Origin: Myxococcota bacterium
GTDB lineage: Bacteria; Myxococcota_A; UBA9160; JAFDDA01
Length of the DNA: 64,000 nt
Assembly: GCA_965228475.1 (NCBI GenBank)
Contig: OZ245817.1
Location: 1,280,001 to 1,344,000 of the forward strand
Reading direction: 5' to 3'
In this document: piece after piece, positions 1 through 64,000 of the stretch
Numbering within the stretch: the first letter of the stretch is position 1
Layout: every line of letters starts with the position of its first letter
Notes under the pieces: model-generated
Told to the model about the DNA's origin: nothing
The model's input: only the letters and a program-made list of their open reading frames with translations
Databases searched by the model: none
Translations under genes and position numbers: made by a program

Positions 1-186
1 GTCATCGCGCTCGGGTTGCCGGTGCAGCCGCTGTGTCGGGAAGAGTGTCGCGGGCTGTGCCCGCGCTGTGGAAATGATCGCAACCGCCAGGCGTGTGGTT
101 GCGAAGAGACGAAACCGGATTCGCCGTTCGCCGCTCTCGCCGCCCTGCGCGGGGAGCCCGACGGCCGCAAGCAAGGAGACTCCTGA
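1..186 (+). CDS. yceD: DUF177/YceD family protein, C-terminal fragment (5' truncated by window)
   Basis: Frame 1 reads ...LPVQPLCREECRGLCPRCGNDRNRQACGC...DSPFAALAAL, the typical YceD C-terminus; TGA 184-186 overlaps the rpmF ATG. Confidence 0.85.
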   Translation, partial: VIALGLPVQPLCREECRGLCPRCGNDRNRQACGCEETKPDSPFAALAALRGEPDGRKQGDS

Positions 187-371
187 TGGCCGTGCCCAAG
201 CGGCGGACTTCCCGCAGCCGGCGTGACAAGCGCCGTTCCCACCACGCGCTGGCCCAGCCTGCCCGTTCCGATTGCCCCCAGTGCAACGAGCCGCGTCTGC
301 CCCACCGCGTGTGCGGCAACTGCGGCTTCTACCGGGACAAGGTCGTCGTCGAGACCGACGACGAGATCTAG
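186..371 (+). CDS. rpmF: 50S ribosomal protein L32
   Basis: [19 protein letters not shown]...CPQC...[18 protein letters not shown] upstream. Confidence 0.97.
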
Positions 372-374
372 CGC

Positions 375-1319
375 TTGCTGGCCCTGCTCTTTCCGGGCCA
401 GGGGTCCCAGAGCGTCGGCATGGGGCGCGACGTCCACGAGGCGTCGCCCGCCGCCCGCGCCGTGTTCGAGGCCGCCGACGACGCCCTCGGCTACTCGCTC
501 TCGAAGCTGTGCTTCGAGGGTCCCGACGATGCGCTGGTCCCGACGGAGGTCCAGCAGCCCGCGATCCTGACCGTGAGCATCGCCCTGCTGCGCGCGCTCG
601 AGGAGCAGGCACCGGTTCGCGCGGCGTACGTCGCGGGCCACAGCCTCGGGGAGTACAGCGCGCTCGTGGCCGCGGGGGCCGTGGACTTCGAAGACGCCGT
701 CCGTCTCGTGGCGGCGCGCGGCCGCTTCATGCAGGAGACCGTGGCGGCCGGCGAAGGGGCCATGGCGGCGGTCCTGAAGAGCACGCCCGAGGCCGTGGCC
801 GAGGCCTGCGCTGCCGAGTGCAGCGCCAGCGGGCGGGTGGTCGCACCGGCCAACTTCAACGCTCCGGCCCAGACGGTGATCGCCGGCCACACGGATGCCG
901 TCGAGGGCGCCTCGGAGCGGCTCGGCGCCGCCGGCGCCCGGGTGAAGCGCCTGGCCGTCTCGGCCCCGTTCCACTGCGAACTCATGGCGCCGGCCGCGGA
1001 GAAGCTGGCCGCGGAGCTCGCGACCGTCTCCTGGCGGGATCCGGCCGTGCCCGTCGTCAGCAACGTCGAGGCCGAGCCCAATGCCCGGGCCGCCGCGATC
1101 CCGGAACTCCTGCGGCGCCAGGTGACGGCGCCGGTGCGCTTCGTCGAGAGCGTCGCCCGGCTGGCGGGCCTCGGCGCGACCCATGCCCTGGAGGTCGGGC
1201 CGGGCCGGGTGCTCTCGGCCCTGGTGGCCCGAATCGAGAAGGGGCTCGAACGTCAGAACCTGGGGAAGGCCGAAGATCTGGCCCCGGCGCTCGCCTTCGT
1301 GAGCGCAGCCCAGGATTAG
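375..1319 (+). CDS. fabD: Malonyl-CoA:ACP transacylase
   Basis: [21 protein letters not shown] motifs; TTG start. Confidence 0.96.
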
Positions 1320-1348
1320 GGCACAATACGCGAGAGGGTGGAGGAACC

Positions 1349-1585
1349 ATGTCGCTGGAAGATCGCGTGACGGAAATCATCATGGAGCAGCTGGGGGTCT
1401 CGCGAGAGCAGATCCGCCCGGAGGCTTCGTTCATCGACGACCTCGGTGCGGATTCGCTCGACATCGTCGAACTCGTGATGGCCATGGAGGAAGAGTTCGA
1501 CATCGAGATCCCGGACGAGGAAGCCGAGAAGATCCAGACCATCCGGGATGCCACCGGCTACCTCCAGAGCCAAGTCGATGTCTAG
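1349..1585 (+). CDS. acpP: Acyl carrier protein
   Basis: 78 aa, [20 protein letters not shown] phosphopantetheine site; GGAGG RBS. Confidence 0.97.
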
Positions 1586-2873
1586 CGGCTACTCCCCCGA
1601 AGCTTCGCGCAGTCACGCCCTGGCCGAGGCGGACCCGGACGTCGCCCGGCTGATCCGGGAGGAGGCGCGCCGGCAGGCGCTCTCCATCGAGCTGATCGCC
1701 TCGGAGAACTTCGTCTCCGACGCCGTGCTCGAGGCGGCCGGCACCGTGCTCACCAACAAGTACGCCGAGGGCTACCCCGGCCGGCGCTACTACGGCGGCT
1801 GCCACGTCGTCGACGAGATCGAGGACCTCGCCCGCGAGCGGGCCAAGGCGCTGTTCGGCGTCGACCACGTGAACGTGCAGCCCCACGCCGGTTCCCAGGC
1901 CAACGAAGCGGTCTACCGTGCGGTGCTCGACGTCGGCGACACCATCCTCGCCATGAACCTCGACCACGGCGGCCACCTGACCCACGGCAGCCCCGTGAAC
2001 TTCTCGGGCAAGCTCTACAACGTCGTGGCCTACGGCGTGCGCAAGGCGGACGAGCGCATCGATCTCGAGGAGGTGCGCCAGCTCGCGAAGGAGCACCGTC
2101 CGAAGCTCATCCAGTGCGGCTACACCGCCTACTCGCGTCAGGTCGACTTCGAGGGCTTCCGCGAGATCGCCGACGAGGTCGGGGCGGTGCTCTTCGCCGA
2201 CATCGCCCACATCGCGGGCCTCGTCGCGGCGGGCGTGCACCCGAGCCCGGCGGGCAAGGCGCACATCTTCACGACGACCACGCACAAGACCCTGCGCGGC
2301 CCCCGCGGCGGCATGATCCTGTGCGACAAGGAATGGGCGAAGAAGGTCGATTCCGCCGTCTTCCCGGGAGGGCAGGGCGGCCCGCTCATGCACGTGATCG
2401 CCGCCAAGGCCGTGGCGCTGCTCGAGGCGCAGCAGCCCTCCTTCAAGGCGTACTGCGAGCAGATCCTCGCCAACGCCCGCACCCTGGCCGAGGCCCTCGA
2501 CTCGGCCGGCGACTTCAAGATCGTCTCGGGCGGGACGGACACGCACCTGTTCCTGCTCTCGCTGGTCGAGCGCGACGTGACGGGCAAGGCCGCCGAGCTC
2601 TCGCTCGAGCGCGCCGGCATCACGGCCAACAAGAACATGGTGCCCTTCGATCCGCAGACGCCCTTCGTCACGTCGGGCCTGCGGCTCGGGACGCCCGCCG
2701 TCACGACGCGGGGGATGAAGGAGCCCGAGATGCGCGAGATCGCCGGCTTCATCGCCCGCGGCCTCGAGAACCACGGGGACGTCGAAGCCCTCGACGCGAT
2801 CCGGCAGGAGGTGGAGAAGCTCTGCCGCCGCTTCCCGCTCTATCCGGGTCGCTGGGACGACGACGCCGCCTGA
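1578..2873 (+). CDS. glyA: Serine hydroxymethyltransferase
   Basis: [31 protein letters not shown] motifs. Confidence 0.97.
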
Positions 2874-2950
2874 ACCGCCGACGACCCGGGCGTCGCGGGT
2901 GAACGGGGGCGTCGGCCGCCGTCGACCCGGGCGCCCACGCTGGAGCCTGC

Positions 2951-3415
2951 GTGCGCTGCCCGTACTGCGCCATGGAAGACAATCGCGTGATCGATTCGCG
3001 ATTGGGCCGCGACGGCGAGGAGATTCGCCGCCGGCGCGAGTGCCTGGAGTGCCAGCGGCGCTTCACCACCCGCGAGCGCGTCGAGTACGTCCTGCCGAAG
3101 ATCGTGAAGCGCGACGAGCGGCGCGAAGAGTACTCCCGGGCCAAGCTCCTGAGCAGTCTCCAGAAGGCCTGCGCGAAGACCTCCGTCTCCGTCGACGCCA
3201 TCGACCACATCGCCGAGCGCGTGGAGCTCTCGCTCCAGGACAGCGGTGAGAGCGAGCTCTCGAGCCGCCGCGTCGGGGAGCGCGTGATGGAGGAGCTGCT
3301 CTCCCTCGATGCCATGGCGGCGGTGCGCTTCGCCTCCGTCTTCGAGCGCTTCGAGAGCCGCGACGACTACGAGGCGTTCTTCTCCCGCTTCGCGACCCTG
3401 CGCCGCGGGAAGTAG
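2951..3415 (+). CDS. nrdR: Transcriptional repressor NrdR
   Basis: MRCPYC...VIDSR...IRRRRECLEC..RFTT zinc ribbon plus ATP cone. Confidence 0.95.
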   Translation: MRCPYCAMEDNRVIDSRLGRDGEEIRRRRECLECQRRFTTRERVEYVLPKIVKRDERREEYSRAKLLSSLQKACAKTSVSVDAIDHIAERVELSLQDSGESELSSRRVGERVMEELLSLDAMAAVRFASVFERFESRDDYEAFFSRFATLRRGK

Positions 3416-3417
3416 CG

Positions 3418-4629
3418 ATGGCCGGCCGTCGCTCGAAACCGCGGAGCGGCAAGGGCCGCGGCTCGAGCTCCGCGAAGCGCCGCGCGCCGAAGCCGGGCGC
3501 CGCCGACGAACGCTTCATGGGCCAGGCCGTCGCCGCGGCGCGCCGCATGCTCGGGCGCACCCCGCCGAATCCGACCGTCGGGGCCGTCGTCGTCCGCGGT
3601 GGCGAAGTGCTGGCGCGGGGAGCGACCCGCCCGGCCGGCGGCGCCCACGCCGAGATCGTCGCGCTCACCCGGGCGCTCGCACGCCACGGCCCGAAGGCCC
3701 TGCGCGGTGCCACGCTCTACTCGACCCTCGAACCGTGCTCGCACCGCGGACGCACCGGGCCCTGCGCCGACGCGATCGTCGATGCAGGGATCCGGCGTGT
3801 CGTGATCGGCCAGCGCGATCCGAGCGATTGGGTGAACGGGCGCGGCATCCGAAGGCTTCGCCGGGCCGGGCTCGACGTGGAGGTTGGCGTGCTCGAAGCC
3901 GCGTGCCGCGAGCTCCACCGGGGCTACGTCTCGGTGATCGAGCGCGGCCGCCCCTTCGTGGCGCTGAAACTCGCCGGCACGCTCGACGGCCGCATCGCCG
4001 CGGCCAGCGGCGAATCGCGCTGGATCACCGGCCCCGAAGCCCGCGCGCGGGTGCACCGCCTGCGCGACCGGTTCGACGCGCTGCTCGTCGGCTCCGAGAC
4101 CGCGCTTGCGGACGACCCGCGGCTCGACGTCCGGCGCGGGAGCCGCGTGGTGCGCCGCCCGGTCGCGGTCGTGGTCGACTCGAAGCTCCGGGTCGGGCAC
4201 ACGGCGCGCCTGCACGCAGGCCCGGCCCGAAGCATCGCGGTCTGTACGAAGGAAGCGCCGGCACGGCGCCGAGCCGCGCTCGAAGCGGCGGGGGTCGAGG
4301 TGCTCGCGGTGCGCGGCCGGCGCGGGCGGGTCGACCTGCGGGCCGGGCTCGAGGCCCTCGCGAAGGCCGGCCTCACGCGGGTGTGGGTCGAGGGCGGGGG
4401 TGTCCTCGCCGCCGGCCTGCTCGAGCGCGACCTCGTCGACGAGGTTCACTGGTTCGCCGCACCGACCCTGCTCGGCGGCGACGGCCGGCCGGCCCTCGGG
4501 CCGATCGGGGCCGCGCGCCTCTCGCGCGCCGTCCACCTCGAGGCGCCGGAGGTGCGCCGGGTGGGGCAGGACCTGTACGTTCGGGGGGAGCCGCGGCGCG
4601 GATCGCCCCGGCGGAAGGAACCACGTTGA
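3418..4629 (+). CDS. ribD: Riboflavin biosynthesis deaminase/reductase
   Basis: PNPTVGAV, HAE, TLEPCSH...PC, TLDGRIA, VEGGG motifs. Confidence 0.95.
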   Translation: MAGRRSKPRSGKGRGSSSAKRRAPKPGAADERFMGQAVAAARRMLGRTPPNPTVGAVVVRGGEVLARGATRPAGGAHAEIVALTRALARHGPKALRGATLYSTLEPCSHRGRTGPCADAIVDAGIRRVVIGQRDPSDWVNGRGIRRLRRAGLDVEVGVLEAACRELHRGYVSVIERGRPFVALKLAGTLDGRIAAASGESRWITGPEARARVHRLRDRFDALLVGSETALADDPRLDVRRGSRVVRRPVAVVVDSKLRVGHTARLHAGPARSIAVCTKEAPARRRAALEAAGVEVLAVRGRRGRVDLRAGLEALAKAGLTRVWVEGGGVLAAGLLERDLVDEVHWFAAPTLLGGDGRPALGPIGAARLSRAVHLEAPEVRRVGQDLYVRGEPRRGSPRRKEPR

Positions 4630-5099
4630 AGACCTACCCGTCCCCGGGCGAGGCCCCGGGCCAGCGCTTCGCGATCGTCGTCGCCCGTTTCAACCAGCTC
4701 GTGACCGCCCGCCTGCTCGAGGGCGCCGTGGGCGAGTTCGAAGCGCGCGGCGTCGCGCCCGACGACGTGCACGTGGCCTGGGTGCCCGGCGCCTTCGAGA
4801 TCCCCCAGGCTGCACGCGTCCTGGCGGAGACGGGGCGGTACGCCGGCGTCGTGACCCTCGGCGCGGTGATCCGGGGTGGGACGCCCCACTTCGACTACGT
4901 CTGCGACGCCGTGACCGCCGGCGTGCGCGAAGCGGGCCGCGACACGGGCGTTCCCGTGGTCTTCGGCGTGCTCACCGTCGACGACGTCGACCAGGCGATG
5001 GAGCGCTGCGGTGACGACGACAACAAGGGCGCCGAAGCCGCCGCGGTCGCGATCGAGATGGCCGGCCTTCTCCCGGCGCTGAAATCGCCGCCCGAATGA
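4626..5099 (+). CDS. ribH: 6,7-dimethyl-8-ribityllumazine synthase
   Basis: IVVARFN, VPGAFEIP, VIRGGTPHFDYV, FGVLT; TTG start overlapping the ribD stop. Confidence 0.95.
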   Translation: MKTYPSPGEAPGQRFAIVVARFNQLVTARLLEGAVGEFEARGVAPDDVHVAWVPGAFEIPQAARVLAETGRYAGVVTLGAVIRGGTPHFDYVCDAVTAGVREAGRDTGVPVVFGVLTVDDVDQAMERCGDDDNKGAEAAAVAIEMAGLLPALKSPPE

Positions 5100-5602
5100 G
5101 CACGGCCGCTCCGGAAAGCCCGCGCAAGCGGTCGCGGGCGGCTGCCCTGCAGGTGCTCTTCTCCCTCGAGTTCGGGAAGTCCGAGCCCGGCGTGGAGGCC
5201 GAAGCGGTGAGCGTGGGATCGGGGGACGTCGCGAGGGCCCAGGCCGCCTTCGACGAGGTCGGCGTGCACTTCGAGCTGCCCGAAGGGGCGCGGGCCTTCG
5301 CGAAGGAGCTCGTACTCGGCGTCGCGAACCACCGGGCGGCCCTCGACGCACTCGTTGCCGAGCACGCGCGCAACTGGCGGATCGAGCGCATGGCCTCCGT
5401 CGATCGCAACGTTCTCCGACTCGGCGCCTACGAACTCGCGCACGGGGAGGCGCCGGTCCCCGTGGTGATCGACGAGTCCGTCGAGCTTGCGCGGCGCTTC
5501 GGTGGCGACCGCTCGCCGGCCTTCGTGAACGGCGTGCTCGACGCCATCGCCGCCCACGTCCGCCCGCCCGAAGACCGCTCGCGCGCGGAGGGCGAGGGAT
5601 GA
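5096..5602 (+). CDS. nusB: Transcription antitermination factor NusB
   Basis: WRIERMASVDRNVLRL, VVIDESVELARRF, FVNGVLD; follows ribH. Confidence 0.95.
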   Translation: MSTAAPESPRKRSRAAALQVLFSLEFGKSEPGVEAEAVSVGSGDVARAQAAFDEVGVHFELPEGARAFAKELVLGVANHRAALDALVAEHARNWRIERMASVDRNVLRLGAYELAHGEAPVPVVIDESVELARRFGGDRSPAFVNGVLDAIAAHVRPPEDRSRAEGEG

Positions 5603-6264
5603 GCGCGACGCTGCGCATCGAGCTCGCGACGGATCCCGTCGAACGCCTGGCCGCCGATGCGGTCGTGGCCTTCTGCTTCGACGACGACCGGCCCCTGCGC
5701 GGCCCCGCCGGCCGCGCGGACTGGCGCCTGTGCGGCGACCTCTCGCGCTTCGTCGCGAGCCACGAGGCCGCGGAGGTGCTCGAGCGCGGCGCCCTGCTCC
5801 TGCCGACGGCGGGCCGGCTGCGTTCCCCGCGCCTGCTGTTGATCGGCCTCGGGCCCGCCGGGGACTTCACCCCCGACGCCTGCGCCCACGCCGTCCGCGA
5901 CGCGGTCGCCCGGCTCGTGGCTCTGCGCACGGGCTCGGCCGCGCTCGGGCCGCCCGGGTCCTGGCTCGACCGCCTGCCCGTCGGCATCGGCGCCCAGGCC
6001 TGCCTGCGGGGCGCCGTGGCCGCGCTCGCCGAAGCCGGGGGAACGCTCCAGCTGCGTCTGGTGACTTCCCCCGAGCACGTCGCACGCTTCCTGCGCGGGC
6101 TCGAAGCCGCCCGCGACGCCGTGGCCGACCGTGGGGTCGAGATCGTCCTGCCTGACCGGGAACGGGTCCCCACGGCGGCCCGCCCGCCGGCGGCCCGGCC
6201 GCTGCGTCCGCCCGCGTCCGGCCCGGCGCCGCCGCGCGTCACGCCCTCGCCCCGGGCCGGGTGA
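5599..6264 (+). CDS. Stand-alone protein resembling the M17 leucyl aminopeptidase N-terminal domain (no catalytic domain)
   Basis: DDRPLRGPAGRADWRLCGDLSR and LLLIGLG segments; ATGA-coupled to nusB. Confidence 0.6.
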   Translation: MSATLRIELATDPVERLAADAVVAFCFDDDRPLRGPAGRADWRLCGDLSRFVASHEAAEVLERGALLLPTAGRLRSPRLLLIGLGPAGDFTPDACAHAVRDAVARLVALRTGSAALGPPGSWLDRLPVGIGAQACLRGAVAALAEAGGTLQLRLVTSPEHVARFLRGLEAARDAVADRGVEIVLPDRERVPTAARPPAARPLRPPASGPAPPRVTPSPRAG

Positions 6265-6274
6265 GCTTCCCGGC

Positions 6275-6300
6275 TTAAGTCCCCCCACGGCTGGCCGATT
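6275..6300 (+). promoter_or_regulatory. Putative sigma28 (FliA-type) promoter
   Basis: TTAAG(6275-79)-N14-GCCGATT(6294-6300) upstream of the DUF4388 gene. Confidence 0.6.
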
Positions 6301-6356
6301 CACCGGATGACCATGCGCGTGCGGAAGCGGCAGAGCGGCCTCCACTCGAGGTACGA

Positions 6357-8213
6357 ATGAGCCTCGTCGGAAACCTCGAGGACCTCGGTCTCGGGGACAT
6401 CATGCAGATCATCACGCTCTCCCGGAAATCGGGAGCGCTGTGCCTGCGTTCGGACCAGCGGGAAGGCCGCGTCGTCTTCCGCGATGGGCTCGTGTGCTGT
6501 GCGGCGGTGAAGGGCCGGACGCCGGACCTGCGCGGTCTGGTCGTGGGCGAAGGCGCGCTGACCGACGAGGCCTTCGAAGCCGCCCAGGCCGACGCCTCCG
6601 CGCGCTCCGTCGAGCTGGCCGTCGCCCTGGCCGACGCCCTCACGCCGGCCCGCTTCGAAACGCTGCGGCGCGAATGCGTGGAAGCGGCCGTGCTCGAGAT
6701 GTTCGGCTGGGAGACCGGCGACTTCAGCTTCGAGGTCGGCGAGGACGCCCCGGACGACGACTTCGCGGTGGTCCTCGAGGCCGGGATCAACGCCCAGTAC
6801 CTCGCCATGGAAGGGACCCGGCGGACCGACGAGGATCGCCACGAGGCGGCGGCCGACCCGGGCGACGTCGCGAGCTTCGCCGACCTGGCCGAAGAGATCG
6901 ACGAGGAGGACGCCGCCGAAGCCGCCCCCGAGGTCGTGGCGGCCCCGGACGCAGGCCCGGCGGACGCCGTCGAAGCCGTGGCCTTCGCCAGCGTCCAGCG
7001 TGTCGAAGAATCGGACGGGACCGTGCCTCCCGTCGACGAAGCGGCCCAGACCGTTCCTCCGGCCGACGAAGCGGCCTTGCCGCCCGCCGTGGCGGTCGCC
7101 GCGCCCGAGGCAACCGAAGCCGTCGCCGAAGCGACCGTTCCTCCCGCGCCCGTCCGCACCGAGGCGGCGGTGGAAGAGGCTTTCGCCAGCGCGCTCTACG
7201 GCGCCGGCGGCTCGGACTCGGACCAGGAAGCCGTCGTCGAAGCGGCGCCGCCCGCCGACCTGCCCGCGCCCGCGGAGCGCCCGCCGGTGGTGATCGTCGA
7301 CGCGGCCCTTCCGCTGCTCGAGTGGCTGAAGGACACCCTCGAAGGGGCCTTCCCGCGCATCCACATCTTCCAGCAGGCGGAGCTCGCCGTCGGGCGCCTG
7401 CGCCAGTACGTGGCCCGCGGCGACTGGCCGCTCGTCCTGATCTCGCCGACGCTGCCCATCGACGGCGCCCACGGCTGGAACGACGTCGACGAACTCGTCG
7501 CCCGGATCAAGAGGCAGTCGCCGCGCTCGGTGGTCCTCTGGCTCGGTGAGCGGGGGGAGATCGGGCCCGCCGACGGCGAGGTCGTGCGCCCGCCGGACCC
7601 CTCGGTGGTGCACCTGTCCGGCCGGGATCCCCTGGTCGGGGAATCCCTGCGCAACTCGCTGCTCTCCGCGATCGGCGGGGTCGCCTCGGCGGAACTCGCG
7701 AACACCGCGACGACGCTCGGCTTCGAGGAAGTCCGCGCGCGTCTGGCCGACCCGGAAGTGCGCGGTGAGGTCCTGAATCTGGCGCTCGGCTTCGCGGGCG
7801 GCGTCTTCCGCCGCGTGGCGCTGTTCGCGGTGCGCGGCAACGAGGCCACCGGCCTCGCCCAGAGCCGCCTCGCGGTCGCCGGGGGGCCCGACGACGAGGC
7901 GCTCCAGGCGATCCGCGTCCGCGTCGCCGAATCGGCCTGGCTCGCCCGCCTGGTCGAGACCCGCTCGCCCGTCCGCGGACCGGCCGAGGGGGAAGAGGAC
8001 GCGCGCCTCTGTGCCCAGCTCGGCGACGCCCTGCCGGCGGACGCCTGGCTCGGCCCCGTGGTGTCGGGCGGCCAGGTGGTGGCTTTCCTCTACGGGGACG
8101 AGCTTCCCGAGGACCGCCGCGTCGGCCCGACCGGCGAACTCGAGACCGTCCTCGCCGATGCCGGCCGCGCGCTCGACGCCGCCGTCGCCGAACGCGCCCA
8201 GGGCGAGCGCTAG
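6357..8213 (+). CDS. DUF4388 domain protein with acidic Ala/Pro linker, possible degenerate receiver domain and GAF-like C-terminus
   Basis: MSLVGNLEDLGLGDIMQIITLSRKSGAL...FGWETGDFSF is DUF4388-like; C-terminal VVAFLYGD is GAF-like. Confidence 0.75.
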   Translation: MSLVGNLEDLGLGDIMQIITLSRKSGALCLRSDQREGRVVFRDGLVCCAAVKGRTPDLRGLVVGEGALTDEAFEAAQADASARSVELAVALADALTPARFETLRRECVEAAVLEMFGWETGDFSFEVGEDAPDDDFAVVLEAGINAQYLAMEGTRRTDEDRHEAAADPGDVASFADLAEEIDEEDAAEAAPEVVAAPDAGPADAVEAVAFASVQRVEESDGTVPPVDEAAQTVPPADEAALPPAVAVAAPEATEAVAEATVPPAPVRTEAAVEEAFASALYGAGGSDSDQEAVVEAAPPADLPAPAERPPVVIVDAALPLLEWLKDTLEGAFPRIHIFQQAELAVGRLRQYVARGDWPLVLISPTLPIDGAHGWNDVDELVARIKRQSPRSVVLWLGERGEIGPADGEVVRPPDPSVVHLSGRDPLVGESLRNSLLSAIGGVASAELANTATTLGFEEVRARLADPEVRGEVLNLALGFAGGVFRRVALFAVRGNEATGLAQSRLAVAGGPDDEALQAIRVRVAESAWLARLVETRSPVRGPAEGEEDARLCAQLGDALPADAWLGPVVSGGQVVAFLYGDELPEDRRVGPTGELETVLADAGRALDAAVAERAQGER

Positions 8214-8290
8214 CCGGACCCGGCGCCCGCGCCCTCACGCCGCCGCCTGCGGGAAAGCCGCCGAGGACGCCCCAGGCTCCCGGTTTCCCT

Positions 8291-8316
8291 TCAAGCCGCC
8301 CCCGGTCGCGCCGATA
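8291..8316 (+). promoter_or_regulatory. Putative sigma28 (FliA-type) promoter of the chemosensory operon
   Basis: TCAAG(8291-95)-N14-GCCGATA(8310-16), 45 nt before the first cheY. Confidence 0.75.
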
Positions 8317-8361
8317 CGTTCCGTGTCGAATTCCCGAGCGTTTTCGCGGAGGAGAGGTGGC

Positions 8362-8742
8362 ATGCAGCGCATCCTCATCGTCGAGGATTCCGAGACCATG
8401 CGCGCCCTGTTGGCTTCCACGTTGGAGGAGCTTTCGGGGGGTGTGAAGATCACCGAGGCCGCGAGTGGTTTCGAAGCGCTGCGCTGTCTTCCGCGCGACA
8501 GCTACGACCTCATCGTGACCGACATCAACATGCCCGACATCAACGGGCTCGAACTCGTTTCCTTCGCGAAGAGCAACGACGCGTATCGCGACATCCCGCT
8601 CATCATCATCTCGACCGAAGGTTCGGATCGCGACCGCGAGCGCGGCATGTCGCTCGGTGCCGACGCGTACCTCGTCAAGCCGTTCGATCCGGACGAGCTG
8701 CGCGAGGTGGCGACCGGCTTGCTGGAACGGCGGGCGGGGTAG
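8362..8742 (+). CDS. cheY: Single-domain response regulator, CheY-like
   Basis: ILIVEDS, DLIVTDINMP, YLVKPF; GAGG RBS. Confidence 0.88.
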   Translation: MQRILIVEDSETMRALLASTLEELSGGVKITEAASGFEALRCLPRDSYDLIVTDINMPDINGLELVSFAKSNDAYRDIPLIIISTEGSDRDRERGMSLGADAYLVKPFDPDELREVATGLLERRAG

Positions 8743-8745
8743 CGC

Positions 8746-10932
8746 GTGGCCGCGAGACGTGGCAAAGGCGAGCGCCGAACCAAGGCGCAGCGCGAGTTCC
8801 TCTCGGAAGCGGAGGAACTCGTCGATCGCATGAAGAGCGACCTCGCGGACCTCGAGGACGCGAGCGAGGGCGAGGTCGACCCCGAGCTGCTGAACGGTCT
8901 GTTCCGCCACGCCCATTCGCTCAAGGGGCTCGCCGGCATGTTCGGCGCCGAGAACATCTCGCACCTCTCCCATCGCCTCGAGGACGCACTCGATGCGCTG
9001 CGCCTCGGGCGCGTCGTGCTCGACGAGGCCGTCACCGGGGTGATGCGCGACTCCGCCGCGGAGCTCACGGAGCTGCTCGCCGAGCTCGGCGACGAGAGTG
9101 CGGAGGAGGCCGCCTCGGAGCGCGTGCGCGCACTCGTCGGACGGATCGACACCGTCTGCCGGACCGAGGTCCAGGGCCCGGACGAACTCGAGGATCTGAG
9201 TCTCGACCCGACCCTGTTGCGCGCATTGACGGAGTACGAAGAGCACCGCCTGCGCGAGAACGTCCGCCGGGGGCGCGGCATCCTGCTCGTGGAGGCGACC
9301 TTCGAGATCCTGTCCTTCGACGAGGGCCTGGCCGAGGTCGGCCGGGCCGTTCGCGAGGTCGGCGAGCTGATCTCGACGCTGCCCTCGCCCGGCGATGCCC
9401 CCGAATCCCAGATCCGCTTCGCGCTGCTCGTCGCGGCGAACGTCGGCGCTTCGGCGCTGCGCGCCCGCATGGACTCGCCCCACGTGAGCGTCACCGAGGT
9501 CACGCCGGGGGACGCGGCGGGAGTCAGCCCCCAGACCGTCGTCGCCGGAGCTGCGGCCGCGCCCGGCGCGGAGGAGGCCGACTCCGCGATCGCATCCCCG
9601 GAAGCCGCCCCGGCCTCCGCGAGCGGCGGGACCGCTCCGGCCGAAGCGTCCGCCGTGGCGCGCCCCGAAGCTCCGGCCGCGGCCGCTACGGGGTCGGAGC
9701 CCCAGGCCGGCGGGGAGGACATCGGATCGCTGCGCTCGATCAGTGAGACGGTGCGCGTGGACATCCGCAAGCTCGACGAGCTGATGAACCTGGTCGGAGA
9801 GCTGGTGATCCAGCGCGGTGCGGTGGAGTCCGTGGCCCGTCGGCTGATGCAGGACTCGCGGACCGCGCGCATCGGTTCGGAGCTCTCGAAGACGCACCAG
9901 CTCCTGGACCGCAAGCTCCGCGAGCTCCAGGCCGGCGTGCTCGAAGTCCGGATGGTTCCGCTGCGGCAGGTCTTCGAGAAGCTCTCCCGGGTGGGCCGCC
10001 GCCTGCGCCGGGATCTCGGGAAGTCCGTGCGCCTCGAACTCAACGGGGGCGAGACGGAGCTCGACAAGCTGATCGTCGAGCAGCTGGTCGACCCGCTCAT
10101 GCACGTCGTCCGCAACGCCTTCGACCACGCCATCGAGACCGAGACCGAGCGCGTCGCCGCGGGCAAGGAGGCCGAGGGCTTCATCCGCTTCGACGCCTTC
10201 CAGCGCGGCAACCACGTGGTGATCGAGGTGTCGGACGACGGCCGCGGAATCGACCCCGACGCCGTACGCCAGCGAGCCGAGGCCATCGGACTCGTCGCGC
10301 CCGGCGAGGAGCTCTCGGACCGGGAAGCCCTCGACCTGATCTTCCATCCGGGCTTCTCGACCCGGGAGGAGGTCACGTCGACCAGTGGCCGGGGCGTCGG
10401 CATGGACGTCGTGAAGTCGAACCTCACGAGCTTCGGCGGCATGGTCGAGGTGTCCTCGACCTTCGGACGCGGCACGTGCGTGACCATGACCCTGCCCACC
10501 ACGCTCGCGATCATCCAGGCCCTGGTGGTCGAGGTGGGGGACCAGACCTACGCGATTCCGCTCACCTCGGTCCTCGAGACCCTCGTCGTGGAGCGCGAGG
10601 CGATCCAGCGCAGCGACGGCCGTGAGCTCCTGAACGTGCGCGGGGCCGCGCTGCCCCTGCGGCGCCTGGCCAAGGAGTTCGACGTCGTCCCCCGCTCCGG
10701 CGCGGGAGAGACCGAGTTCGTGGTGGTGCTCGGCCTCGGCGATTCGCGCGTGGGCCTGATCGTCGACGAGCTCGTCGGGCAGCAGGACGCGGTGGTCAAG
10801 CCGATCCAGGGGCCGGTCGCCGACATCCCGGGTGTCGCGGGTGCGACGGAGCTCGGAGATCAGAACGCCGTGCTCGTGCTCGACGTCACGACCTTCATCG
10901 AGGGTGTCCACCGCCGAAAGGACGCGGCATGA
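8746..10932 (+). CDS. cheA: Chemotaxis histidine kinase
   Basis: Hpt LFRHAHSLKG, VRVDIRKLDELMNLVGELV, RNAFDHAIE, SGRGVGMDVV, C-terminal CheW-like domain. Confidence 0.96.
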   Translation: MAARRGKGERRTKAQREFLSEAEELVDRMKSDLADLEDASEGEVDPELLNGLFRHAHSLKGLAGMFGAENISHLSHRLEDALDALRLGRVVLDEAVTGVMRDSAAELTELLAELGDESAEEAASERVRALVGRIDTVCRTEVQGPDELEDLSLDPTLLRALTEYEEHRLRENVRRGRGILLVEATFEILSFDEGLAEVGRAVREVGELISTLPSPGDAPESQIRFALLVAANVGASALRARMDSPHVSVTEVTPGDAAGVSPQTVVAGAAAAPGAEEADSAIASPEAAPASASGGTAPAEASAVARPEAPAAAATGSEPQAGGEDIGSLRSISETVRVDIRKLDELMNLVGELVIQRGAVESVARRLMQDSRTARIGSELSKTHQLLDRKLRELQAGVLEVRMVPLRQVFEKLSRVGRRLRRDLGKSVRLELNGGETELDKLIVEQLVDPLMHVVRNAFDHAIETETERVAAGKEAEGFIRFDAFQRGNHVVIEVSDDGRGIDPDAVRQRAEAIGLVAPGEELSDREALDLIFHPGFSTREEVTSTSGRGVGMDVVKSNLTSFGGMVEVSSTFGRGTCVTMTLPTTLAIIQALVVEVGDQTYAIPLTSVLETLVVEREAIQRSDGRELLNVRGAALPLRRLAKEFDVVPRSGAGETEFVVVLGLGDSRVGLIVDELVGQQDAVVKPIQGPVADIPGVAGATELGDQNAVLVLDVTTFIEGVHRRKDAA

Positions 10933-11441
10933 GCGCGGTCGATCCCCACTCCGGCGCCTGGGACGAACTCGCCCGCGAGGCGACCCTGCGCCGCCAGGGC
11001 GGCGAGAAAGAGTCGGAGCTCATCCGGGAGTTCCTGGCCTTCGACGTCGGCGACACGATCTACGCCGTCGCGATCGAACGGGTCCGGGAGATCCTCCGCA
11101 TGCGGCCGATCACGCCCGTCCCGCGGGTGCCGGAGATGGTCGTCGGTGTGATCTCGATCCGCGGCGAGATCGTCGAGGTGCTCGACCTCCGGCGGCGGCT
11201 CGGGCTGTCGGCCATCGAGGCCAACCGGCGAACGCGCATCGTCGTGGTCCACGGCGAAGACGGCCGCGTGACCGGTTGCATGGTGGATCAGGTGCGCGAG
11301 GTGCTCCGCATTCCGGAGCGGATGATTCGACCGCCCGCCGAGGCGGACATGGAAAACGTCTTGGGTCTGTGCGAACGGGGCGACGACTTCGTCTCGATGC
11401 TCGACCTCGACCAGGTGCTGGAACTTGAGCGGACTCGCTGA
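10929..11441 (+). CDS. cheW: CheW adaptor
   Basis: ITPVPRVPEMVVGVISIRGEIVEVLDLRRRL. Confidence 0.92.
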   Translation: MSAVDPHSGAWDELAREATLRRQGGEKESELIREFLAFDVGDTIYAVAIERVREILRMRPITPVPRVPEMVVGVISIRGEIVEVLDLRRRLGLSAIEANRRTRIVVVHGEDGRVTGCMVDQVREVLRIPERMIRPPAEADMENVLGLCERGDDFVSMLDLDQVLELERTR

Positions 11442-11919
11442 AACGATCGAACTCGACGACGGCCGCACCGATCTCGCCTGCTTCGAGATCGGCGGCAACT
11501 GCTACGCGATCGAGGTCACGTACGTCCGGGAAATCGTCCACAGCGAGGCCGCCACGCCGCTGCCGAAGGCGCCGGCCTTGATCGAGGGCGTGATCGATCT
11601 GCGCGGCGCGGTCGTCCCCATCGTGGATCTCGGCTGCGTGCTCTCCGGGGAGGCCGTGAAGGAGGGCCCCCAGGCGCGCATCGCCGTGGTCGAGGTCGAC
11701 GGCATGGTCTTCGGCATGCGGGTCGAGGCGGCCACCCAGGTCGTCTCGGTCGATGCCGCCCGCCTCGAAGCGCCGCCCGCACTCGCGACCCAGGGCGGAT
11801 ACGACGCCGTGCGCGCCGTGCTCCGCCGGTCCGACGACTCGCCGATCCTGGTCCTTTCGATCGAACATCTCCTCGAGGCCATCTACCGCTCGGCGGCCTC
11901 GAGCGCGGAGGCCCCGTGA
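11425..11919 (+). CDS. cheW: CheW adaptor (second copy)
   Basis: TPLPKAPALIEGVIDLRGAVVPIVDL. Confidence 0.9.
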   Translation: MSGLAETIELDDGRTDLACFEIGGNCYAIEVTYVREIVHSEAATPLPKAPALIEGVIDLRGAVVPIVDLGCVLSGEAVKEGPQARIAVVEVDGMVFGMRVEAATQVVSVDAARLEAPPALATQGGYDAVRAVLRRSDDSPILVLSIEHLLEAIYRSAASSAEAP

Positions 11920-14495
11920 TGAGCGCCCCGTCCGTCTCCACGGAAACGCTGCCGAGCGGAAGGCAGCTTCGCAAGCGCCACGTGGTCACGACGCTCCTGA
12001 CGTCGGTCCTCTCTCTCGCCCTGATCTCCGGGTATCTCGTCGCGCTGCTCTCCCTGACGCCCGGGCAGTGGGAGGTCTTCTTCACGGCGCTCTTCGTCCT
12101 GGTGCCGCTGATCCTCGCGCTCCAGTGGGCGGTGATCGATCGCGCGATCTGGACGCCGGTCGAGGCCTATCTCGACGCGGCGCCCGAGGCGCGGACGACG
12201 GAGCTGTGCCGGGAGGCCTTCCGGGCCGTCGTCCACCTCCCCCGTTACATGGGGACCTGGGGGCTCTTCTGGTACGGCGCGGGCGGTGCCGTCCTCACTC
12301 TCTGGGTGGTGGTCGGCGGCGGCATCACCGCCTACGCCGCCTCGATCATCATGACGGCGGCGATCACGGGAGGGTTCGTCGGCGTCCTGTTCAGCTTCTT
12401 CTCCGCGAAGGTGCTGCTCGCGCCGACGCGGGAGCATCTCGCCAGCGAGCTGCCGGACCTCGCGGACCGAGCCAGTCTCATCCGCGGTTTGAGCCTCCGG
12501 AAGAAGGTGATCGGCGCGGTGACCGGGGTGACCCTCGTCGTGGTCGTCTTCGCGATCTTCCTGGCCCAGGTCCGCGCGTCGCGGAGCATCGAGACCGCAA
12601 CGCTGAGGATCCAGAACGTCGTTCTCGCGCGAGCCGCCGAAGACTTCGAGAACTCGCTCTCGGAGGTCGACGTGACCGAAGAGATGCGGGCCCTCGACAT
12701 CCAGTTCCTTCTGCTCGACCCGAAGACCGGCGGCGTCTTCGAAGGGCGCCCCGATGCCCTCTCGGCCTTCGAGGTCGAGGCGGTCCGCCAGGCTCTCGAA
12801 CTGGAACCCTTCGGCGACAGCCGCGCCTTCGACTCCCGGAACGCCTTCTCCTGGCAGGCGCTGCGGGACGGCCGCGTCCTCGTGGCCTACACGCCGTGGA
12901 CGGCCATCTCGAGCAGCTCCGCCGACCTGTGGGTCATCTTCGGATTGCTGCTCGGAACGTCCAGCCTGCTCGCGCTCGGGCTCGGCCTCGCGCTCTCCCG
13001 GGAGATCTGCTCCGGCATCGAGGCGGTCCGGAGCGAAGCCATGCGCCTCGGCGCGGGCGACCTCTCTCCCGGCCGCGTCTACGAATCCGAAGACGAGATC
13101 GGTGATCTCGCGCGCGGGTTCCAGCAGATGGCGGGCTTCCTGCGTTCGACGGTCGGCAGCGTGGCCGAAGCCGCCGACCGGGTCGAGAACGCCGCCGCGG
13201 AGTTCGCCTCCGTCGGTGACGCCGTGGCCGAAGCCACGGGCGCCCAGCGCAAGGCCGTGTCCCAGGCCGGCGAGTCGATGCTCCGGATCCGCGGCGAAGT
13301 CCAGGGCATCGCGGCGTCGTCCCAGGATCTGAACACCTTCATGGAAGAGTCCTCGAGCTCGGTGGCCGAACTCGGTGCCGTCGGCGAGGAACTCAGCCAG
13401 AACGCACAGGTGCTGTCCGCGAAGGTCGACGAGTCCTCGAGCTCCGTCGAGGAGATGATCCGCAGCGTCTCGGAGGTCTCGCGCAACGCGGAGGGCCTCC
13501 ACGAAGCGGCGAGCGAGACCTCGAGCAGCATGGAAGAGATGGCCGCGAGCATGCGGGAGGTCGAGACCAACGCCTCCGAGACCGCGCGCCTGTCGAGCGA
13601 GGTCGCCCGGATGGCGGACGAGGGCCGCGACAAGGTGCGGCAGACGATCGACGGGATGTACGCGATCCGCGAAGCGACGGACACCGCGCAGCACGTGATC
13701 AAGAGCCTCGGCGAGCGGGCGAAGGAGATCGGCGCCGTGGTCGAGGTGATCGACGACGTCGCGGACGAGACGAACCTGCTCGCGCTGAACGCGGCGATCA
13801 TCGCCGCCCAGGCGGGCGATCACGGTCGCTCGTTCTCGGTCGTGGCGGACGAGATCAAGGAGCTCGCCGACCGGGTCCTCGCCAGCACCAAGGAGATCGG
13901 CGGCCAGATCCGGGCCGTGCAGGAAGAGAGTGCGAACGCGGTCGGGGCCATCGAGTCCGGGTCGGAGAGCGTCCAGAGCGGCGTCGACCTCTCGGCGGAG
14001 GCGGGCGTGGCGCTCGAGCAGATCACGGATGCGGCCCGGGACGCCGGAGACCGAATCGTCGAGATCGTTACGGCGGTGCAGGAGCAATCGAAGGCCAGCG
14101 CCCACGTCGTGGCCCTGATGGATCGCGTCGGAAGCGGCGTCGATCAGATCCGGGTGGCCGGCCAGGAGCAGGATCGCAGCAACCAGGTCGTGCTCGAGGG
14201 CTGCACGACGATGCGCGACGTCGCCGCCCAGGTCCGGCTCACCACCGACGAGCAGAGCCGCGGGTCCAACCGCATCGGCGAATCCGTCGAGAGCGTTCGC
14301 GAGGCGGTCGAGAAGATCAACCATTCGCTTCAGGAACAGTCCCGGGCGTGCGGTCAGGCCGCCGAGTTCCTGAACGACGTCAACGACAACACGGCCACCA
14401 ATCAGCAGTCGACCGAGCGCATGCGCGAGGCGATGCGCGGGTTGGTGCAGCAGGCGGAGTCGCTGCGCGAGAGCGTGCAGCGTTTCCGCCTCTGA
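11916..14495 (+). CDS. Methyl-accepting chemotaxis protein: multi-TM N-terminus, HAMP, very long signalling domain
   Basis: About 6 hydrophobic helices; HAMP (EDEIGDLARGFQQM); hairpin tip ETNLLALNAAIIAAQAGDHGRSFSVVADEIKELA. Confidence 0.93.
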   Translation: MMSAPSVSTETLPSGRQLRKRHVVTTLLTSVLSLALISGYLVALLSLTPGQWEVFFTALFVLVPLILALQWAVIDRAIWTPVEAYLDAAPEARTTELCREAFRAVVHLPRYMGTWGLFWYGAGGAVLTLWVVVGGGITAYAASIIMTAAITGGFVGVLFSFFSAKVLLAPTREHLASELPDLADRASLIRGLSLRKKVIGAVTGVTLVVVVFAIFLAQVRASRSIETATLRIQNVVLARAAEDFENSLSEVDVTEEMRALDIQFLLLDPKTGGVFEGRPDALSAFEVEAVRQALELEPFGDSRAFDSRNAFSWQALRDGRVLVAYTPWTAISSSSADLWVIFGLLLGTSSLLALGLGLALSREICSGIEAVRSEAMRLGAGDLSPGRVYESEDEIGDLARGFQQMAGFLRSTVGSVAEAADRVENAAAEFASVGDAVAEATGAQRKAVSQAGESMLRIRGEVQGIAASSQDLNTFMEESSSSVAELGAVGEELSQNAQVLSAKVDESSSSVEEMIRSVSEVSRNAEGLHEAASETSSSMEEMAASMREVETNASETARLSSEVARMADEGRDKVRQTIDGMYAIREATDTAQHVIKSLGERAKEIGAVVEVIDDVADETNLLALNAAIIAAQAGDHGRSFSVVADEIKELADRVLASTKEIGGQIRAVQEESANAVGAIESGSESVQSGVDLSAEAGVALEQITDAARDAGDRIVEIVTAVQEQSKASAHVVALMDRVGSGVDQIRVAGQEQDRSNQVVLEGCTTMRDVAAQVRLTTDEQSRGSNRIGESVESVREAVEKINHSLQEQSRACGQAAEFLNDVNDNTATNQQSTERMREAMRGLVQQAESLRESVQRFRL

Positions 14496-14586
14496 ACGGA
14501 TCGAGAATCGGAGCGGTCCCGCCTCTCGGCGGACCGGAGGACCAAGCGGTTCCGCGTCGGAGCGGGCCGGGAAGGGAAGGAAGAAC

Positions 14587-16242
14587 ATGATCGCGGCATG
14601 TCCCGAGTGTCGGACCCAGTACCGCGTCGATCCCGGGAGGCTTTCCGGCGATGGCGTGCGCCTGCGCTGCACGCAGTGCCAGACGGTCTTCCGGGTGCGC
14701 GCGCCCGAGGTGGCGTCCGAGCCGCCCGCATCGCCCGAGGTGCAGGGCATCGCGCCTCCCGCTCCCGAGCCTTCGCCTGCGGCTCCCGAACCTTCGCCCG
14801 CCGCCGCCCCGAGTGGAATGAACCCGCCGGCGCCGCAGGCCCTCGAAGCGTCGTCGTCGCCCACGGATCCCTCTCCGCCGCCGGCGGACGTCGCGCCTCC
14901 GGCGCCCGCGCCGGTGACGCCGCCGGAAGGCAACGCCTGGAACCCGCGGCTGGTGCTGGTCGCGACGCCGGACGCCGAGAGCGCCAAGCGCTGCGTCGAG
15001 ACGCTTCAATCCTGGGGGCTCGAAGCCGAGTCCGCCCACGACGGCGTCGAGGCGCTGCTGAAGATCCACCGCCTCTGGCCGGCCGCGGTCGTGCTCGACC
15101 CGCAGCTCCCGAAGATGTTTGGTTTCCAGGTCTGCGAGGTCGTGAAGCGCAACGAGACCCTCCGCCGCATCGGCGTGGTCCTGATCGGTGCGATCCATCA
15201 TCCGGACCGGTACCGCCGCAACCCGCAGGAGCTCTACGGCGCGGACGCCTACGTCGAGGAGCCGGACCTGCCGGAGGGCCTCGCGCCGATCCTCCGCGAC
15301 CTTGGGCTGCCGCTGTCGCTGCCCGTCGAAGGAGCGGTGCCGGGTGCCTCCTTCGAGCCCCCCCAGCCGCCGCCGGTTCCGGCGGCCGCGGCACCGCCCG
15401 CTCCCGAGCTCACGGCTCCGCCGATGCCCGCCGCCGCCCCGGACCCCGGGATGACGATGCCGCCGCCGATTCCGGTGGAGGCCGCGCAGCCGGCCCCCGC
15501 CGCTTCGCAGCCGGGCCCCGCCGCTTCGCCGACGGTTCCGGATCTCTCGCTCCCGCCCGCGCCGCCTGCCGACCTCACGCTTCCGCCGGCTCCGGACCTG
15601 ACCGTCCCGCCGGCCCCGGAAGCGGCCGCGCCCGCGATGTCCGAGTTCGACATCCCCGACCCGGATGCCACCGCCGTGAGCCCGGCGCCGATGGAAGCGG
15701 CCGTCGCGCCGGAGCCGGTGCCGCCCGCGCCCCCGCCGGCCGTCGCGCCGCCGCTCGAAGCCGTCGCTGCCGAGCCCGAGCCGATCGAGTTCGGGACGGA
15801 GCCGGTGGAGCCCGCGCCGGGAGCCATGCCCGAGCCGCTTCCCGAACTCGAGCCCTTCCCGGAGGCCGAGGCCGCCGCGCCGGTCGTCGAAGAGGCGGAA
15901 GTCGCGTCCATCGTCGAAGAGGCCGGACCGGTTCTCGAAGAGGCCGCACCGGTTCTCGAAGAGGCCGCACCGGTCGTCGAAGAGGCGACGGCCGCGGCCG
16001 AGGACCCCGCCTTCGAACAGGCCGAACGGCTCGCGCGCATCATCGTTTCCGACGTCGTGCTCTACAACGAGGACAAGTTCCGCACCGCGTGCGAAGCCGG
16101 GAACGTGGTGGAGGCCATGGAGGCGGACCTCGCCGATGGCCGTGCCCACTTCGCTTCCCGGGTTCCGGAGCACGTCCGGAATGCGCGGGACTTCCTGGCC
16201 GACGAGCTGATGCGCGTCGCCCGTTCGCGGGGCATGGCCTGA
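14587..16242 (+). CDS. Zinc-ribbon (MJ0042-type) + atypical receiver + Pro/Ala/Glu-rich linker + helical C-terminal domain protein
   Basis: CPECRTQY...LRCTQCQTVF; AHDGVEAL...VVLDPQLPKMFGFQVC; C-terminal AERLARIIVSDVVLYN. Confidence 0.75.
   Translation: MIAACPECRTQYRVDPGRLSGDGVRLRCTQCQTVFRVRAPEVASEPPASPEVQGIAPPAPEPSPAAPEPSPAAAPSGMNPPAPQALEASSSPTDPSPPPADVAPPAPAPVTPPEGNAWNPRLVLVATPDAESAKRCVETLQSWGLEAESAHDGVEALLKIHRLWPAAVVLDPQLPKMFGFQVCEVVKRNETLRRIGVVLIGAIHHPDRYRRNPQELYGADAYVEEPDLPEGLAPILRDLGLPLSLPVEGAVPGASFEPPQPPPVPAAAAPPAPELTAPPMPAAAPDPGMTMPPPIPVEAAQPAPAASQPGPAASPTVPDLSLPPAPPADLTLPPAPDLTVPPAPEAAAPAMSEFDIPDPDATAVSPAPMEAAVAPEPVPPAPPPAVAPPLEAVAAEPEPIEFGTEPVEPAPGAMPEPLPELEPFPEAEAAAPVVEEAEVASIVEEAGPVLEEAAPVLEEAAPVVEEATAAAEDPAFEQAERLARIIVSDVVLYNEDKFRTACEAGNVVEAMEADLADGRAHFASRVPEHVRNARDFLADELMRVARSRGMA
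15914..15986 (+). repeat. In-frame 21-bp tandem repeat (about 3.5 copies, PVLEEAA)
   Basis: TCGAAGAGGCCG(G/C)ACCGGTTC units at 21-nt spacing. Confidence 0.85.
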
Positions 16243-18344
16243 TGTCCGGCTTCGACGAGCGCGAGCAAGAGAGCATCCGTCAGGATCTCGCGAGCCACGA
16301 CGAAGAAGTTCGTCGCCTGGCCGTCGAGCGCCTGGCGACGCTCTCGAGCGACGAGGGGCTCCCTCGGCTCGTCGACTGTCTCGGGGACCCGAGCTGGCGC
16401 GTCCGCAAGGCCGCCGTCGAGCGGCTCGCCGGCGTGAACGAGCCCTGGGCCGTGGCGGACGCCCTGATCTCGGCCCTGGCCGACGGGGACAACCCCGGAC
16501 GCCGCAACGCCGCCGTCGAAGTTCTCGTGCGATCCGGGCCGCGGGTGGTTCCGCGCCTGATCGAAGCCACCCAGGACGCCGACGTCGACGTGCGCAAGCT
16601 CGTCGTCGACGCGCTGGCCGGCATCGCCGACGAGCGGGCCACGACCCGGCTGATCGAGATCCTCGACGATCCCGACCCGAACGTCCGAGGCGCCGCTGCC
16701 GATGCCCTCGGCGGCATCGAAGACCGCCGCGTCGGCCCGGCACTCCTCGCCGCCGCCGTACGCGAGGACGAGGACCGGCTGGTTCGCTTCTCGGCCCTGC
16801 GCGCGCTCTCGCGTCTGGAGCAGCCCGTCGCGGCCCAGGACCTCGTCGGGGTTCTCGACGACCCGGTGCTCCGTCCGGCGGCCTTCGCCGTGCTCGGCCA
16901 CACCGACAGCGACCAGGCCGTCGAGTTCCTCCTGAAGGGACTGCTCGGAACCTCGCGTGCGAGCTGCGAAGCGGCGATGGAGTCGCTGTTGCGGATGCTC
17001 GCCCGCCTCGATGGCGTTCGCGCCGGCTGGCTGATCGAGCGCATCTCGGAGACCGCGTCGAGCGCGGAACGGTTGACCGCGGACGGCGCCGAACGCCTCG
17101 AGACCGCCGATCTCGCGACGCGCCTCGTGCTCGTCCAGTTCCTCGGCCTGCTGCGAAACGCCGACGTCGTCCTGCCCGTACTGCTGGCGGGCCGCGACGA
17201 AGCGCTCGCCGACGTGGCGACCGCCACGCTCGCTGCGATGGGGCCCTTGACCGAACAGGCCCTCGAAGCCGGGTGGGAGACCCTGCCGCCCGACTCGCGC
17301 GAGCTCGCCTGCCAGGTCCTCGGCCAGACGCGCGGCGAGAGCGGCGAAGCGCGCCTTCTCGTCGCCCTCGACGATTCCGAAGGACGGCTTCGCGCCGCCG
17401 CCGCCCGCGCGCTCGGCCGCCGCCACTGCGCGGACGCGCTGCCGGCTCTCGTCCGGCGCCTGGAAGCCGCCGCCGAGCTCGACGACGCGGCCGGTGAAGA
17501 CGAACTCTCGGCGGTGGTCGACGCCCTCGTCGGTCTGGCCCGCCCCGAGGACGGTGCTTCGCCCCTCGCGACCGAGCAGACGCTCGAGCTGCTCGGTGCC
17601 CGCCTGAACGGAGCGAGTGAGCCCGTCCGCCTGGCCATCGCCACCGTGCTCGGCCGCATCGGCAGCGCCGCGGACGCCGGGATCGTCACGCACCTGCTGC
17701 GGGACGAGAGCCCCTCCGTCCGTCGGGCGGCCGTCCACGCGCTCGGACGGCTCGATGCGGAGTCCGCCGCGGAGCCCCTGCGGCTCGCCCTCGCCGACGA
17801 GAGCCCGGCCGTTCGCATCGCGGCGGCGCGCGCTCTCGGAACCTCACGCATCCCGGACGTGGTCGACGACCTCGAACGCCTCGCCGACGACGAAGACGCC
17901 CGCGTCCGGGCCGCGACCCTGCGCGCGCTCGGCGGCTGGGGGGCCCAGTCGTCCCGCGACGAAGGCCGGGAGCGCGTGGTGGCCACCCTCGCACGGGGGC
18001 TCTCCGACGAGGGCGTCGTCGCCATGGCGGCGGCCGAGGCCTTCCAGGCCCTCGGCGGGCAGGCCGCGGCGGACGCCTGCATCCCGGTGCTCTCCTTCGA
18101 GGATCCAGAGCTCGTGCTGTCGGCCATCGCCTGCATCGGCAAGCACGGCGATGCCGCGGCCGTCTCGGAGCTGATCCCGCTTGCCGCGCATCCGCACTGG
18201 TCGGTGCGCGCCGAATCGATCGCGACGCTCTCGGAGCGGGGCGTCGCCCAGGCGGTCCCGGCGATCCTGCGCCGGCTCGAAACGGAACAGGACGACTTCG
18301 TCCGCGACGCGATCCTGCGCGCGCTCAAGCGGCTGGAGGGTTAG
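16242..18344 (+). CDS. HEAT/PBS-lyase repeat protein of the chemosensory cluster
   Basis: Many LxDxxxxVRxAAxxALG repeats; sits directly before cheR. Confidence 0.9.
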   Translation: MSGFDEREQESIRQDLASHDEEVRRLAVERLATLSSDEGLPRLVDCLGDPSWRVRKAAVERLAGVNEPWAVADALISALADGDNPGRRNAAVEVLVRSGPRVVPRLIEATQDADVDVRKLVVDALAGIADERATTRLIEILDDPDPNVRGAAADALGGIEDRRVGPALLAAAVREDEDRLVRFSALRALSRLEQPVAAQDLVGVLDDPVLRPAAFAVLGHTDSDQAVEFLLKGLLGTSRASCEAAMESLLRMLARLDGVRAGWLIERISETASSAERLTADGAERLETADLATRLVLVQFLGLLRNADVVLPVLLAGRDEALADVATATLAAMGPLTEQALEAGWETLPPDSRELACQVLGQTRGESGEARLLVALDDSEGRLRAAAARALGRRHCADALPALVRRLEAAAELDDAAGEDELSAVVDALVGLARPEDGASPLATEQTLELLGARLNGASEPVRLAIATVLGRIGSAADAGIVTHLLRDESPSVRRAAVHALGRLDAESAAEPLRLALADESPAVRIAAARALGTSRIPDVVDDLERLADDEDARVRAATLRALGGWGAQSSRDEGRERVVATLARGLSDEGVVAMAAAEAFQALGGQAAADACIPVLSFEDPELVLSAIACIGKHGDAAAVSELIPLAAHPHWSVRAESIATLSERGVAQAVPAILRRLETEQDDFVRDAILRALKRLEG

Positions 18345-18350
18345 GCGCAG

Positions 18351-19289
18351 ATGTTCTCGGCCGGTGCCGACATCGCCCCGCTCACGGATTCGGAGTTCCG
18401 CATGTTCTGCGAACTCTTCCGGGCGCATTGCGGCCTGCACTTCGGCCCGGAATCGCGCTTCCTGCTCGAGAAGCGGCTGGCCCGGCGGATGAGCGAGATC
18501 GAAGTCGAGAGCTACGGCGCCTACCACTACCTGCTGCGCAGTGAGCGCGACGGTGCGGAAGAAATGGCCGCGGCCATCGACGCGCTCACCACCAACGAGA
18601 CCTACTTCTTCCGGGAGCTCTCGCCGCTACGCGCCCTGGTCAACGAGATCATCCCCGAGCGCCTCCAGAACCAGCCGGGGCCGGTGACGATCTGGAGCGC
18701 GGGCTGTTCGAGCGGCGAGGAGCCCTACACGATCCTGATGCTCGCGCGCGAAGCCGGCCTCGAACCCGGGCGTGATCTCCACGTCTACGCCTCGGACATC
18801 TCGCGCGGCGTGCTCCAGAAGGCGCGGCGCGGGGTCTATCGCGAGGCGTCCTTCCGCGACACCGACTCCTACTTCAAGGAGAAGTACTTCGTCGAGAAGG
18901 ATGGCTCCTATGCGATCCGCGACGAGGTGAAGCACCACGTCGACTTCATCCACCTGAACCTGGTGGACCAGTCGAAGATCGCGATCCTGCCGACGATGGA
19001 CGTGATCCTGTGCCGGAATGTGATCATCTACTTCGACACCGAGACCAAGGCGAGCGTGGTGCGCACGTTCCACGACAAGCTCTCGCCGGCGGGGTATCTG
19101 CTGGTCGGGCACTCGGAGTCGCTCTTGAACCTCTCGAACGACTTCCAGCTCCACCACCTCCGCAACGACATGGTCTATCGCAAGCCCGCGGTGGGCGAGG
19201 AGCGGGGGGACCGCTGGCACGGCGCCGCCGAAGCGGCCATCGCCCGGGTGGACGGCCCGATGCACGGGCGCCGGAAGGGGGACGTGTGA
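18351..19289 (+). CDS. cheR: Chemotaxis protein methyltransferase
   Basis: LTTNETYFFRE, IWSAGCSSGEEPYT, ILCRNVIIYFD, VGHSESL. Confidence 0.96.
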   Translation: MFSAGADIAPLTDSEFRMFCELFRAHCGLHFGPESRFLLEKRLARRMSEIEVESYGAYHYLLRSERDGAEEMAAAIDALTTNETYFFRELSPLRALVNEIIPERLQNQPGPVTIWSAGCSSGEEPYTILMLAREAGLEPGRDLHVYASDISRGVLQKARRGVYREASFRDTDSYFKEKYFVEKDGSYAIRDEVKHHVDFIHLNLVDQSKIAILPTMDVILCRNVIIYFDTETKASVVRTFHDKLSPAGYLLVGHSESLLNLSNDFQLHHLRNDMVYRKPAVGEERGDRWHGAAEAAIARVDGPMHGRRKGDV

Positions 19290-20359
19290 GCGAGCACGGC
19301 CTCATCGAAGTCCTCGTGATCGACGACTCGGCGTTCAGCCGCCGCACGATCACGCGCATGCTCGAGACCTCGCCCCTGGTGCGGGTGGTGGGTTCGGCGC
19401 GCGACGGCGAGGAAGCGCTGCAGAAGGCCTTCAAGCTGAAGCCCGACCTCATCACCCTCGATCTCGAGATGCCGCGCATGGACGGCTTCACGTTCCTGCG
19501 GCTGGTGATGGCGAAGATGCCGACGCCGGTGATGGTGATCAGCGGACGCGCGGGTGAGGAGGAGGTCTTCAAGGCCCTCGAACTCGGCGCGGTCGACTTC
19601 ATCGCGAAGCCCACGCCGCGGCCGACCCCCGAACTCGAGACGATCCAGCAGGAGGTGATCCGCAAGGTTCACGCCATCCGCCAGCTCCGCATCGACAAGG
19701 TGAAGGAGCAGCTCGCCTCGCCCTACGAACTGACGCGCCCGCCGCTCGAGCCCGCGAAGCCCGCGCCGGTGCCGAAGGTCGTCGTGTTCGGTTCGTCGAC
19801 GGGAGGCCCCGCTGCGCTGATGAAGATCCTCGGGAGCTTCTCCGAACCTCCGCCCTTCGGGATCCTCGTGGCGCAGCACATGCCCCAGGGCTTCACCAAG
19901 GGCTTCGCCGAGCGCATCGACCGCCTCACCTGCTTCACGGCGCGTGAAGCGCGCGACGGGGACCGGCCCGAACCGGGCACGGTGCTCGTTGCACCCGGCG
20001 GCCAGCACCTCGAGATCGAGAACACCGGCGGGCGGATGCTGGCCCGGCTCGTGGAGCGCTCGCAGGGCGAGAAGTACGCCCCCTCGGTGGACCGGCTCTT
20101 CCGCTCGGCCGCCAAGGCCTACGGCCCGAAGCTCCAGGCGGTGGTGCTCACGGGCATGGGGAACGACGGGCGCGCCGGCGTCTGCGACGTGAAGCAGCAC
20201 GGCGGGACCATCGTCGCGGAATCGGAAGAAACGGCCGTGATTTTCGGCATGCCGCAGCAGGCCATCCAGACCGGATGCGTCGACGCGGTGCTGCCGTTGG
20301 GTTCGATCGGACGGGCGATCCAGACCGGGATCGCCGACGACGGGAAGGGGTCGCAATGA
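19286..20359 (+). CDS. cheB: Chemotaxis methylesterase (REC + esterase)
   Basis: REC (IDDS, TLDLEMP); catalytic motifs GSSTGG, QHMP, TGMGNDG; GTGA overlap with cheR. Confidence 0.96.
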   Translation: MSEHGLIEVLVIDDSAFSRRTITRMLETSPLVRVVGSARDGEEALQKAFKLKPDLITLDLEMPRMDGFTFLRLVMAKMPTPVMVISGRAGEEEVFKALELGAVDFIAKPTPRPTPELETIQQEVIRKVHAIRQLRIDKVKEQLASPYELTRPPLEPAKPAPVPKVVVFGSSTGGPAALMKILGSFSEPPPFGILVAQHMPQGFTKGFAERIDRLTCFTAREARDGDRPEPGTVLVAPGGQHLEIENTGGRMLARLVERSQGEKYAPSVDRLFRSAAKAYGPKLQAVVLTGMGNDGRAGVCDVKQHGGTIVAESEETAVIFGMPQQAIQTGCVDAVLPLGSIGRAIQTGIADDGKGSQ

Positions 20360-21171
20360 GCGACGAATCGAAGGTGTTCGGAAGGGCCGACGAGTTCCTC
20401 ACCCTGTTCAAGCAGGGTGCGGACTTCACGAAGGAACTTCTCGAGGAGAACGAGCGCCTGCGCCACCACCTCCTTTCGATCCAGGAGGGCGCCCGCGAGG
20501 CGGCCACGGATCCGACGGAGTGGGACAATCTGCGGGGGCAGCTGCTCTCGCAGATCGATCAGCTGAAGGCCGAGAAGGACACCGTCCTCGAGCGCCTGAA
20601 GCTCGTCGAGGCGGAGAACCGGCAGTTCGCCGAGCGGTATCTGGAGATCGAGGAGGAGAACAACAACCTCGCGAACCTCTACGTCGCGAGCTACCAGCTC
20701 CACTCGACGCTCGCCCTCGGCGAAGTGCTGAAGATCATCATCGAGATCGTGATCAACCTGATCGGCGCCGAGGTCTTCGCCGTCTACGTGCAGGACGAGA
20801 AGTCGGGCGCACTCGAGGCGGTCGCCTCCGAGGGCGTCGAGACCTCGACCTTCCCGAAGATCGCTCCGGGCGCCGGCGTGATCGGTGGCTCGGTGTCCTC
20901 GGGTGAGACGTTCTGCGGGGAGACCGGCACCTCGAACGATTGGGAGTCGCCCATCGCGTGCATCCCGCTGCGCGTCCAGGACCGGCCGATCGGTGCGATC
21001 GCCATCTACAGCCTGCTCGAGCAGAAGGAATCCTTCACGCCACTCGACCACGAGCTGTTCACGCTCCTGGCCGGCCACGCGGCGACGGCGATCTTCGCCG
21101 CGCAGCTGTACTCGCAGTCGGAACGCAAGCTCAACACCATCCAGGGCTTCATCGATCTGCTCACGAAGTGA
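20356..21171 (+). CDS. Coiled-coil + GAF domain protein
   Basis: N-terminal heptads; NLANLYVASYQLHSTL...ACIPLRVQDRPIGAIAI GAF-like; no output domain. Confidence 0.8.
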   Translation: MSDESKVFGRADEFLTLFKQGADFTKELLEENERLRHHLLSIQEGAREAATDPTEWDNLRGQLLSQIDQLKAEKDTVLERLKLVEAENRQFAERYLEIEEENNNLANLYVASYQLHSTLALGEVLKIIIEIVINLIGAEVFAVYVQDEKSGALEAVASEGVETSTFPKIAPGAGVIGGSVSSGETFCGETGTSNDWESPIACIPLRVQDRPIGAIAIYSLLEQKESFTPLDHELFTLLAGHAATAIFAAQLYSQSERKLNTIQGFIDLLTK

Positions 21172-21232
21172 AGCGCGGCCCGAGCGGGCCGCGAACGGGT
21201 GGCCCGGAAGGGTCGCTTAGGAGGACGAAACC

Positions 21233-21610
21233 ATGGCGCAGCACAGGATCCTGATCGTCGAGGACAGCCCGATGATGCGGCAGCTGCTCACCTTCGCATT
21301 GAAGCGTCTGAAGGACGTCGACATCGTCGAGGCCCAGGACGGCATGGACGGCCTGCGCAAGGTGACGAGCGACCACTTCGACCTGGCGCTGATCGACATC
21401 AACATGCCGGTCATGGACGGCCTCAAGCTGATCAGCCTGATCCGGGGCGAGGACAGCCTGAAGGAGATGCCGGTCTGCGTCATCACGACCGAAGGCGCCA
21501 AGGAAGACCGTGCCCGCGCGCTGACCCTCGGGGCCAACGAGTATCTGACGAAGCCGATCCAGGCGAACCAGGTGCTCTCCGTCGCGAAGTCGCTGCTGAA
21601 GCTCGAGTGA
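21233..21610 (+). CDS. cheY: Single-domain response regulator, CheY-like
   Basis: ILIVEDSP, LIDINMPVMDG, YLTKPI; AGGAGG RBS. Confidence 0.9.
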   Translation: MAQHRILIVEDSPMMRQLLTFALKRLKDVDIVEAQDGMDGLRKVTSDHFDLALIDINMPVMDGLKLISLIRGEDSLKEMPVCVITTEGAKEDRARALTLGANEYLTKPIQANQVLSVAKSLLKLE

Positions 21611-21656
21611 GCCGCCAGCGGGTCCCGCGGTGACCCAGCGGGCCATCCCGCGGTGA
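21607..21656 (+). repeat. Imperfect 23-bp tandem repeat encoding two GTGA-coupled 8-aa mini-ORFs
   Basis: GTG AGC CGC CAG CGG GTC CCG CGG TGA / GTG ACC CAG CGG GCC ATC CCG CGG TGA. Confidence 0.6.
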
Positions 21657-21689
21657 AAGAGGGCGGGGATTTTGGTATGACCTCGCCTC

Positions 21690-22223
21690 GTGAGACGCAC
21701 TTCGAATCGAACGCTCCTGGCCCTCCTCCTGGCCGTCCTCGTCGGGTCCGCGGGCTGTGGCTACTCGATGGTCCGCTACCAGGGCGCCTTCCCCGATGCG
21801 GAGACCCTGGCGATCGAGCCCCTGAGCAATGAGAGCTACGAGCCGGGCGTCGAAGCCGTCGTGCTCGAAGCCCTCCGGCGCGAGGCGCTCCAGCGCAGCG
21901 GCCTCCGCCTGATCGAAGATCCCGAAGCGGCGGACATCGTGATCTCCGGCGCCGTCTCGAGCCTGATCATCCAGCCCCGCAGTTTCTCCTCGGTGGTCCT
22001 GGCCCTCGAGTACGAGGTCTTCCTCCAGATCCAGCTCGCCGCCCGCAACGGCGATGGCGAGCCGCTCGTCCTGGACGGGCGGGCGCAGTACGAGCGCGAC
22101 TTCTACACCTCGAGCCCCGACATCGAGGCCACCCGCAAGAACCGGCGCGAAACCATCCATCGCATGGCGAGCGTCCTGGCCGACCGCGTGTACGACTCGC
22201 TCTACGAGTCCGCCACGCCTTGA
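21690..22223 (+). CDS. lptE: LPS assembly lipoprotein LptE
   Basis: Lipoprotein signal ending SAG-CGY; upstream of holA as in the usual leuS-lptE-holA order. Confidence 0.8.
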   Translation: MRRTSNRTLLALLLAVLVGSAGCGYSMVRYQGAFPDAETLAIEPLSNESYEPGVEAVVLEALRREALQRSGLRLIEDPEAADIVISGAVSSLIIQPRSFSSVVLALEYEVFLQIQLAARNGDGEPLVLDGRAQYERDFYTSSPDIEATRKNRRETIHRMASVLADRVYDSLYESATP

Positions 22224-22269
22224 CCGCGGAGGACGCCACCCCGTGAACCCGGAAGGCGCCAGGCCGTGA
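22220..22269 (+). other. Two NTGA-coupled 8-aa mini-ORFs bridging lptE and holA
   Basis: 22220-22246 (M)TAEDATP and 22243-22269 (M)NPEGARP; GGAGG and GGAAGG inside. Confidence 0.5.
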
Positions 22270-23243
22270 CCCCCGAAGAGCTTCGCGAGGAGCTCGAGGG
22301 CGGGCAGGTTCGCCCCGCGTACCTCCTGGCCGGCGAAGAGGCGCTCCTGCGCGATGACGCCCTCGCGGCCCTGCGGCGCATCGTCCTGGCCGAAGGCGCC
22401 GCCGACTTCAACTGGGACCTCCTGCCCGCTTCTTCCACGACGCCCGCCCAGCTCCGCGACGCCCTCGCGATGCTCCCGGTGATGGCGCCCCGGCGCCTGG
22501 TCTGTCTCCAGGGCATCGAGGAACGCCGCGCCGGATCGCGCGAGCTCGTGGAGGCCCTCGCCGAGCTGGTGCCGGACCTCTCGCCCGAGGCCAGCGTCGT
22601 GCTCGTGGTGACGGCCGCGAAGGCGGATCGCCGGGGGCGCTGGGCCAAGGCCTTCGCCTCGGCCGGTGGCGTCGTCGAGTGCGAAGCCCCGAAGAACCGC
22701 CGATCGCTCCAGTCCTTCGTGAAGGCGGAGGCGAAACGTCAGGGCGTGAAATTCGAGGCCGGTGCCGCGGAGGCGCTGGCCGAACGCATCGGGCCCGAGC
22801 TGTTGATGCTGCGCCAGGAGATCGCCAAGGTCGCGCTGCTGGCCGGCCCGGACACGCCGGTCGGCCGCGCCCACGTGGCGACGGCGACGAGCGACGTGGC
22901 CGAGGAGCCGATCTGGGAACTGACGGACGCCATCGGAGAGGGCAGGGGGGCGGCGGCCCTCGGCGTGCTCGGCAAGCTTCTCGGCGGAGGTGCGGCGCCG
23001 CCGGCCCTGCTCGGTTCGCTCGCGAACCACTTCCGCAAGCTCCTGCGGGTGCGCAGCGGGCAGCAGCCCCTCGGGCCGCCGTTCGTCGTGAAGAAGCTCC
23101 AGCGGCAGGCCGGCCGCTACACGCCGGCGCGGCTGCGCCGCTGCATCGACGCCATCCACGAGGTGGACCTCACCCTGAAGGGCCGCGGCGGGATCTCTCC
23201 CGGCCTGGCCCTCGAACGTCTGGTGATGGGTCTGTCTGCCTGA
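22266..23243 (+). CDS. holA: DNA polymerase III delta subunit
   Basis: PAYLLAGEE, LPVMAPRRLV, EIAKVAL, IWELTDAI, DLTLKG; lptE-holA-rpsT context. Confidence 0.9.
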   Translation: MTPEELREELEGGQVRPAYLLAGEEALLRDDALAALRRIVLAEGAADFNWDLLPASSTTPAQLRDALAMLPVMAPRRLVCLQGIEERRAGSRELVEALAELVPDLSPEASVVLVVTAAKADRRGRWAKAFASAGGVVECEAPKNRRSLQSFVKAEAKRQGVKFEAGAAEALAERIGPELLMLRQEIAKVALLAGPDTPVGRAHVATATSDVAEEPIWELTDAIGEGRGAAALGVLGKLLGGGAAPPALLGSLANHFRKLLRVRSGQQPLGPPFVVKKLQRQAGRYTPARLRRCIDAIHEVDLTLKGRGGISPGLALERLVMGLSA

Positions 23244-23273
23244 GACGCCTCGATCGGGGGACCGATCGGGCTC

Positions 23274-23304
23274 CGCTCGCATCGGGGGAAACCCCGATGG
23301 AGCG
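23274..23304. terminator. GC-rich hairpin between convergent holA and rpsT
   Basis: CATCGGGG-GAAA-CCCCGATG (23280-23299), extendable by CGCTC/GAGCG; no long U tract. Confidence 0.6.
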
Positions 23305-23315
23305 AAGAAGAGGCA

Positions 23316-23567
23316 CTACTGGGTGCGGCTGGCGAGGCGCGAGACGAGCCGGCTGGCGCGCTTGGCCGGGATCACGCCCTTGCTGGCGGCCCGGCGAAGC
23401 TGGCTCTCGGCGAGGCGCGTGAGCGCCGCGGCATCGTCGGCACCGGAATCCACGGCTTCCTGGGCCCGCTTGAGGGTCGCCCGGACACGGGTCTTCACGG
23501 CGCGGTTCCGCGCTCGGCGGACTTCGTTCTGGCGGGCACGCTTGACCGCCGATTTGTGGTTCGCCAC
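23316..23567 (-). CDS. rpsT: 30S ribosomal protein S20
   Basis: MANHKSAVKRARQNEVRRARN...AASKGVI...ASRLVSRLA; AAGGAG RBS. Confidence 0.96.
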   Translation of the reverse strand: MANHKSAVKRARQNEVRRARNRAVKTRVRATLKRAQEAVDSGADDAAALTRLAESQLRRAASKGVIPAKRASRLVSRLASRTQ

Positions 23568-23721
23568 GGAGGCTCCTTCGAGGACGGCGGCCCTGGGGCC
23601 GCTGGGCGGCGAAACATAGCGGGCCGGCAGGAAAAATCGACCCGCGGGGCCGGGCCCGCAGGGCCCCTCCTGGAGCTCCGGGCCGAGGCCCCCGGGGATG
23701 CCCCCAAGGCCGCCTCCGGCC

Positions 23722-23748
23722 TCCAGCCGAGCGCCTCGGAAGCCGATA
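23722..23748 (+). promoter_or_regulatory. Possible sigma28 promoter
   Basis: TCCAG(23722-26)-N15-GCCGATA(23742-48). Confidence 0.45.
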
Positions 23749-23780
23749 CGACAGGGGATTTCGTTTGTTCCGGAGGGGGC

Positions 23781-25661
23781 TTGGCGATCTCATTGCAGCG
23801 CTTTGCAGCCGCCGCGGCCTCGGCCGCGGCCCGGGTCGCGCGCGGGACCGTGTTCCTGTCGTTCGCGGCGTGCGTGCTCGTGGCGGTCACCGCGGCGAAC
23901 GCCGAGGCCCCGGACGAAGCCGCGCCCGAAGCGGGCGCCGCACCGCAGGAAGCGGCCGCGGGCCTCGCCCCGGGCGATGCAGGCCGCCCGCCCGTCACGC
24001 GCCTGAGCGACGCGTTCCGCGCCGCGTCGCCGGAGGAAGGGCTCGACGTGCGCGTCGAACGCGTTCGCCGGGAGGCCTCGGCCATGGGCATGCGAAGCGC
24101 GGAGCCCGCCGCGCGGGGTCTGCTCCTGGCGACGGATCTCGGCAGCGAGGCCGAGCGCGCCCGTGCCGCGACGCGCCTCGCGCCCGGGCTGCCGGCCGCC
24201 TGGGGCGCACTCGCTCGCAGCTCCGGCTCGGTCACCGGCCTCGGTCACCTCGCGCGCGGCGTCTTCGAACTCGAACGCAACCTGGTGGCCTCGCTCTGGT
24301 GGCGTGCGACGGCGACCCGCGTCGTCGCCTGGGCACTCGTCGGCGGGGGGATTCTGTTTCTCCTGCTCTGCGCGGTACGCGCCACGTCGCGCGCCCGTCA
24401 CGATCTCTCCCACCGTTTCGGGGGCCTCGGTCCGGGGCTCGCACAGGCCCTCGTCGCCGCCCTGCTCGTCGCGATCCTGATGCCGGCCTGGACGGGGGAA
24501 GGCCTAGCGGGTCTGGCCGTCGGTGCCTTTGCGTGGGCGTTCCTGTGGGCGCCGGGACGCGAACGGGTGCCCCTGCTCGCGGCGATCGCCGGCGTCGGGC
24601 TGGCCATCTATCCGCTGACCGCGGAGACCGGGCGTTGGATCGCGGCGCTCCATGCGGATCCGGACACGCTCTCGGTACGCAGCGCCCACGTCGGCGATCT
24701 CTCGACGGCGGAGCGCGAACGGCTCGCCGCGCGCGCGCCGAACGACCCGGCCGCGGCCTACGCACTCGCGCAGTGGAGCCGCCGGAGCGGGGACCTCGAC
24801 GGCGCCGAGCGCTGGCTCGCCGCGATCGGGGAGCCGGCCTCCGAGAGTTCGGTGGTCCTGAACCAGGTGGCGAACCTCCGCCTGGCACGGGGCGACGGCG
24901 AGGGTGCGATCGCTTCCTACCGCGATGCCTACGCCGCGCGCCGCCGCGCGGAGATCCAGTTCAACCTGGCCCAGGTCCACGGGAGCCGCATCGAACTCGC
25001 CGAACAGCAGGCCGCGCTCGAAGCCGCGCACTCGATCTCCGGCTCGACGGTGCGGGAGCTGGCGGAGCTTCGTGGCGACGGCCGCCTGGCCGTCGACCTG
25101 GCCTGGCCGGTCTCGGACCTCCGCCGACGCCTCGGCGCGGCGGCCGAGGGTGGGCCCGTCGCGGCCGCGTTGCGCGACCCCTTCGGTAGGGGCCGCCTGA
25201 CGGGGTCGACGGACCCCGCCCTCGCGGCCTTCGGCGCCGTCGCCGTGCTCGGCCTGGCGCTGGGACGGGGGCGTCGGGCCGGCCAGCCGTGCGGCGCCTG
25301 CGGAGAGCGCCGCTGCGAAGACTGCGACCTCGGGGCGGGGGATGCCGACGAGCGCCGCTGTTCCCTTTGTGGCGGGCCGTGGGCGAACGCCCCGCTGCGC
25401 GCCCTGCGGAGCCTGACCGCGCGCTTCGCGGATCGTTGCGTTCCCGGTGCGGCCGGTCTGTCGGCCGGCCGTCCCTGGCTCGCCCTGGTCTCGTGCCTCA
25501 CCGCCTCCTTCGCGGCGGCGGCCATCGCCCTGCGCAACGGCGTCGTCGCGGACCCCTTCGCCGTCGGACTCGTCGGCCCCTTCGCCTTCGCGAGCCTCGC
25601 CACCCTGGCCCTCTTCGTCTACGCGGGGACGACCTTCGCCGCACGGAGGGCCCGCGCATGA
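23781..25661 (+). CDS. Membrane protein with TPR-like region and Cys-rich putative zinc-binding segment
   Basis: TTG start after GGAGG; several hydrophobic helices; VLNQVANL...AIASY...QFNLAQV TPR-like; CGAC..CEDC..CSLC. Confidence 0.65.
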   Translation: MAISLQRFAAAAASAAARVARGTVFLSFAACVLVAVTAANAEAPDEAAPEAGAAPQEAAAGLAPGDAGRPPVTRLSDAFRAASPEEGLDVRVERVRREASAMGMRSAEPAARGLLLATDLGSEAERARAATRLAPGLPAAWGALARSSGSVTGLGHLARGVFELERNLVASLWWRATATRVVAWALVGGGILFLLLCAVRATSRARHDLSHRFGGLGPGLAQALVAALLVAILMPAWTGEGLAGLAVGAFAWAFLWAPGRERVPLLAAIAGVGLAIYPLTAETGRWIAALHADPDTLSVRSAHVGDLSTAERERLAARAPNDPAAAYALAQWSRRSGDLDGAERWLAAIGEPASESSVVLNQVANLRLARGDGEGAIASYRDAYAARRRAEIQFNLAQVHGSRIELAEQQAALEAAHSISGSTVRELAELRGDGRLAVDLAWPVSDLRRRLGAAAEGGPVAAALRDPFGRGRLTGSTDPALAAFGAVAVLGLALGRGRRAGQPCGACGERRCEDCDLGAGDADERRCSLCGGPWANAPLRALRSLTARFADRCVPGAAGLSAGRPWLALVSCLTASFAAAAIALRNGVVADPFAVGLVGPFAFASLATLALFVYAGTTFAARRARA

Positions 25662-26599
25662 GCCTTCTGCTCGAAGGGACGCTCGAAGACATCCGCCTCG
25701 CGGACCTGCTGCGGCTGATCGCGCGCGAACAGCGGACCGGCGCGCTGCGGGTGACGATCGACGGCGTCTCGCACCGGCTCGTCCTCTCGGAGGGCCGGCT
25801 CGTCGCCGCCCTCGTCGGCGAAGAGGCCGAACCGGCGCCGCTCGAGGAGACGGTCCTCGCGCTGGTCCGATTCCGCCGCGGCTCCTTCCAGCTCCTGCCC
25901 TCGGACGACACCCAGCCGCCCGCCGACGGCGTCGACGGGATCCATGCCGAGGCCCTCGCGGGCAAGGCGGACATGGCGCTGATCGAGCTCGAAGAGCGGC
26001 TCGATGCGATCGGCAGCGAAGCGGGCACGCCCACGCGCGACGCCTTCCCGACGCCGCGCCAGATGGAAGAACTCGACCCGGCCACGCGCACGGTCTACGG
26101 CCTGATCGACGGCGAGCGCGATCTGGCCGAGGTCATCCTGCGCAGCCGGCTCGATCCGACCCAGGTGCTCGATGCCCTGGACGGGCTCGCCGGGGACGAC
26201 CTCGTGAAGCTCGACACGCCCGTCGAAGCTTCGGAGAGCCCGCCGACGCCGCCGCGCGCGCGCCGTCGGCTGCCGCTCGAGGGGCTCTCGGCGGCGCTGC
26301 CCCTGGCCGCTCTTCTCGCGGGCCTCGGTTTCGTCTCCGCCCAGCCGGACCCGCCGGCGCCGGCGCCCTTCGACGTCCAGGAGGATCCCCTGGCCGCGGC
26401 CCGCGCGGCCTTCGGGGTCGAACGCCTGCGCGCCGCGGTGGAAGCGCACCGCTTCGTCGAGGGGGCCTGGCCGGCCCGTCTCGAGGAGCTGGCCGAGCGT
26501 GGCTACGTCGCCCGGGAGGCGTTGGCGGACGCCCAGGGGCGCCCTTATTATTACTCCGCGCGCGAAGACGGTTTCGTCCTGCTCGCACCGGAGCGCTAG
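25658..26599 (+). CDS. DUF4388 domain membrane protein with pseudopilin(GspG)-like C-terminus
   Basis: LEGTLEDIRLADLLRLIAREQRTGAL; one TM; VEAHRFVEGAWPARLEEL...DAQGRPYYY. Confidence 0.65.
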   Translation: MSLLLEGTLEDIRLADLLRLIAREQRTGALRVTIDGVSHRLVLSEGRLVAALVGEEAEPAPLEETVLALVRFRRGSFQLLPSDDTQPPADGVDGIHAEALAGKADMALIELEERLDAIGSEAGTPTRDAFPTPRQMEELDPATRTVYGLIDGERDLAEVILRSRLDPTQVLDALDGLAGDDLVKLDTPVEASESPPTPPRARRRLPLEGLSAALPLAALLAGLGFVSAQPDPPAPAPFDVQEDPLAAARAAFGVERLRAAVEAHRFVEGAWPARLEELAERGYVAREALADAQGRPYYYSAREDGFVLLAPER

Positions 26600-26659
26600 G
26601 CGCTCTCGTCCCGGAGCGCCGACGCTCCCGTTGCTTCCGATCCCATTCGAGGGCTCCAC

Positions 26660-27679
26660 ATCCCGCGGCAAGACGCACAGACGCGCGAGACCCTGATCTT
26701 CGACGACAACCCGACGGCGGCCACGCTGTATGGCGACGGCGATCGCACCCTTCGCATCCTCGAAGACGAACTCGGCGTGGATGCCCACGCGCGGGGCAAC
26801 GAAGTCCGGCTCGTCGGAACGCCCGAGGGCGTGGCGACCGCTCGCAAGGTGCTCGAGGAACTCTACGCCCAGGTGCGACAGGGGCGCAGCCTCGACGGGC
26901 GCGACGTCCAGGACGCCGTTCGGATGGTGAACGAGAGCCCGGACGTGAACCTCGACAAGGTCTACGAGAACGTGCTCTCGGCGGTCGGCTCACGCCACCG
27001 GATCGGGGCGAAGAACCTCTCCCAGCGCCGCTACATCGAGCTGATGCAGCAGCACGACCTCGTCTTCTCCGTGGGGCCGGCGGGCACGGGCAAGACCTAC
27101 CTCGCCATGGCGATGGCGGTCGCGGCCCTGAACCGCCACGAGGTCTCGCGCGTCGTGCTGACCCGCCCGGCGGTCGAAGCGGGGGAGCGGCTCGGCTTCC
27201 TGCCCGGCACGATGGCCGAGAAGGTGAACCCGTACCTGCGCCCGCTCTACGACGCGCTCCACGACATGATGGATTTCGAGAAGGCGGCCCGACTCGTCGA
27301 GCGCGGCGTGATCGAGGTGGCGCCGCTCGCCTTCATGCGCGGCCGCACCCTGAACGATGCCTTCGTCATCCTCGACGAGGCACAGAACACGACGCGCGAG
27401 CAGATGAAGATGTTCCTGACGCGGCTCGGCTTCAGCTCGCGCGCCATCGTCACCGGCGACATCACCCAGATCGATCTGCCCACGCCGCGCGACAGCGGAC
27501 TCGTCGAGGCGCTGCGGATCCTCGACCGCGTCGACGCCATCGGCTTCATGGAGTTCAGCAAGAACGACGTCGTCCGGCACCCGCTCGTGCAGACGATCAT
27601 CGACGCCTACGAGCGCTTCGCGGACCGCAACCCGAATGGCGGCTCCCCGAAAGAGAAGCCGGGCTCGAACGGCCGATGA
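26660..27679 (+). CDS. phoH: PhoH-like ATPase (start probably non-canonical ATC at 26660; first GTG at 26777)
   Basis: GPAGTGKTYLA, LTRPAVEAGERLGFLPG, FMRGRTL, ILDEAQN, DVVRHPLV. Confidence 0.92.
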   Translation: MPRQDAQTRETLIFDDNPTAATLYGDGDRTLRILEDELGVDAHARGNEVRLVGTPEGVATARKVLEELYAQVRQGRSLDGRDVQDAVRMVNESPDVNLDKVYENVLSAVGSRHRIGAKNLSQRRYIELMQQHDLVFSVGPAGTGKTYLAMAMAVAALNRHEVSRVVLTRPAVEAGERLGFLPGTMAEKVNPYLRPLYDALHDMMDFEKAARLVERGVIEVAPLAFMRGRTLNDAFVILDEAQNTTREQMKMFLTRLGFSSRAIVTGDITQIDLPTPRDSGLVEALRILDRVDAIGFMEFSKNDVVRHPLVQTIIDAYERFADRNPNGGSPKEKPGSNGR

Positions 27680-27702
27680 GTCCGGGCACCGCCGGCCGAT
27701 GA
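27676..27702 (+). other. ATGA-coupled 8-aa mini-ORF bridging phoH and ybeY
   Basis: MSPGTAGR; CGGCCGATGA repeated at 27670 and 27693. Confidence 0.5.
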
Positions 27703-28142
27703 CCGTTCGCCTGGCCGGGCCCCCCGAGGCCCCGGGCCTCCCCCGAGCCGATACGAAGCTCCTGCTCGAACGCGCCCGGAAGGTGCTGGCGGCCCTGGGC
27801 CACGCGCGCTCCGAGCTCTCCCTGACCCTGACCGACGACGACGGCATCGCCGAGCTGAACGCCCAGTACCGCGGCAAGCCCCGGCCGACGGACGTGCTCT
27901 CGTTCTCGCTCTTCGAGGGCGACCACGCCGACCACCGCGGCAAGCTCCTCGGCGACGTGGTGATCGGCGTCGAGCAGGCGGCGCGCCAGGCCCGGGCCGC
28001 CCACCGGGGCCTCGACCGGGAGCTCGCGGTCCTGACGATCCACGGCGTCCTGCACCTGCTCGGCCACGACCACGAAGAAGACGACGAAGCGCGCCGCATG
28101 CAGGCCGAGGAGCGCCGCCTGCGCCGGGAGCTCGGGCTTTGA
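27699..28142 (+). CDS. ybeY: rRNA maturation endoribonuclease YbeY
   Basis: LNAQYRGKPRPTDVLSF, LGDVVI, IHGVLHLLGHDH. Confidence 0.95.
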   Translation: MTVRLAGPPEAPGLPRADTKLLLERARKVLAALGHARSELSLTLTDDDGIAELNAQYRGKPRPTDVLSFSLFEGDHADHRGKLLGDVVIGVEQAARQARAAHRGLDRELAVLTIHGVLHLLGHDHEEDDEARRMQAEERRLRRELGL

Positions 28143-28183
28143 CGCCGGAGCTCGGGGTTTGTCGGCGGGAACTCGAACGATGA
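28139..28183 (+). other. NTGA-coupled 14-aa mini-ORF bridging ybeY and lnt
   Basis: (M)TPELGVCRRELER from TTG 28139; stop overlaps ATG 28180. Confidence 0.4.
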
Positions 28184-29763
28184 CGGGCCGTCGGCGGATC
28201 GGCTGGCTCGCGGCCTACGTGCTCGCGTCCTTCTTCTCCTTCCCGCACCCGATCGCCGGGGGCGTGCTCGACCTCGGGATGTTCGTGGGCTGGCTCGCGC
28301 CGGCCTTCCTCTGGCTCGGGCTCGAAGGGCTCCCGGCCCGGCGCGCCGCCGGCCTCGGCTTCCTGGCCGGCTGGGCGGCGCACACGGCCATCCTGCACTG
28401 GATCTACGTCGTCACGTTCCACTACGGCGAGGCGCCGTTCTTCGTCGGCTTGATCGCGCCGGCGGGCCTGGCCCTCTACATCGCGGCGTTCCCGGCCCTG
28501 TTCGGGGCGTTCGCCGGCCGCGTTCCGGACCATCCGCTGCTCCGCCCGCTCGGGGCCGCCGCGCTCTGGACGGCGCTCGACCACCTGCGCTCCTTCGCGC
28601 TGACGGGATTCCCCTGGGCGACCCTCGGCTACGCCCAGCACGAGAACGCGCTGCTGCTCCCCCTGACGACCTGGACCGGGGTCTACGGCCTCTCGTTCCT
28701 GACGGTCCTCGGCGGGATGGGCGCGCTCGAAGCCCTGCGCGGGCGGGGACGCGGGCTCTCCGCCGTGGCGCTGGCCGGGGTGGTGGTCGCCCACGTCGTG
28801 GGAGGGTTCCTCGCGCGGGGCCCCGATGCCGCCCAGGGCGAGCCGGTCCGGATCGCGGTCGTCCAGGGCAACATCGGCCAGGGCGTGAAGTGGAGCCCCG
28901 AGTGGGCCGACCGGACGCTCGCGATCTACGAACGGCTCTCCCGCGAAGCGGCGGCCGAGGGCGCGCGCTGGATCCTCTGGCCCGAGACGGCCGTCCCCGG
29001 CTCGGTCAACCACAGCGAGCCCACCCGGGAGCGCCTGCTCGCCCTGGCCGAGGAGACCGGTGCGACGCTCGTCGTCGGGGCCGTCGCCATCGAGCGCCGC
29101 GACGACCGCCCGGGTTACCGCTTCTACGACAGCGCCTTCGTGCTCGATGGCGAGGCGGTCCGCGGCCGCTACGACAAGTCCCACCTCGTGCCCTTCGGCG
29201 AGTACGTTCCCCTGCGCGCACTGGTCGGCCGCTTCTTCCAGGCGGTCGCGCGCGGCATCGCCGACGACAACGTGACCCACGGCAGCGGGCCCGAGGCGCT
29301 CGAAATCGCGGTCCCCGGCCGCGCCGAGCCCGTGACCGCCGGGATTCCCATCTGCTATGAACTCATCTTTCCGGATCTCGTGCGTCGTTTCGTGGACGAC
29401 GAGGCCGGCGTCCTGCTCGCGATCACCAACGACGCGTGGTACGGCCGGACGGGGGCTCCCTACCAGTTCCTCGCGATGACCGCGGTGCGGTCCGCGGAGA
29501 ACCGGGTGTGGACGGCGCGAGCGGCGAACACGGGAGTCTCGGCCTTCATCGACGCGCGGGGGCGCGTGCGGGAGCAGACGGAGATCTTCGAGGAGGGGTT
29601 CCTGGTCGCCGACGTGCCGCTGCGAACCCCGGACGAACGAAAGACGTACTACGCACGGCACGGGGACCACTTCGCGAAGGCCTGTTGGCTCGCGACCCTG
29701 GCCATGATCGTCGCCTCCGCAAGGCGTTGGCGGCGGCCCGACGGACCGAAGGAAGGCTCATGA
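28180..29763 (+). CDS. lnt: Apolipoprotein N-acyltransferase (alternative TTG start 28159)
   Basis: GFPW, VQGNI, WPE, YDKSHLVPFGEYVP, ICYE, TNDAWYG. Confidence 0.95.
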   Translation: MTGRRRIGWLAAYVLASFFSFPHPIAGGVLDLGMFVGWLAPAFLWLGLEGLPARRAAGLGFLAGWAAHTAILHWIYVVTFHYGEAPFFVGLIAPAGLALYIAAFPALFGAFAGRVPDHPLLRPLGAAALWTALDHLRSFALTGFPWATLGYAQHENALLLPLTTWTGVYGLSFLTVLGGMGALEALRGRGRGLSAVALAGVVVAHVVGGFLARGPDAAQGEPVRIAVVQGNIGQGVKWSPEWADRTLAIYERLSREAAAEGARWILWPETAVPGSVNHSEPTRERLLALAEETGATLVVGAVAIERRDDRPGYRFYDSAFVLDGEAVRGRYDKSHLVPFGEYVPLRALVGRFFQAVARGIADDNVTHGSGPEALEIAVPGRAEPVTAGIPICYELIFPDLVRRFVDDEAGVLLAITNDAWYGRTGAPYQFLAMTAVRSAENRVWTARAANTGVSAFIDARGRVREQTEIFEEGFLVADVPLRTPDERKTYYARHGDHFAKACWLATLAMIVASARRWRRPDGPKEGS

Positions 29764-30891
29764 GCGCGACTGCCCAGGAACTCGACCCCACGGAGCTGGC
29801 CGACCGCCTGCGCGCCCTGCAGGCCCGATTCGGCGAGCTCCGGGGGCGTCTTTGACGTAGAGGGTCTGCGCGCACGGGCCGCCGAGCTCGAGGAGGCCTC
29901 TGCCAAGCCCGACCTCTGGGAGGATCGCGAGCGCGCCGAGGGCGTGCTGCGCGACAAGCGCGCGGTCGAGCGCGAGCTCGAGGTCTTCGACGCGCTCGCG
30001 GAGCAGCTCGAGGAAGCCGAAGTCCTGCTCGAACTCGCCACCGAGGCGGAGGACGAGAGCACGCTCGCCGAGGCGGCCGGGAAGCTCGGCTCGGCCGAGG
30101 GCGCCCTCGAAGACGCGGAGCTCCGCCGCCTGCTGGCCGGGGAGCACGACGCGTCGAACGCCATCCTCTCGATCAACGCGGGGGCCGGCGGTACCGACGC
30201 CTGCGATTGGGCCGAGATGCTCCTGCGCATGTACACACGCTGGGCGGAGCGGCGCGGCTACAAGACCGAACTGTTCGACGTGCAGCCGGGCGACGAGGCC
30301 GGCATCCGCAGCGCCACGCTGAACGTGATCGGTGACCACGCCTACGGCTACGCCCACACCGAGCAGGGCGTCCACCGGCTGGTCCGGATCTCCCCCTTCG
30401 ATTCGCAGTCCCGCCGCCACACGGCCTTCGCGAGCCTGGCCGTCTTCCCCGAGATCGACGAGGGCGTCGACGTCGAGATCGCCGACAAGGATCTGCGCAT
30501 CGACACCTACCGGGCCGGCGGCGCCGGCGGGCAGCACGTGAACAAGACGGATTCGGCCGTGCGCCTCACCCACGAGCCGACCGGGATCGTCGTGCAGTGC
30601 CAGAACGAACGCTCCCAGCACAAGAACAAGGCGGCGGCCATGAAGGTGCTGCGCGCGCGGCTCTACGAGCACTACCGTCTCGAGAAGGAAAAAGAGATGG
30701 ACGCCCTGCGCGGGGAGAAGCGCGAGATCGGCTTCGGGAGCCAGATCCGCTCCTACACGCTGCACCCGTCCCAGCGCATCAAGGACCACCGGACCAAGCT
30801 CGAGATCGGCAACACCGAGGCGGTGCTCGACGGCGACCTCGACGCGTTCATCCGTGCGACGCTGCTACACAACGCCGGGGGTGGCTCTTGA
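29760..30891 (+). CDS. prfB: Peptide chain release factor 2 with programmed +1 frameshift at 29850-29856
   Basis: ORF1 29760-29855 ends GGGGG CGT CTT TGA C; +1 frame contains SPF and GGQ motifs. Confidence 0.96.
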
Positions 30892-30917
30892 ATCCGCGGG
30901 GGCGGCTCTTGAATCCG
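30876..30917 (+). repeat. 21-bp tandem duplication of the prfB end (1 mismatch), overlapping a 16-aa bridging mini-ORF at 30888-30938
   Basis: CGGGGG(T/C)GGCTCTTGAATCCG x2. Confidence 0.85.
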
Positions 30918-30934
30918 GATCTCAGGGAGGCTTC

Positions 30935-32467
30935 GTGAGCGAACAGGAGCGACAGGTCCGCGCCGAGCGGCTGGCCGCGCTGCGGGCGGAGGGCATCGAC
31001 CCGTTTCCGCCGCGCACCGGAGCGCACGTCCCGATCGCCGAGGTGCGTGCGGCCCACGACGAGAAGGATGCGGAGACCCTCGAAGCCGAGGCGCCCGAGG
31101 CCGCCATCGTCGGGCGCATCGTCGCCTCGCGCTCCTTCGGGAAGCTGCGCTTCTGGAAGCTCGTCGAGGACGGCACGGGCATCCAGGTGAGCATCCGCAA
31201 GCAGCAGGTGGAGGCGGAGGTCTTCGCCCTCGCCAAGCAGATGGACGTGGCGGACTTCGTGCGGGTCGAGGGCGTCGTGTGGCGGACGAAGACCGACGAA
31301 CTCACCGTTGACGCTCGCCGGATCACCCTGCTCAGCAAGGCGCTCCGCCCGCTTCCCGAGAAGTGGCACGGTCTGCAGGACGTCGAGGCCCGCTTTCGCC
31401 AGCGCTACCTCGACCTGATCGCGAACCCGCGCGCGCGGGAGATCGCCATCCTGCGCAGCCGGATCGTGACCGCGATGCGCCGCTTCCTCGACGAGCGCGG
31501 CTTCCTCGAGGTGGAGACGCCGGTCCTCCAGCCGATCTACGGCGGAGCGAACGCACGCCCCTTCACGACGCACCACAACCAGCTCGGTCAGGATCTCTTC
31601 CTTCGCATCTCCGACGAGCTCTACCTGAAGCGGCTCGTGATCGGTGGCCTCGACCGCGTCTACGAGATCGGGCGGAACTTCCGCAACGAGGGGGTGTCCA
31701 AGAAGCACAACCCCGAGTTCGCGATGATGGAGTGCTACCAGGCCTACGCGGACTACGAGGACATGATGGATCTCGTGGAAGGCATGGTGAAGCAGATCGC
31801 GAAGGAGGTGCTCGGCACGGGGACGATCGAGTTCCAGGGAACGAAGATCGAGCTCGACGTCGAGTGGCCGCGGCGCTCCATGCGCGACGCCGTGCTCGAG
31901 GCGACCGGCGTCGACATCCAGGCGGCCGAGGACGTGGAATCCCTGCGGGCCGCCGTGAAGGAGAAGGGGCTCGATCCCGGCGATGCGCCGACCTGGGGCG
32001 TCCTGGTCGACGACCTCTTCAGCGAGCACGTCGAGCCGAGCCTCGTGCAGCCGACCTTCATCACGAACCACCCGGTGGCGATCTCGCCGCTCGCGAAGGA
32101 ATCCCGCGAGGACCCGCGCGTGGCCGAGCGCTTCGAGATCTTCATCGCCGGCATGGAGGTCGGGAACGCCTTCAGCGAGCTCAACGACCCCGAGGTCCAG
32201 CGCGAGCGCTTCGAGCAGCAGAGCCGCGCGAGCGGGGAGGGCGACGACGAGGCCCACCCGATGGACGAAGCGTTCCTGCGCGCCATGGAGCACGGCATGC
32301 CGCCGACGGGGGGGCTCGGCGTCGGCGTCGGCCGCCTGGCCATGGTGCTCGCGGACGCACCCTCCCTGCGCGAGGTGAAGCTCTTCCCGCACATGCGCCC
32401 CGAAGCGTCCGAAGACTCGGTCGACGGCGCGTCCGAAGACGCGCCCGACGGCGAAGCCGGGGACTGA
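30935..32467 (+). CDS. lysS: Lysine--tRNA ligase (class II)
   Basis: LRPLPEKWHGL, RQRYLDL, GGANARPF, FRNEG, HGMPPTGGLGVG; GGAGG RBS. Confidence 0.97.
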   Translation: MSEQERQVRAERLAALRAEGIDPFPPRTGAHVPIAEVRAAHDEKDAETLEAEAPEAAIVGRIVASRSFGKLRFWKLVEDGTGIQVSIRKQQVEAEVFALAKQMDVADFVRVEGVVWRTKTDELTVDARRITLLSKALRPLPEKWHGLQDVEARFRQRYLDLIANPRAREIAILRSRIVTAMRRFLDERGFLEVETPVLQPIYGGANARPFTTHHNQLGQDLFLRISDELYLKRLVIGGLDRVYEIGRNFRNEGVSKKHNPEFAMMECYQAYADYEDMMDLVEGMVKQIAKEVLGTGTIEFQGTKIELDVEWPRRSMRDAVLEATGVDIQAAEDVESLRAAVKEKGLDPGDAPTWGVLVDDLFSEHVEPSLVQPTFITNHPVAISPLAKESREDPRVAERFEIFIAGMEVGNAFSELNDPEVQRERFEQQSRASGEGDDEAHPMDEAFLRAMEHGMPPTGGLGVGVGRLAMVLADAPSLREVKLFPHMRPEASEDSVDGASEDAPDGEAGD

Positions 32468-32470
32468 CCC

Positions 32471-34441
32471 ATGCCCGCGAGCGCCTTGGTGGACGCCCTC
32501 ACGGCGGCGAGCGGGACGGTCGCGTTCTCGTTCATCGTCGCCCTGGCCCTCGGGCTGGTGGCGATGGTCGTGCTCTTCCTCACCTCCGCGGTGGTGGTGC
32601 TCGACCGCTTCGCGCGGACGGCTCGGAGCCCGCTGTGGATCGGGGCGGTCGGCGTGGTCTGGGCGCTGCTGGCGGGGTTGGCTTTCGCCGGCGCGATCAC
32701 GCCGGAGACCGTCACCGTCGATCTCGACGAGGCGACGCTCGGACGGGTCGCCTTCGGTGTGGGTGCGGTCGGCGTCGCGCTCTCGATGGGGGCCGTCGCC
32801 CTGCTGCTGCGCTCGCTCTCGCCGGGCCGGCTCGCCGCCGGGACCTGCCTGGCCCTCGCTACGGCCTGGGCCCTGGTCATGGGCGGCGTCGGGAACGTCC
32901 TGGCCGCCGGGGTCGGGGTCGCTCTCGCGGTCGCGGCCGCCTTGCTCTTGCGCCGCCGGGGCCGCGCCGCCGGCGCCGCCTCCGATGCGGAGAGATGGGC
33001 GTGGATCCTCGCCGGGGTGCTCGCGGTCGGCCTGCTGCTCGCCTTCCTCCTGCCGGCGCCGCAGCTCGAGATGGCCGGCCTGGGCGTGCTCGTCGGAGGC
33101 CTCGTCGTCGCGTCGATCCTGCTCGGGCTGCTGCCCCTGGCCTTCGCCGGGCTCGGCGGTCTGCGCGGGAGCGTCGAGTGGTTCATCGGCGTCCGGTATC
33201 TCTTCGCCAAGCGCCGCCAGACCTTCATCTCCGTGATCAGCCTGATCTGCGTGGGCGGCGTCGCGACCGGCGTCTGGCTCATCATCACCGTGCTCTCGGT
33301 GATGAACGGCTTCGCGGGCGTCTGGCGCGACGAGGTGATCGGAAACCGCGCCCACTTCACCATCCACAGCCACGGCGGCCGCTTCGCCGGCTACGAAGAG
33401 GTGATCGAAACCGTCCGCGCGCTCCCGGAGGTGCTCGGCGCTTCGCCCTTCCTCGACGCGGAGGGCATGGTGCGCGGGGAGGGCGGCCAGATCGTCGGGG
33501 TGCGCGTGCGCGGGATCGACCCGGGCAACACCGGCGCCGTCGGCGAGCTCGACGACGCCATCCTCGAAGGAACCCTCGACGACTTCGACGCCCGCCCGAT
33601 CGAGGGCGACGACTCGACCCCCGTGCCCGGCATCGTGATCGGCCACACCCTGGCGCGGAACCTCGGGTTCAACGTCGGCGACCCGATCTTCGTGATCTCG
33701 CCCTTCGGCGGGCCCCAGACGCCCCTCGGCCCGGCGCCGCGCCTGAAGCGCTTCCGCGTCTCGGGCGTCTTCCAATCGACGCTGCTCCAGTACGAGCAGG
33801 TCTTCACCTACGTCGATCTGGCCTCCGCCCAGGACTTCCTGCGCGAGGAGGACGTGGTCGGCGGCGTGCTCGTCCGGGTCGAGGACTTCGTGCGTTCGCT
33901 TCCGGTGGGCGAGGCGGCCCAGCGCGCCCTCGGCCCGCCGTTCTACACGGTGGATTGGAAGGAGTTCTTTCCGTCCTTCTTCCAGGCCCTCAAGACCGAG
34001 CGCGTGATGATGTTCATCCTGCTCACGATGATCATCGTCGTCGCCGCCTTCATGATCGTGGCGACGCTGATCATGCTGATCATGGAGAAGTCGACGGACA
34101 TCGCGATCCTGAAGACCATGGGCGCCGAGGACGCGGTGATCGAGCGCATCTTCGCCATCGAGGGCACGATGATCGGCCTCTCGGGAACGCTGCTCGGCGT
34201 GGCCGCCGGCATGATCGTCACGACCCAGCTCGACACCATCCAGCGCTGGGTCGAGGGCCTGTTCGGGATCGACGCGCTGCCCGGCAACGTCTACCCGCTC
34301 CAGAGCTTCCCCTGGGAGTTCGATCCGGTGCAGATCGGCGTCGTGATCACGCTGGCCATGGTGCTCTCCCTCGGTGCGACGCTCCTGCCGAGCCGCCAGG
34401 GGGCGCGGCTCGACCCGGCGGAGGCCCTGCGCCATGAGTGA
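32471..34441 (+). CDS. lolC: Lipoprotein-releasing ABC permease LolC/E with an extra hydrophobic N-terminal domain
   Basis: RYLFAKRRQTFISVIS...VLSVMNGF, IAILKTMGA, LDPAEALRHE. Confidence 0.88.
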   Translation: MPASALVDALTAASGTVAFSFIVALALGLVAMVVLFLTSAVVVLDRFARTARSPLWIGAVGVVWALLAGLAFAGAITPETVTVDLDEATLGRVAFGVGAVGVALSMGAVALLLRSLSPGRLAAGTCLALATAWALVMGGVGNVLAAGVGVALAVAAALLLRRRGRAAGAASDAERWAWILAGVLAVGLLLAFLLPAPQLEMAGLGVLVGGLVVASILLGLLPLAFAGLGGLRGSVEWFIGVRYLFAKRRQTFISVISLICVGGVATGVWLIITVLSVMNGFAGVWRDEVIGNRAHFTIHSHGGRFAGYEEVIETVRALPEVLGASPFLDAEGMVRGEGGQIVGVRVRGIDPGNTGAVGELDDAILEGTLDDFDARPIEGDDSTPVPGIVIGHTLARNLGFNVGDPIFVISPFGGPQTPLGPAPRLKRFRVSGVFQSTLLQYEQVFTYVDLASAQDFLREEDVVGGVLVRVEDFVRSLPVGEAAQRALGPPFYTVDWKEFFPSFFQALKTERVMMFILLTMIIVVAAFMIVATLIMLIMEKSTDIAILKTMGAEDAVIERIFAIEGTMIGLSGTLLGVAAGMIVTTQLDTIQRWVEGLFGIDALPGNVYPLQSFPWEFDPVQIGVVITLAMVLSLGATLLPSRQGARLDPAEALRHE

Positions 34442-35162
34442 CGCCGCCGGGCCGCTCCTCGAGGTCGTCGACCTGCACAAGCGCTTCTCGACGGGGGAGG
34501 GCGAGATCGAGGTCCTGCGCGGCATCGACCTCACCGTCGCCCGCGGCGAGCGCATGGCGATCGTCGGCCAGTCGGGCGTCGGCAAGTCGACGCTGCTCCA
34601 CATCCTGGGAGGGCTCGACCAGCCGACGAGCGGCCAGGTGCTCTTCGAGGGCAAGGACCTGTTCGCGAAGTCGCGCGAGGAGATGTCGGCCTTCCGGAAC
34701 CACCAGCTCGGCTTCGTGTTCCAGTTCCATCACCTGTTGCCCGAGTTCGACGCCCTCGAAAACGTGATGATGCCAGGGCGGATCCGCGGCCTGGCCGGCG
34801 ACGAGCTCGAGGCGAGCGCGCAGAAGATCCTCGAAGAAGTGGGCCTCGGAGCCCGCCTGCGCCACAAGGTCGGGAAGCTCTCGGGCGGGGAGCGCCAGCG
34901 CGTGGCGGTGGCCCGCGCGCTCGTGCTGAGCCCGCTGCTGCTCCTGGCCGACGAGCCGACGGGCAATCTCGACCCGGACACCGGCGAGCACATCGAGGAC
35001 CTCTTGCTCGAGATGAACGCGTCCCGCGGCACGGCCTTGGTGATCGTGACCCACAACGAGCGCCTCGCGGAGAAGCTCGGGCGGATCGTGACGCTGACGG
35101 GTGGGGAAGCGGGGGGCGAGGGGGCCCCAGCCGAGACCGGCGTCACGCACGGGTCCGTCTGA
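34434..35162 (+). CDS. lolD: Lipoprotein-releasing ABC ATPase
   Basis: GQSGVGKST, GFVFQFHHLLPEF, LSGGERQR, DEPTGNLD. Confidence 0.94.
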   Translation: MSDAAGPLLEVVDLHKRFSTGEGEIEVLRGIDLTVARGERMAIVGQSGVGKSTLLHILGGLDQPTSGQVLFEGKDLFAKSREEMSAFRNHQLGFVFQFHHLLPEFDALENVMMPGRIRGLAGDELEASAQKILEEVGLGARLRHKVGKLSGGERQRVAVARALVLSPLLLLADEPTGNLDPDTGEHIEDLLLEMNASRGTALVIVTHNERLAEKLGRIVTLTGGEAGGEGAPAETGVTHGSV

Positions 35163-35261
35163 GAACCCCGTAGCGCAAAGCCTCTCCGCCCGACACCGCG
35201 GCGGACGTGCGAGTTCCGACTCAAGTTCTTGGAAAACAAGGGAAATGACTGGCTCTCGGGC

Positions 35262-35291
35262 TTGGCGGGGCCGGGGGTGGGGCGGTAGAAT
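35262..35291 (+). promoter_or_regulatory. Possible sigma70 promoter for bamA
   Basis: TTGGCG(35262-67)-N18-TAGAAT(35286-91). Confidence 0.45.
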
Positions 35292-35335
35292 CGCCGCCGC
35301 GGCCCGACCCGGGCCGGTGTTGGAGGGGCCGTTCT

Positions 35336-38300
35336 TTGTTGCGACGCACCGCTGGGTCCGTTCGCGTGGGTGCGATCGCCGTCTGCCTGCTCGTGCTGGC
35401 CGCCACGGCTCCCCTCGCTCATGCCCAGTCGGCTCCGGCCGAGGCCCCGCCCGCCGAGTCGGAACTTCCGGCCGAGAACCCGCCCCCCGCGGAAGAAGCC
35501 CCGGTCGCCACCGAGGAAGTGACGCCGAGCGCGTTCCCCGCGGCCGGCCCCGCGCCGCGGAGCGGCCCGATCAAGGTGCTCGTCGCGGTCACGCCGTTCC
35601 GCATCCACAGCGCGCAGCCCCTCGGCCATCTCGAGCAGACCCTCGCGGATCTGTTGTCTTCGCGGCTCGAGGCCAGCGGCAAGATCGACGTGGTCGATGC
35701 GGTGATCGTCCGCGAGGCCCTCGTCGACTACGCCGCCGGCGAGTTGACGGAGATCGCTTTGCGCCGGCTCGCCCGGGAGCTCGGCGCCGACTACGTCGTG
35801 AGCGGAAGCCTCACCGAGCTCGCGGGAAACTTCAGCCTCGACGTCCGCACCACGCCCATCGACAGCGATGCGGCGAGCGAGACGATGGTGTTCACGGCGT
35901 CGAGCGAAGAGGAACTGCTCGACCGGATCAACGAACTCTCGGACCGGCTCGTCTCGGACCTCGTCTCGGAATCGCGCGGGCTCGTGAAGTCGGTCGCGCT
36001 CGACGGCGAGCGGATCCTCGAGCCGGGCTCCGGCCGGGAGCGGCTCGAGACGAAGGTCGGTGAGCCCTACGACTCGGCCTCCGTCTCCCGCGACCTCGCC
36101 TACCTGCGCGGCCTCCCCGGTGTGGCCACCGCCACCGTGGAGACCGACCGCACGCCCGAAGGCGTGGCCGTGTCCTTCAAGGTCGTGCCCGAGACCCTGA
36201 TCTTCGGCGCCGACCGCGCCGACGACGACGATGGCGAGCGGGTCTTCGAGGTCCGGATCCGCGGCAACCGGCGCATCGAGGCGGATGCCATCCGTGCCCG
36301 AATCAGCCTGCGTCCGGGCGATCCGTACAACGCCGACCGCATCGCCGGAGACGTGCTCGAGGTCCACGCCCTCGGCTTCTTCCGCAACGTCCAGGTCTAC
36401 TCCGAGGAGAGCGACGACGGGCGCATCGTGATCTTCGAGGTCGAAGAGAACCCGGTCGTCCGCCGCGTCTCGATCACCGGCAACGACTCCGTCGACGGCG
36501 ACCGCATCCGCGACGCGCTCACGCTCACCACCGGGTCGACCCTCGACTATCCGCTGCTCTTCGAGAACCGCGCCCGGGTCGAGGCGCTCTACCGCGCCCA
36601 GGGCTTCTACCTGGCCTCGGTCAGCTACCGCATCGACAACATCTCCGAGGGCGCCGTCTCGATCGACTTCGAGGTCGACGAGGGCCGCAAGCTCCGGCTC
36701 GTGAAGATCGATTTCGAGGGCAACACCACGCTCTCGGACGAGCGTCTCCGCAAGGGGATGAAGACCAAGCCCTTCCGCTGGCACTCCCATGCCACGCGCT
36801 TCCTCACCAACGCCGGAACCTACTCCGAGCCGGTCTTCCTCCAGGATCTCCGCGGCGTCGAGGATCTCTACGCCAACGAGGGCTTCATCGAGGTCGAGAT
36901 CTCGCCGCCGGACATCCAGACCACGCCGGAAGGTCTGGTCGTGAAGGTCGTGATCAGCGAAGGCGATCGCTACGAGACCGGCGGGCTCGACGTGGCGGGC
37001 GACGAGACCATCGACCTCGACACCCTGCGCGAGAAGCTGAACCTGAAGGAAGGCGAGACCTTCGACCGGGGCGGCCTGACGCGGGACGTCGACGTGCTGA
37101 CCCAGCACTACACGGACCGGGGCTTCTACTTCGCGAGCGTCAACCCGCGCACCCAGGTCGACCGCGACGCCAAGCGCATCGACGTGATCTTCCAGGTGGA
37201 GAAGGGGCCGCTCTACTTCGTCCGCGAGATCGAGTTCCAGGGCAACACGAACACGGTCGACACCGTTCTGCGCCAGGAGATGGAGGTCGTCGAGGGCCAG
37301 CTCTACTCGGCGCGCGCGGTGAACATCTCGCGGATCAAGCTCCAGCGGCTCGGCTTCTTCGAAGAGGTGAACCTCGAGCCCGTCCAGACGACCCAGCCCG
37401 AGGAACTCGACCTCGAGGTGCGCGTCGTCGAGCGGCCGACGGGGTCGCTCTCCTTCGGCGCCGGCTTCTCCTCGCAGGACCGCTTCGTGGTCAACGGGAG
37501 CCTCTCCCAGACCAACCTGTTCGGCCGCGGCTGGGCGGTCTCCGCGTCGGTCGACTGGGGCGGCCGCTCGAACCGCTTCTTCCTCTCGTTCTCGGACCAG
37601 CACATCGGGGGCACCGACTGGGGCGTCTCGGGCTCGATCTTCCGCACCGAGGTCGAGTTCGAGGACTTCGAGCAGCAGACCACCGGACTCGACCTGACCT
37701 TCAGCCACGCCCTCGACGAGGCGGGCAACTCGCGCGGCTTCCTCCGCTACAACTTCTCCTCGCGGGACCTGACGGACAGCAGCAACGTCAACGCCTCCTC
37801 GCCGATCTTCCGCCAGATCCTCGCGGGCAGTCAGAGCACGAGCCTGCTCGGGCTCTCGTACCGCACCGACACCCGCGACGACCGCGTCGTGCCTTCGCGC
37901 GGCTATCAGCTCGCCCTCTCGGCCGAGTTCGCCGGGCTCGGCGGCTTCTCGCGCTTCATCCGCCTCGAGGGCCGCGTCGCCAAGTACTGGCGCGCGCCGG
38001 AGTTCATCCCGTACTTCGGCGGCCGCTCGACCTTCTCGGCCACGATCCGGGGCGGCTGGGCGATCCCGTTCAACGAGTTCGACGATTGGGACATCGATTC
38101 GCGGTTCATCGGGAACTCGGATGCGTTCCTGCCCGGGCTCTTCGAAGACGAGGTCCGCTTCCTCGACGACATCGACGGGGACATCACGCTCCCCCTGACC
38201 GAGCGCTACTTCCTGGGCGGTCTCGGCTCCTTCACCCTGCGCGGCTACCGCTCGCGCTCCGTCGGACCGCGCCGGGCGGTCCTCTCGCGGTCGGGCATCG

Positions 38301-38764
38301 GCGGCCTCGGCAACCGCTTCGCGCCGGTCGGGCGCGACACCGCCAACGGCCTGTGTCAGGACGCCCTGCCGAACACCCAGTTCAACCCGACGCCGGTCAA
38401 CTTCCAGGGCGACCTCGACCTCAAGTGCAACAACCTGGACGACCGGGACATCGACGATTTCGAGGATCTGGACGAGACCGACGTCATCGGCGGCAACAAG
38501 TTCTTCTCGGCCTCCTTCGAGTACCGCTTCCCGATCTCCGAGCAGCTGGGCCTCCTGGGCATCGTCTTCCTGGACATGGGCGGGGCCTTCTACGAGGGGC
38601 AGAGCGTTTTCGACACCAGCGATTGGCGCTACGGTACGGGCGTCGGGGCCCTGTGGTTCTCCCCGTTCGGCCCCTTGCAGGTGTTCTGGGGCTTCCCGCT
38701 CAACAAGCTCGACGTCGAGGAATCGAACGTGTTCGAGTTCTCGGTGGGCGGAACGAATTTCTGA
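35336..38764 (+). CDS. bamA: Outer membrane protein assembly factor BamA with extended N-terminus
   Basis: Signal peptide, POTRA repeats, ERPTGSLSFGAG, LRGY motif, WFSPFGPL, terminal Phe. Confidence 0.95.
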   Translation: MLRRTAGSVRVGAIAVCLLVLAATAPLAHAQSAPAEAPPAESELPAENPPPAEEAPVATEEVTPSAFPAAGPAPRSGPIKVLVAVTPFRIHSAQPLGHLEQTLADLLSSRLEASGKIDVVDAVIVREALVDYAAGELTEIALRRLARELGADYVVSGSLTELAGNFSLDVRTTPIDSDAASETMVFTASSEEELLDRINELSDRLVSDLVSESRGLVKSVALDGERILEPGSGRERLETKVGEPYDSASVSRDLAYLRGLPGVATATVETDRTPEGVAVSFKVVPETLIFGADRADDDDGERVFEVRIRGNRRIEADAIRARISLRPGDPYNADRIAGDVLEVHALGFFRNVQVYSEESDDGRIVIFEVEENPVVRRVSITGNDSVDGDRIRDALTLTTGSTLDYPLLFENRARVEALYRAQGFYLASVSYRIDNISEGAVSIDFEVDEGRKLRLVKIDFEGNTTLSDERLRKGMKTKPFRWHSHATRFLTNAGTYSEPVFLQDLRGVEDLYANEGFIEVEISPPDIQTTPEGLVVKVVISEGDRYETGGLDVAGDETIDLDTLREKLNLKEGETFDRGGLTRDVDVLTQHYTDRGFYFASVNPRTQVDRDAKRIDVIFQVEKGPLYFVREIEFQGNTNTVDTVLRQEMEVVEGQLYSARAVNISRIKLQRLGFFEEVNLEPVQTTQPEELDLEVRVVERPTGSLSFGAGFSSQDRFVVNGSLSQTNLFGRGWAVSASVDWGGRSNRFFLSFSDQHIGGTDWGVSGSIFRTEVEFEDFEQQTTGLDLTFSHALDEAGNSRGFLRYNFSSRDLTDSSNVNASSPIFRQILAGSQSTSLLGLSYRTDTRDDRVVPSRGYQLALSAEFAGLGGFSRFIRLEGRVAKYWRAPEFIPYFGGRSTFSATIRGGWAIPFNEFDDWDIDSRFIGNSDAFLPGLFEDEVRFLDDIDGDITLPLTERYFLGGLGSFTLRGYRSRSVGPRRAVLSRSGIGGLGNRFAPVGRDTANGLCQDALPNTQFNPTPVNFQGDLDLKCNNLDDRDIDDFEDLDETDVIGGNKFFSASFEYRFPISEQLGLLGIVFLDMGGAFYEGQSVFDTSDWRYGTGVGALWFSPFGPLQVFWGFPLNKLDVEESNVFEFSVGGTNF

Positions 38765-38838
38765 CGGGCGCGTCCGATCCAACTCGGCGCCCGGGTCCAC
38801 GAGACCTTCATGACCGGCATCCCCGGAGAGAGGAAGAC

Positions 38839-39366
38839 ATGATCAAGACGAGCGGCGCCTGGCTGATCGGCCTGCTGGCCCTGGCCATCGTGGGCGGTGC
38901 CCCGGCCCCGGCCCTGGCAGAGGACAAGATCGGCGTCGTCGACATCGACGAAGCCCTGAACTCCACCGAAGAGGGCAAGGCGGCCCGGGAAGAGCTGTCG
39001 CGCAAGCAGCGCGAAGCCCAGGGGAAGCTCGAGCCCATGATCGAGCGCTTCAAGGAGATGCAGGAGGAGCTCAAGAGCAAGCGCTTCGTGCTCTCCGAAG
39101 AGGCCCTCTACCAGAAGCAGCTCGACCTCGTGGAGCTGAAGACCGAGATCGACAACCGGGCCAAGGAGCTCGAGGACAAGTTCAAGGTCGACAAGGAGCG
39201 CCTCGAGGGTCCGCTGCGGAAGAAGCTCGTGCAGATCGTCGAGGAGATCGGGAAGGAGAAGGGCTTCGGTCTGATCCTCGCCCGCGGCGCCGGCGGCATG
39301 CTCTACAACAAGGAAGCGCTCGACATCACCGACATGGTGATCGAGCGGTTCAACAAGAAGGGCTAG
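38839..39366 (+). CDS. skp: OmpH/Skp chaperone
   Basis: Signal peptide, KIGVVD, coiled coil, LDITDMVIERFN. Confidence 0.9.
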   Translation: MIKTSGAWLIGLLALAIVGGAPAPALAEDKIGVVDIDEALNSTEEGKAAREELSRKQREAQGKLEPMIERFKEMQEELKSKRFVLSEEALYQKQLDLVELKTEIDNRAKELEDKFKVDKERLEGPLRKKLVQIVEEIGKEKGFGLILARGAGGMLYNKEALDITDMVIERFNKKG

Positions 39367-39371
39367 CTCCC

Positions 39372-40148
39372 TTGGCCGAGGTTCACGCGAGCGCGGTGGT
39401 CGACCCGCGCGCGGAGCTGGCCGACGACGTCGTCGTCGGCCCCTTCGCGGTGGTGGGCCCGAACGTCACGCTGGCCGAGGGCGTCGAGATCCTTCCCGGT
39501 GGCCACGTCACCGGGAACACGAAGATCGGTGCGCGCACCCGGATCTTCTCCTACGCCGTCGTGGGCGAAGAGCCCATGGACAAGAAGTTCGGCGGCGAGA
39601 CCTCCTACCTCGAGGTCGGCTGCGACAACATCATCCGCGAGCACGCCACCGTCCACCTCGGCACCGAGAAGGGCGGGGGGATCACCCGGATCGGGGATGG
39701 CAACCTGATCATGAACGGGGCCCACGTCGCCCACGACGTCCAGGTCGGGAACCACGTGATCCTCGCCAGTTTCGTCGGGTGTGCGGGTCACGTGGAGGTC
39801 GGCGACTACGCCGTGCTGGGCGCCTACACGGGCGTTCACCAGTTCGGCCGGGTCGGCGAGTCCGTGATGACCGCGGCGAACACCATGCTCGCCCAGGATG
39901 CGCCGCCTTTCGCGCTGATGGCCGGTGACCGCGCCCACGTGGCCGGCATCAACGTGGTGGGGCTGAAGCGGCGCGGGTTCCCGCCGGAGACGCGCCGGGC
40001 GATCAAGCACGCCTACCACGTCGTGTTCTCGTCGAAGTTGCCCCTGGCCGAGGCCATCGCCCGGGTGCGCTCCGAAGGAGAGCCCTCGGACGAGGTGGCG
40101 CGCCTGCTGCGTTTCCTGGAGACTTCCGAGCGCGGCATCGCACGCTAG
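39372..40148 (+). CDS. lpxA: Acyl-ACP--UDP-N-acetylglucosamine acyltransferase
   Basis: Hexapeptide repeats, NIIREHATVH, AHVAHD, VHQF, INVVGLKRRGF. Confidence 0.95.
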   Translation: MAEVHASAVVDPRAELADDVVVGPFAVVGPNVTLAEGVEILPGGHVTGNTKIGARTRIFSYAVVGEEPMDKKFGGETSYLEVGCDNIIREHATVHLGTEKGGGITRIGDGNLIMNGAHVAHDVQVGNHVILASFVGCAGHVEVGDYAVLGAYTGVHQFGRVGESVMTAANTMLAQDAPPFALMAGDRAHVAGINVVGLKRRGFPPETRRAIKHAYHVVFSSKLPLAEAIARVRSEGEPSDEVARLLRFLETSERGIAR

Positions 40149-40221
40149 GCCGTCTTGCCGAGGCCGACTTTCGGGCCGGTCCCCGAAGCCGGGCGCGCAG
40201 CGTCGCAACCCGAGGAGTCCG

Positions 40222-41079
40222 ATGGAGACGCTGGGTCTCATCGCAGGCAGGGGGCTGTACCCCCGAGAGCTCGCGCGGCTGGCCCACGCGCGGGGCTGGC
40301 GCGTATGCGCCGTCGGCTTCCACGGAGAGACCGATCCAGCGCTCGCCGATGCGGTCGACTCCTTCGAGGTCGTCCACCTGGGCGAACTCCAGAAGCTGAT
40401 CGACACCCTGCTGCGCGGCGGTGCGACCCGCGCCGTCATGGCCGGCAAGATCCTGAAGACCCACATGTACGGGGACCTCGCGTCCTTCCACCTCGACGCC
40501 CGGGCCATCGGCATGCTCGGCAAGCTCGCCGATCGGCGCGACGACTCGATGCTGGGAGCGGTCCTCGAGGAGGTTGCCTCCGAGGGGATCGAGTTCCCCG
40601 CCCAGACGGAGATCCTGCCCGAGCTGTTCGCGCCCGAGGGCGTGCTCGGCTCGCGAGCGCCGGAGGAATCCGGCTGGGCGGACGTGCGGTTCGCCTGGCC
40701 GATCGCCAAGGCCATGGGCGGGCTCGACATCGGCCAGAGCCTCGTGGTGAAGGAGCGCGCCGTCGTGGCGGTCGAGGCCATCGAGGGGACCGATGCGGCG
40801 ATTGCCCGCGGCGCGGAGCTCGCGGGGCCGGGTTGCTGCGTGGTGAAGGTGGCCAAGCCGAATCAGGACCCGCGCTTCGATCTCCCGACGATCGGCGTCG
40901 AGACCGTGAAGACCCTCGCCGAGGCCCGGGCCTCCGTGTTCGCCTTCGAGGCCGGGCAGACCGTGCTGCTCGAGCCCGAGGAGGTCGCCGCCTCGGCGGA
41001 TGCGGCGGGAATCGCGCTCGTCTGTGTCGCCTCCGAGGGCCCACCGGGTTTCGAAGGGCCGCCGGAGGTCGCGCCGTGA
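40222..41079 (+). CDS. lpxI: UDP-2,3-diacylglucosamine diphosphatase LpxI
   Basis: LGLIAGRG, DIGQS, AVEAIEGTD, KPNQDPRFDLPTIG. Confidence 0.92.
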   Translation: METLGLIAGRGLYPRELARLAHARGWRVCAVGFHGETDPALADAVDSFEVVHLGELQKLIDTLLRGGATRAVMAGKILKTHMYGDLASFHLDARAIGMLGKLADRRDDSMLGAVLEEVASEGIEFPAQTEILPELFAPEGVLGSRAPEESGWADVRFAWPIAKAMGGLDIGQSLVVKERAVVAVEAIEGTDAAIARGAELAGPGCCVVKVAKPNQDPRFDLPTIGVETVKTLAEARASVFAFEAGQTVLLEPEEVAASADAAGIALVCVASEGPPGFEGPPEVAP

Positions 41080-42080
41080 CGGCCCTGGCACCGCTGCGCC
41101 AGCGCGGCGGCCCCACCCGGGTCGCGGTGATCGGGGCCGGGCACATGGGCGCGCTCCACGTGAGCAAGCTCCACGCCCTCGCCGCCGAGGGCGAAGTGAC
41201 CCTCGCCGGCGTCGCGGACATCGACCCCTCCCGGGCCCAGGCCGTCGCCAGCGCGTACGGCATCCATCACACCCAGGACTTCCGGGAGCTCCTGCGCCGG
41301 GCGGACACGGCGATCGTGGCGGTGCCGGCCGTCGACCACTACGAGGTCGTGAACGAGGCGCTGAAGGCCGGGCTCGACGTCCTCGTCGAGAAGCCGATCG
41401 CGGCGAGTCTCCCCGAGGCCGAGGCGCTGCTCGCGACGGCGCGCAGCGAGAAGCGGTTGCTCCAGGTCGGTCACCTCGAGCGTTTCAACGCCGCCTTCCA
41501 GACGGTCGCGGACTCGATCGAACGCCCGCGCTTCATCGAGGTCCACCGGCTCGGACCCTTCCCCGCGCGCGCCACGGACGTCGACGTCGTCTGCGACCTC
41601 ATGATCCACGACCTCGACATCATCCTGCGGCTGGTCGGCGAAGAGCCGGAGCGGGTCGAGGGCGCGGGCGTCGCCATCCTCTCCTCGGAGCTCGACATCG
41701 CCAACGCGCGCCTGACCTTCCCGAGCGGCTGCGTCGCCAACGTCACGGCGAGCCGGGTCTCCCCGACGCCGATGCGCAAGGTCCGGATCTTCCAGCCCGA
41801 CGGCTACTTCTCCCTCGACTTCCTCGAGAACCGCGCAGCGATCTTCCGTCACGCGGGAGAGGACGATCCCGAGCCGATCCGCATGGAGCCCCTCGACCTC
41901 GGCGAAGGCGACGCGCTCGACCTCCAGCTGCGGGCCTTCCTCGCGGCGGTCCGCACGCGGGAGGAGGCCTCGGTGACGCCCGAGGAGGCGATGCGCGCGC
42001 TGCGCACCGCGCTGCGAATCACCGACGCGATCGAGCCGGCCGACCCCTCCGGCGCCGCCGGCCCGACCCCCCGGACGTGA
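41076..42080 (+). CDS. Gfo/Idh/MocA oxidoreductase, GnnA-like
   Basis: IGAGHMG, LVEKPIA, VGHLERFN, DLMIHDLD; between lpxI and lpxB. Confidence 0.85.
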   Translation: MTALAPLRQRGGPTRVAVIGAGHMGALHVSKLHALAAEGEVTLAGVADIDPSRAQAVASAYGIHHTQDFRELLRRADTAIVAVPAVDHYEVVNEALKAGLDVLVEKPIAASLPEAEALLATARSEKRLLQVGHLERFNAAFQTVADSIERPRFIEVHRLGPFPARATDVDVVCDLMIHDLDIILRLVGEEPERVEGAGVAILSSELDIANARLTFPSGCVANVTASRVSPTPMRKVRIFQPDGYFSLDFLENRAAIFRHAGEDDPEPIRMEPLDLGEGDALDLQLRAFLAAVRTREEASVTPEEAMRALRTALRITDAIEPADPSGAAGPTPRT

Positions 42081-43348
42081 GCCGGGCCTCGAGCAGCGTC
42101 AGCCCCGCGGACGGCAGCCTCCTGCCCCGGCCGATGGACCCGCCGACCGTCTTCGTTTGCGCCGGCGATGCCTCGGGGGACATCCACGCGGCGGGCTTCG
42201 TGCGGGCCTTCCGCGAGCGCGAACCCGGGGCCCGCTTCATCGGTCTGGGCGGCGTCGAGATGGAAAAGGCGGGGGTGGAGCTCCTCGTCCACCAGCGCGA
42301 GATTGCCGTGGCCGGGTTCTTCGCGGTGCTGGGTGCGCTCAGCAAGATCTTCGCGGCGTGGCGGAGGCTCGGCCAGCACCTCCGCCTCCTGCGGCCGGAT
42401 CTCGTCGTGCTGATCGACTCGCCGGACTTCAACCTGCCCCTGGCCCGCCGCGCGAAGAAGGCCGGGATCCCGGTGCTCTACTACATCGGACCGCAGGTCT
42501 GGGCCTGGCGCCGCGGGCGCGTGCGCAAGATCGCCCGACGGGTCGACCGCCTGGCCGTGATCTTCCCCTTCGAGGTGGAGTTCTACCGCTCGACCGGTCT
42601 GCAGGTCGACTTCGTGGGCCATCCCCTCGTCGAACGGATGGCCGAAGCGCGCGAACGCCACGGGCGCGAAGCGGACCGGAACACGCTCGGCCTGCCCCTC
42701 GATCGGCCGGTGATCACGCTCCTGCCCGGCAGCCGGCGCAACGAGATCGAGAACATGCTGCCGCTGTTCCTCGAGACCGCGCGCGCCGTCCATGCGCGCG
42801 ACCCGCGCGTGGTGTTCGTGCTGCCGGTCGCGCCGACCCTCGACCCTGCGGAGATCGCGGCCCGCGTGGCGGCGGCGGGTCTGCCGTCCTTGCTCCGCCT
42901 CGAGGTCGTCGAGGGCCAGGCCTACGAAGCCATCTCCGCCGGCGACGTCGCCCTCGCGATGCCCGGCACGGTGAACCTCGAAGTCGCACTGCTGCGCCGC
43001 CCCCAGGTGGCCGCGGTCCGCGTCGGCGCCGTGACCTGGGCCATCGCCAACCGGCTCGTGCGCCTCGACTCGGTCACCCTGCCGAACCTGATCGCCGGCG
43101 AGCCCGTGATCCCCGAGTACCTCCAGGCCGACGCCGAGCCCGAGGCCCTGGCCGATGCGCTGCTCGGGCTGCTCTCGGGCCCCGAGCGCGAGCGTCAGCT
43201 CGACGCGCTCGACCGGCTTCGGGAGTCCCTCGGCCCCGGGGGCGCGGCCGCCCATACCGCCGCCATCGCGCGGGAGATGACGGGCCGTACGGGCCCGGAA
43301 GAGGCGCCCGCGCACGACGCAAAGGACGGCGGTTCCGCTGAGTCCTAG
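42077..43348 (+). CDS. lpxB: Lipid-A-disaccharide synthase (alternative ATG 42134)
   Basis: AGDASGD, IDSPDFN, PQVWAWR, IFPFE, FVGHPL, LLPGSR. Confidence 0.95.
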   Translation: MSRASSSVSPADGSLLPRPMDPPTVFVCAGDASGDIHAAGFVRAFREREPGARFIGLGGVEMEKAGVELLVHQREIAVAGFFAVLGALSKIFAAWRRLGQHLRLLRPDLVVLIDSPDFNLPLARRAKKAGIPVLYYIGPQVWAWRRGRVRKIARRVDRLAVIFPFEVEFYRSTGLQVDFVGHPLVERMAEARERHGREADRNTLGLPLDRPVITLLPGSRRNEIENMLPLFLETARAVHARDPRVVFVLPVAPTLDPAEIAARVAAAGLPSLLRLEVVEGQAYEAISAGDVALAMPGTVNLEVALLRRPQVAAVRVGAVTWAIANRLVRLDSVTLPNLIAGEPVIPEYLQADAEPEALADALLGLLSGPERERQLDALDRLRESLGPGGAAAHTAAIAREMTGRTGPEEAPAHDAKDGGSAES

Positions 43349-43406
43349 TGACGTTCGTCCGCCGCCCGCGAGCCCGGGCCGTCGCGCGGGCGCGGCGCTC
43401 GGCGCG

Positions 43407-44624
43407 GTGCTCGCCGCACCGGCCGTGGGTCTCGGCTGGCTGTTGCGGCCGAAGTGGCGGCCGGGTCTGGCCGAGCGGCTCGGGAGGATCCCTTCGGAAG
43501 CCGGTGCGGCGGCGCCGATCTGGATCCACGCGGCGAGCGTCGGCGAGGCGGCGGCGGCGCTTCGCCTCGTGGATGCGCTTGCCGAGCGCGGTCACACGCC
43601 GCGCGTCAGCACGACGACGATCACCGGGCAGGCGTTCCTCGCGAGCGCCCGCCCGAAGCTCACCGCGCACCTCGCACCCCTCGATCATCCCTGGGCCGTG
43701 GCCGCCGCCTTCGAGCGCGCCCGGCCGAAGCTGCTGACGCTGGTGGAGACGGAGCTCTGGCCGAGCCTCGTCGCCGGGGCCGCGGCGCGCGGGATCCCCG
43801 TCGTCATGGTCTCCGCGCGGCTCTCGGACCGGGCCTTTCCCCGCTACCAACGCCTCGCGCGCTGGTTCGCGCCGACCCTCGCGCGGCTCTCGGCCGTGGC
43901 CGCGCGGAGCGACGTCGACGCGGAGCGCTTCGCCGCGCTCGGCGTTCCCGAAGCGCGCATCTCGGTGACGGGCGACCTGAAGCTCGAGCCGATGGCGCCC
44001 CCGCCGCTCGCCGAGGCGCTCCGCGCGCGGCTCGGAGGCGAAGCCCTCCTCGTCGCGGGAAGCGTCCATCCCGGCGAGGTCCCCCCCGTTCTCGAAGCCT
44101 TCCGCCGAGTGCAGGACGCCGTGCCGGGGAGCGCCCTCGTGCTCGCCCCGCGGCATCCCGAGCGCTTCGACGAGGCAGCGCGCAGCATCGCCGAAGCCGG
44201 ATTCCCGCTCGAGCGGCGCAGCGAGCATGGCCCGCCGCTCGGGCCCGGCGGCGTGCTGCTGCTCGACAGCGTCGGCGAGCTCGGCGCCGTCTACGCGGCG
44301 GCGCGGTCCGCCTTCGTCGGGGGGTCGCTCCTGCCCGGAGTCGGCGGGCACAACGTGCTCGAGCCGGTCTTCGCCGAACGTCCGGTTTGCTTCGGCCCGC
44401 ATACCGAGAACGCCCGCGAGCCGGTCCGCATCGTGCTCGAGTCGGGCGCGGGGACGAAGGTCGACGACGCGGCGAGTCTCGCCTCCGCCTTCGTTCGGGA
44501 CCTGGCCGACCCCGCAGCGGCCCACCGGCGAGGGAGCGAAGGCCGCGCGGCGCTCGCGCCCCACGAAGGGGCGGCGCGCCGCGCCGCGGCTTGCATCGAA
44601 GCCGTCCTCGAGGCCGCTTCATGA
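43407..44624 (+). CDS. waaA: Kdo transferase (true start may lie upstream)
   Basis: WIHAASVGE, ETELWP, TGDLK, APRHPERF, FVGGSL, GGHNVLEP. Confidence 0.94.
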   Translation: MLAAPAVGLGWLLRPKWRPGLAERLGRIPSEAGAAAPIWIHAASVGEAAAALRLVDALAERGHTPRVSTTTITGQAFLASARPKLTAHLAPLDHPWAVAAAFERARPKLLTLVETELWPSLVAGAAARGIPVVMVSARLSDRAFPRYQRLARWFAPTLARLSAVAARSDVDAERFAALGVPEARISVTGDLKLEPMAPPPLAEALRARLGGEALLVAGSVHPGEVPPVLEAFRRVQDAVPGSALVLAPRHPERFDEAARSIAEAGFPLERRSEHGPPLGPGGVLLLDSVGELGAVYAAARSAFVGGSLLPGVGGHNVLEPVFAERPVCFGPHTENAREPVRIVLESGAGTKVDDAASLASAFVRDLADPAAAHRRGSEGRAALAPHEGAARRAAACIEAVLEAAS

Positions 44625-45682
44625 GACTGCGCGCGGGCTGGCTCACGGAAGAGGCGAAGACCCCCGGCGGGAAGCTGCTTCGCGCCGCGCTCGTTCCCTT
44701 CTCGATTCTCTACGGGGCGGCGGCGCGGGCGCACGGGGCGGCCTATCGCGCCGGCTGGCTTCGCCGCGCGCGGCCGAGCTGCCGCGTGGTGAGCGTCGGG
44801 AGCCCGGTCGCGGGCGGGACCGCGAAGACGCCGACGGCCGCCTGGCTCGCGTCCCGCCTGCACGAGCGCGGGCACAAGGCGGTGCTGGCGACGCGCGGCT
44901 ACGGACGGACCGGGAACGAGCCGGTCGTCGTTCTGTCCGACGGCAAGCGCGTGCGCGGGCGCCTGCGGGAGGCCGGCGACGAACCCGCACTGCTGGTCGG
45001 TCTCGCGCCGGGGGTTCCCGTGTTGGTGGGGCCGGACCGCTCCGTCGTCAGCCTGCGCGCGGTCTCGGCCTTCGGTGCGGACGTCGTCGTCCTCGACGAC
45101 GGGATGCAGCACCACCGGCTCGCGCGGGACGTCGAGATCGTGACCCTCGACGGGCGCACCGGCCTCGGCAACGGCTGGACGCTCCCGCGAGGCCCGCTGC
45201 GCGAGCCGCTCGTCGCGCTGCGGCGCGCCGACGCGATCGTCGTCGTGGACGGCCCGCTCTCGGATGCCGACGAAGCCCGGCTCCAGCGCCACGCGCCCGG
45301 CGCCCGCCGGGCCGAAGCGCGCCGCGCGCCGACCTTTCTCCGGAACCACCGGGATGGCCGCCGCGCCGGGCTCGATACGCTGGAGGGCCGCCGCATCGGC
45401 ATGCTGTGTGGCATCGCGCGGCCCGAGAGTTTCCGCGCCACGCTCGAAGGTCTCGGGGCCGAGGTCGTCGCCGAACGGGTCTTCCCGGACCACCATGCCT
45501 ACGGCGCCGCCGACGTCACCGCGCTCGAAGGGGCCGAGACCTGGGTCACGACCGAGAAGGACGCGGTGAAGATCCTCCCAGGCTGGCTCGACCCGGGTTG
45601 CGACCTCCGCGTGCTCGGGATCCGCATCGCCGTGGAAGAGGCCGACGCCTTCGTGGACTGGCTCCACGGCCGCGTCCGCTAG
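44621..45682 (+). CDS. lpxK: Tetraacyldisaccharide 4'-kinase
   Basis: VVSVG..VAGGTAKTP, RGYG, GDEP, LDDGMQH, GPLREP, FPDHH, TEKDAVK. Confidence 0.94.
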   Translation: MRLRAGWLTEEAKTPGGKLLRAALVPFSILYGAAARAHGAAYRAGWLRRARPSCRVVSVGSPVAGGTAKTPTAAWLASRLHERGHKAVLATRGYGRTGNEPVVVLSDGKRVRGRLREAGDEPALLVGLAPGVPVLVGPDRSVVSLRAVSAFGADVVVLDDGMQHHRLARDVEIVTLDGRTGLGNGWTLPRGPLREPLVALRRADAIVVVDGPLSDADEARLQRHAPGARRAEARRAPTFLRNHRDGRRAGLDTLEGRRIGMLCGIARPESFRATLEGLGAEVVAERVFPDHHAYGAADVTALEGAETWVTTEKDAVKILPGWLDPGCDLRVLGIRIAVEEADAFVDWLHGRVR

Positions 45683-45695
45683 CGCCTCCGAAGCC

Positions 45696-46541
45696 TCACG
45701 GCGTGCGATAGCGCAGGGCGTGGATGGCCACGCGCCGGCGCTCGCGGGGCCAGTGGCGGCCGAGGTCCACGCCGAGGCCGGTGTCGCCGGCGACGTAGGC
45801 CGCGAGGAAGGCGCGATGGGCTTCGTGATCGATCCGGTCCGCGAGCCCGCGCTTCAGGACGGAACGGTGCAGCCGCGCGAGTTCCTTCATGCGCCGCGCG
45901 GCATCCGGCGCCTCCCCCGAGCGTGCGCCGTCGAGGTCGACGATCACGGCGTCGCACGCGTCGCCCCGTTCGCGCACGAGCAGGTTCTTGACGTGGAGGT
46001 CCGCGTGGCGCCCGCCCGCGTCGTGGAAGCGCCGGATCGCGCGGGCGCAGGCCTCGACGGCGCGCAGGACCCGCGGGCGGTCCGGCTCGGATGCCATCCA
46101 CACCAGGACGTCGGGCGCACCTTCCTCGAGGACGGTCCCGACGACGGCGTTCCAGAAGGGGCCGCGTCGCCGGGCGGCGGCGAGGACGGGACGCACGACG
46201 GGCGCGCCCGCGCCGAACAGCTCGGCCGTCACGCGCAGCTCTTCGAAGGCGCGCGCGGGGGAGGTCAGGCGGTCGCCGAGGGTGCCGCCGAGGAGTCCGC
46301 CGCGGAGGACGCGTCGCACGATGCAGGTGCCGCCCGAGACGGGCAGGGCGCAGGCGAGCGTGGCGCCGCGGCCCGCGGCGAGGGGCTCGCCGGCGAGCAG
46401 CGCCTCGAAGCCCGCCGGGCCGTTCCATCCGGCCGCCGCCACGTCCTCCCCGAACGCTTCGTTCCAGGCGACCTCGCCGAAGTCCGTGGTCTCCCGCGCC
46501 AGCCCCACCTTTCCCGGCGCGCGGTCCGAGGACTCGCTCAT
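45696..46541 (-). CDS. Lipopolysaccharide kinase, Kdo/WaaP/InaA family (KdkA-like)
   Basis: GRG loop, RGGLLG, HADLHVKNLL, IVDLD, LARLHRS; ATGA overlap with lptF. Confidence 0.8.
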   Translation of the reverse strand: MSESSDRAPGKVGLARETTDFGEVAWNEAFGEDVAAAGWNGPAGFEALLAGEPLAAGRGATLACALPVSGGTCIVRRVLRGGLLGGTLGDRLTSPARAFEELRVTAELFGAGAPVVRPVLAAARRRGPFWNAVVGTVLEEGAPDVLVWMASEPDRPRVLRAVEACARAIRRFHDAGGRHADLHVKNLLVRERGDACDAVIVDLDGARSGEAPDAARRMKELARLHRSVLKRGLADRIDHEAHRAFLAAYVAGDTGLGVDLGRHWPRERRRVAIHALRYRTP

Positions 46542-47668
46542 CCGAAGGGTGCGTTGCGGGCGCGCCAATAGAGCCCGGCCGCGAGGACCGCGAAGACGAG
46601 GTTCGGTGTCCAGAGCGCCAGGGCGGGCGGCAGCGTGTTGCTCTCGGTCAGGTACTCGCCGAAGGAGAGCAGCATGTAGTAGAGGAAGATCACCGAGACG
46701 CACAGGAAGGCGCCGGAAGAGCGGCCGCCACGCGCGCGCCGCACGGCGAGCGGTGTCCCGATCAGGGCGAAGAGCAGCGGCGTGAAGGCGAGGGCGAAGC
46801 GCCGGTGGTATTGGCCGAGGTAGACGTTGACGTTCGAGTAGCGGAGGTCCGTCAGCGGGTCGCCGCTGCGTCCCCGGGCGATCACCTCGGAGAGCTCGCT
46901 CATGCGCATGTCGCGGGGTTTCAGTTTGCCGACGTCTTCGGTCAGGAGGGCGGCGGCCTCGATCGGGTAGTCGAAGCGCTCGAAGCCGATCCGGCGGTAG
47001 GCCGCGTCGTTCAGATGGTGCGGCTCGAAGTGGATGTCGCCGTCGTTGAGTTCGAGGTGGACCTCGCCGTCGTCCTCGTCCAGGTAGAAGCGCCCGCGGC
47101 TCGCGACCACCATGAAGGGCCGCTCCGCGTTCGAGTGGTCCGAGATCACGACGCCCGTGAGACTCTTCTCCTCGCCCACCTGCTCGACGAAGACCACGCG
47201 GTCGCCGACGGAGATGAATCGGCCGGGGGCGAGGAAGGCGCCGCGCGAGAGCACCGTCCGCCAGAGGGCCCGGAGCTCGCGCCGGGCTTCGGGCTCGACG
47301 GTGGTGAGCAGGACGCCCGAGAGCAGGGAGACCGGGATGGCGGCGATGGCGATCGGCGCCACCAGCTCCCGCATGCCCATGCCGCAGGAGCGCATCGCGA
47401 CGACCTCGGAATCCGCCGAGAGCCGGCCCACCGCGACCAGGACGCCGAACAGGAACCCCACCGGCAGCAGGTAGCCCGTCACGAGGGCCAGCACCGAGCC
47501 GAGCACGACCATGAAGTCGGCCCAGGCGAAGCCGGTGCCGAGGAAGGTGTCGAGCCGGCGAAACATGTTCTGAGCGACGAAGATCGAACCCAGGGCGAGG
47601 AACCCCAGCGTCGCGTACTGGAAGACTTCGCGGACGAGGTAGGCGGAGAGGATGCGCGGCATCCGCAT
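46538..47668 (-). CDS. lptF: LPS export ABC permease LptF/LptG family
   Basis: RILSAYLVRE, GRLSADSEVVAMRSCG, HRRFAL, WTPNL. Confidence 0.85.
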   Translation of the reverse strand: MRMPRILSAYLVREVFQYATLGFLALGSIFVAQNMFRRLDTFLGTGFAWADFMVVLGSVLALVTGYLLPVGFLFGVLVAVGRLSADSEVVAMRSCGMGMRELVAPIAIAAIPVSLLSGVLLTTVEPEARRELRALWRTVLSRGAFLAPGRFISVGDRVVFVEQVGEEKSLTGVVISDHSNAERPFMVVASRGRFYLDEDDGEVHLELNDGDIHFEPHHLNDAAYRRIGFERFDYPIEAAALLTEDVGKLKPRDMRMSELSEVIARGRSGDPLTDLRYSNVNVYLGQYHRRFALAFTPLLFALIGTPLAVRRARGGRSSGAFLCVSVIFLYYMLLSFGEYLTESNTLPPALALWTPNLVFAVLAAGLYWRARNAPFG

Positions 47669-47749
47669 GGCCCGGTATCCTACCGGCGCGGTCTTTCCTG
47701 CGCGAGGCTCACCATCGACGTTTGCCGTGAATCGCTTCCCGCCCCCCCG

Positions 47750-48832
47750 TTGGCGGAGAGGATTGCCGTGCTCCGGCTCGGCGCGGTCGGCGACGTCGTG
47801 CGGACGCTGCCCGCCGCGTCGGCGCTGCGCGCGGCGTATCCCGATGCCCACATCACCTGGATCGTCGAGCCCGCTTCGGCGGAGCTGCTCCGGGCCCAGC
47901 CGTGGGTCGACGAGGTCATGGTCTTTCCGCGGCCGCGCCTCGCGGAACGGCTCGCCGCACGGCAGTTCGGTGAAGCCCTCGGGGAGGGGCGCGCCTTCCT
48001 TCGGAGGCTGCGCGGCGCGCGCTTCCGGATGGTCGTGGATTTCCACTCGATCCTGAAGAGTGGGCTGCTCTCGCTGCTCTCCGGCGCGCCCGTTCGCGTC
48101 GGGTACGCACGGCCCTACGGCCGGGAGTTCTCCTGGCTCTTCGCCAACGCGCGGGCCGAGATCGTCCCCGAGCGCTGCAGCCGCTTCGAGCGCAACGCGG
48201 CGCTCGTCTCCTACCTCGGCTTCTCGCGGGCCGGGCACCCCGAGCCGCTGCGCATCCCGGCGCCCGTGCGGGACGAGATGACGAAGGCGCTCGACGCCGA
48301 CGGCCGCCCCGTCGCGATCTTCCACCCCGGGACGAGCGACGGCACCCCGCACAAGCGCTGGAACCCGGAGGGGTACGCCGCCGTGGCGCGAAGCCTGGCC
48401 GAAGAAGGCGTCGACGTCCGCGTGACGGCCGGGCCCGCGCGCGACGACCGCGTGCTCGCCGAGGCGATCGTCGAAGGCGCGGCGGGCGCGGCGCGGCGCG
48501 CGCCCGAGACGAAATCGCTCCTCGAACTCGCGGGTCTGTTCGCGGCGAGCCGGCTCTACGTCGGAAGCGATACCGGGCCGATGCACGTGGCCTCCCTGGT
48601 CGGAACGCCCGTCGTGCAGCTCATGGGCCCCACCCATCCCGTCGAGAACCAGCCCTACCCGGAGACGCTGTCCCGAACGGTGCGCGTCCCGGTCGCCTGC
48701 AGCCCGTGCCGGCGCGGCTGCTCGGCGGCGGTGTGCATGGGCGTGATCGGCCCCGAAGCCGTGGTCGAAGCGGCGCGCGCGCTGCTCGCTGCGGAGCCGT
48801 CGCCCGCCGCCGGGGCGCGGGAGGTGCGATGA
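47750..48832 (+). CDS. GT9 LPS heptosyltransferase (WaaC-like)
   Basis: LRLGAVGDVV, HPG..KRW, GSDTGPMHVA; start uncertain. Confidence 0.85.
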   Translation: MAERIAVLRLGAVGDVVRTLPAASALRAAYPDAHITWIVEPASAELLRAQPWVDEVMVFPRPRLAERLAARQFGEALGEGRAFLRRLRGARFRMVVDFHSILKSGLLSLLSGAPVRVGYARPYGREFSWLFANARAEIVPERCSRFERNAALVSYLGFSRAGHPEPLRIPAPVRDEMTKALDADGRPVAIFHPGTSDGTPHKRWNPEGYAAVARSLAEEGVDVRVTAGPARDDRVLAEAIVEGAAGAARRAPETKSLLELAGLFAASRLYVGSDTGPMHVASLVGTPVVQLMGPTHPVENQPYPETLSRTVRVPVACSPCRRGCSAAVCMGVIGPEAVVEAARALLAAEPSPAAGAREVR

Positions 48833-49890
48833 GCGACCCGCGCTCGGTGCTCGTCCGTGCCCCGAACTGGGCCGGCGACGTCGTGATGGCGACGCCGGGC
48901 TTCCGGGCCCTGCGCGAGCGTTTCCCCGACGCTCGTCTGGCACTCCAGATCCTGCCCGGCCTGGCGCCGCTCCTCGACGGCGCGCCCTGGTTCGACGAGG
49001 TCCTGCCTCTCGCTTCCCATCGAAAAGGCACCGCGGCGCTCCTGCGCGAAGGGCGCGCGCTGCGGGGTCGCCGCTTCGAGCTCGGCGTCTGCCTACCGGA
49101 CTCGGTCTCCTCGGCGCTCTTGATGCGCGCCGCCGGCGTCGAGCGCATCGTCGGCTACGGCCGCGGGCTGCGGGGCGTCCTGCTGCACGATTCCGTTCCG
49201 CCGCTGTCGGGCGACGACGGAAGCCCGTACGTGCCGCGCGAGCGTCACGTGCTCGGCCTCGTCGCGGCTCTCGGCGGGCGGGCGGAGGACGTGCGGCTCG
49301 AGCTCTTCGTGACGGATGGGGAGCAGGCCGAAGCGGAAGCCGCGCTCGCGGCGGGCGGCCTCGCCCCCGACGCACCGATGGCCGCCCTCGCCCCCGGCGC
49401 TTCCTATGGATCCTCGAAGTGCTGGCCGGCGGAGTCCTTCGCCGAGGTCGCGGACGCGCTCTCCGAGCGCGGCATCACGCCGGTGCTGGTCGGGGCGCCC
49501 TCCGAGCGGGAGATCAGCGAGCGCGTCGTCGCCGCCGCGAAGCGAGGCGTGCTGGACCTGACCGGCGCGATCTCGCTCGGCGCCCTCAAGGCCGTGCTGC
49601 GCCGAGCGCGCCTGCTCGTCTGCAACGATGCCGGCGCCCGCCACGTGGCCGTGGCCTTCGGCACGCCCGCGGTCTGCCTGTTCGGCCCGACGAGCGTCGA
49701 GAAGACCAAGCTCAACCTCGAGCGGGTGAAGGTGCTCACGGCCGACGTGGCCTGCCGGCCCTGCTACCACCGCGTCTGCCCGATCGACCACCGCTGCATG
49801 ACGCGCATCCTCCCGGCCGAGGTCCTGGCCGCCTCGGAGGGCGCACTCGGCCCGGCGGAAGGCCGAGGCGCGGAAGGCGCGCTCGCTTGA
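48829..49890 (+). CDS. waaF: GT9 LPS heptosyltransferase II
   Basis: RAPNWAGDVVM, PGASYGSSKCWP, CNDAGARHVA. Confidence 0.85.
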   Translation: MSDPRSVLVRAPNWAGDVVMATPGFRALRERFPDARLALQILPGLAPLLDGAPWFDEVLPLASHRKGTAALLREGRALRGRRFELGVCLPDSVSSALLMRAAGVERIVGYGRGLRGVLLHDSVPPLSGDDGSPYVPRERHVLGLVAALGGRAEDVRLELFVTDGEQAEAEAALAAGGLAPDAPMAALAPGASYGSSKCWPAESFAEVADALSERGITPVLVGAPSEREISERVVAAAKRGVLDLTGAISLGALKAVLRRARLLVCNDAGARHVAVAFGTPAVCLFGPTSVEKTKLNLERVKVLTADVACRPCYHRVCPIDHRCMTRILPAEVLAASEGALGPAEGRGAEGALA

Positions 49891-50849
49891 GCGACCTCTC
49901 CGCGATCGTGGTCACCTGGAACGGCTGGCCGTTCCTCGAACGCTGCCTGCGCTCCCTCGAGGCGAACGTGCGCGCTCCGGGCCGGATCGCGATGGAGGTC
50001 ATCGTGGTCGACAACGGCTCCGAGGACGCGACGCTCGAATCCCTGGCGCGCGAGTTCCCCTGGGCCGAAGCCGTGGCGATGGGGGCCAACCGGGGCTTCG
50101 CGGCCGCGGTGAACGCCGGCCTGGCCCGGGCGTCCGGCCGATACGCCGTGCTCTTGAACAACGATACGGTGGTGCCGGAGGGCGCCTTCGAGGCGTGCAT
50201 CGCCTACCTCGACGCGAACGCCGATGCCGGGGTGGCCGGGCCCCAGCTCCGCTCCCCGGACGGCAAGAAACAAAACAGCGTTCATGCCGAGCCGAGCCTG
50301 GTCGGCGAGATCGTTCCGGGTTGGCTGCTCGAGACGCTCTTCCCGGACCGCTTTCCCTCGAAGCGCTTCGAACACGCCGCGCCGCTCGACGTCGATGCGG
50401 TACTCGGCGCGTGCCTCTTCCTGCGGCGCTCCCTTCTCCCCGAGGTGGGGGTCCTTTCCGAGGACTACTTCTTCTTTCTCGAGGAGACGGACTTCTGCCG
50501 CGCCGTGCGGGCGGCGGGGCACCGCGTCGTCCACCTGCCGCAGGTCGAGGTGACCCACGTCCACGGCGCGACGTCGAAGAAGAGGGATCCCGCGCGCACG
50601 CGCATCGAGTACCATCGTTCGCTGTACCGCTACTTTCGAAAAAACCGAGGCGTCGCCGCGCTGGCTGCGGTCGTTGCCATCCGGTTCGCCAAGAGCGTGT
50701 TGCACGTCGTGGTGGGTGCGCCCGGGGCGCTGTTTTCGGAGCGGGGCCGGGAGCGGTGGCGCGCGCGCTGGCGCGTGCTCTCGTGGCACCTCCGCGGAGG
50801 CCCGGAAGGTTGGGGAATGGCACCGGTGGAGCGGATTCAGGCAGGGTGA
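49887..50849 (+). CDS. GT2 glycosyltransferase (rhamnosyltransferase-like)
   Basis: IVVTWN, VVDNGSED, NRGFAAAVN, LLNND, FFFLEETD. Confidence 0.88.
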   Translation: MSDLSAIVVTWNGWPFLERCLRSLEANVRAPGRIAMEVIVVDNGSEDATLESLAREFPWAEAVAMGANRGFAAAVNAGLARASGRYAVLLNNDTVVPEGAFEACIAYLDANADAGVAGPQLRSPDGKKQNSVHAEPSLVGEIVPGWLLETLFPDRFPSKRFEHAAPLDVDAVLGACLFLRRSLLPEVGVLSEDYFFFLEETDFCRAVRAAGHRVVHLPQVEVTHVHGATSKKRDPARTRIEYHRSLYRYFRKNRGVAALAAVVAIRFAKSVLHVVVGAPGALFSERGRERWRARWRVLSWHLRGGPEGWGMAPVERIQAG

Positions 50850-51979
50850 TGGCGAAGGCAGCGAAGACATCCAAGGCCAAGGCCAAGGCCAAGGCCAAGG
50901 CCAAGGCGGGGCGCGGCAGGTCCGCCGGCCGCCCCGCGAACGTCCCCGCGCGCCTGGACCGCGCCCGGCTCGAACGCCTGCTCGACCGCTTCGAGGACGC
51001 CGAGATCCTGGTCGTCGGCGACGTCGTGCTCGACGAATACCTCTGGGGCGAAGTCGACCGCGTGAGCCCCGAGGCGCCGGTGCCGGTCGTGCACCTGCGC
51101 GACGAGTCGACGGTGCTGGGCGGTGCGGGCAACGTCGTCCGCAACGTCGTGGCCCTCGGCGGCCGCTCGCGCTTCTGCTCTGTGGTCGGCGACGACGCCG
51201 CGGGCGCCCGCGTGCTCGATCTCCTGAAGGAGCTCGACGTCGACGTCGACGGCACCATCGTCGTCGAGGGCCGGCCGACGACGCGCAAGAGCCGCGTCGT
51301 GGCCCGCTCCCAGCAGGTCGTCCGCTTCGACCGGGAGACGGTCGATCCGATCCCCGCTCCCGCCGTCCGCGCGCTCCTCGGGGCGCTCGACGCGGCGCTC
51401 CCGAGCGCGGACGCGGCCGTCCTCGAGGACTACGCGAAGGGCCTCCTGACGCGCAAGACCATCGGCCAGGTGATGAAGCGCCTGCGCGCTGCGAAGGTGC
51501 CCGTCGCCGTCGATCCGAAGCACGACCTCGCGAGCTTCCGCGGTGCTTCGCTGCTCAAGCCGAACGTCCGCGAGACCGAGGCGCTGACGGGCATCGAGAT
51601 CCACGACGGCGAGACGCTCGCACAGGCGGTGGGGAAGCTCCGCAAGCGCGTGGGCCCGGCCGACATCGTGGTCACGCGCGGCCCGGAAGGCATGACCTGC
51701 TTCGCCGAAGGCGAGCCCGCCGGCGTCGACGTCCACACGCTCGCGCGGGAGGTCTTCGACGTGCAGGGCGCGGGCGACACCACCATCGCCGCGCTCGAGC
51801 TCGTTCGGGCGGTCGGCGGGAGCCTGCTCGAAGCGGCGGTCATCGCCAACGCCGCGGCCGGCGTCGTGGTGGGGAAGATCGGAACCGCCACGGTCACCCG
51901 CGACGAGATCCGCGAGATCCTTCCGAGCGCGATCGCCGCGGCCCAGGACCGGCCGCAGGGCCGCAGGAGCCGACGTTGA
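50849..51979 (+). CDS. rfaE1: D-glycero-D-manno-heptose-7-phosphate kinase (stand-alone RfaE domain I)
   Basis: VGDVVLDEYLWG..RVSPEAPVPV, DYAKG, DVQGAGDT. Confidence 0.92.
   Translation: MAKAAKTSKAKAKAKAKAKAGRGRSAGRPANVPARLDRARLERLLDRFEDAEILVVGDVVLDEYLWGEVDRVSPEAPVPVVHLRDESTVLGGAGNVVRNVVALGGRSRFCSVVGDDAAGARVLDLLKELDVDVDGTIVVEGRPTTRKSRVVARSQQVVRFDRETVDPIPAPAVRALLGALDAALPSADAAVLEDYAKGLLTRKTIGQVMKRLRAAKVPVAVDPKHDLASFRGASLLKPNVRETEALTGIEIHDGETLAQAVGKLRKRVGPADIVVTRGPEGMTCFAEGEPAGVDVHTLAREVFDVQGAGDTTIAALELVRAVGGSLLEAAVIANAAAGVVVGKIGTATVTRDEIREILPSAIAAAQDRPQGRRSRR
50871..50906 (+). repeat. Perfect (CCAAGG)6 in-frame microsatellite encoding (KA)n
   Basis: Six exact hexamer copies. Confidence 0.95.
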
Positions 51980-52013
51980 TTCGCCGCCGTGGAAGGAGCC
52001 GACGTTGATTCGC
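51965..52013 (+). repeat. Perfect 20-bp direct repeat (period 29) of RBS+stop/start junction, creating a 10-aa mini-ORF at 51976-52008
   Basis: AGGAGCCGACGTTGATTCGC at 51965-51984 and 51994-52013. Confidence 0.92.
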
Positions 52014-52895
52014 AGCATGACCGGTTTCGGGCGCGCGGCCTTCGAACTCTCGGGTACGACCTTCGAGGTCGAGGTCCGCTCGGTGAACCACCGCTACCTG
52101 GACCAGCGGGTGAAGCTCCCGCGGGTGCTCGCGGGCCTCGAGGCCGAGGTGCGCGAACTCGTCCAGGGCCGCTTCGGCCGGGGCAAGGTGGAACTCGTCG
52201 TCTCGGCGCCGTCGAGCGGGTCGGCCGCCGCCGCCGTGCGGGTCGATTTCGACGCCGCCGCGCGCTACGCCGACGCCGCCCGGGAGCTCGCGGAGCGCCA
52301 CGGAGGCGCCGCCGAAGTGGACGCCGCGACGCTGCTCGCCCTGCCCGGCGTCTCGCGCGTGGTCGAAACGGACCTCGACCCGGCCGAGGCCGCCCCGGTT
52401 CTGCTGCGTGGCGTCGAGCAGGCGCTCGACGCGGCGGGGAAGATGCGCGACGCCGAGGGAGCGGGCCTCGATGCCGAGTTCCGTTCCCGCCTCGGACGGA
52501 TTACGACCCTCGTCGACGAACTCGACGCGCGCTCGAGCATCGTCCAGGACGCCGTGCGCGAGCGGCTGCGCAAGCGTGCCCGTGAGCTCGAGACCGAGAC
52601 GGGTCTTCTCGACGAAGCGCGGCTCCACCAGGAGATCGTCTTCGCCGCCGACCGCCTCGACGTCTCCGAGGAGCTCTCGCGCCTGCGCAGCCACATCGGC
52701 CAGTTCCTCTCGACCCTCGACGAGGCGCAGCCGGGCGCGCCGGTCGGCCGCCGCCTCGACTTCCTGCTGCAGGAGATCGGCCGCGAGAGCAATACGGTCG
52801 GCAGCAAGGCCAACGATTCGGAGCTCGCCCACCGCGTGGTCGAGCTGAAGACGGAACACGAACGCATCCGGGAGCAGGTCCAGAATGTCGAGTAG
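52005..52895 (+). CDS. yicC: YicC/YloC family endoribonuclease
   Basis: MIRSMTGFG, EVRSVNHRYLD, GRRLDFLLQE..RESNT, REQVQNVE. Confidence 0.95.
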   Translation: MIRSMTGFGRAAFELSGTTFEVEVRSVNHRYLDQRVKLPRVLAGLEAEVRELVQGRFGRGKVELVVSAPSSGSAAAAVRVDFDAAARYADAARELAERHGGAAEVDAATLLALPGVSRVVETDLDPAEAAPVLLRGVEQALDAAGKMRDAEGAGLDAEFRSRLGRITTLVDELDARSSIVQDAVRERLRKRARELETETGLLDEARLHQEIVFAADRLDVSEELSRLRSHIGQFLSTLDEAQPGAPVGRRLDFLLQEIGRESNTVGSKANDSELAHRVVELKTEHERIREQVQNVE

Positions 52896-52920
52896 TGGGG
52901 GGAAGGAGGCCGCGCGGCGG

Positions 52921-53214
52921 ATGGCGCGCGTGCGGCCGAAGACGGGGGAAGAGCCGGAGGCGCGGGTCCCGAGCCTGCTGAACGTCGGCTACGGGAATCT
53001 CGTGGCGAGCGTCCGCGTGGTCGCCGTCGTGAACGCCCAGAGCGCACCGATGCGGCGTCTGCGGGAAGAGGCCGGCGCGCGCGGGAAGCTCGTCGACGCC
53101 ACCCAGGGGCGCCGCACCCGCAGCATCGTCGTCACGGACAGCGACCACGTCGTCCTTTCCGCGATCAACCCGGACACGCTCGCGGCACGGCTGGCGGCGG
53201 AGGACGGGGCGTGA
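52921..53214 (+). CDS. remA: DUF370/RemA family protein
   Basis: LLNVGYGNLV...LVDATQGRRTRSIVVTDSDHVVLSA; yicC-remA-gmk order. Confidence 0.9.
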   Translation: MARVRPKTGEEPEARVPSLLNVGYGNLVASVRVVAVVNAQSAPMRRLREEAGARGKLVDATQGRRTRSIVVTDSDHVVLSAINPDTLAARLAAEDGA

Positions 53215-53249
53215 GCCGGGCGTCCTGCAAGGGCCCGGAGCGCGCATGA
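53211..53249 (+). other. NTGA-coupled 12-aa mini-ORF bridging remA and gmk
   Basis: (M)SRASCKGPERA; GGAG at 53237. Confidence 0.45.
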
Positions 53250-53923
53250 CCGAGGCGGGCCGCCCCGGGCGCCGCCGCGGCATTCCCTTCGTCGTTTCGG
53301 CCCCCTCGGGCACGGGCAAGACCACGGTCTGTCACGCCCTCGTCGCGGCCGACGAGGGCCTCGAGTTCTCGGTCTCGCACACGACGCGGAGCCCGCGGCC
53401 CGGGGAGCGCGACGGCGTCGACTACCACTTCGTCGACGGCGAGACGTTCCTGGCCCTCGTGAAGGAGGAGCGCTTCCTCGAGCACGCCGAGTACAACGGC
53501 CGCCTCTACGGAACGAGCCACGACGCCCTCGACCGCGCCCTCGACGCCGGGCGCGACGTGCTGCTCGAGATCGAGGTCCAGGGCGCGGCGCAGATCCGCG
53601 AGCGCCGGGCCGACGCCCGCTTCGTCTTCCTCGTCCCGCCGTCCCTGGCTTCGCTCGAAGCCCGCCTGCGCGGCCGGGGGACCGACCCGCCGGAGACGAT
53701 CGCCCGCCGGCTCGCCATCGCCACCAACGAGCTCGCCGCCGTGAAGCGCTTCGACTACGTGGTCGTGAACGACGATCTCGAGTCGGCCATCGCCGCGGTC
53801 GCCGAGATCCTGGCGGCCGAGCGGGCCGGGGAGCGCGGGGAGGTCGTGGCCCGCTACGGCCGCGAGACGGCGCTCGCCCGGCGCTCGGGTGCCCTGGCCG
53901 AACTCCCCGCCGCCGAGGGCTAG
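53246..53923 (+). CDS. gmk: Guanylate kinase
   Basis: SAPSGTGKTT, SHTTRSPRPGE.DGVDYHFV, YGTS, EIEVQGA. Confidence 0.96.
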   Translation: MTEAGRPGRRRGIPFVVSAPSGTGKTTVCHALVAADEGLEFSVSHTTRSPRPGERDGVDYHFVDGETFLALVKEERFLEHAEYNGRLYGTSHDALDRALDAGRDVLLEIEVQGAAQIRERRADARFVFLVPPSLASLEARLRGRGTDPPETIARRLAIATNELAAVKRFDYVVVNDDLESAIAAVAEILAAERAGERGEVVARYGRETALARRSGALAELPAAEG

Positions 53924-53963
53924 CGGGCCCGATTGCCAGCCCGCGCCGGGCTCGGCTACCCTG

Positions 53964-56147
53964 ATGGAAATGCCCGAAGTAAAAGGGAAAACTCGGCGAG
54001 CGCTGCCGCGATTCAACGACATCGCGGACCGCGTGCTCGAGTACAACCCGCACGGCAGCCTCGAACTCCTCCAGAAGGCCTACGTCTTCTCGGCCAAGGT
54101 GCACGAAGGTCAGGAGCGGCTCTCGGGCGAGCCCTACCTCGTCCACCCCATCGCCGTGGCCCAGATCCTCGCGAACATGCGGCTCGACGAGGTCACGGTC
54201 GCCGCCGGCCTGCTGCACGACACGATCGAAGACACCCTGGCGACGGCCGAAGAGCTGCGGGAACTCTTCGGCCCCGAGGTCACCTTCCTCGTCGAGGGCC
54301 TCACCAAGATCGCGCGCGTCGAGTTCACCTCGGACCGCGAACGTCAGGCCGAGAACTTCCGCAAGATGCTCGTCGCGATGTCGAAGGACATCCGCATCCT
54401 GCTCATCAAGCTCGCCGACCGGCTCCACAACATGCGCACCCTCGGCTTCATGAAGGCCGAGTCCGCCCGCCGGATCGCCACCGAGACGCGCGAGATCTAC
54501 GCGCCCCTGGCCCACCGCCTCGGGATCGATTGGATGAAGCGCGAGCTCGAGGACCACGCCTTCCGGACGCTCCACCCGGACCTCGTGAAGGACCTCGAAG
54601 ACCGGCTCGCGACCGTCCGGAAGGAGCGCGAGACTTACATCGAAGAGGTGATCGGGGTGCTCTCGGAGAAGCTCGCCGGTGCGGGCCTGAAGGCCGAGGT
54701 GACCGGCCGCGTGAAGGATCTCGCCTCGATCCACGCGAAGATGGAGAGCCAGGGCCTCGACCTCGAGCAGCTCTACGACGTGATCGCCTTCCGCATCGTG
54801 CTCGACGGCCCGGACGAGTCCGTCTACACCACCCTCGGGCTGATCCACGGGATGTGGCGGCCGATCCCGGGCCGCTTCAAGGACTACGTCGCCCTGCCGA
54901 AGCCCAACGGCTACCAGTCCCTGCACACCGCCGTGATCGGCGCCTACGGCGAGCGCATGGAGGTGCAGATCCGCACGCTCGAGATGCACCGCGCGGCGGA
55001 GCTCGGCATCGCCGCCCACTGGAAGTACAAGGAAGGGCGCGTCGGCGAGGACGCCGACGGCGAGCGGCAGTTCGCCTGGCTGCGCCAGCTCCTCGAGTGG
55101 CAGCGCGAACTCAGCGACCCGCACGAGTTCCTCGACACGGTCACGGTCGACCTCTTCCCCGACCAGGTCTTCGTCTTCACGCCGCGCGGCGAGGTGCTGA
55201 CGGTGCCGACGGGCGGCACGCCGGTCGACTTCGCCTACGCGATCCACAGCGAGGTCGGCGCCCACTGCGCCGGCGCCAAGGTGAACGGCAAGATGGTGCC
55301 CCTGCGCCACGTCCTCGAGGACGGCGACACCGTCGAGATCCTGACGAGCCAGGCCCAGGTGCCGCGCAAGGATTGGCTGGACTTCGTCGTCTCCGGGAAG
55401 GCGCGGAGCCGGATCCGCCACGCCATCCGCGCCTCCGAGCGCGAGCGCAGCCGGAACCTCGGCCGCGAGATGCTCGAACGCGAGCTCCGGCGCGCGGGGA
55501 TGTCGCTCGCCCGCATGCTCGAACGCGACGAGCTCTCGGAGATCGCCTCGAAGGAGACGCGCGGCGGGTCGATCGACGACCTCTTCGCCGCCGTCGGCTT
55601 CGGGCGCATCCCGGCGGCGAAGCTCGTGAAGAAGCTCGCCGGGGTCGAGGAGCCCGAGCCTGCGCCGCCGCGCCGGAGCCTCTTCCGGCGTCCGAAGCCG
55701 CCCACGAACTCGGGCATCCGCGTCTCGGGCTACGGCGACGTGCTCGTGCGTTTCGCGCGCTGCTGCGCACCGATCCCGGGCGACGAGGTCGTCGGTTTCG
55801 TGACACGCGGGCGCGGCGTGACGGTCCACGCGAAGGGCTGCGCCAAGGTCTTCGGCCTCGACCCCGAGCGCCGCATCGACGTCGACTGGGATGCCGAGGC
55901 CGACGTCACCCACCGCATCAAGCTGCGGGTCTCCTCCTCGAACAAGCCGGGCATCCTCGCCACGGTCACGAAATCGATCTCGGCCAAGGGCGTCAACATC
56001 GAGGGCGCGCGGGTCTCGACGGGCAGCGACGGCAAGGCGATCTCCACCTTCGAGCTCTGGGTGAAGGATGCCGAGACCCTCGCCTCGGTGATGAAGGACA
56101 TCAAGCGCGTGAAGGGCGTTCTCGACGTCGAACGGGTGCGTTCGTGA
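53964..56147 (+). CDS. spoT: Bifunctional (p)ppGpp synthetase/hydrolase, long RSH (start 53964 or 53970)
   Basis: HD motif LLHDTIED, RFKD, KPNGYQSLHT, TGS (FAYAIHS), CC and ACT domains. Confidence 0.95.
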   Translation: MEMPEVKGKTRRALPRFNDIADRVLEYNPHGSLELLQKAYVFSAKVHEGQERLSGEPYLVHPIAVAQILANMRLDEVTVAAGLLHDTIEDTLATAEELRELFGPEVTFLVEGLTKIARVEFTSDRERQAENFRKMLVAMSKDIRILLIKLADRLHNMRTLGFMKAESARRIATETREIYAPLAHRLGIDWMKRELEDHAFRTLHPDLVKDLEDRLATVRKERETYIEEVIGVLSEKLAGAGLKAEVTGRVKDLASIHAKMESQGLDLEQLYDVIAFRIVLDGPDESVYTTLGLIHGMWRPIPGRFKDYVALPKPNGYQSLHTAVIGAYGERMEVQIRTLEMHRAAELGIAAHWKYKEGRVGEDADGERQFAWLRQLLEWQRELSDPHEFLDTVTVDLFPDQVFVFTPRGEVLTVPTGGTPVDFAYAIHSEVGAHCAGAKVNGKMVPLRHVLEDGDTVEILTSQAQVPRKDWLDFVVSGKARSRIRHAIRASERERSRNLGREMLERELRRAGMSLARMLERDELSEIASKETRGGSIDDLFAAVGFGRIPAAKLVKKLAGVEEPEPAPPRRSLFRRPKPPTNSGIRVSGYGDVLVRFARCCAPIPGDEVVGFVTRGRGVTVHAKGCAKVFGLDPERRIDVDWDAEADVTHRIKLRVSSSNKPGILATVTKSISAKGVNIEGARVSTGSDGKAISTFELWVKDAETLASVMKDIKRVKGVLDVERVRS

Positions 56148-56956
56148 GCGAAGGCGGCAGCGCAGCGCTTCCGGTGAGCGTCTGCATCATCGCTTGCAAC
56201 GAGGAAGCGAACCTCCCGCGCTGCCTCGCCTCGACCGGCTTCGCGGCGGAGACCGTCGTCGTGGTCGATACCCGCTCGGCGGACGCCACGGAGAAGATCG
56301 CGCGCGAGGCCGGCGCCCGGGTGCTCGTCCACCCCTACGAAGGCAACGTCGAACAGAAGAGCTTCGCCCTCGCCGAGGCCAAGCACGATTGGATCCTCGC
56401 GCTCGATGCGGACGAGGCCCTCGCGCCGGGGCTCGCGCGGGAGATCGAACGGATCGTCGCGGCCGACGGCCCGGCCGACGGCTACGAGATGAACCGCCTC
56501 ACCTGGCACCTCGGGCGCTGGATTCGGCACGGCGAGTTCTACCCGGACTGGCAGCTCCGGCTCTTCCGCCGCTCGCGCGGCCGCTACGTCGGCGTGAACC
56601 CGCACGGACACGTGGAAGTGTCGGGCCGGACGGAGCGCCTCGCGGGAGACCTCGAGCACTACAGCTACCGCGACCTCGCGGATCAGGTCGCGCGCATCCA
56701 GGACTTCAGCCGCGTGCAGGCGGTGTCCATGTGGGACGCGGGCCGGCGGGCCGGCCTCTTCGACCTCACGGTGCGTCCACCCTTCCGCTTCCTGCGCGCC
56801 TACGTGCTCAAGCAGGGCTTCCGCGACGGCATGGCGGGCTTCATGATCGCCGCCGCCACCGCGTTCCACGTCTTCCTGAAGTACGCGAAGCTCTGGGAAC
56901 TCGCGCGGGACCCCGAGACGCGCGGCGAAGCGCCCTCCGGGAAGGCCGGCGCGTAG
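56144..56956 (+). CDS. GT2 beta-glucosyltransferase (KdtX/WaaE-like)
   Basis: SVCIIACNEE, WILALDADE, YPDWQLRLF, HYSY, GFRDG. Confidence 0.85.
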   Translation: MSEGGSAALPVSVCIIACNEEANLPRCLASTGFAAETVVVVDTRSADATEKIAREAGARVLVHPYEGNVEQKSFALAEAKHDWILALDADEALAPGLAREIERIVAADGPADGYEMNRLTWHLGRWIRHGEFYPDWQLRLFRRSRGRYVGVNPHGHVEVSGRTERLAGDLEHYSYRDLADQVARIQDFSRVQAVSMWDAGRRAGLFDLTVRPPFRFLRAYVLKQGFRDGMAGFMIAAATAFHVFLKYAKLWELARDPETRGEAPSGKAGA

Positions 56957-56963
56957 GGCGACC

Positions 56964-58106
56964 GTGCGCATCCTGCACGTCACCCACGATTGGAAGTGGA
57001 CGGGCCCCGCCGAGCCGATGCTCCGCCTCGCCCTGGCGCTCCGGGAGCGCGGCCACGAGACGGCCATCGCCTGCCCCGAGCCGCCGAGCCCCGAGCGGCG
57101 CTCGCTGGCGGGGGAAGCGCGCGCGGCCGGCATCGCTCCCGCCTGCACGCTCTCCGGAGGGCGCGGACCCGCGGGCCTCGGCTCGGGAGCGGACGTGGCT
57201 TCGCTGCGCGCGTTCACCGATGAGTTCGGCCCGGACGTCGTCCACGCCTGGCACACGCGCGACCATCTGCTGGCCTGGCGTGCGCTGCGGACCCGGCGGG
57301 CCGCGGGCGCGACTTCGCTCGTCCGCTCCTACCGCTCGGCGGAGCGGGTCGCGGCCACGCCGCAGAACCGCTGGCTGCTCGGGCCGGCGGCCGACGCGGT
57401 GCTCTTCCCCTCGCCCGAGACCGCCCGCCGAAACGCTTCCCTGCGCGGCGGGCGTGCCCTCGCCGGGCACTTCGGCGCCGTCGACCCGACGCGCTTCTTC
57501 CCCAAGGCGCCGGACCCGGGCGTGCGTGCGCGGCTCGGGATCGAGCCCCAGCATCGCGTGGTCGGCCTGGTCGCCCGGGCCCAGCGCCACCGGCGCTTCG
57601 ATTTGCTGCTCGCTGCCGCCAAGCGCCTGTTCGAGGAAGTCCCGGATGCGCGCCTCCTCGTCATCGGGCGCGGGACGCACCAGGAAGAAGTGGCGAAGGC
57701 GCCGGCGCGGGAGCTCGGCATCGCGGACCGCGTGCTCTTCCCCGGCTACGTCTCCGACGACTACGCCGAGGTGCTCCGCCAGATCGAGGTGATGACCTTT
57801 CTCGTCCCGGGCTCGGACGGAACCTGCCGGGCCCTGCTCGAAGCCGCCGCCTGCGCGATCCCTGCCGTAGTGACGGAGCGGGGCGCGCTCCCGGAGATCG
57901 TGCTCCATCGCGAGACCGGGCTCGTCGTGCCCGAGGAGCCCGCGGCGCTCGCCGGCGCGTGGCGGGAGCTGCTCGACGACCCCGAGCGCCGCGGCGATTT
58001 CGGCCGCGCCGCCTACGAGCGCGCCCAGGCGGAGTTCACGCCGGGCCGGTTCGCGGACGTCGTCGAGGGGGTCTATCGCGGCCTGCGGGAAGGGAAGGGC
58101 GCGTAG
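56964..58106 (+). CDS. GT4-like glycosyltransferase
   Basis: MRILHV, RALLEAAACAIPAV...GALPEIV...TGLVV. Confidence 0.82.
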   Translation: MRILHVTHDWKWTGPAEPMLRLALALRERGHETAIACPEPPSPERRSLAGEARAAGIAPACTLSGGRGPAGLGSGADVASLRAFTDEFGPDVVHAWHTRDHLLAWRALRTRRAAGATSLVRSYRSAERVAATPQNRWLLGPAADAVLFPSPETARRNASLRGGRALAGHFGAVDPTRFFPKAPDPGVRARLGIEPQHRVVGLVARAQRHRRFDLLLAAAKRLFEEVPDARLLVIGRGTHQEEVAKAPARELGIADRVLFPGYVSDDYAEVLRQIEVMTFLVPGSDGTCRALLEAAACAIPAVVTERGALPEIVLHRETGLVVPEEPAALAGAWRELLDDPERRGDFGRAAYERAQAEFTPGRFADVVEGVYRGLREGKGA

Positions 58107-58120
58107 GGCTTCGCCCTTTT
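58095..58120 (+). terminator. Possible terminator hairpin between convergent genes
   Basis: AAGGGCG...CGCCCTT followed by a short T run. Confidence 0.35.
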
Positions 58121-58143
58121 CGCCGGGCCGTCGGACCGCCGCG

Positions 58144-59913
58144 TTAGGGCGTGGTGCCCTGGAGCCCGACGAGATCCCGGTAGAGCCCTTCCTCGGCCAT
58201 CAGCTCTTCGTGGGTGCCGACGCGCGAGACGCGGCCCTCTTCGAGCACGACGATCTTGTCCGCGTGGCGCACCGTCGAGAGCCGGTGGGCGATCACGAAG
58301 GCCGTGCGGCCCTCGAGGAGTGCGTCGATCGCATTCTGGACCAGCCGTTCGCTCTTCGCGTCGAGGGCGCTCGTGGCCTCGTCGAAGATCAGCACGTCCG
58401 GGTTCTTCAGGATCGCGCGGGCGATGGTGATGCGCTGGCGCTGGCCGCCGGAGAGCTTTGCGCCGGCTTCGCCGACGTCGGTGTTCCAGCCGTCGGGCAG
58501 CGTGTCGATGAACTCGTCGACGTGCGCGGCGCGGGCGGCCTCGGCGACCTCTTCGTCGCTGGCCCCCGGCCTGCCGTACCGCACGTTCTCGCGGATCGTT
58601 CCCGAGAAGAGGAACGCCTCCTGGGTCACGACGGCGACGCGCTCGAGCAGCGAGTCGCGTTCGATCCGGCGAAGGTCGACCCCGTCGATGCGGATGCTCC
58701 CGTGCTGGGGGTCGTGGAAGCGCAGGAGCAGGTCGACCAGGGTCGTCTTGCCCGAGCCGGTCCGGCCGACGAGGGCGATCGTCTCGCCGGCCGCGGCGCG
58801 CAGGTTCACGTCCTGCAGCACCGGCTCGCGGCCGTAGGAGAAGGTGAGGTCCGTGATTTCGATGCCTTCGCGGATCGGGCCGATCCGCACGGAGTCCGCC
58901 GCGTCGACCACGCCCGGGTCTTCGTCGAGCACCTCGAAGAAGCGCTGGGCCGAGGGCAGGGCTTCCTGGAGCTGGGTCCAGCCCTTGGTGAGGAGCTTCA
59001 TCGGCCGGTAGGTCGTGAGCAGGACCGTCGCGAAGGCCAGCACGGTCCCGGGGGTGAGACCGAGCATCTCCTGCTGCACGCACCAGACGCCCACCAGGAG
59101 CACGCTGATGTTCATGACGTTGTTCAGCAGCTCGACCGAGGTGTGGGAGGACACGCGCGCCAGGATCACTCGCATGTGGCGGCGGAACAGTTTGTGGTTC
59201 TGGCGCTGGAAGGCGGCCTCTTCGGCTTCTTCGGCGCGGAAGGCCTTGATCACCTTGATGCCCGAGAGGATCTGGAGGAGCCGCTGGGTGACGTCCCCCA
59301 TCTGGGCCTGCCGCTTGCGCGCACCGCGTTCGATGCGGTTGCCGAAGAACGCGATCACCCCGATCAGGAAGGGCGCCACGAGCAGGCTGAGCAGCGTGAG
59401 TTGCCAGGAGATGAAGAGCAGCGTGCCCAAGCCCGCGGCCAGGCCGATCACCGATTGCGCGACGTCGCTCAGGAAGACGTTCAGGGCGCGGTGGGCGCGG
59501 CCGACGTCGTTCAGCGCGCGGGAGAGGATGTCGCCGCGGCTGCGGTCGTGGTGGAAGGCGAGCGGGAGGGCCAGGAGCTTTCCGCACAGCGTCCGCTGGA
59601 TGTCCATCAGGATCCGGCCGAGCGTGTACTCGACCAGGTAGTCCTTGCCGAAGTGGCCGATGGGCAGGGCCACGATCACCACGCCGATCAGCAGGGCGAG
59701 GGTCTCGATGCTCTGCCCGGCGATCATGACGTCGTCGAGGATCGGCTTCAGCAGGTAGGCGCGGAGGTTCCGTGAGCCCGAGTAGAGCGCCGCGAAGACC
59801 ATCGCGAGCGCGATGATGCCGAGGAAGGGGCGCGCGAAGCCGAGCAGCCGGCGGAAGACGACGCGGCGTCCGAGCCGCGAAGGGGCGGCGGGAGCGTCCT
59901 CCGAGGGAGACAC
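58144..59913 (-). CDS. msbA: MsbA-like ABC exporter (probable lipid A flippase); start uncertain (GTG 59913 or CTG 59970)
   Basis: TM domain plus GRTGSGKTT, LSGGQRQR, DEATSALD, IAHRLST; no msbA beside lpxB. Confidence 0.75.
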   Translation of the reverse strand: MSPSEDAPAAPSRLGRRVVFRRLLGFARPFLGIIALAMVFAALYSGSRNLRAYLLKPILDDVMIAGQSIETLALLIGVVIVALPIGHFGKDYLVEYTLGRILMDIQRTLCGKLLALPLAFHHDRSRGDILSRALNDVGRAHRALNVFLSDVAQSVIGLAAGLGTLLFISWQLTLLSLLVAPFLIGVIAFFGNRIERGARKRQAQMGDVTQRLLQILSGIKVIKAFRAEEAEEAAFQRQNHKLFRRHMRVILARVSSHTSVELLNNVMNISVLLVGVWCVQQEMLGLTPGTVLAFATVLLTTYRPMKLLTKGWTQLQEALPSAQRFFEVLDEDPGVVDAADSVRIGPIREGIEITDLTFSYGREPVLQDVNLRAAAGETIALVGRTGSGKTTLVDLLLRFHDPQHGSIRIDGVDLRRIERDSLLERVAVVTQEAFLFSGTIRENVRYGRPGASDEEVAEAARAAHVDEFIDTLPDGWNTDVGEAGAKLSGGQRQRITIARAILKNPDVLIFDEATSALDAKSERLVQNAIDALLEGRTAFVIAHRLSTVRHADKIVVLEEGRVSRVGTHEELMAEEGLYRDLVGLQGTTP

Positions 59914-59966
59914 CGGGGTGCCGGAGGCCGGTTGCGAGGGGTCCGAGGTGTGGGCCGAGGACGCCG

Positions 59967-60158
59967 TCAGGCGACCTTGGTGACGCGTCCGGAGCGGATG
60001 CAGCGCGTGCACACGTCGATGCGGCGCACGGTGCCCTCGACCACCGCGCGAACGCGCTGGAGGTTCGGGTGCCAGGTGCGCGACGTCTTGCGGTTCGAGT
60101 GGCTGACGTTGCGCCCCACGCGGGGACTCTTCTGGCAGACGTGGCAGACCTGGGCCAT
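59967..60158 (-). CDS. rpmB: 50S ribosomal protein L28
   Basis: CHVC...GRNVSHSNRKTSRTWHPNLQ...VCTRCIRSG. Confidence 0.96.
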   Translation of the reverse strand: MAQVCHVCQKSPRVGRNVSHSNRKTSRTWHPNLQRVRAVVEGTVRRIDVCTRCIRSGRVTKVA

Positions 60159-60242
60159 GGGGCATCTCCGTTTGCGGAAACGGCTAGTTAGCCCAAGGGG
60201 AGGGCCGCCGCAAAAGCCGGCCCGGGCGGGGGGCTCTGGCCC

Positions 60243-61661
60243 CTAGCGCAGCTCCGCCAGGATGGCGTCCCCGGCGCGCAGGCCGAGCAGGAGCTGTCCT
60301 TCGAGCCCGAGGCCCGCGACCTGCTCGAAGGGCAGGCGATGGACCGGCGGCTTGTTCGAGGCACGGGTCTCGACCTCCCCCGGCCAGCCCTCGCCGGCGG
60401 GCGGGTCGGCCAGCCGGCTCTCGTCGTCCCAGCTCGGGCGCGGGGTCGCCTGGCGCACCAGGCGCTCGCCGCAGAAGGGCATGAGCTCGCGGACGACCGC
60501 TTCGAGGGCGTCGGCCACGGCGTCCCGGGGCTCGCCCTTGGCCACCACCGCCGAAGCCACGACGTCCTCGAGGCCTTCGGCGTCTTCGCTCTCGGGCCTC
60601 GGGTAGCGGGCGATCGTGACGGGGCTCGGGCCCGGCGCCTCCGCCGAAGGGTCGGCCACGACGACGAGGGAGCGGCCCATGCCGTCCGGGACGGCGCTCG
60701 GGTCGCATTCGAAGTGGACCTGCACGCGGCGATGGCGGGCTCCCGGTGCGGCGTCGAGGAAGGCGGGCACCGGCCGGTCCCAGGCCCGGAGCCGCTCCGC
60801 GAGGGCGCAGGGCGCGGTGTTCACGATGAGCGTGCGGCCGGCCCAGAGCTCACCGACGCCGTCGACCGCGATGGCCGGGTCGCTGCCCGCACCCGCGAAG
60901 GAGAAGGGCGCGCCGATCGTGCGGATCTCGCCGTGCCGGGAGCGGATCCGCCGCAGCAGGACCTCCCGGAGGCCGAGCCCGGAGTGGGGGAAGGCCGCAC
61001 CGCCCTGGAGCGTGGCGCCGAGCAGGCGGGCCCGGGCCTCCGGGGTCGGAGCGGCTTCGCCGAGGTTCGAGAGCGCGCGGACCTGGGCGTCGAGCAGACG
61101 GGCGAGGGTGCCCTGCGCCCCGGAGGCTTCGACGGGCAGACCGCGCCCGTGCAGCGAAGGCCGGCCGCTCCCGCGAGAGAGCCCCCGCAGGCCCCCCGCG
61201 CGCACGATCGGCGACGCTTCCATGGCCCCCCACTCGGCCTCGCTCGCGCTGGCCAGCGCACGCGTCAGGTTGCGCGCCTCCTCGGGCTTCGCGAGGCCCC
61301 AGGCGACGAGCTCGTCGACGCAGAGCTGGGGTTCTCCGAGATCCACGCGTGCATCGGGGAGGATCATCTGGAGGGCGATCGCCTGATCCTCGAGGGCGCG
61401 CCGCTCGATCAGCGGGAGGCCGAGCTCGCGCAGGCAGACGTCGAGGGCTCCCCCGCGCGCGCCCGCCAGGTAGAAGGGCTCGCGCACCACCGCGGGCGTC
61501 TCCTCGGCGGCGTTCTCCTGGACGATCAGGATGCGCTCGCCTTCGATCGCGAGGCGCGCGGCGGTGACGAGGCCGGGGAGCGAGCTGCCGAGGATCACCG
61601 CGTCCCAGCGGCGCGCGTGGCGCGGGACGTTCGGCCGCCGGGACTTCCCGGCCGGGCTCAT
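60243..61661 (-). CDS. Degenerate FAD/NAD-binding oxidoreductase-like protein (possibly desaturase-related)
   Basis: WDAVILGSSLPGLVTAARLA.EGERILIVQE Rossmann-like start; C-terminal GLGLEGQLLLGLRAG. Confidence 0.55.
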   Translation of the reverse strand: MSPAGKSRRPNVPRHARRWDAVILGSSLPGLVTAARLAIEGERILIVQENAAEETPAVVREPFYLAGARGGALDVCLRELGLPLIERRALEDQAIALQMILPDARVDLGEPQLCVDELVAWGLAKPEEARNLTRALASASEAEWGAMEASPIVRAGGLRGLSRGSGRPSLHGRGLPVEASGAQGTLARLLDAQVRALSNLGEAAPTPEARARLLGATLQGGAAFPHSGLGLREVLLRRIRSRHGEIRTIGAPFSFAGAGSDPAIAVDGVGELWAGRTLIVNTAPCALAERLRAWDRPVPAFLDAAPGARHRRVQVHFECDPSAVPDGMGRSLVVVADPSAEAPGPSPVTIARYPRPESEDAEGLEDVVASAVVAKGEPRDAVADALEAVVRELMPFCGERLVRQATPRPSWDDESRLADPPAGEGWPGEVETRASNKPPVHRLPFEQVAGLGLEGQLLLGLRAGDAILAELR

Positions 61662-61731
61662 GGCCGTGCTCTCCGGGACTTCCCGGCCGGGCTCATGGCC
61701 GTGCTCTCCGGGACTTCCCGGCCGGGCTCAT
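61638..61731 (-). repeat. Perfect 35-bp tandem repeat (2.7 copies) forming ATGA-coupled 12-aa mini-ORFs
   Basis: CCGGGACTTCCCGGCCGGGCTCATGGCCGTGCTCT at 61638 and 61673, partial copy at 61708. Confidence 0.95.
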
Positions 61732-61762
61732 CGGACTTCCTGGGGAACCGGGCCGGCGGGGC

Positions 61763-62863
61763 TCATTCGAACCCCTGGGGAACCGGGTCGAAGACCAGCG
61801 AGGCGTCCTCCGGCCCCGACTTCTGGACGGTGTGGCCGATGCGGAACACCCGCTCGCCCATGCCGGAGAGGCGCTGGGTCATGTCCTCGGCGATGTCGTT
61901 CGCGACCACGAGCACCATGCCGATGCCGCAGTTGAAGACGCGCAGCATCTCGGCCTCGGAGATCTCGCCGTGGCGCTGGATCAGGCTCATCACCGCGGGC
62001 CGCTGCCAGGAGGTCGGGTCGATCACGGCCTGGACGGTCTGGGGAAGCACGCGGGGCAGGTTCCCGAGGAAGCCGCCCCCGGTGACGTGGACGATCCCGT
62101 GGATCGGGAAGTCGCGCAGCAGGTTCAGGATGGGCTTCACGTAGAGCCGCGTGGGCGCGAGCAGCGAGCCCGCGAGGGTGTTGTTCAGCTCCTCGTTCTC
62201 ACCCTTCCAATCGAGCTTGCCCGCGGCCACGGCGGACTCGGCGACCTGGCGGACGAGGGAGTAGCCGTTGCTGTGGAAGCCGCTCGAGCCGAGGCCGAGG
62301 ATCACGTCGCCGGCGCGGATGCTCGAGCCGTCGATCACCTTGTTGCGCTCGACCACGCCGACGCCGAAGCCGACGAGCTCGAGCTCGCCCGGCGGGTAGA
62401 AGCCCGGCATGGTCGCCGTCTCCCCGCCGAGGAGCGAGCAGCCCGCGCGGCGGCAGCCTTCGGCCACGCTGCGCAGCGCTTCCTTGGCCTGGCCCGTGTC
62501 GAGCTTGCCCATGGCGAGGTAGTCGAGGAAGACCAGCGGCTCGGCGCCCTGGACGACGAGGTCGTTCACCACCATCGCGACGCAGTCGATGCCGACGGTG
62601 TCGAAGCGGCCCATGTCCGCGGCGAGCTTCAGCTTGGTGCCGACGCCGTCGGCGCCGGCCACGAAGACCGGGTCCTTGTAGCGGTCGGGCGCCTTGAACA
62701 GGCCCGCGAACCCCCCGATCCCGGACAGGATCTCCGGCCGCGCGGTGCTGCGCGCGATGTCCTTGATCTCTTCGACGAAGCCTTCGTCGTGATCGAGATC
62801 CACGCCGGCCTGGGCGTAGGCGGGGGCGGTCGGGTTGCTCTTCGGGTCGTCGTCGGCGCTCAC
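61763..62863 (-). CDS. purM: Phosphoribosylformylglycinamidine cyclo-ligase
   Basis: YAQAGVD, GGFAGLF, DGVGTK, GGETA.MPG, SSGFHSNGYSL, HVTGGG, VFNCGIG. Confidence 0.97.
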   Translation of the reverse strand: MSADDDPKSNPTAPAYAQAGVDLDHDEGFVEEIKDIARSTARPEILSGIGGFAGLFKAPDRYKDPVFVAGADGVGTKLKLAADMGRFDTVGIDCVAMVVNDLVVQGAEPLVFLDYLAMGKLDTGQAKEALRSVAEGCRRAGCSLLGGETATMPGFYPPGELELVGFGVGVVERNKVIDGSSIRAGDVILGLGSSGFHSNGYSLVRQVAESAVAAGKLDWKGENEELNNTLAGSLLAPTRLYVKPILNLLRDFPIHGIVHVTGGGFLGNLPRVLPQTVQAVIDPTSWQRPAVMSLIQRHGEISEAEMLRVFNCGIGMVLVVANDIAEDMTQRLSGMGERVFRIGHTVQKSGPEDASLVFDPVPQGFE

Positions 62864-62869
62864 GAGGGT

Positions 62870-62898
62870 TGGATAGGAGAGGCGCGACCCCGAGTCAA
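62870..62898 (-). promoter_or_regulatory. Putative sigma70 promoter giving a leaderless purM transcript
   Basis: Minus strand TTGACT(62898-93)-N17-TATCCA(62875-70), 6 nt before GTG 62863. Confidence 0.5.
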
Positions 62899-62960
62899 TT
62901 CGACCGCCCCGTCGAGCGCTTTCGGGATGGCGGGCCGGGCCACCCCGTGCCCATGCTAGG

Positions 62961-63701
62961 ATGCGCCCCGTGGAGATCGGCGTCGTGATCCCGACGCTCG
63001 ACGAAGCGCAGAACGTCGTCGCGGCGCTGCGCAGCGTCGGGCGCGAGGGGCCTGGGGACGAAGCCTTTGCCCACGCCGGCCCGCCCCTCGCCGTCGAGAT
63101 CGTCGTGGTGGATGGCGGCAGCCGGGACGAGACCTGTGAGCGCGCCCGGAACGAAGGGGCTCGGGTGATCGAGCTGCCGAAGGACGCGGCCAGCGGCCGG
63201 GCCCGCCAGCTCCAGGCCGGCTTCGAAGCCTGCGAGGGAGACGCCGTTCTCTTTCTGCACGCCGATACGCGGCTCGTGCCCGCCTGGCGCGGCGCGGTCG
63301 CGGCGGCGCTCGCCGACCCGGCCGTCGCCGGGGGCGCCTTCCGCTTTGGCTTCGACCGCCGGGAAGCGCCGTCGTGGCCGATGAAGATCGTCGAGTGGGG
63401 AGCGCGCGTGCGGAGCGAACGGTTCGGGATGCCCTACGGCGACCAGGCGATCTTCGTCCGGCGGCCGGTGCTCGAAGCGATCGGCGGCGTCCCGCAGGTG
63501 CCGATGATGGAGGACCTCGATCTCGTGGATGCGATCAAGCGGCAGGGGAGGTGGGTGCAGCTCGAGGAACCGGCGCTGACCTCCGCGCGCCGCTACCGCG
63601 CCCGGGGAACCCTCCGGACCGTCGTCCGCAACGCCCTGGCCATGACCGCGTGGTGGCTCGGCCTCGACCGCGAGCGCGTGGCGCGCTGGTACCGCCGATG
63701 A
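62961..63701 (+). CDS. GT2 glycosyltransferase (TIGR04283-like); alternative start GTG 62970
   Basis: VVIPTLDE, VVDGGS.D, GRARQL.AG, FLHAD, PYGDQAIF, MEDL, TSARR. Confidence 0.85.
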   Translation: MRPVEIGVVIPTLDEAQNVVAALRSVGREGPGDEAFAHAGPPLAVEIVVVDGGSRDETCERARNEGARVIELPKDAASGRARQLQAGFEACEGDAVLFLHADTRLVPAWRGAVAAALADPAVAGGAFRFGFDRREAPSWPMKIVEWGARVRSERFGMPYGDQAIFVRRPVLEAIGGVPQVPMMEDLDLVDAIKRQGRWVQLEEPALTSARRYRARGTLRTVVRNALAMTAWWLGLDRERVARWYRR

Positions 63702-63724
63702 GCGCCCAAGGGGATCGCCGATGA
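63698..63724 (+). other. ATGA-coupled 8-aa mini-ORF bridging GT2 and the ABC gene
   Basis: MSAQGDRR; CGCCGATGAGCG repeated at 63693 and 63716. Confidence 0.5.
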
Positions 63725-64000
63725 GCGGCGCGAGCGACATCGCCAAGGTCCGCGAGGGCCGGAGCTCGGTGCGCGCGGCGATCGCGCGGCTCGGCCACTA
63801 CATCGTCCGCAACAAGGTCTACTACGGCATCTGGGCCGTGCTGACCGTCGGCTATACGGGCGCCTGGCTCGGCGTTCCCATCCTGACGGGCGAGGCCGTC
63901 GAGACCGCCGAACGCGCGCTCGGAGGCGAGGCCACCGTCGAAGACGTCGTGCGCATGGCGGTCTGGGTCGGCGTGGTCGGCGTGATCGGAGGCCTGCTTC
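63721..64000 (+). CDS. Membrane protein, probably ABC exporter N-terminus (3' truncated by window)
   Basis: Open to window end: MSGASDIAK...IARLGHYIVRNKVYYGIWAVLTVGY...VPILTGEAVE, similar to ABC exporter TM1. Confidence 0.6.
   Translation, partial: MSGASDIAKVREGRSSVRAAIARLGHYIVRNKVYYGIWAVLTVGYTGAWLGVPILTGEAVETAERALGGEATVEDVVRMAVWVGVVGVIGGLL

Follow-up and report, generated by a model that had tools for sequence, protein, structure and literature searches.

Neighbouring genes whose stop and start codons overlap as ATGA or TGATG are known to be coupled by termination-reinitiation (Huber et al. 2019, PMC6728339), and in both E. coli and Haloferax this coupling is reported to be almost abolished by gaps of ~20 nt (Huber et al. 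2023, PMC10666635). We have found, in a 64,000-nt stretch of DNA (the window) and across the GC-rich genome to which it belongs, co-directional genes separated by gaps that are filled exactly by very short ORFs, which we call relay mini-ORFs. Each relay step is a −4 NTGA overlap, and the junctions appear ancestrally to have had the usual overlap of −4 or −1. In the known cases two real genes are joined directly, whereas the partners described here have between them one to three non-coding-like mini-ORFs, and such a relay would get round the ~20-nt limit (PMC10666635).

Other described systems resemble this arrangement. [quoted passage not shown] 1997, cited through the review PMC12548453). The inserts described here differ in copying their local junction, with one cross-locus match among 91 inserts, which is not the pattern of a dispersed family, in having periods of 11 to ~74 nt, and in belonging to a host of a different lineage. 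In M. tuberculosis, uORFs are described as ‘delivering’ ribosomes through NUGA overlaps with one another or with the gene (PMC12548453; preprint 10.1101/2022.06.01.494293), so that there too the sole role proposed for a short ORF is to pass the ribosome on by a 4-nt overlap. Those uORFs sit in 5' leaders with ordinary or leaderless initiation, whereas the mini-ORFs here are presumably intra-operonic, born by duplication and, as we propose, started by reinitiation from the upstream gene. Synthetic short-ORF coupling designs (PMC12548453, ref. 78) and the two-codon minigene of axe-txe (PMC8708949) are similar in that translation of a gene is raised or secured by a tiny ORF placed just ahead of it, with an influence of both frame and distance; they are engineered or single regulatory cases, not a genome-wide by-product of duplication. 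The idea thus has partial precedents in print, in MIRU ORFs and in the uORFs that deliver ribosomes, and no genome-wide description of frame-filtered junction duplications was found in the literature searched, which took in few subscription journals.

Mini-ORF chains in the window

The chains were traced on the + strand of the window, and that at purM on the minus strand. Every chain stop is TGA and overlaps the next NTG, and the −4 NTGA overlap on the same strand recurs at every step of all eight bridged junctions (Table 1). The initial annotation had listed these eight, a partial case at 21607 and an unbridged one at 6261, and retracing the chains reproduced each as described. Its count of ten gapped junctions flanked on both sides by [AGT]TGA was also that of our own gene calls, in which lptE is re-started at 21690. 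At 21607, the chain breaks in a 59-aa ORF (21653–21832) that misses the likely lptE start, and this is therefore not a coupling junction. A TGnTATAcCT-like motif just upstream of lptE is conserved in relatives. The gene names first given are confirmed by Pfam, except that the supposed ‘oxidoreductase’ after purM has no Pfam match. The ybeY and lnt starts, originally assigned by inference, are supported, since the alignments to relatives begin with the very first residue and the initial residues agree.

Table 1. Mini-ORFs and associated features in the window
Feature	Position	Strand	Description
Unbridged case	6261..6278	+	GTG on TGA, 5 aa, TAA; 79 nt before next start
Two NTGA-chained ORFs after response-regulator gene	21607..21656	+	8 aa each; 23-nt tandem repeat
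lptE, probable true start	21690..22223	+	GTG; signal peptide and lipobox
lptE-holA relay 1/2	22220..22246	+	TTG start on lptE TGA; 8 aa; TGA on next GTG
lptE-holA relay 2/2	22243..22269	+	8 aa; ends on holA start GTG at 22266
phoH-ybeY relay	27676..27702	+	8 aa; 23-nt period; GGCCGATGA at both ends; ybeY start 27699
ybeY-lnt relay	28139..28183	+	14 aa; lnt start 28180
prfB-lysS relay	30888..30938	+	16 aa; lysS start 30935
rfaE-like (PfkB)-yicC relay	51976..52008	+	10 aa; 29-nt period; yicC start 52005
remA-gmk relay	53211..53249	+	12 aa; gmk start 53246
purM to 472-aa gene without Pfam match	61658..61766	-	three chained 12-aa relay mini-ORFs
GT2-ABC transporter relay	63698..63724	+	8 aa; 23-nt period; CGCCGATGAGCG at both ends; ABC start 63721

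TRF reported tandem repeats at six of the nine junction sites in the window. The lptE-holA gap lies in a repeat of period 23 (3.0 copies, 22211–22279). The 41-nt ybeY-lnt insert is made of ~20-nt repeat units (TRF 28122–28175, period 20, 2.6 copies) of which the middle TTGA has decayed to TTGT, and the prfB-lysS mini-ORF holds a 21-nt duplicate of the end of prfB (TRF 30876–30917, 95%). At rfaE-yicC, 20 nt are identical at the two TTGA sites (11 to the left, the TTGA itself and 5 to the right). The purM chain (61766–61728, 61731–61693 and 61696–61658, with the downstream start at 61661) is an array of 35-nt tandem units (TRF 61638–61731, period 35, 2.7 copies, 100%), each of which opens like the downstream gene (MSPAGKSRR).

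Origin and age of the inserts

The same signature is found genome-wide. Identity of at least 0.6 at a lag equal to the duplication period d was seen in 33 of 83 relays compared with 16 of 1014 control junctions, so that the mark of tandem duplication is still visible in ~40% of relays. Direct repeats of at least 8 nt flank both NTGA sites at 23 of 87 junctions in the bridging frame, compared with 0/19 and 1/30 in the other frames. The relay peptides are composites of the ends of the neighbouring genes, and the description of several mini-ORFs as the start of the downstream gene joined to the end of the upstream one was upheld by both the TRF results and the lag-d identity. A dispersed repeat family was sought by all-vs-all blastn-short of the 91 inserts and gave a single cross-locus match, of 14 nt; only 1/91 inserts matched elsewhere in the genome. 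Judged by these comparisons, the inserts are locus-specific and do not form a dispersed family. Since the inserts share no similarity across loci, a function of the mini-ORF peptides was rejected. A regulatory leader peptide or attenuator uORF was also considered and rejected: the genes on either side of the mini-ORFs overlap each other in relatives, the peptides are gene-end composites, and none of the ten relays with an orthologous junction in a same-genus genome (G001) is kept there.

The relatives indicate how old the gaps are. All eight window junctions are overlaps, or are in frame with an overlapping NTG, in nearly all of the 10–19 informative relatives available for each, the equivalents of the relay junctions being −4 (or −1) overlaps; holA, for example, is in frame with an [AGT]TG overlapping the lptE TGA in 9 of 10. 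In G001, which was searched by tblastn with pre-filtered proteins (440 of 4317) against its pieces, 57 orthologous junctions could be compared because its contigs are short, and the sample is not unbiased, since some of the loci were chosen because of the window. The ten relays of our genome that have an orthologous junction there (seven of them picked from the window) include none that is shared, and nine of these junctions are in G001 a plain overlap or in frame with an overlapping NTG. On the unbiased G001 contigs there were three relays of our genome and one of G001, with none in common. Relays have also arisen independently, at prfB-lysS in G013 and G004, at remA-gmk in G003, and in G001 at yicC-remA and one further junction. 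On this evidence, the gaps are young and the relay state is derived from the overlap.

These comparisons bear on the proposal, made in the initial annotation, that the number of relay steps might tune downstream expression. Some loss of efficiency is expected at every reinitiation step, and chains of one to three steps do exist, so that selection could be imagined to act on step number and length to adjust how strongly the two genes are expressed relative to each other. The proposal found no support, however: besides the 0/10 relays shared within the genus, the overlap at the eight window junctions is retained in more distant relatives, and relays at the same junction differ in length, those at prfB-lysS being 16, 9 and 21 aa in different lineages. 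We regard such adaptive tuning as very improbable. Relays that are unshared, at junctions where relatives keep the overlap, look like tolerated scars and not like conserved regulators.

No strain polymorphism was seen: the contigs of three sequencing runs (two studies) are identical to the window where they cover it, for which reason they are probably of the same strain, and one of them may be its source.

Bridging frequency and the missing frame

The genome-wide set comprised 4317 of our own gene calls and 2978 co-directional pairs, with starts taken from a simple gene caller of our own and checked against relatives at the window junctions and four others. Of the 137 gapped junctions of 5–100 nt that have [AGT]TGA on both sides, 96 are bridged (103/159 when gaps of 5–200 nt are taken). 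Shuffling the gap interior at the same length gave 75.7 ± 3.2 bridged junctions, and randomising the frame as well gave 39.6 ± 5.3, the highest of the 300 trials reaching 57. The comparison with a shuffled null that had been proposed thus came out far in favour of an excess, and the accompanying estimate of about 1 in 3 for a single chance bridge was close (39.6/137 = 29%). Chance, or an error in the assembly or in the gene calls, draws what plausibility it has from that 29%, once both ends are NTGA, and from the uncertainty of gene starts in GC-rich DNA. It leaves the observed 96 unexplained, the frame bias recurs in scans that do not depend on starts, the starts assigned at the window junctions agree with where the proteins of relatives begin, and the contigs of the three runs, one perhaps the source, reproduce the junctions that they cover; we consider its probability negligible.

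The CTGA stops, which carry no overlapping start, provide an internal control, although they differ from [AGT]TGA in origin too and not in start competence alone. In gaps of 5–100 nt, 95/289 [AGT]TGA stops are bridged compared with 44/367 CTGA stops (p = 1e-10), and long read-through into the next gene is found in 28/289 vs 131/367. In gaps of 5–40 nt, the frame opened at the stop closes precisely on the start that follows in 75/179 vs 17/145 (Fisher p = 1.3e-9), runs far into the next gene in 16/179 vs 65/145 (Fisher p = 7e-14), and meets a stop elsewhere in the gap in 9/179 vs 5/145, which is no enrichment. Three-step chains are left out of these class counts and included in the 96/137. At starts overlapping the stop by 1 nt, long read-through stood at 0/17 vs 236/487. 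Two other genomes, G013 and G050, taken together, point in the same direction, with long read-through in 11/58 vs 16/35 (p = 0.009); their bridging excess alone is not significant (12/58 vs 2/35, p = 0.07). Two further patterns were noticed in this genome: the single-step relays peak at 8 codons (23 nt), with 15/83 compared with 9 and 4 in the adjoining bins, a peak that is noted and not established, and there is weak regional clustering, with 11 and 10 relays per 250 kb at 1.0–1.5 Mb against a mean of ~5, the window itself being reader-chosen.

The scarcity of out-of-frame read-through, the strongest signal in these data, could also be accounted for by a safety stop. Restarting would be unavoidable wherever an NTG lies on the TGA, the mini-ORF would merely end it, and the downstream Shine–Dalgarno (SD) element would initiate afresh. 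The read-through counts (16/179 vs 65/145; 0/17 vs 236/487) fit this, as does the lack of conservation of the relays. An SD match of at least 4 nt precedes the downstream start in 65% of the 83 single-step relays, similar to other genes, so that a hand-over may not be needed. In the window the figure is 4/8, and the claim that most mini-ORFs carry an SD-like element therefore holds only loosely, the 65% referring to the downstream start. Before the mini-ORF starts themselves SD elements are enriched (45% vs 15%), as expected by descent from the old junction, and this is not independent evidence. For a safety stop, however, a stop anywhere in the gap would do, yet such stops are not enriched in the 5–40-nt gaps, and the enrichment is specific to a TGA lying exactly on the start. 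The ancestral tight overlaps, moreover, are kept across an order, which argues that coupling matters at these gene pairs. We think a safety stop alone unlikely, while giving it more weight than the other alternatives.

The frame of the duplications is informative in its own right. Near-perfect duplications spanning the stop, sorted by d mod 3 (0, 1, 2), number 7, 0 and 8 at [AGT]TGA stops, compared with 4, 4 and 1 at CTGA, 7, 7 and 11 at TAG, and 0, 1 and 1 at TAA. The class that would break the coupling (d = 1 mod 3) is thus missing at stops that carry a start (0/15) and makes up 12/36 at stops without an overlapping start (p = 0.0105, on the small counts of 15 and 36). Among repeats of at least 9 nt, d = 1 and d = 0 number 1 and 7, and the start-independent scans show the same bias.

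The surplus in the bridging frame is nevertheless mutational in part, a point overlooked in the earlier reading. Across 529 junctions with a −4 overlap, microhomology favours d = 2 by 1.7x (4-mers) to 3.5x (8-mers), because the codon phase of the two genes then coincides. The inserts might accordingly be neutral scars, with d = 2 favoured by codon-phase microhomology and no selection on frame, and the near-equality of d = 0 and d = 2 among near-perfect duplications (7 vs 8) is in keeping with this. Microhomology is supplied equally for d = 0 and d = 1, though, and neutrality does not explain why duplications of the first kind are present and of the second absent (7 vs 0; 7 vs 1 for at least 9 nt), nor why d = 1 makes up one third at CTGA, TAG and TAA stops, nor the 25:1 ratio of d = 2 to d = 1 (p = 0.0004–0.012 under odds of 2–3.5x). 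We hold this explanation to be improbable. Of the first interpretation of these junctions, then, the duplication origin and the missing breaking frame are supported, tuning by step number has found no support, and the bridging excess has turned out to be partly mutational.

Proposed mechanism and significance

We consider it likely that the relays are short-lived scars of junction duplication that selection tolerates, and not conserved regulators. The ancestral junctions were tight stop/start overlaps (NTGA, in one case TGATG), and the gaps are recent, locus-specific tandem duplications or insertions of such junctions. A duplication of period d places a second NTGA downstream. With d = 2 mod 3, the start on the upstream TGA would open a short frame whose own TGA falls on the true downstream start; with d = 0 mod 3 the downstream protein would merely become longer; and with d = 1 mod 3 restarting ribosomes would read past the downstream start in the wrong frame. 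If the last kind is purged and the first two persist, the survivors form an unbroken stop-restart chain. Ribosomes would restart at each NTGA and pass on by termination-reinitiation, the mini-ORF peptides themselves being presumably functionless, and the retained geometry suggests that ribosomes are probably still passed from gene to gene through the mini-ORFs.

A general frame rule, by which obligatory reinitiation at stop-borne starts filters junction inserts in NTGA-rich bacteria, is a possibility that we put forward tentatively. If true, the only inserts to persist would be those closing the chain (d = 2 mod 3, or in several steps together) or extending the downstream protein in frame, relay mini-ORFs would be widespread unannotated translated spacers through which coupled genes drift apart and are still coupled, and the relay count of a genome would measure the dependence of its lineage on termination-reinitiation. 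If the chains are translated, restart at stop-overlapping starts has enough force in vivo to influence the fate of mutations at ~100 junctions in one genome, and the relay is a means found in nature of escaping the ~20-nt limit on termination-reinitiation. Annotators would gain a rule for calling starts in GC-rich genomes and synthetic biologists natural spacer designs, and for evolutionary biologists the junctions would be a clean case in which a mutational bias (codon-phase microhomology) can be separated from a selective filter (frame).

Relay junctions in the window and their ancestral state

The initial annotation listed eight junctions in this stretch (G000:C1:1280001-1344000; genome 5.0 Mb, one contig, 70.5% G+C) at which mini-ORFs bridge the gap, each starting on the upstream NTGA (N = A, G or T) and the last ending on the next gene's start. 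Tracing from the upstream TGA reproduced every chain, and likewise found the junction at 21607 chained in part and that at 6261 unbridged. Pfam backs the gene names, except for the 'oxidoreductase' after purM, where the Pfam search gave no match.

Relays traced from the upstream TGA, and the state of each junction in relatives
Junction	Position	Strand	Mini-ORFs	State in relatives
lptE-holA	22220-22269		two of 8 aa	overlap state, 9/10
phoH-ybeY	27676-27702		8 aa	ybeY in frame with NTG position over phoH stop, 18/18 informative; exact -4 overlap with same first residues, 12 of these 18
ybeY-lnt	28139-28183		14 aa	in frame with overlapping NTG position, 19/19
prfB-lysS	30888-30938		16 aa	exact -4 overlap, 12/14
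PfkB/rfaE-yicC	51976-52008		10 aa	exact -4 overlap, 14/14
remA-gmk	53211-53249		12 aa	overlap state, 10/14
purM-'oxidoreductase'	61766-61658	minus	three of 12 aa	TGATG overlap, 8/13
GT2-ABC	63698-63724		8 aa	in frame, 14/14

Within the order, relatives have the two genes tightly overlapping at each of the eight junctions, which indicates that the gaps are the derived state. In G001, a genome of the same genus, seven of the eight are plain overlaps and the purM junction has no overlap. Among 57 orthologous junctions comparable between the two genomes, some from loci chosen because of the window, G000 has ten relays (seven from the window); nine of these are overlapping or in frame with an overlapping NTG in G001, one is in another state, and no relay is common to both. 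One junction shows the reverse, an 11-aa relay from a 32-nt duplication in G001 and a plain overlap in G000. Other lineages have independent relays at these or neighbouring junctions, at prfB-lysS in G013 (9 aa) and G004 (21 aa), at remA-gmk in G003 (3 aa) and at yicC-remA in G001 (13 aa); at prfB-lysS the overlap was broken in three lineages and the gap is bridged exactly in all three. With none of the ten relays shared with G001, the idea that the number of steps tunes downstream expression finds no support.

The ybeY-lnt insert (28122-28175) consists of ~20-nt units, the middle TTGA having decayed to TTGT, and reads as a former multi-unit repeat that is now a single ORF still closing on the lnt start. 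The TGA of the GFO/IDH/MocA oxidoreductase gene carries a GTG, at 42077, that is open and in frame to the lpxB ATG called at 42134; this GTG may be the true lpxB start, with a -4 overlap. The lptE start is most likely GTG 21690, from which the product has a signal peptide and lipobox. A TGnTATAcCT-like motif is conserved 7-9 nt before a GTG start of lptE in several relatives (L029, L031, L035, L036); in G000, within 21660-21700, the sequence is TTTTGGTATGACCTCGCCTCGTG. The motif resembles a -10 element from which lptE mRNA would have no leader or a very short one. Given this start and the motif before it in relatives, the 21607 junction is unlikely to be one of coupling.

Frequency of bridging across the genome

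Genes were called with a home-made caller (codon log-odds, start-codon type, SD model) that is blind to the base after the start codon, giving 4317 genes and 2978 co-directional neighbour pairs. TGA (2112) and TAG (2070) stops are about equally used and TAA (135) is rare at this composition (70% G+C). Of 137 junctions with gaps of 5-100 nt and NTGA at both ends, 96 are fully bridged, 83 in one step, 12 in two and one in three; for gaps of 5-200 nt the count is 103/159. Against a shuffled null, the comparison proposed in the initial annotation, 75.7 ± 3.2 of the 137 would be bridged with the interior shuffled at the same length, and 39.6 ± 5.3 with the frame randomised too; the latter, about 29%, matches the chance of roughly one in three estimated there for a single bridge.

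CTGA stops serve as an internal control because the geometry is identical but the overlapping start codon is lacking; the frame compared begins one nucleotide ahead of the TGA. With gaps of 5-40 nt this frame ends exactly on the next start at 75/179 NTGA versus 17/145 CTGA junctions (p = 1.3e-9), and it continues out of frame for over 10 codons of the next gene at 16/179 versus 65/145 (p = 7e-14). For gaps of 5-100 nt the corresponding values are 95/289 versus 44/367 bridged and 28/289 versus 131/367 read through. Before a downstream NTGA, gaps of 0/1/2 mod 3 number 19/87/30 after NTGA, 40/44/33 after CTGA and 58/63/54 after TAG. At 1-nt overlaps (stop then TG) long read-through is found in 0/17 cases, versus 236/487 without an overlapping start codon. 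The bridging pattern is thus real and strongly non-random. Two other genomes show the same direction, more weakly: in G013 (another family; 1.2 Mb, 64.8% G+C) 9/40 NTGA versus 2/23 CTGA junctions are bridged and 8/40 versus 9/23 have long read-through, and in G050 (same phylum; 0.8 Mb, 58% G+C) the values are 3/18 versus 0/12 and 3/18 versus 7/12 (pooled, p = 0.07 for bridging and p = 0.009 for read-through). G000 has about twice as many relays per Mb as G013.

Mini-ORFs of eight codons (23-nt period) appear over-represented, with 15 of the 83 single-step relays versus 9 and 4 in adjacent length bins, and six such units lie in the window (22220, 22243, 27676, 63698, 21607, 21630); control junctions, unlike relays, peak at gaps of 8-10 nt. 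Relay density is about twofold higher at 1.0-1.5 Mb (11 and 10 per 250 kb versus a mean of about 5), and plain -4 overlaps are scarcest, at 12, in the 1.0-1.25 Mb bin.

Duplication frame and probable selection

Many of the gaps can be recognised as tandem copies of the junction. Repeats were found by TRF at six of the nine window junction sites (periods 23, 23, 23, 20, 21 and 35 nt), the 35-nt array having 100% identical units. Genome-wide, the same ≥8 nt surround both NTGA sites at 23/87 bridging-frame junctions versus 0/19 and 1/30 in the other frames (2.5% in random pairings), and self-identity of at least 0.6 at lag d, the duplication period, is found in 33/83 relays versus 16/1014 control junctions. 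The inserts are local: 91 of them compared with each other gave a single cross-locus match, of 14 nt, and one of the 91 has a match elsewhere in the genome.

A duplication with d = 2 mod 3 would create a relay, d = 0 an in-frame N-terminal extension, and d = 1 a reading that passes the true start out of frame. With d = 2 mod 3 the two genes at a -4 junction are matched in codon phase, and junction-spanning microhomology at the 529 such junctions is commoner in this class, by 1.7-fold (4-mers) to 3.5-fold (8-mers). This effect, unconsidered in the initial annotation, is expected to skew indels at overlapping gene junctions wherever codon periodicity is strong. It can account for the excess of d = 2 over d = 0 but not for the lack of d = 1, since microhomology supply is equal for d = 0 and d = 1. 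Near-perfect stop-spanning duplications, found independently of start calls, number 7/0/8 for d = 0/1/2 mod 3 at NTGA, 4/4/1 at CTGA, 7/7/11 at TAG and 0/1/1 at TAA, so that d = 1, in small counts, makes up 0/15 at NTGA versus 12/36 at other stops (p = 0.0105). Repeats of at least 9 nt around the stop number 7/1/25 at NTGA, 4/6/9 at CTGA and 12/12/16 at NTAG. Because d = 1 is lacking despite a supply equal to that of d = 0, the best reading is a selective filter against the chain-breaking frame, acting on a supply of mutations already skewed to the bridging frame. The proposal that selection keeps chain-preserving duplications is largely upheld by the missing d = 1 class; part of the bridging-frame excess is mutational. 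At the 529 -4 junctions, 10-mers common to the upstream tail and downstream head number 15 at lags of 2 mod 3 versus 0 and 1.

Probable ribosome hand-over at relay junctions

It is established that NTGA overlaps mediate termination-reinitiation. A duplication leaves the former restart codon in place on the upstream TGA; ribosomes that restarted there could, with the frame closing on the true start, restart again at the downstream gene, and in an unclosed frame would cross that start out of phase. A gap of ~20 nt is reported nearly to abolish termination-reinitiation in E. coli and Haloferax (PMC10666635). Alternatively, the mini-ORF may merely end unwanted translation, with the next gene predicted to initiate at its own SD; such an SD is present at 65% of downstream starts, but there is no enrichment of stops at other places in the gap (9/179 versus 5/145). 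SD elements are commoner before mini-ORF starts (45% versus 15%), an enrichment that is inherited from the old junction and therefore proves nothing.

Short ORFs that 'deliver' ribosomes are described in a review (PMC12548453), uORF-gene and uORF-uORF overlaps of 1 or 4 nt, most commonly 4-nt NUGA, in an M. tuberculosis Term-seq preprint (10.1101/2022.06.01.494293), and a two-codon minigene is reported to influence txe translation depending on frame and distance (PMC8708949). Our literature search, with most subscription journals outside its reach, found no account of locus-specific junction duplications that are frame-filtered genome-wide. The relays are a variation on two familiar themes, MIRU-like relay ORFs and termination-reinitiation coupling. 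The pattern is probably the outcome of the frame filter, and hand-over of ribosomes through the mini-ORFs is probably how a relay works.
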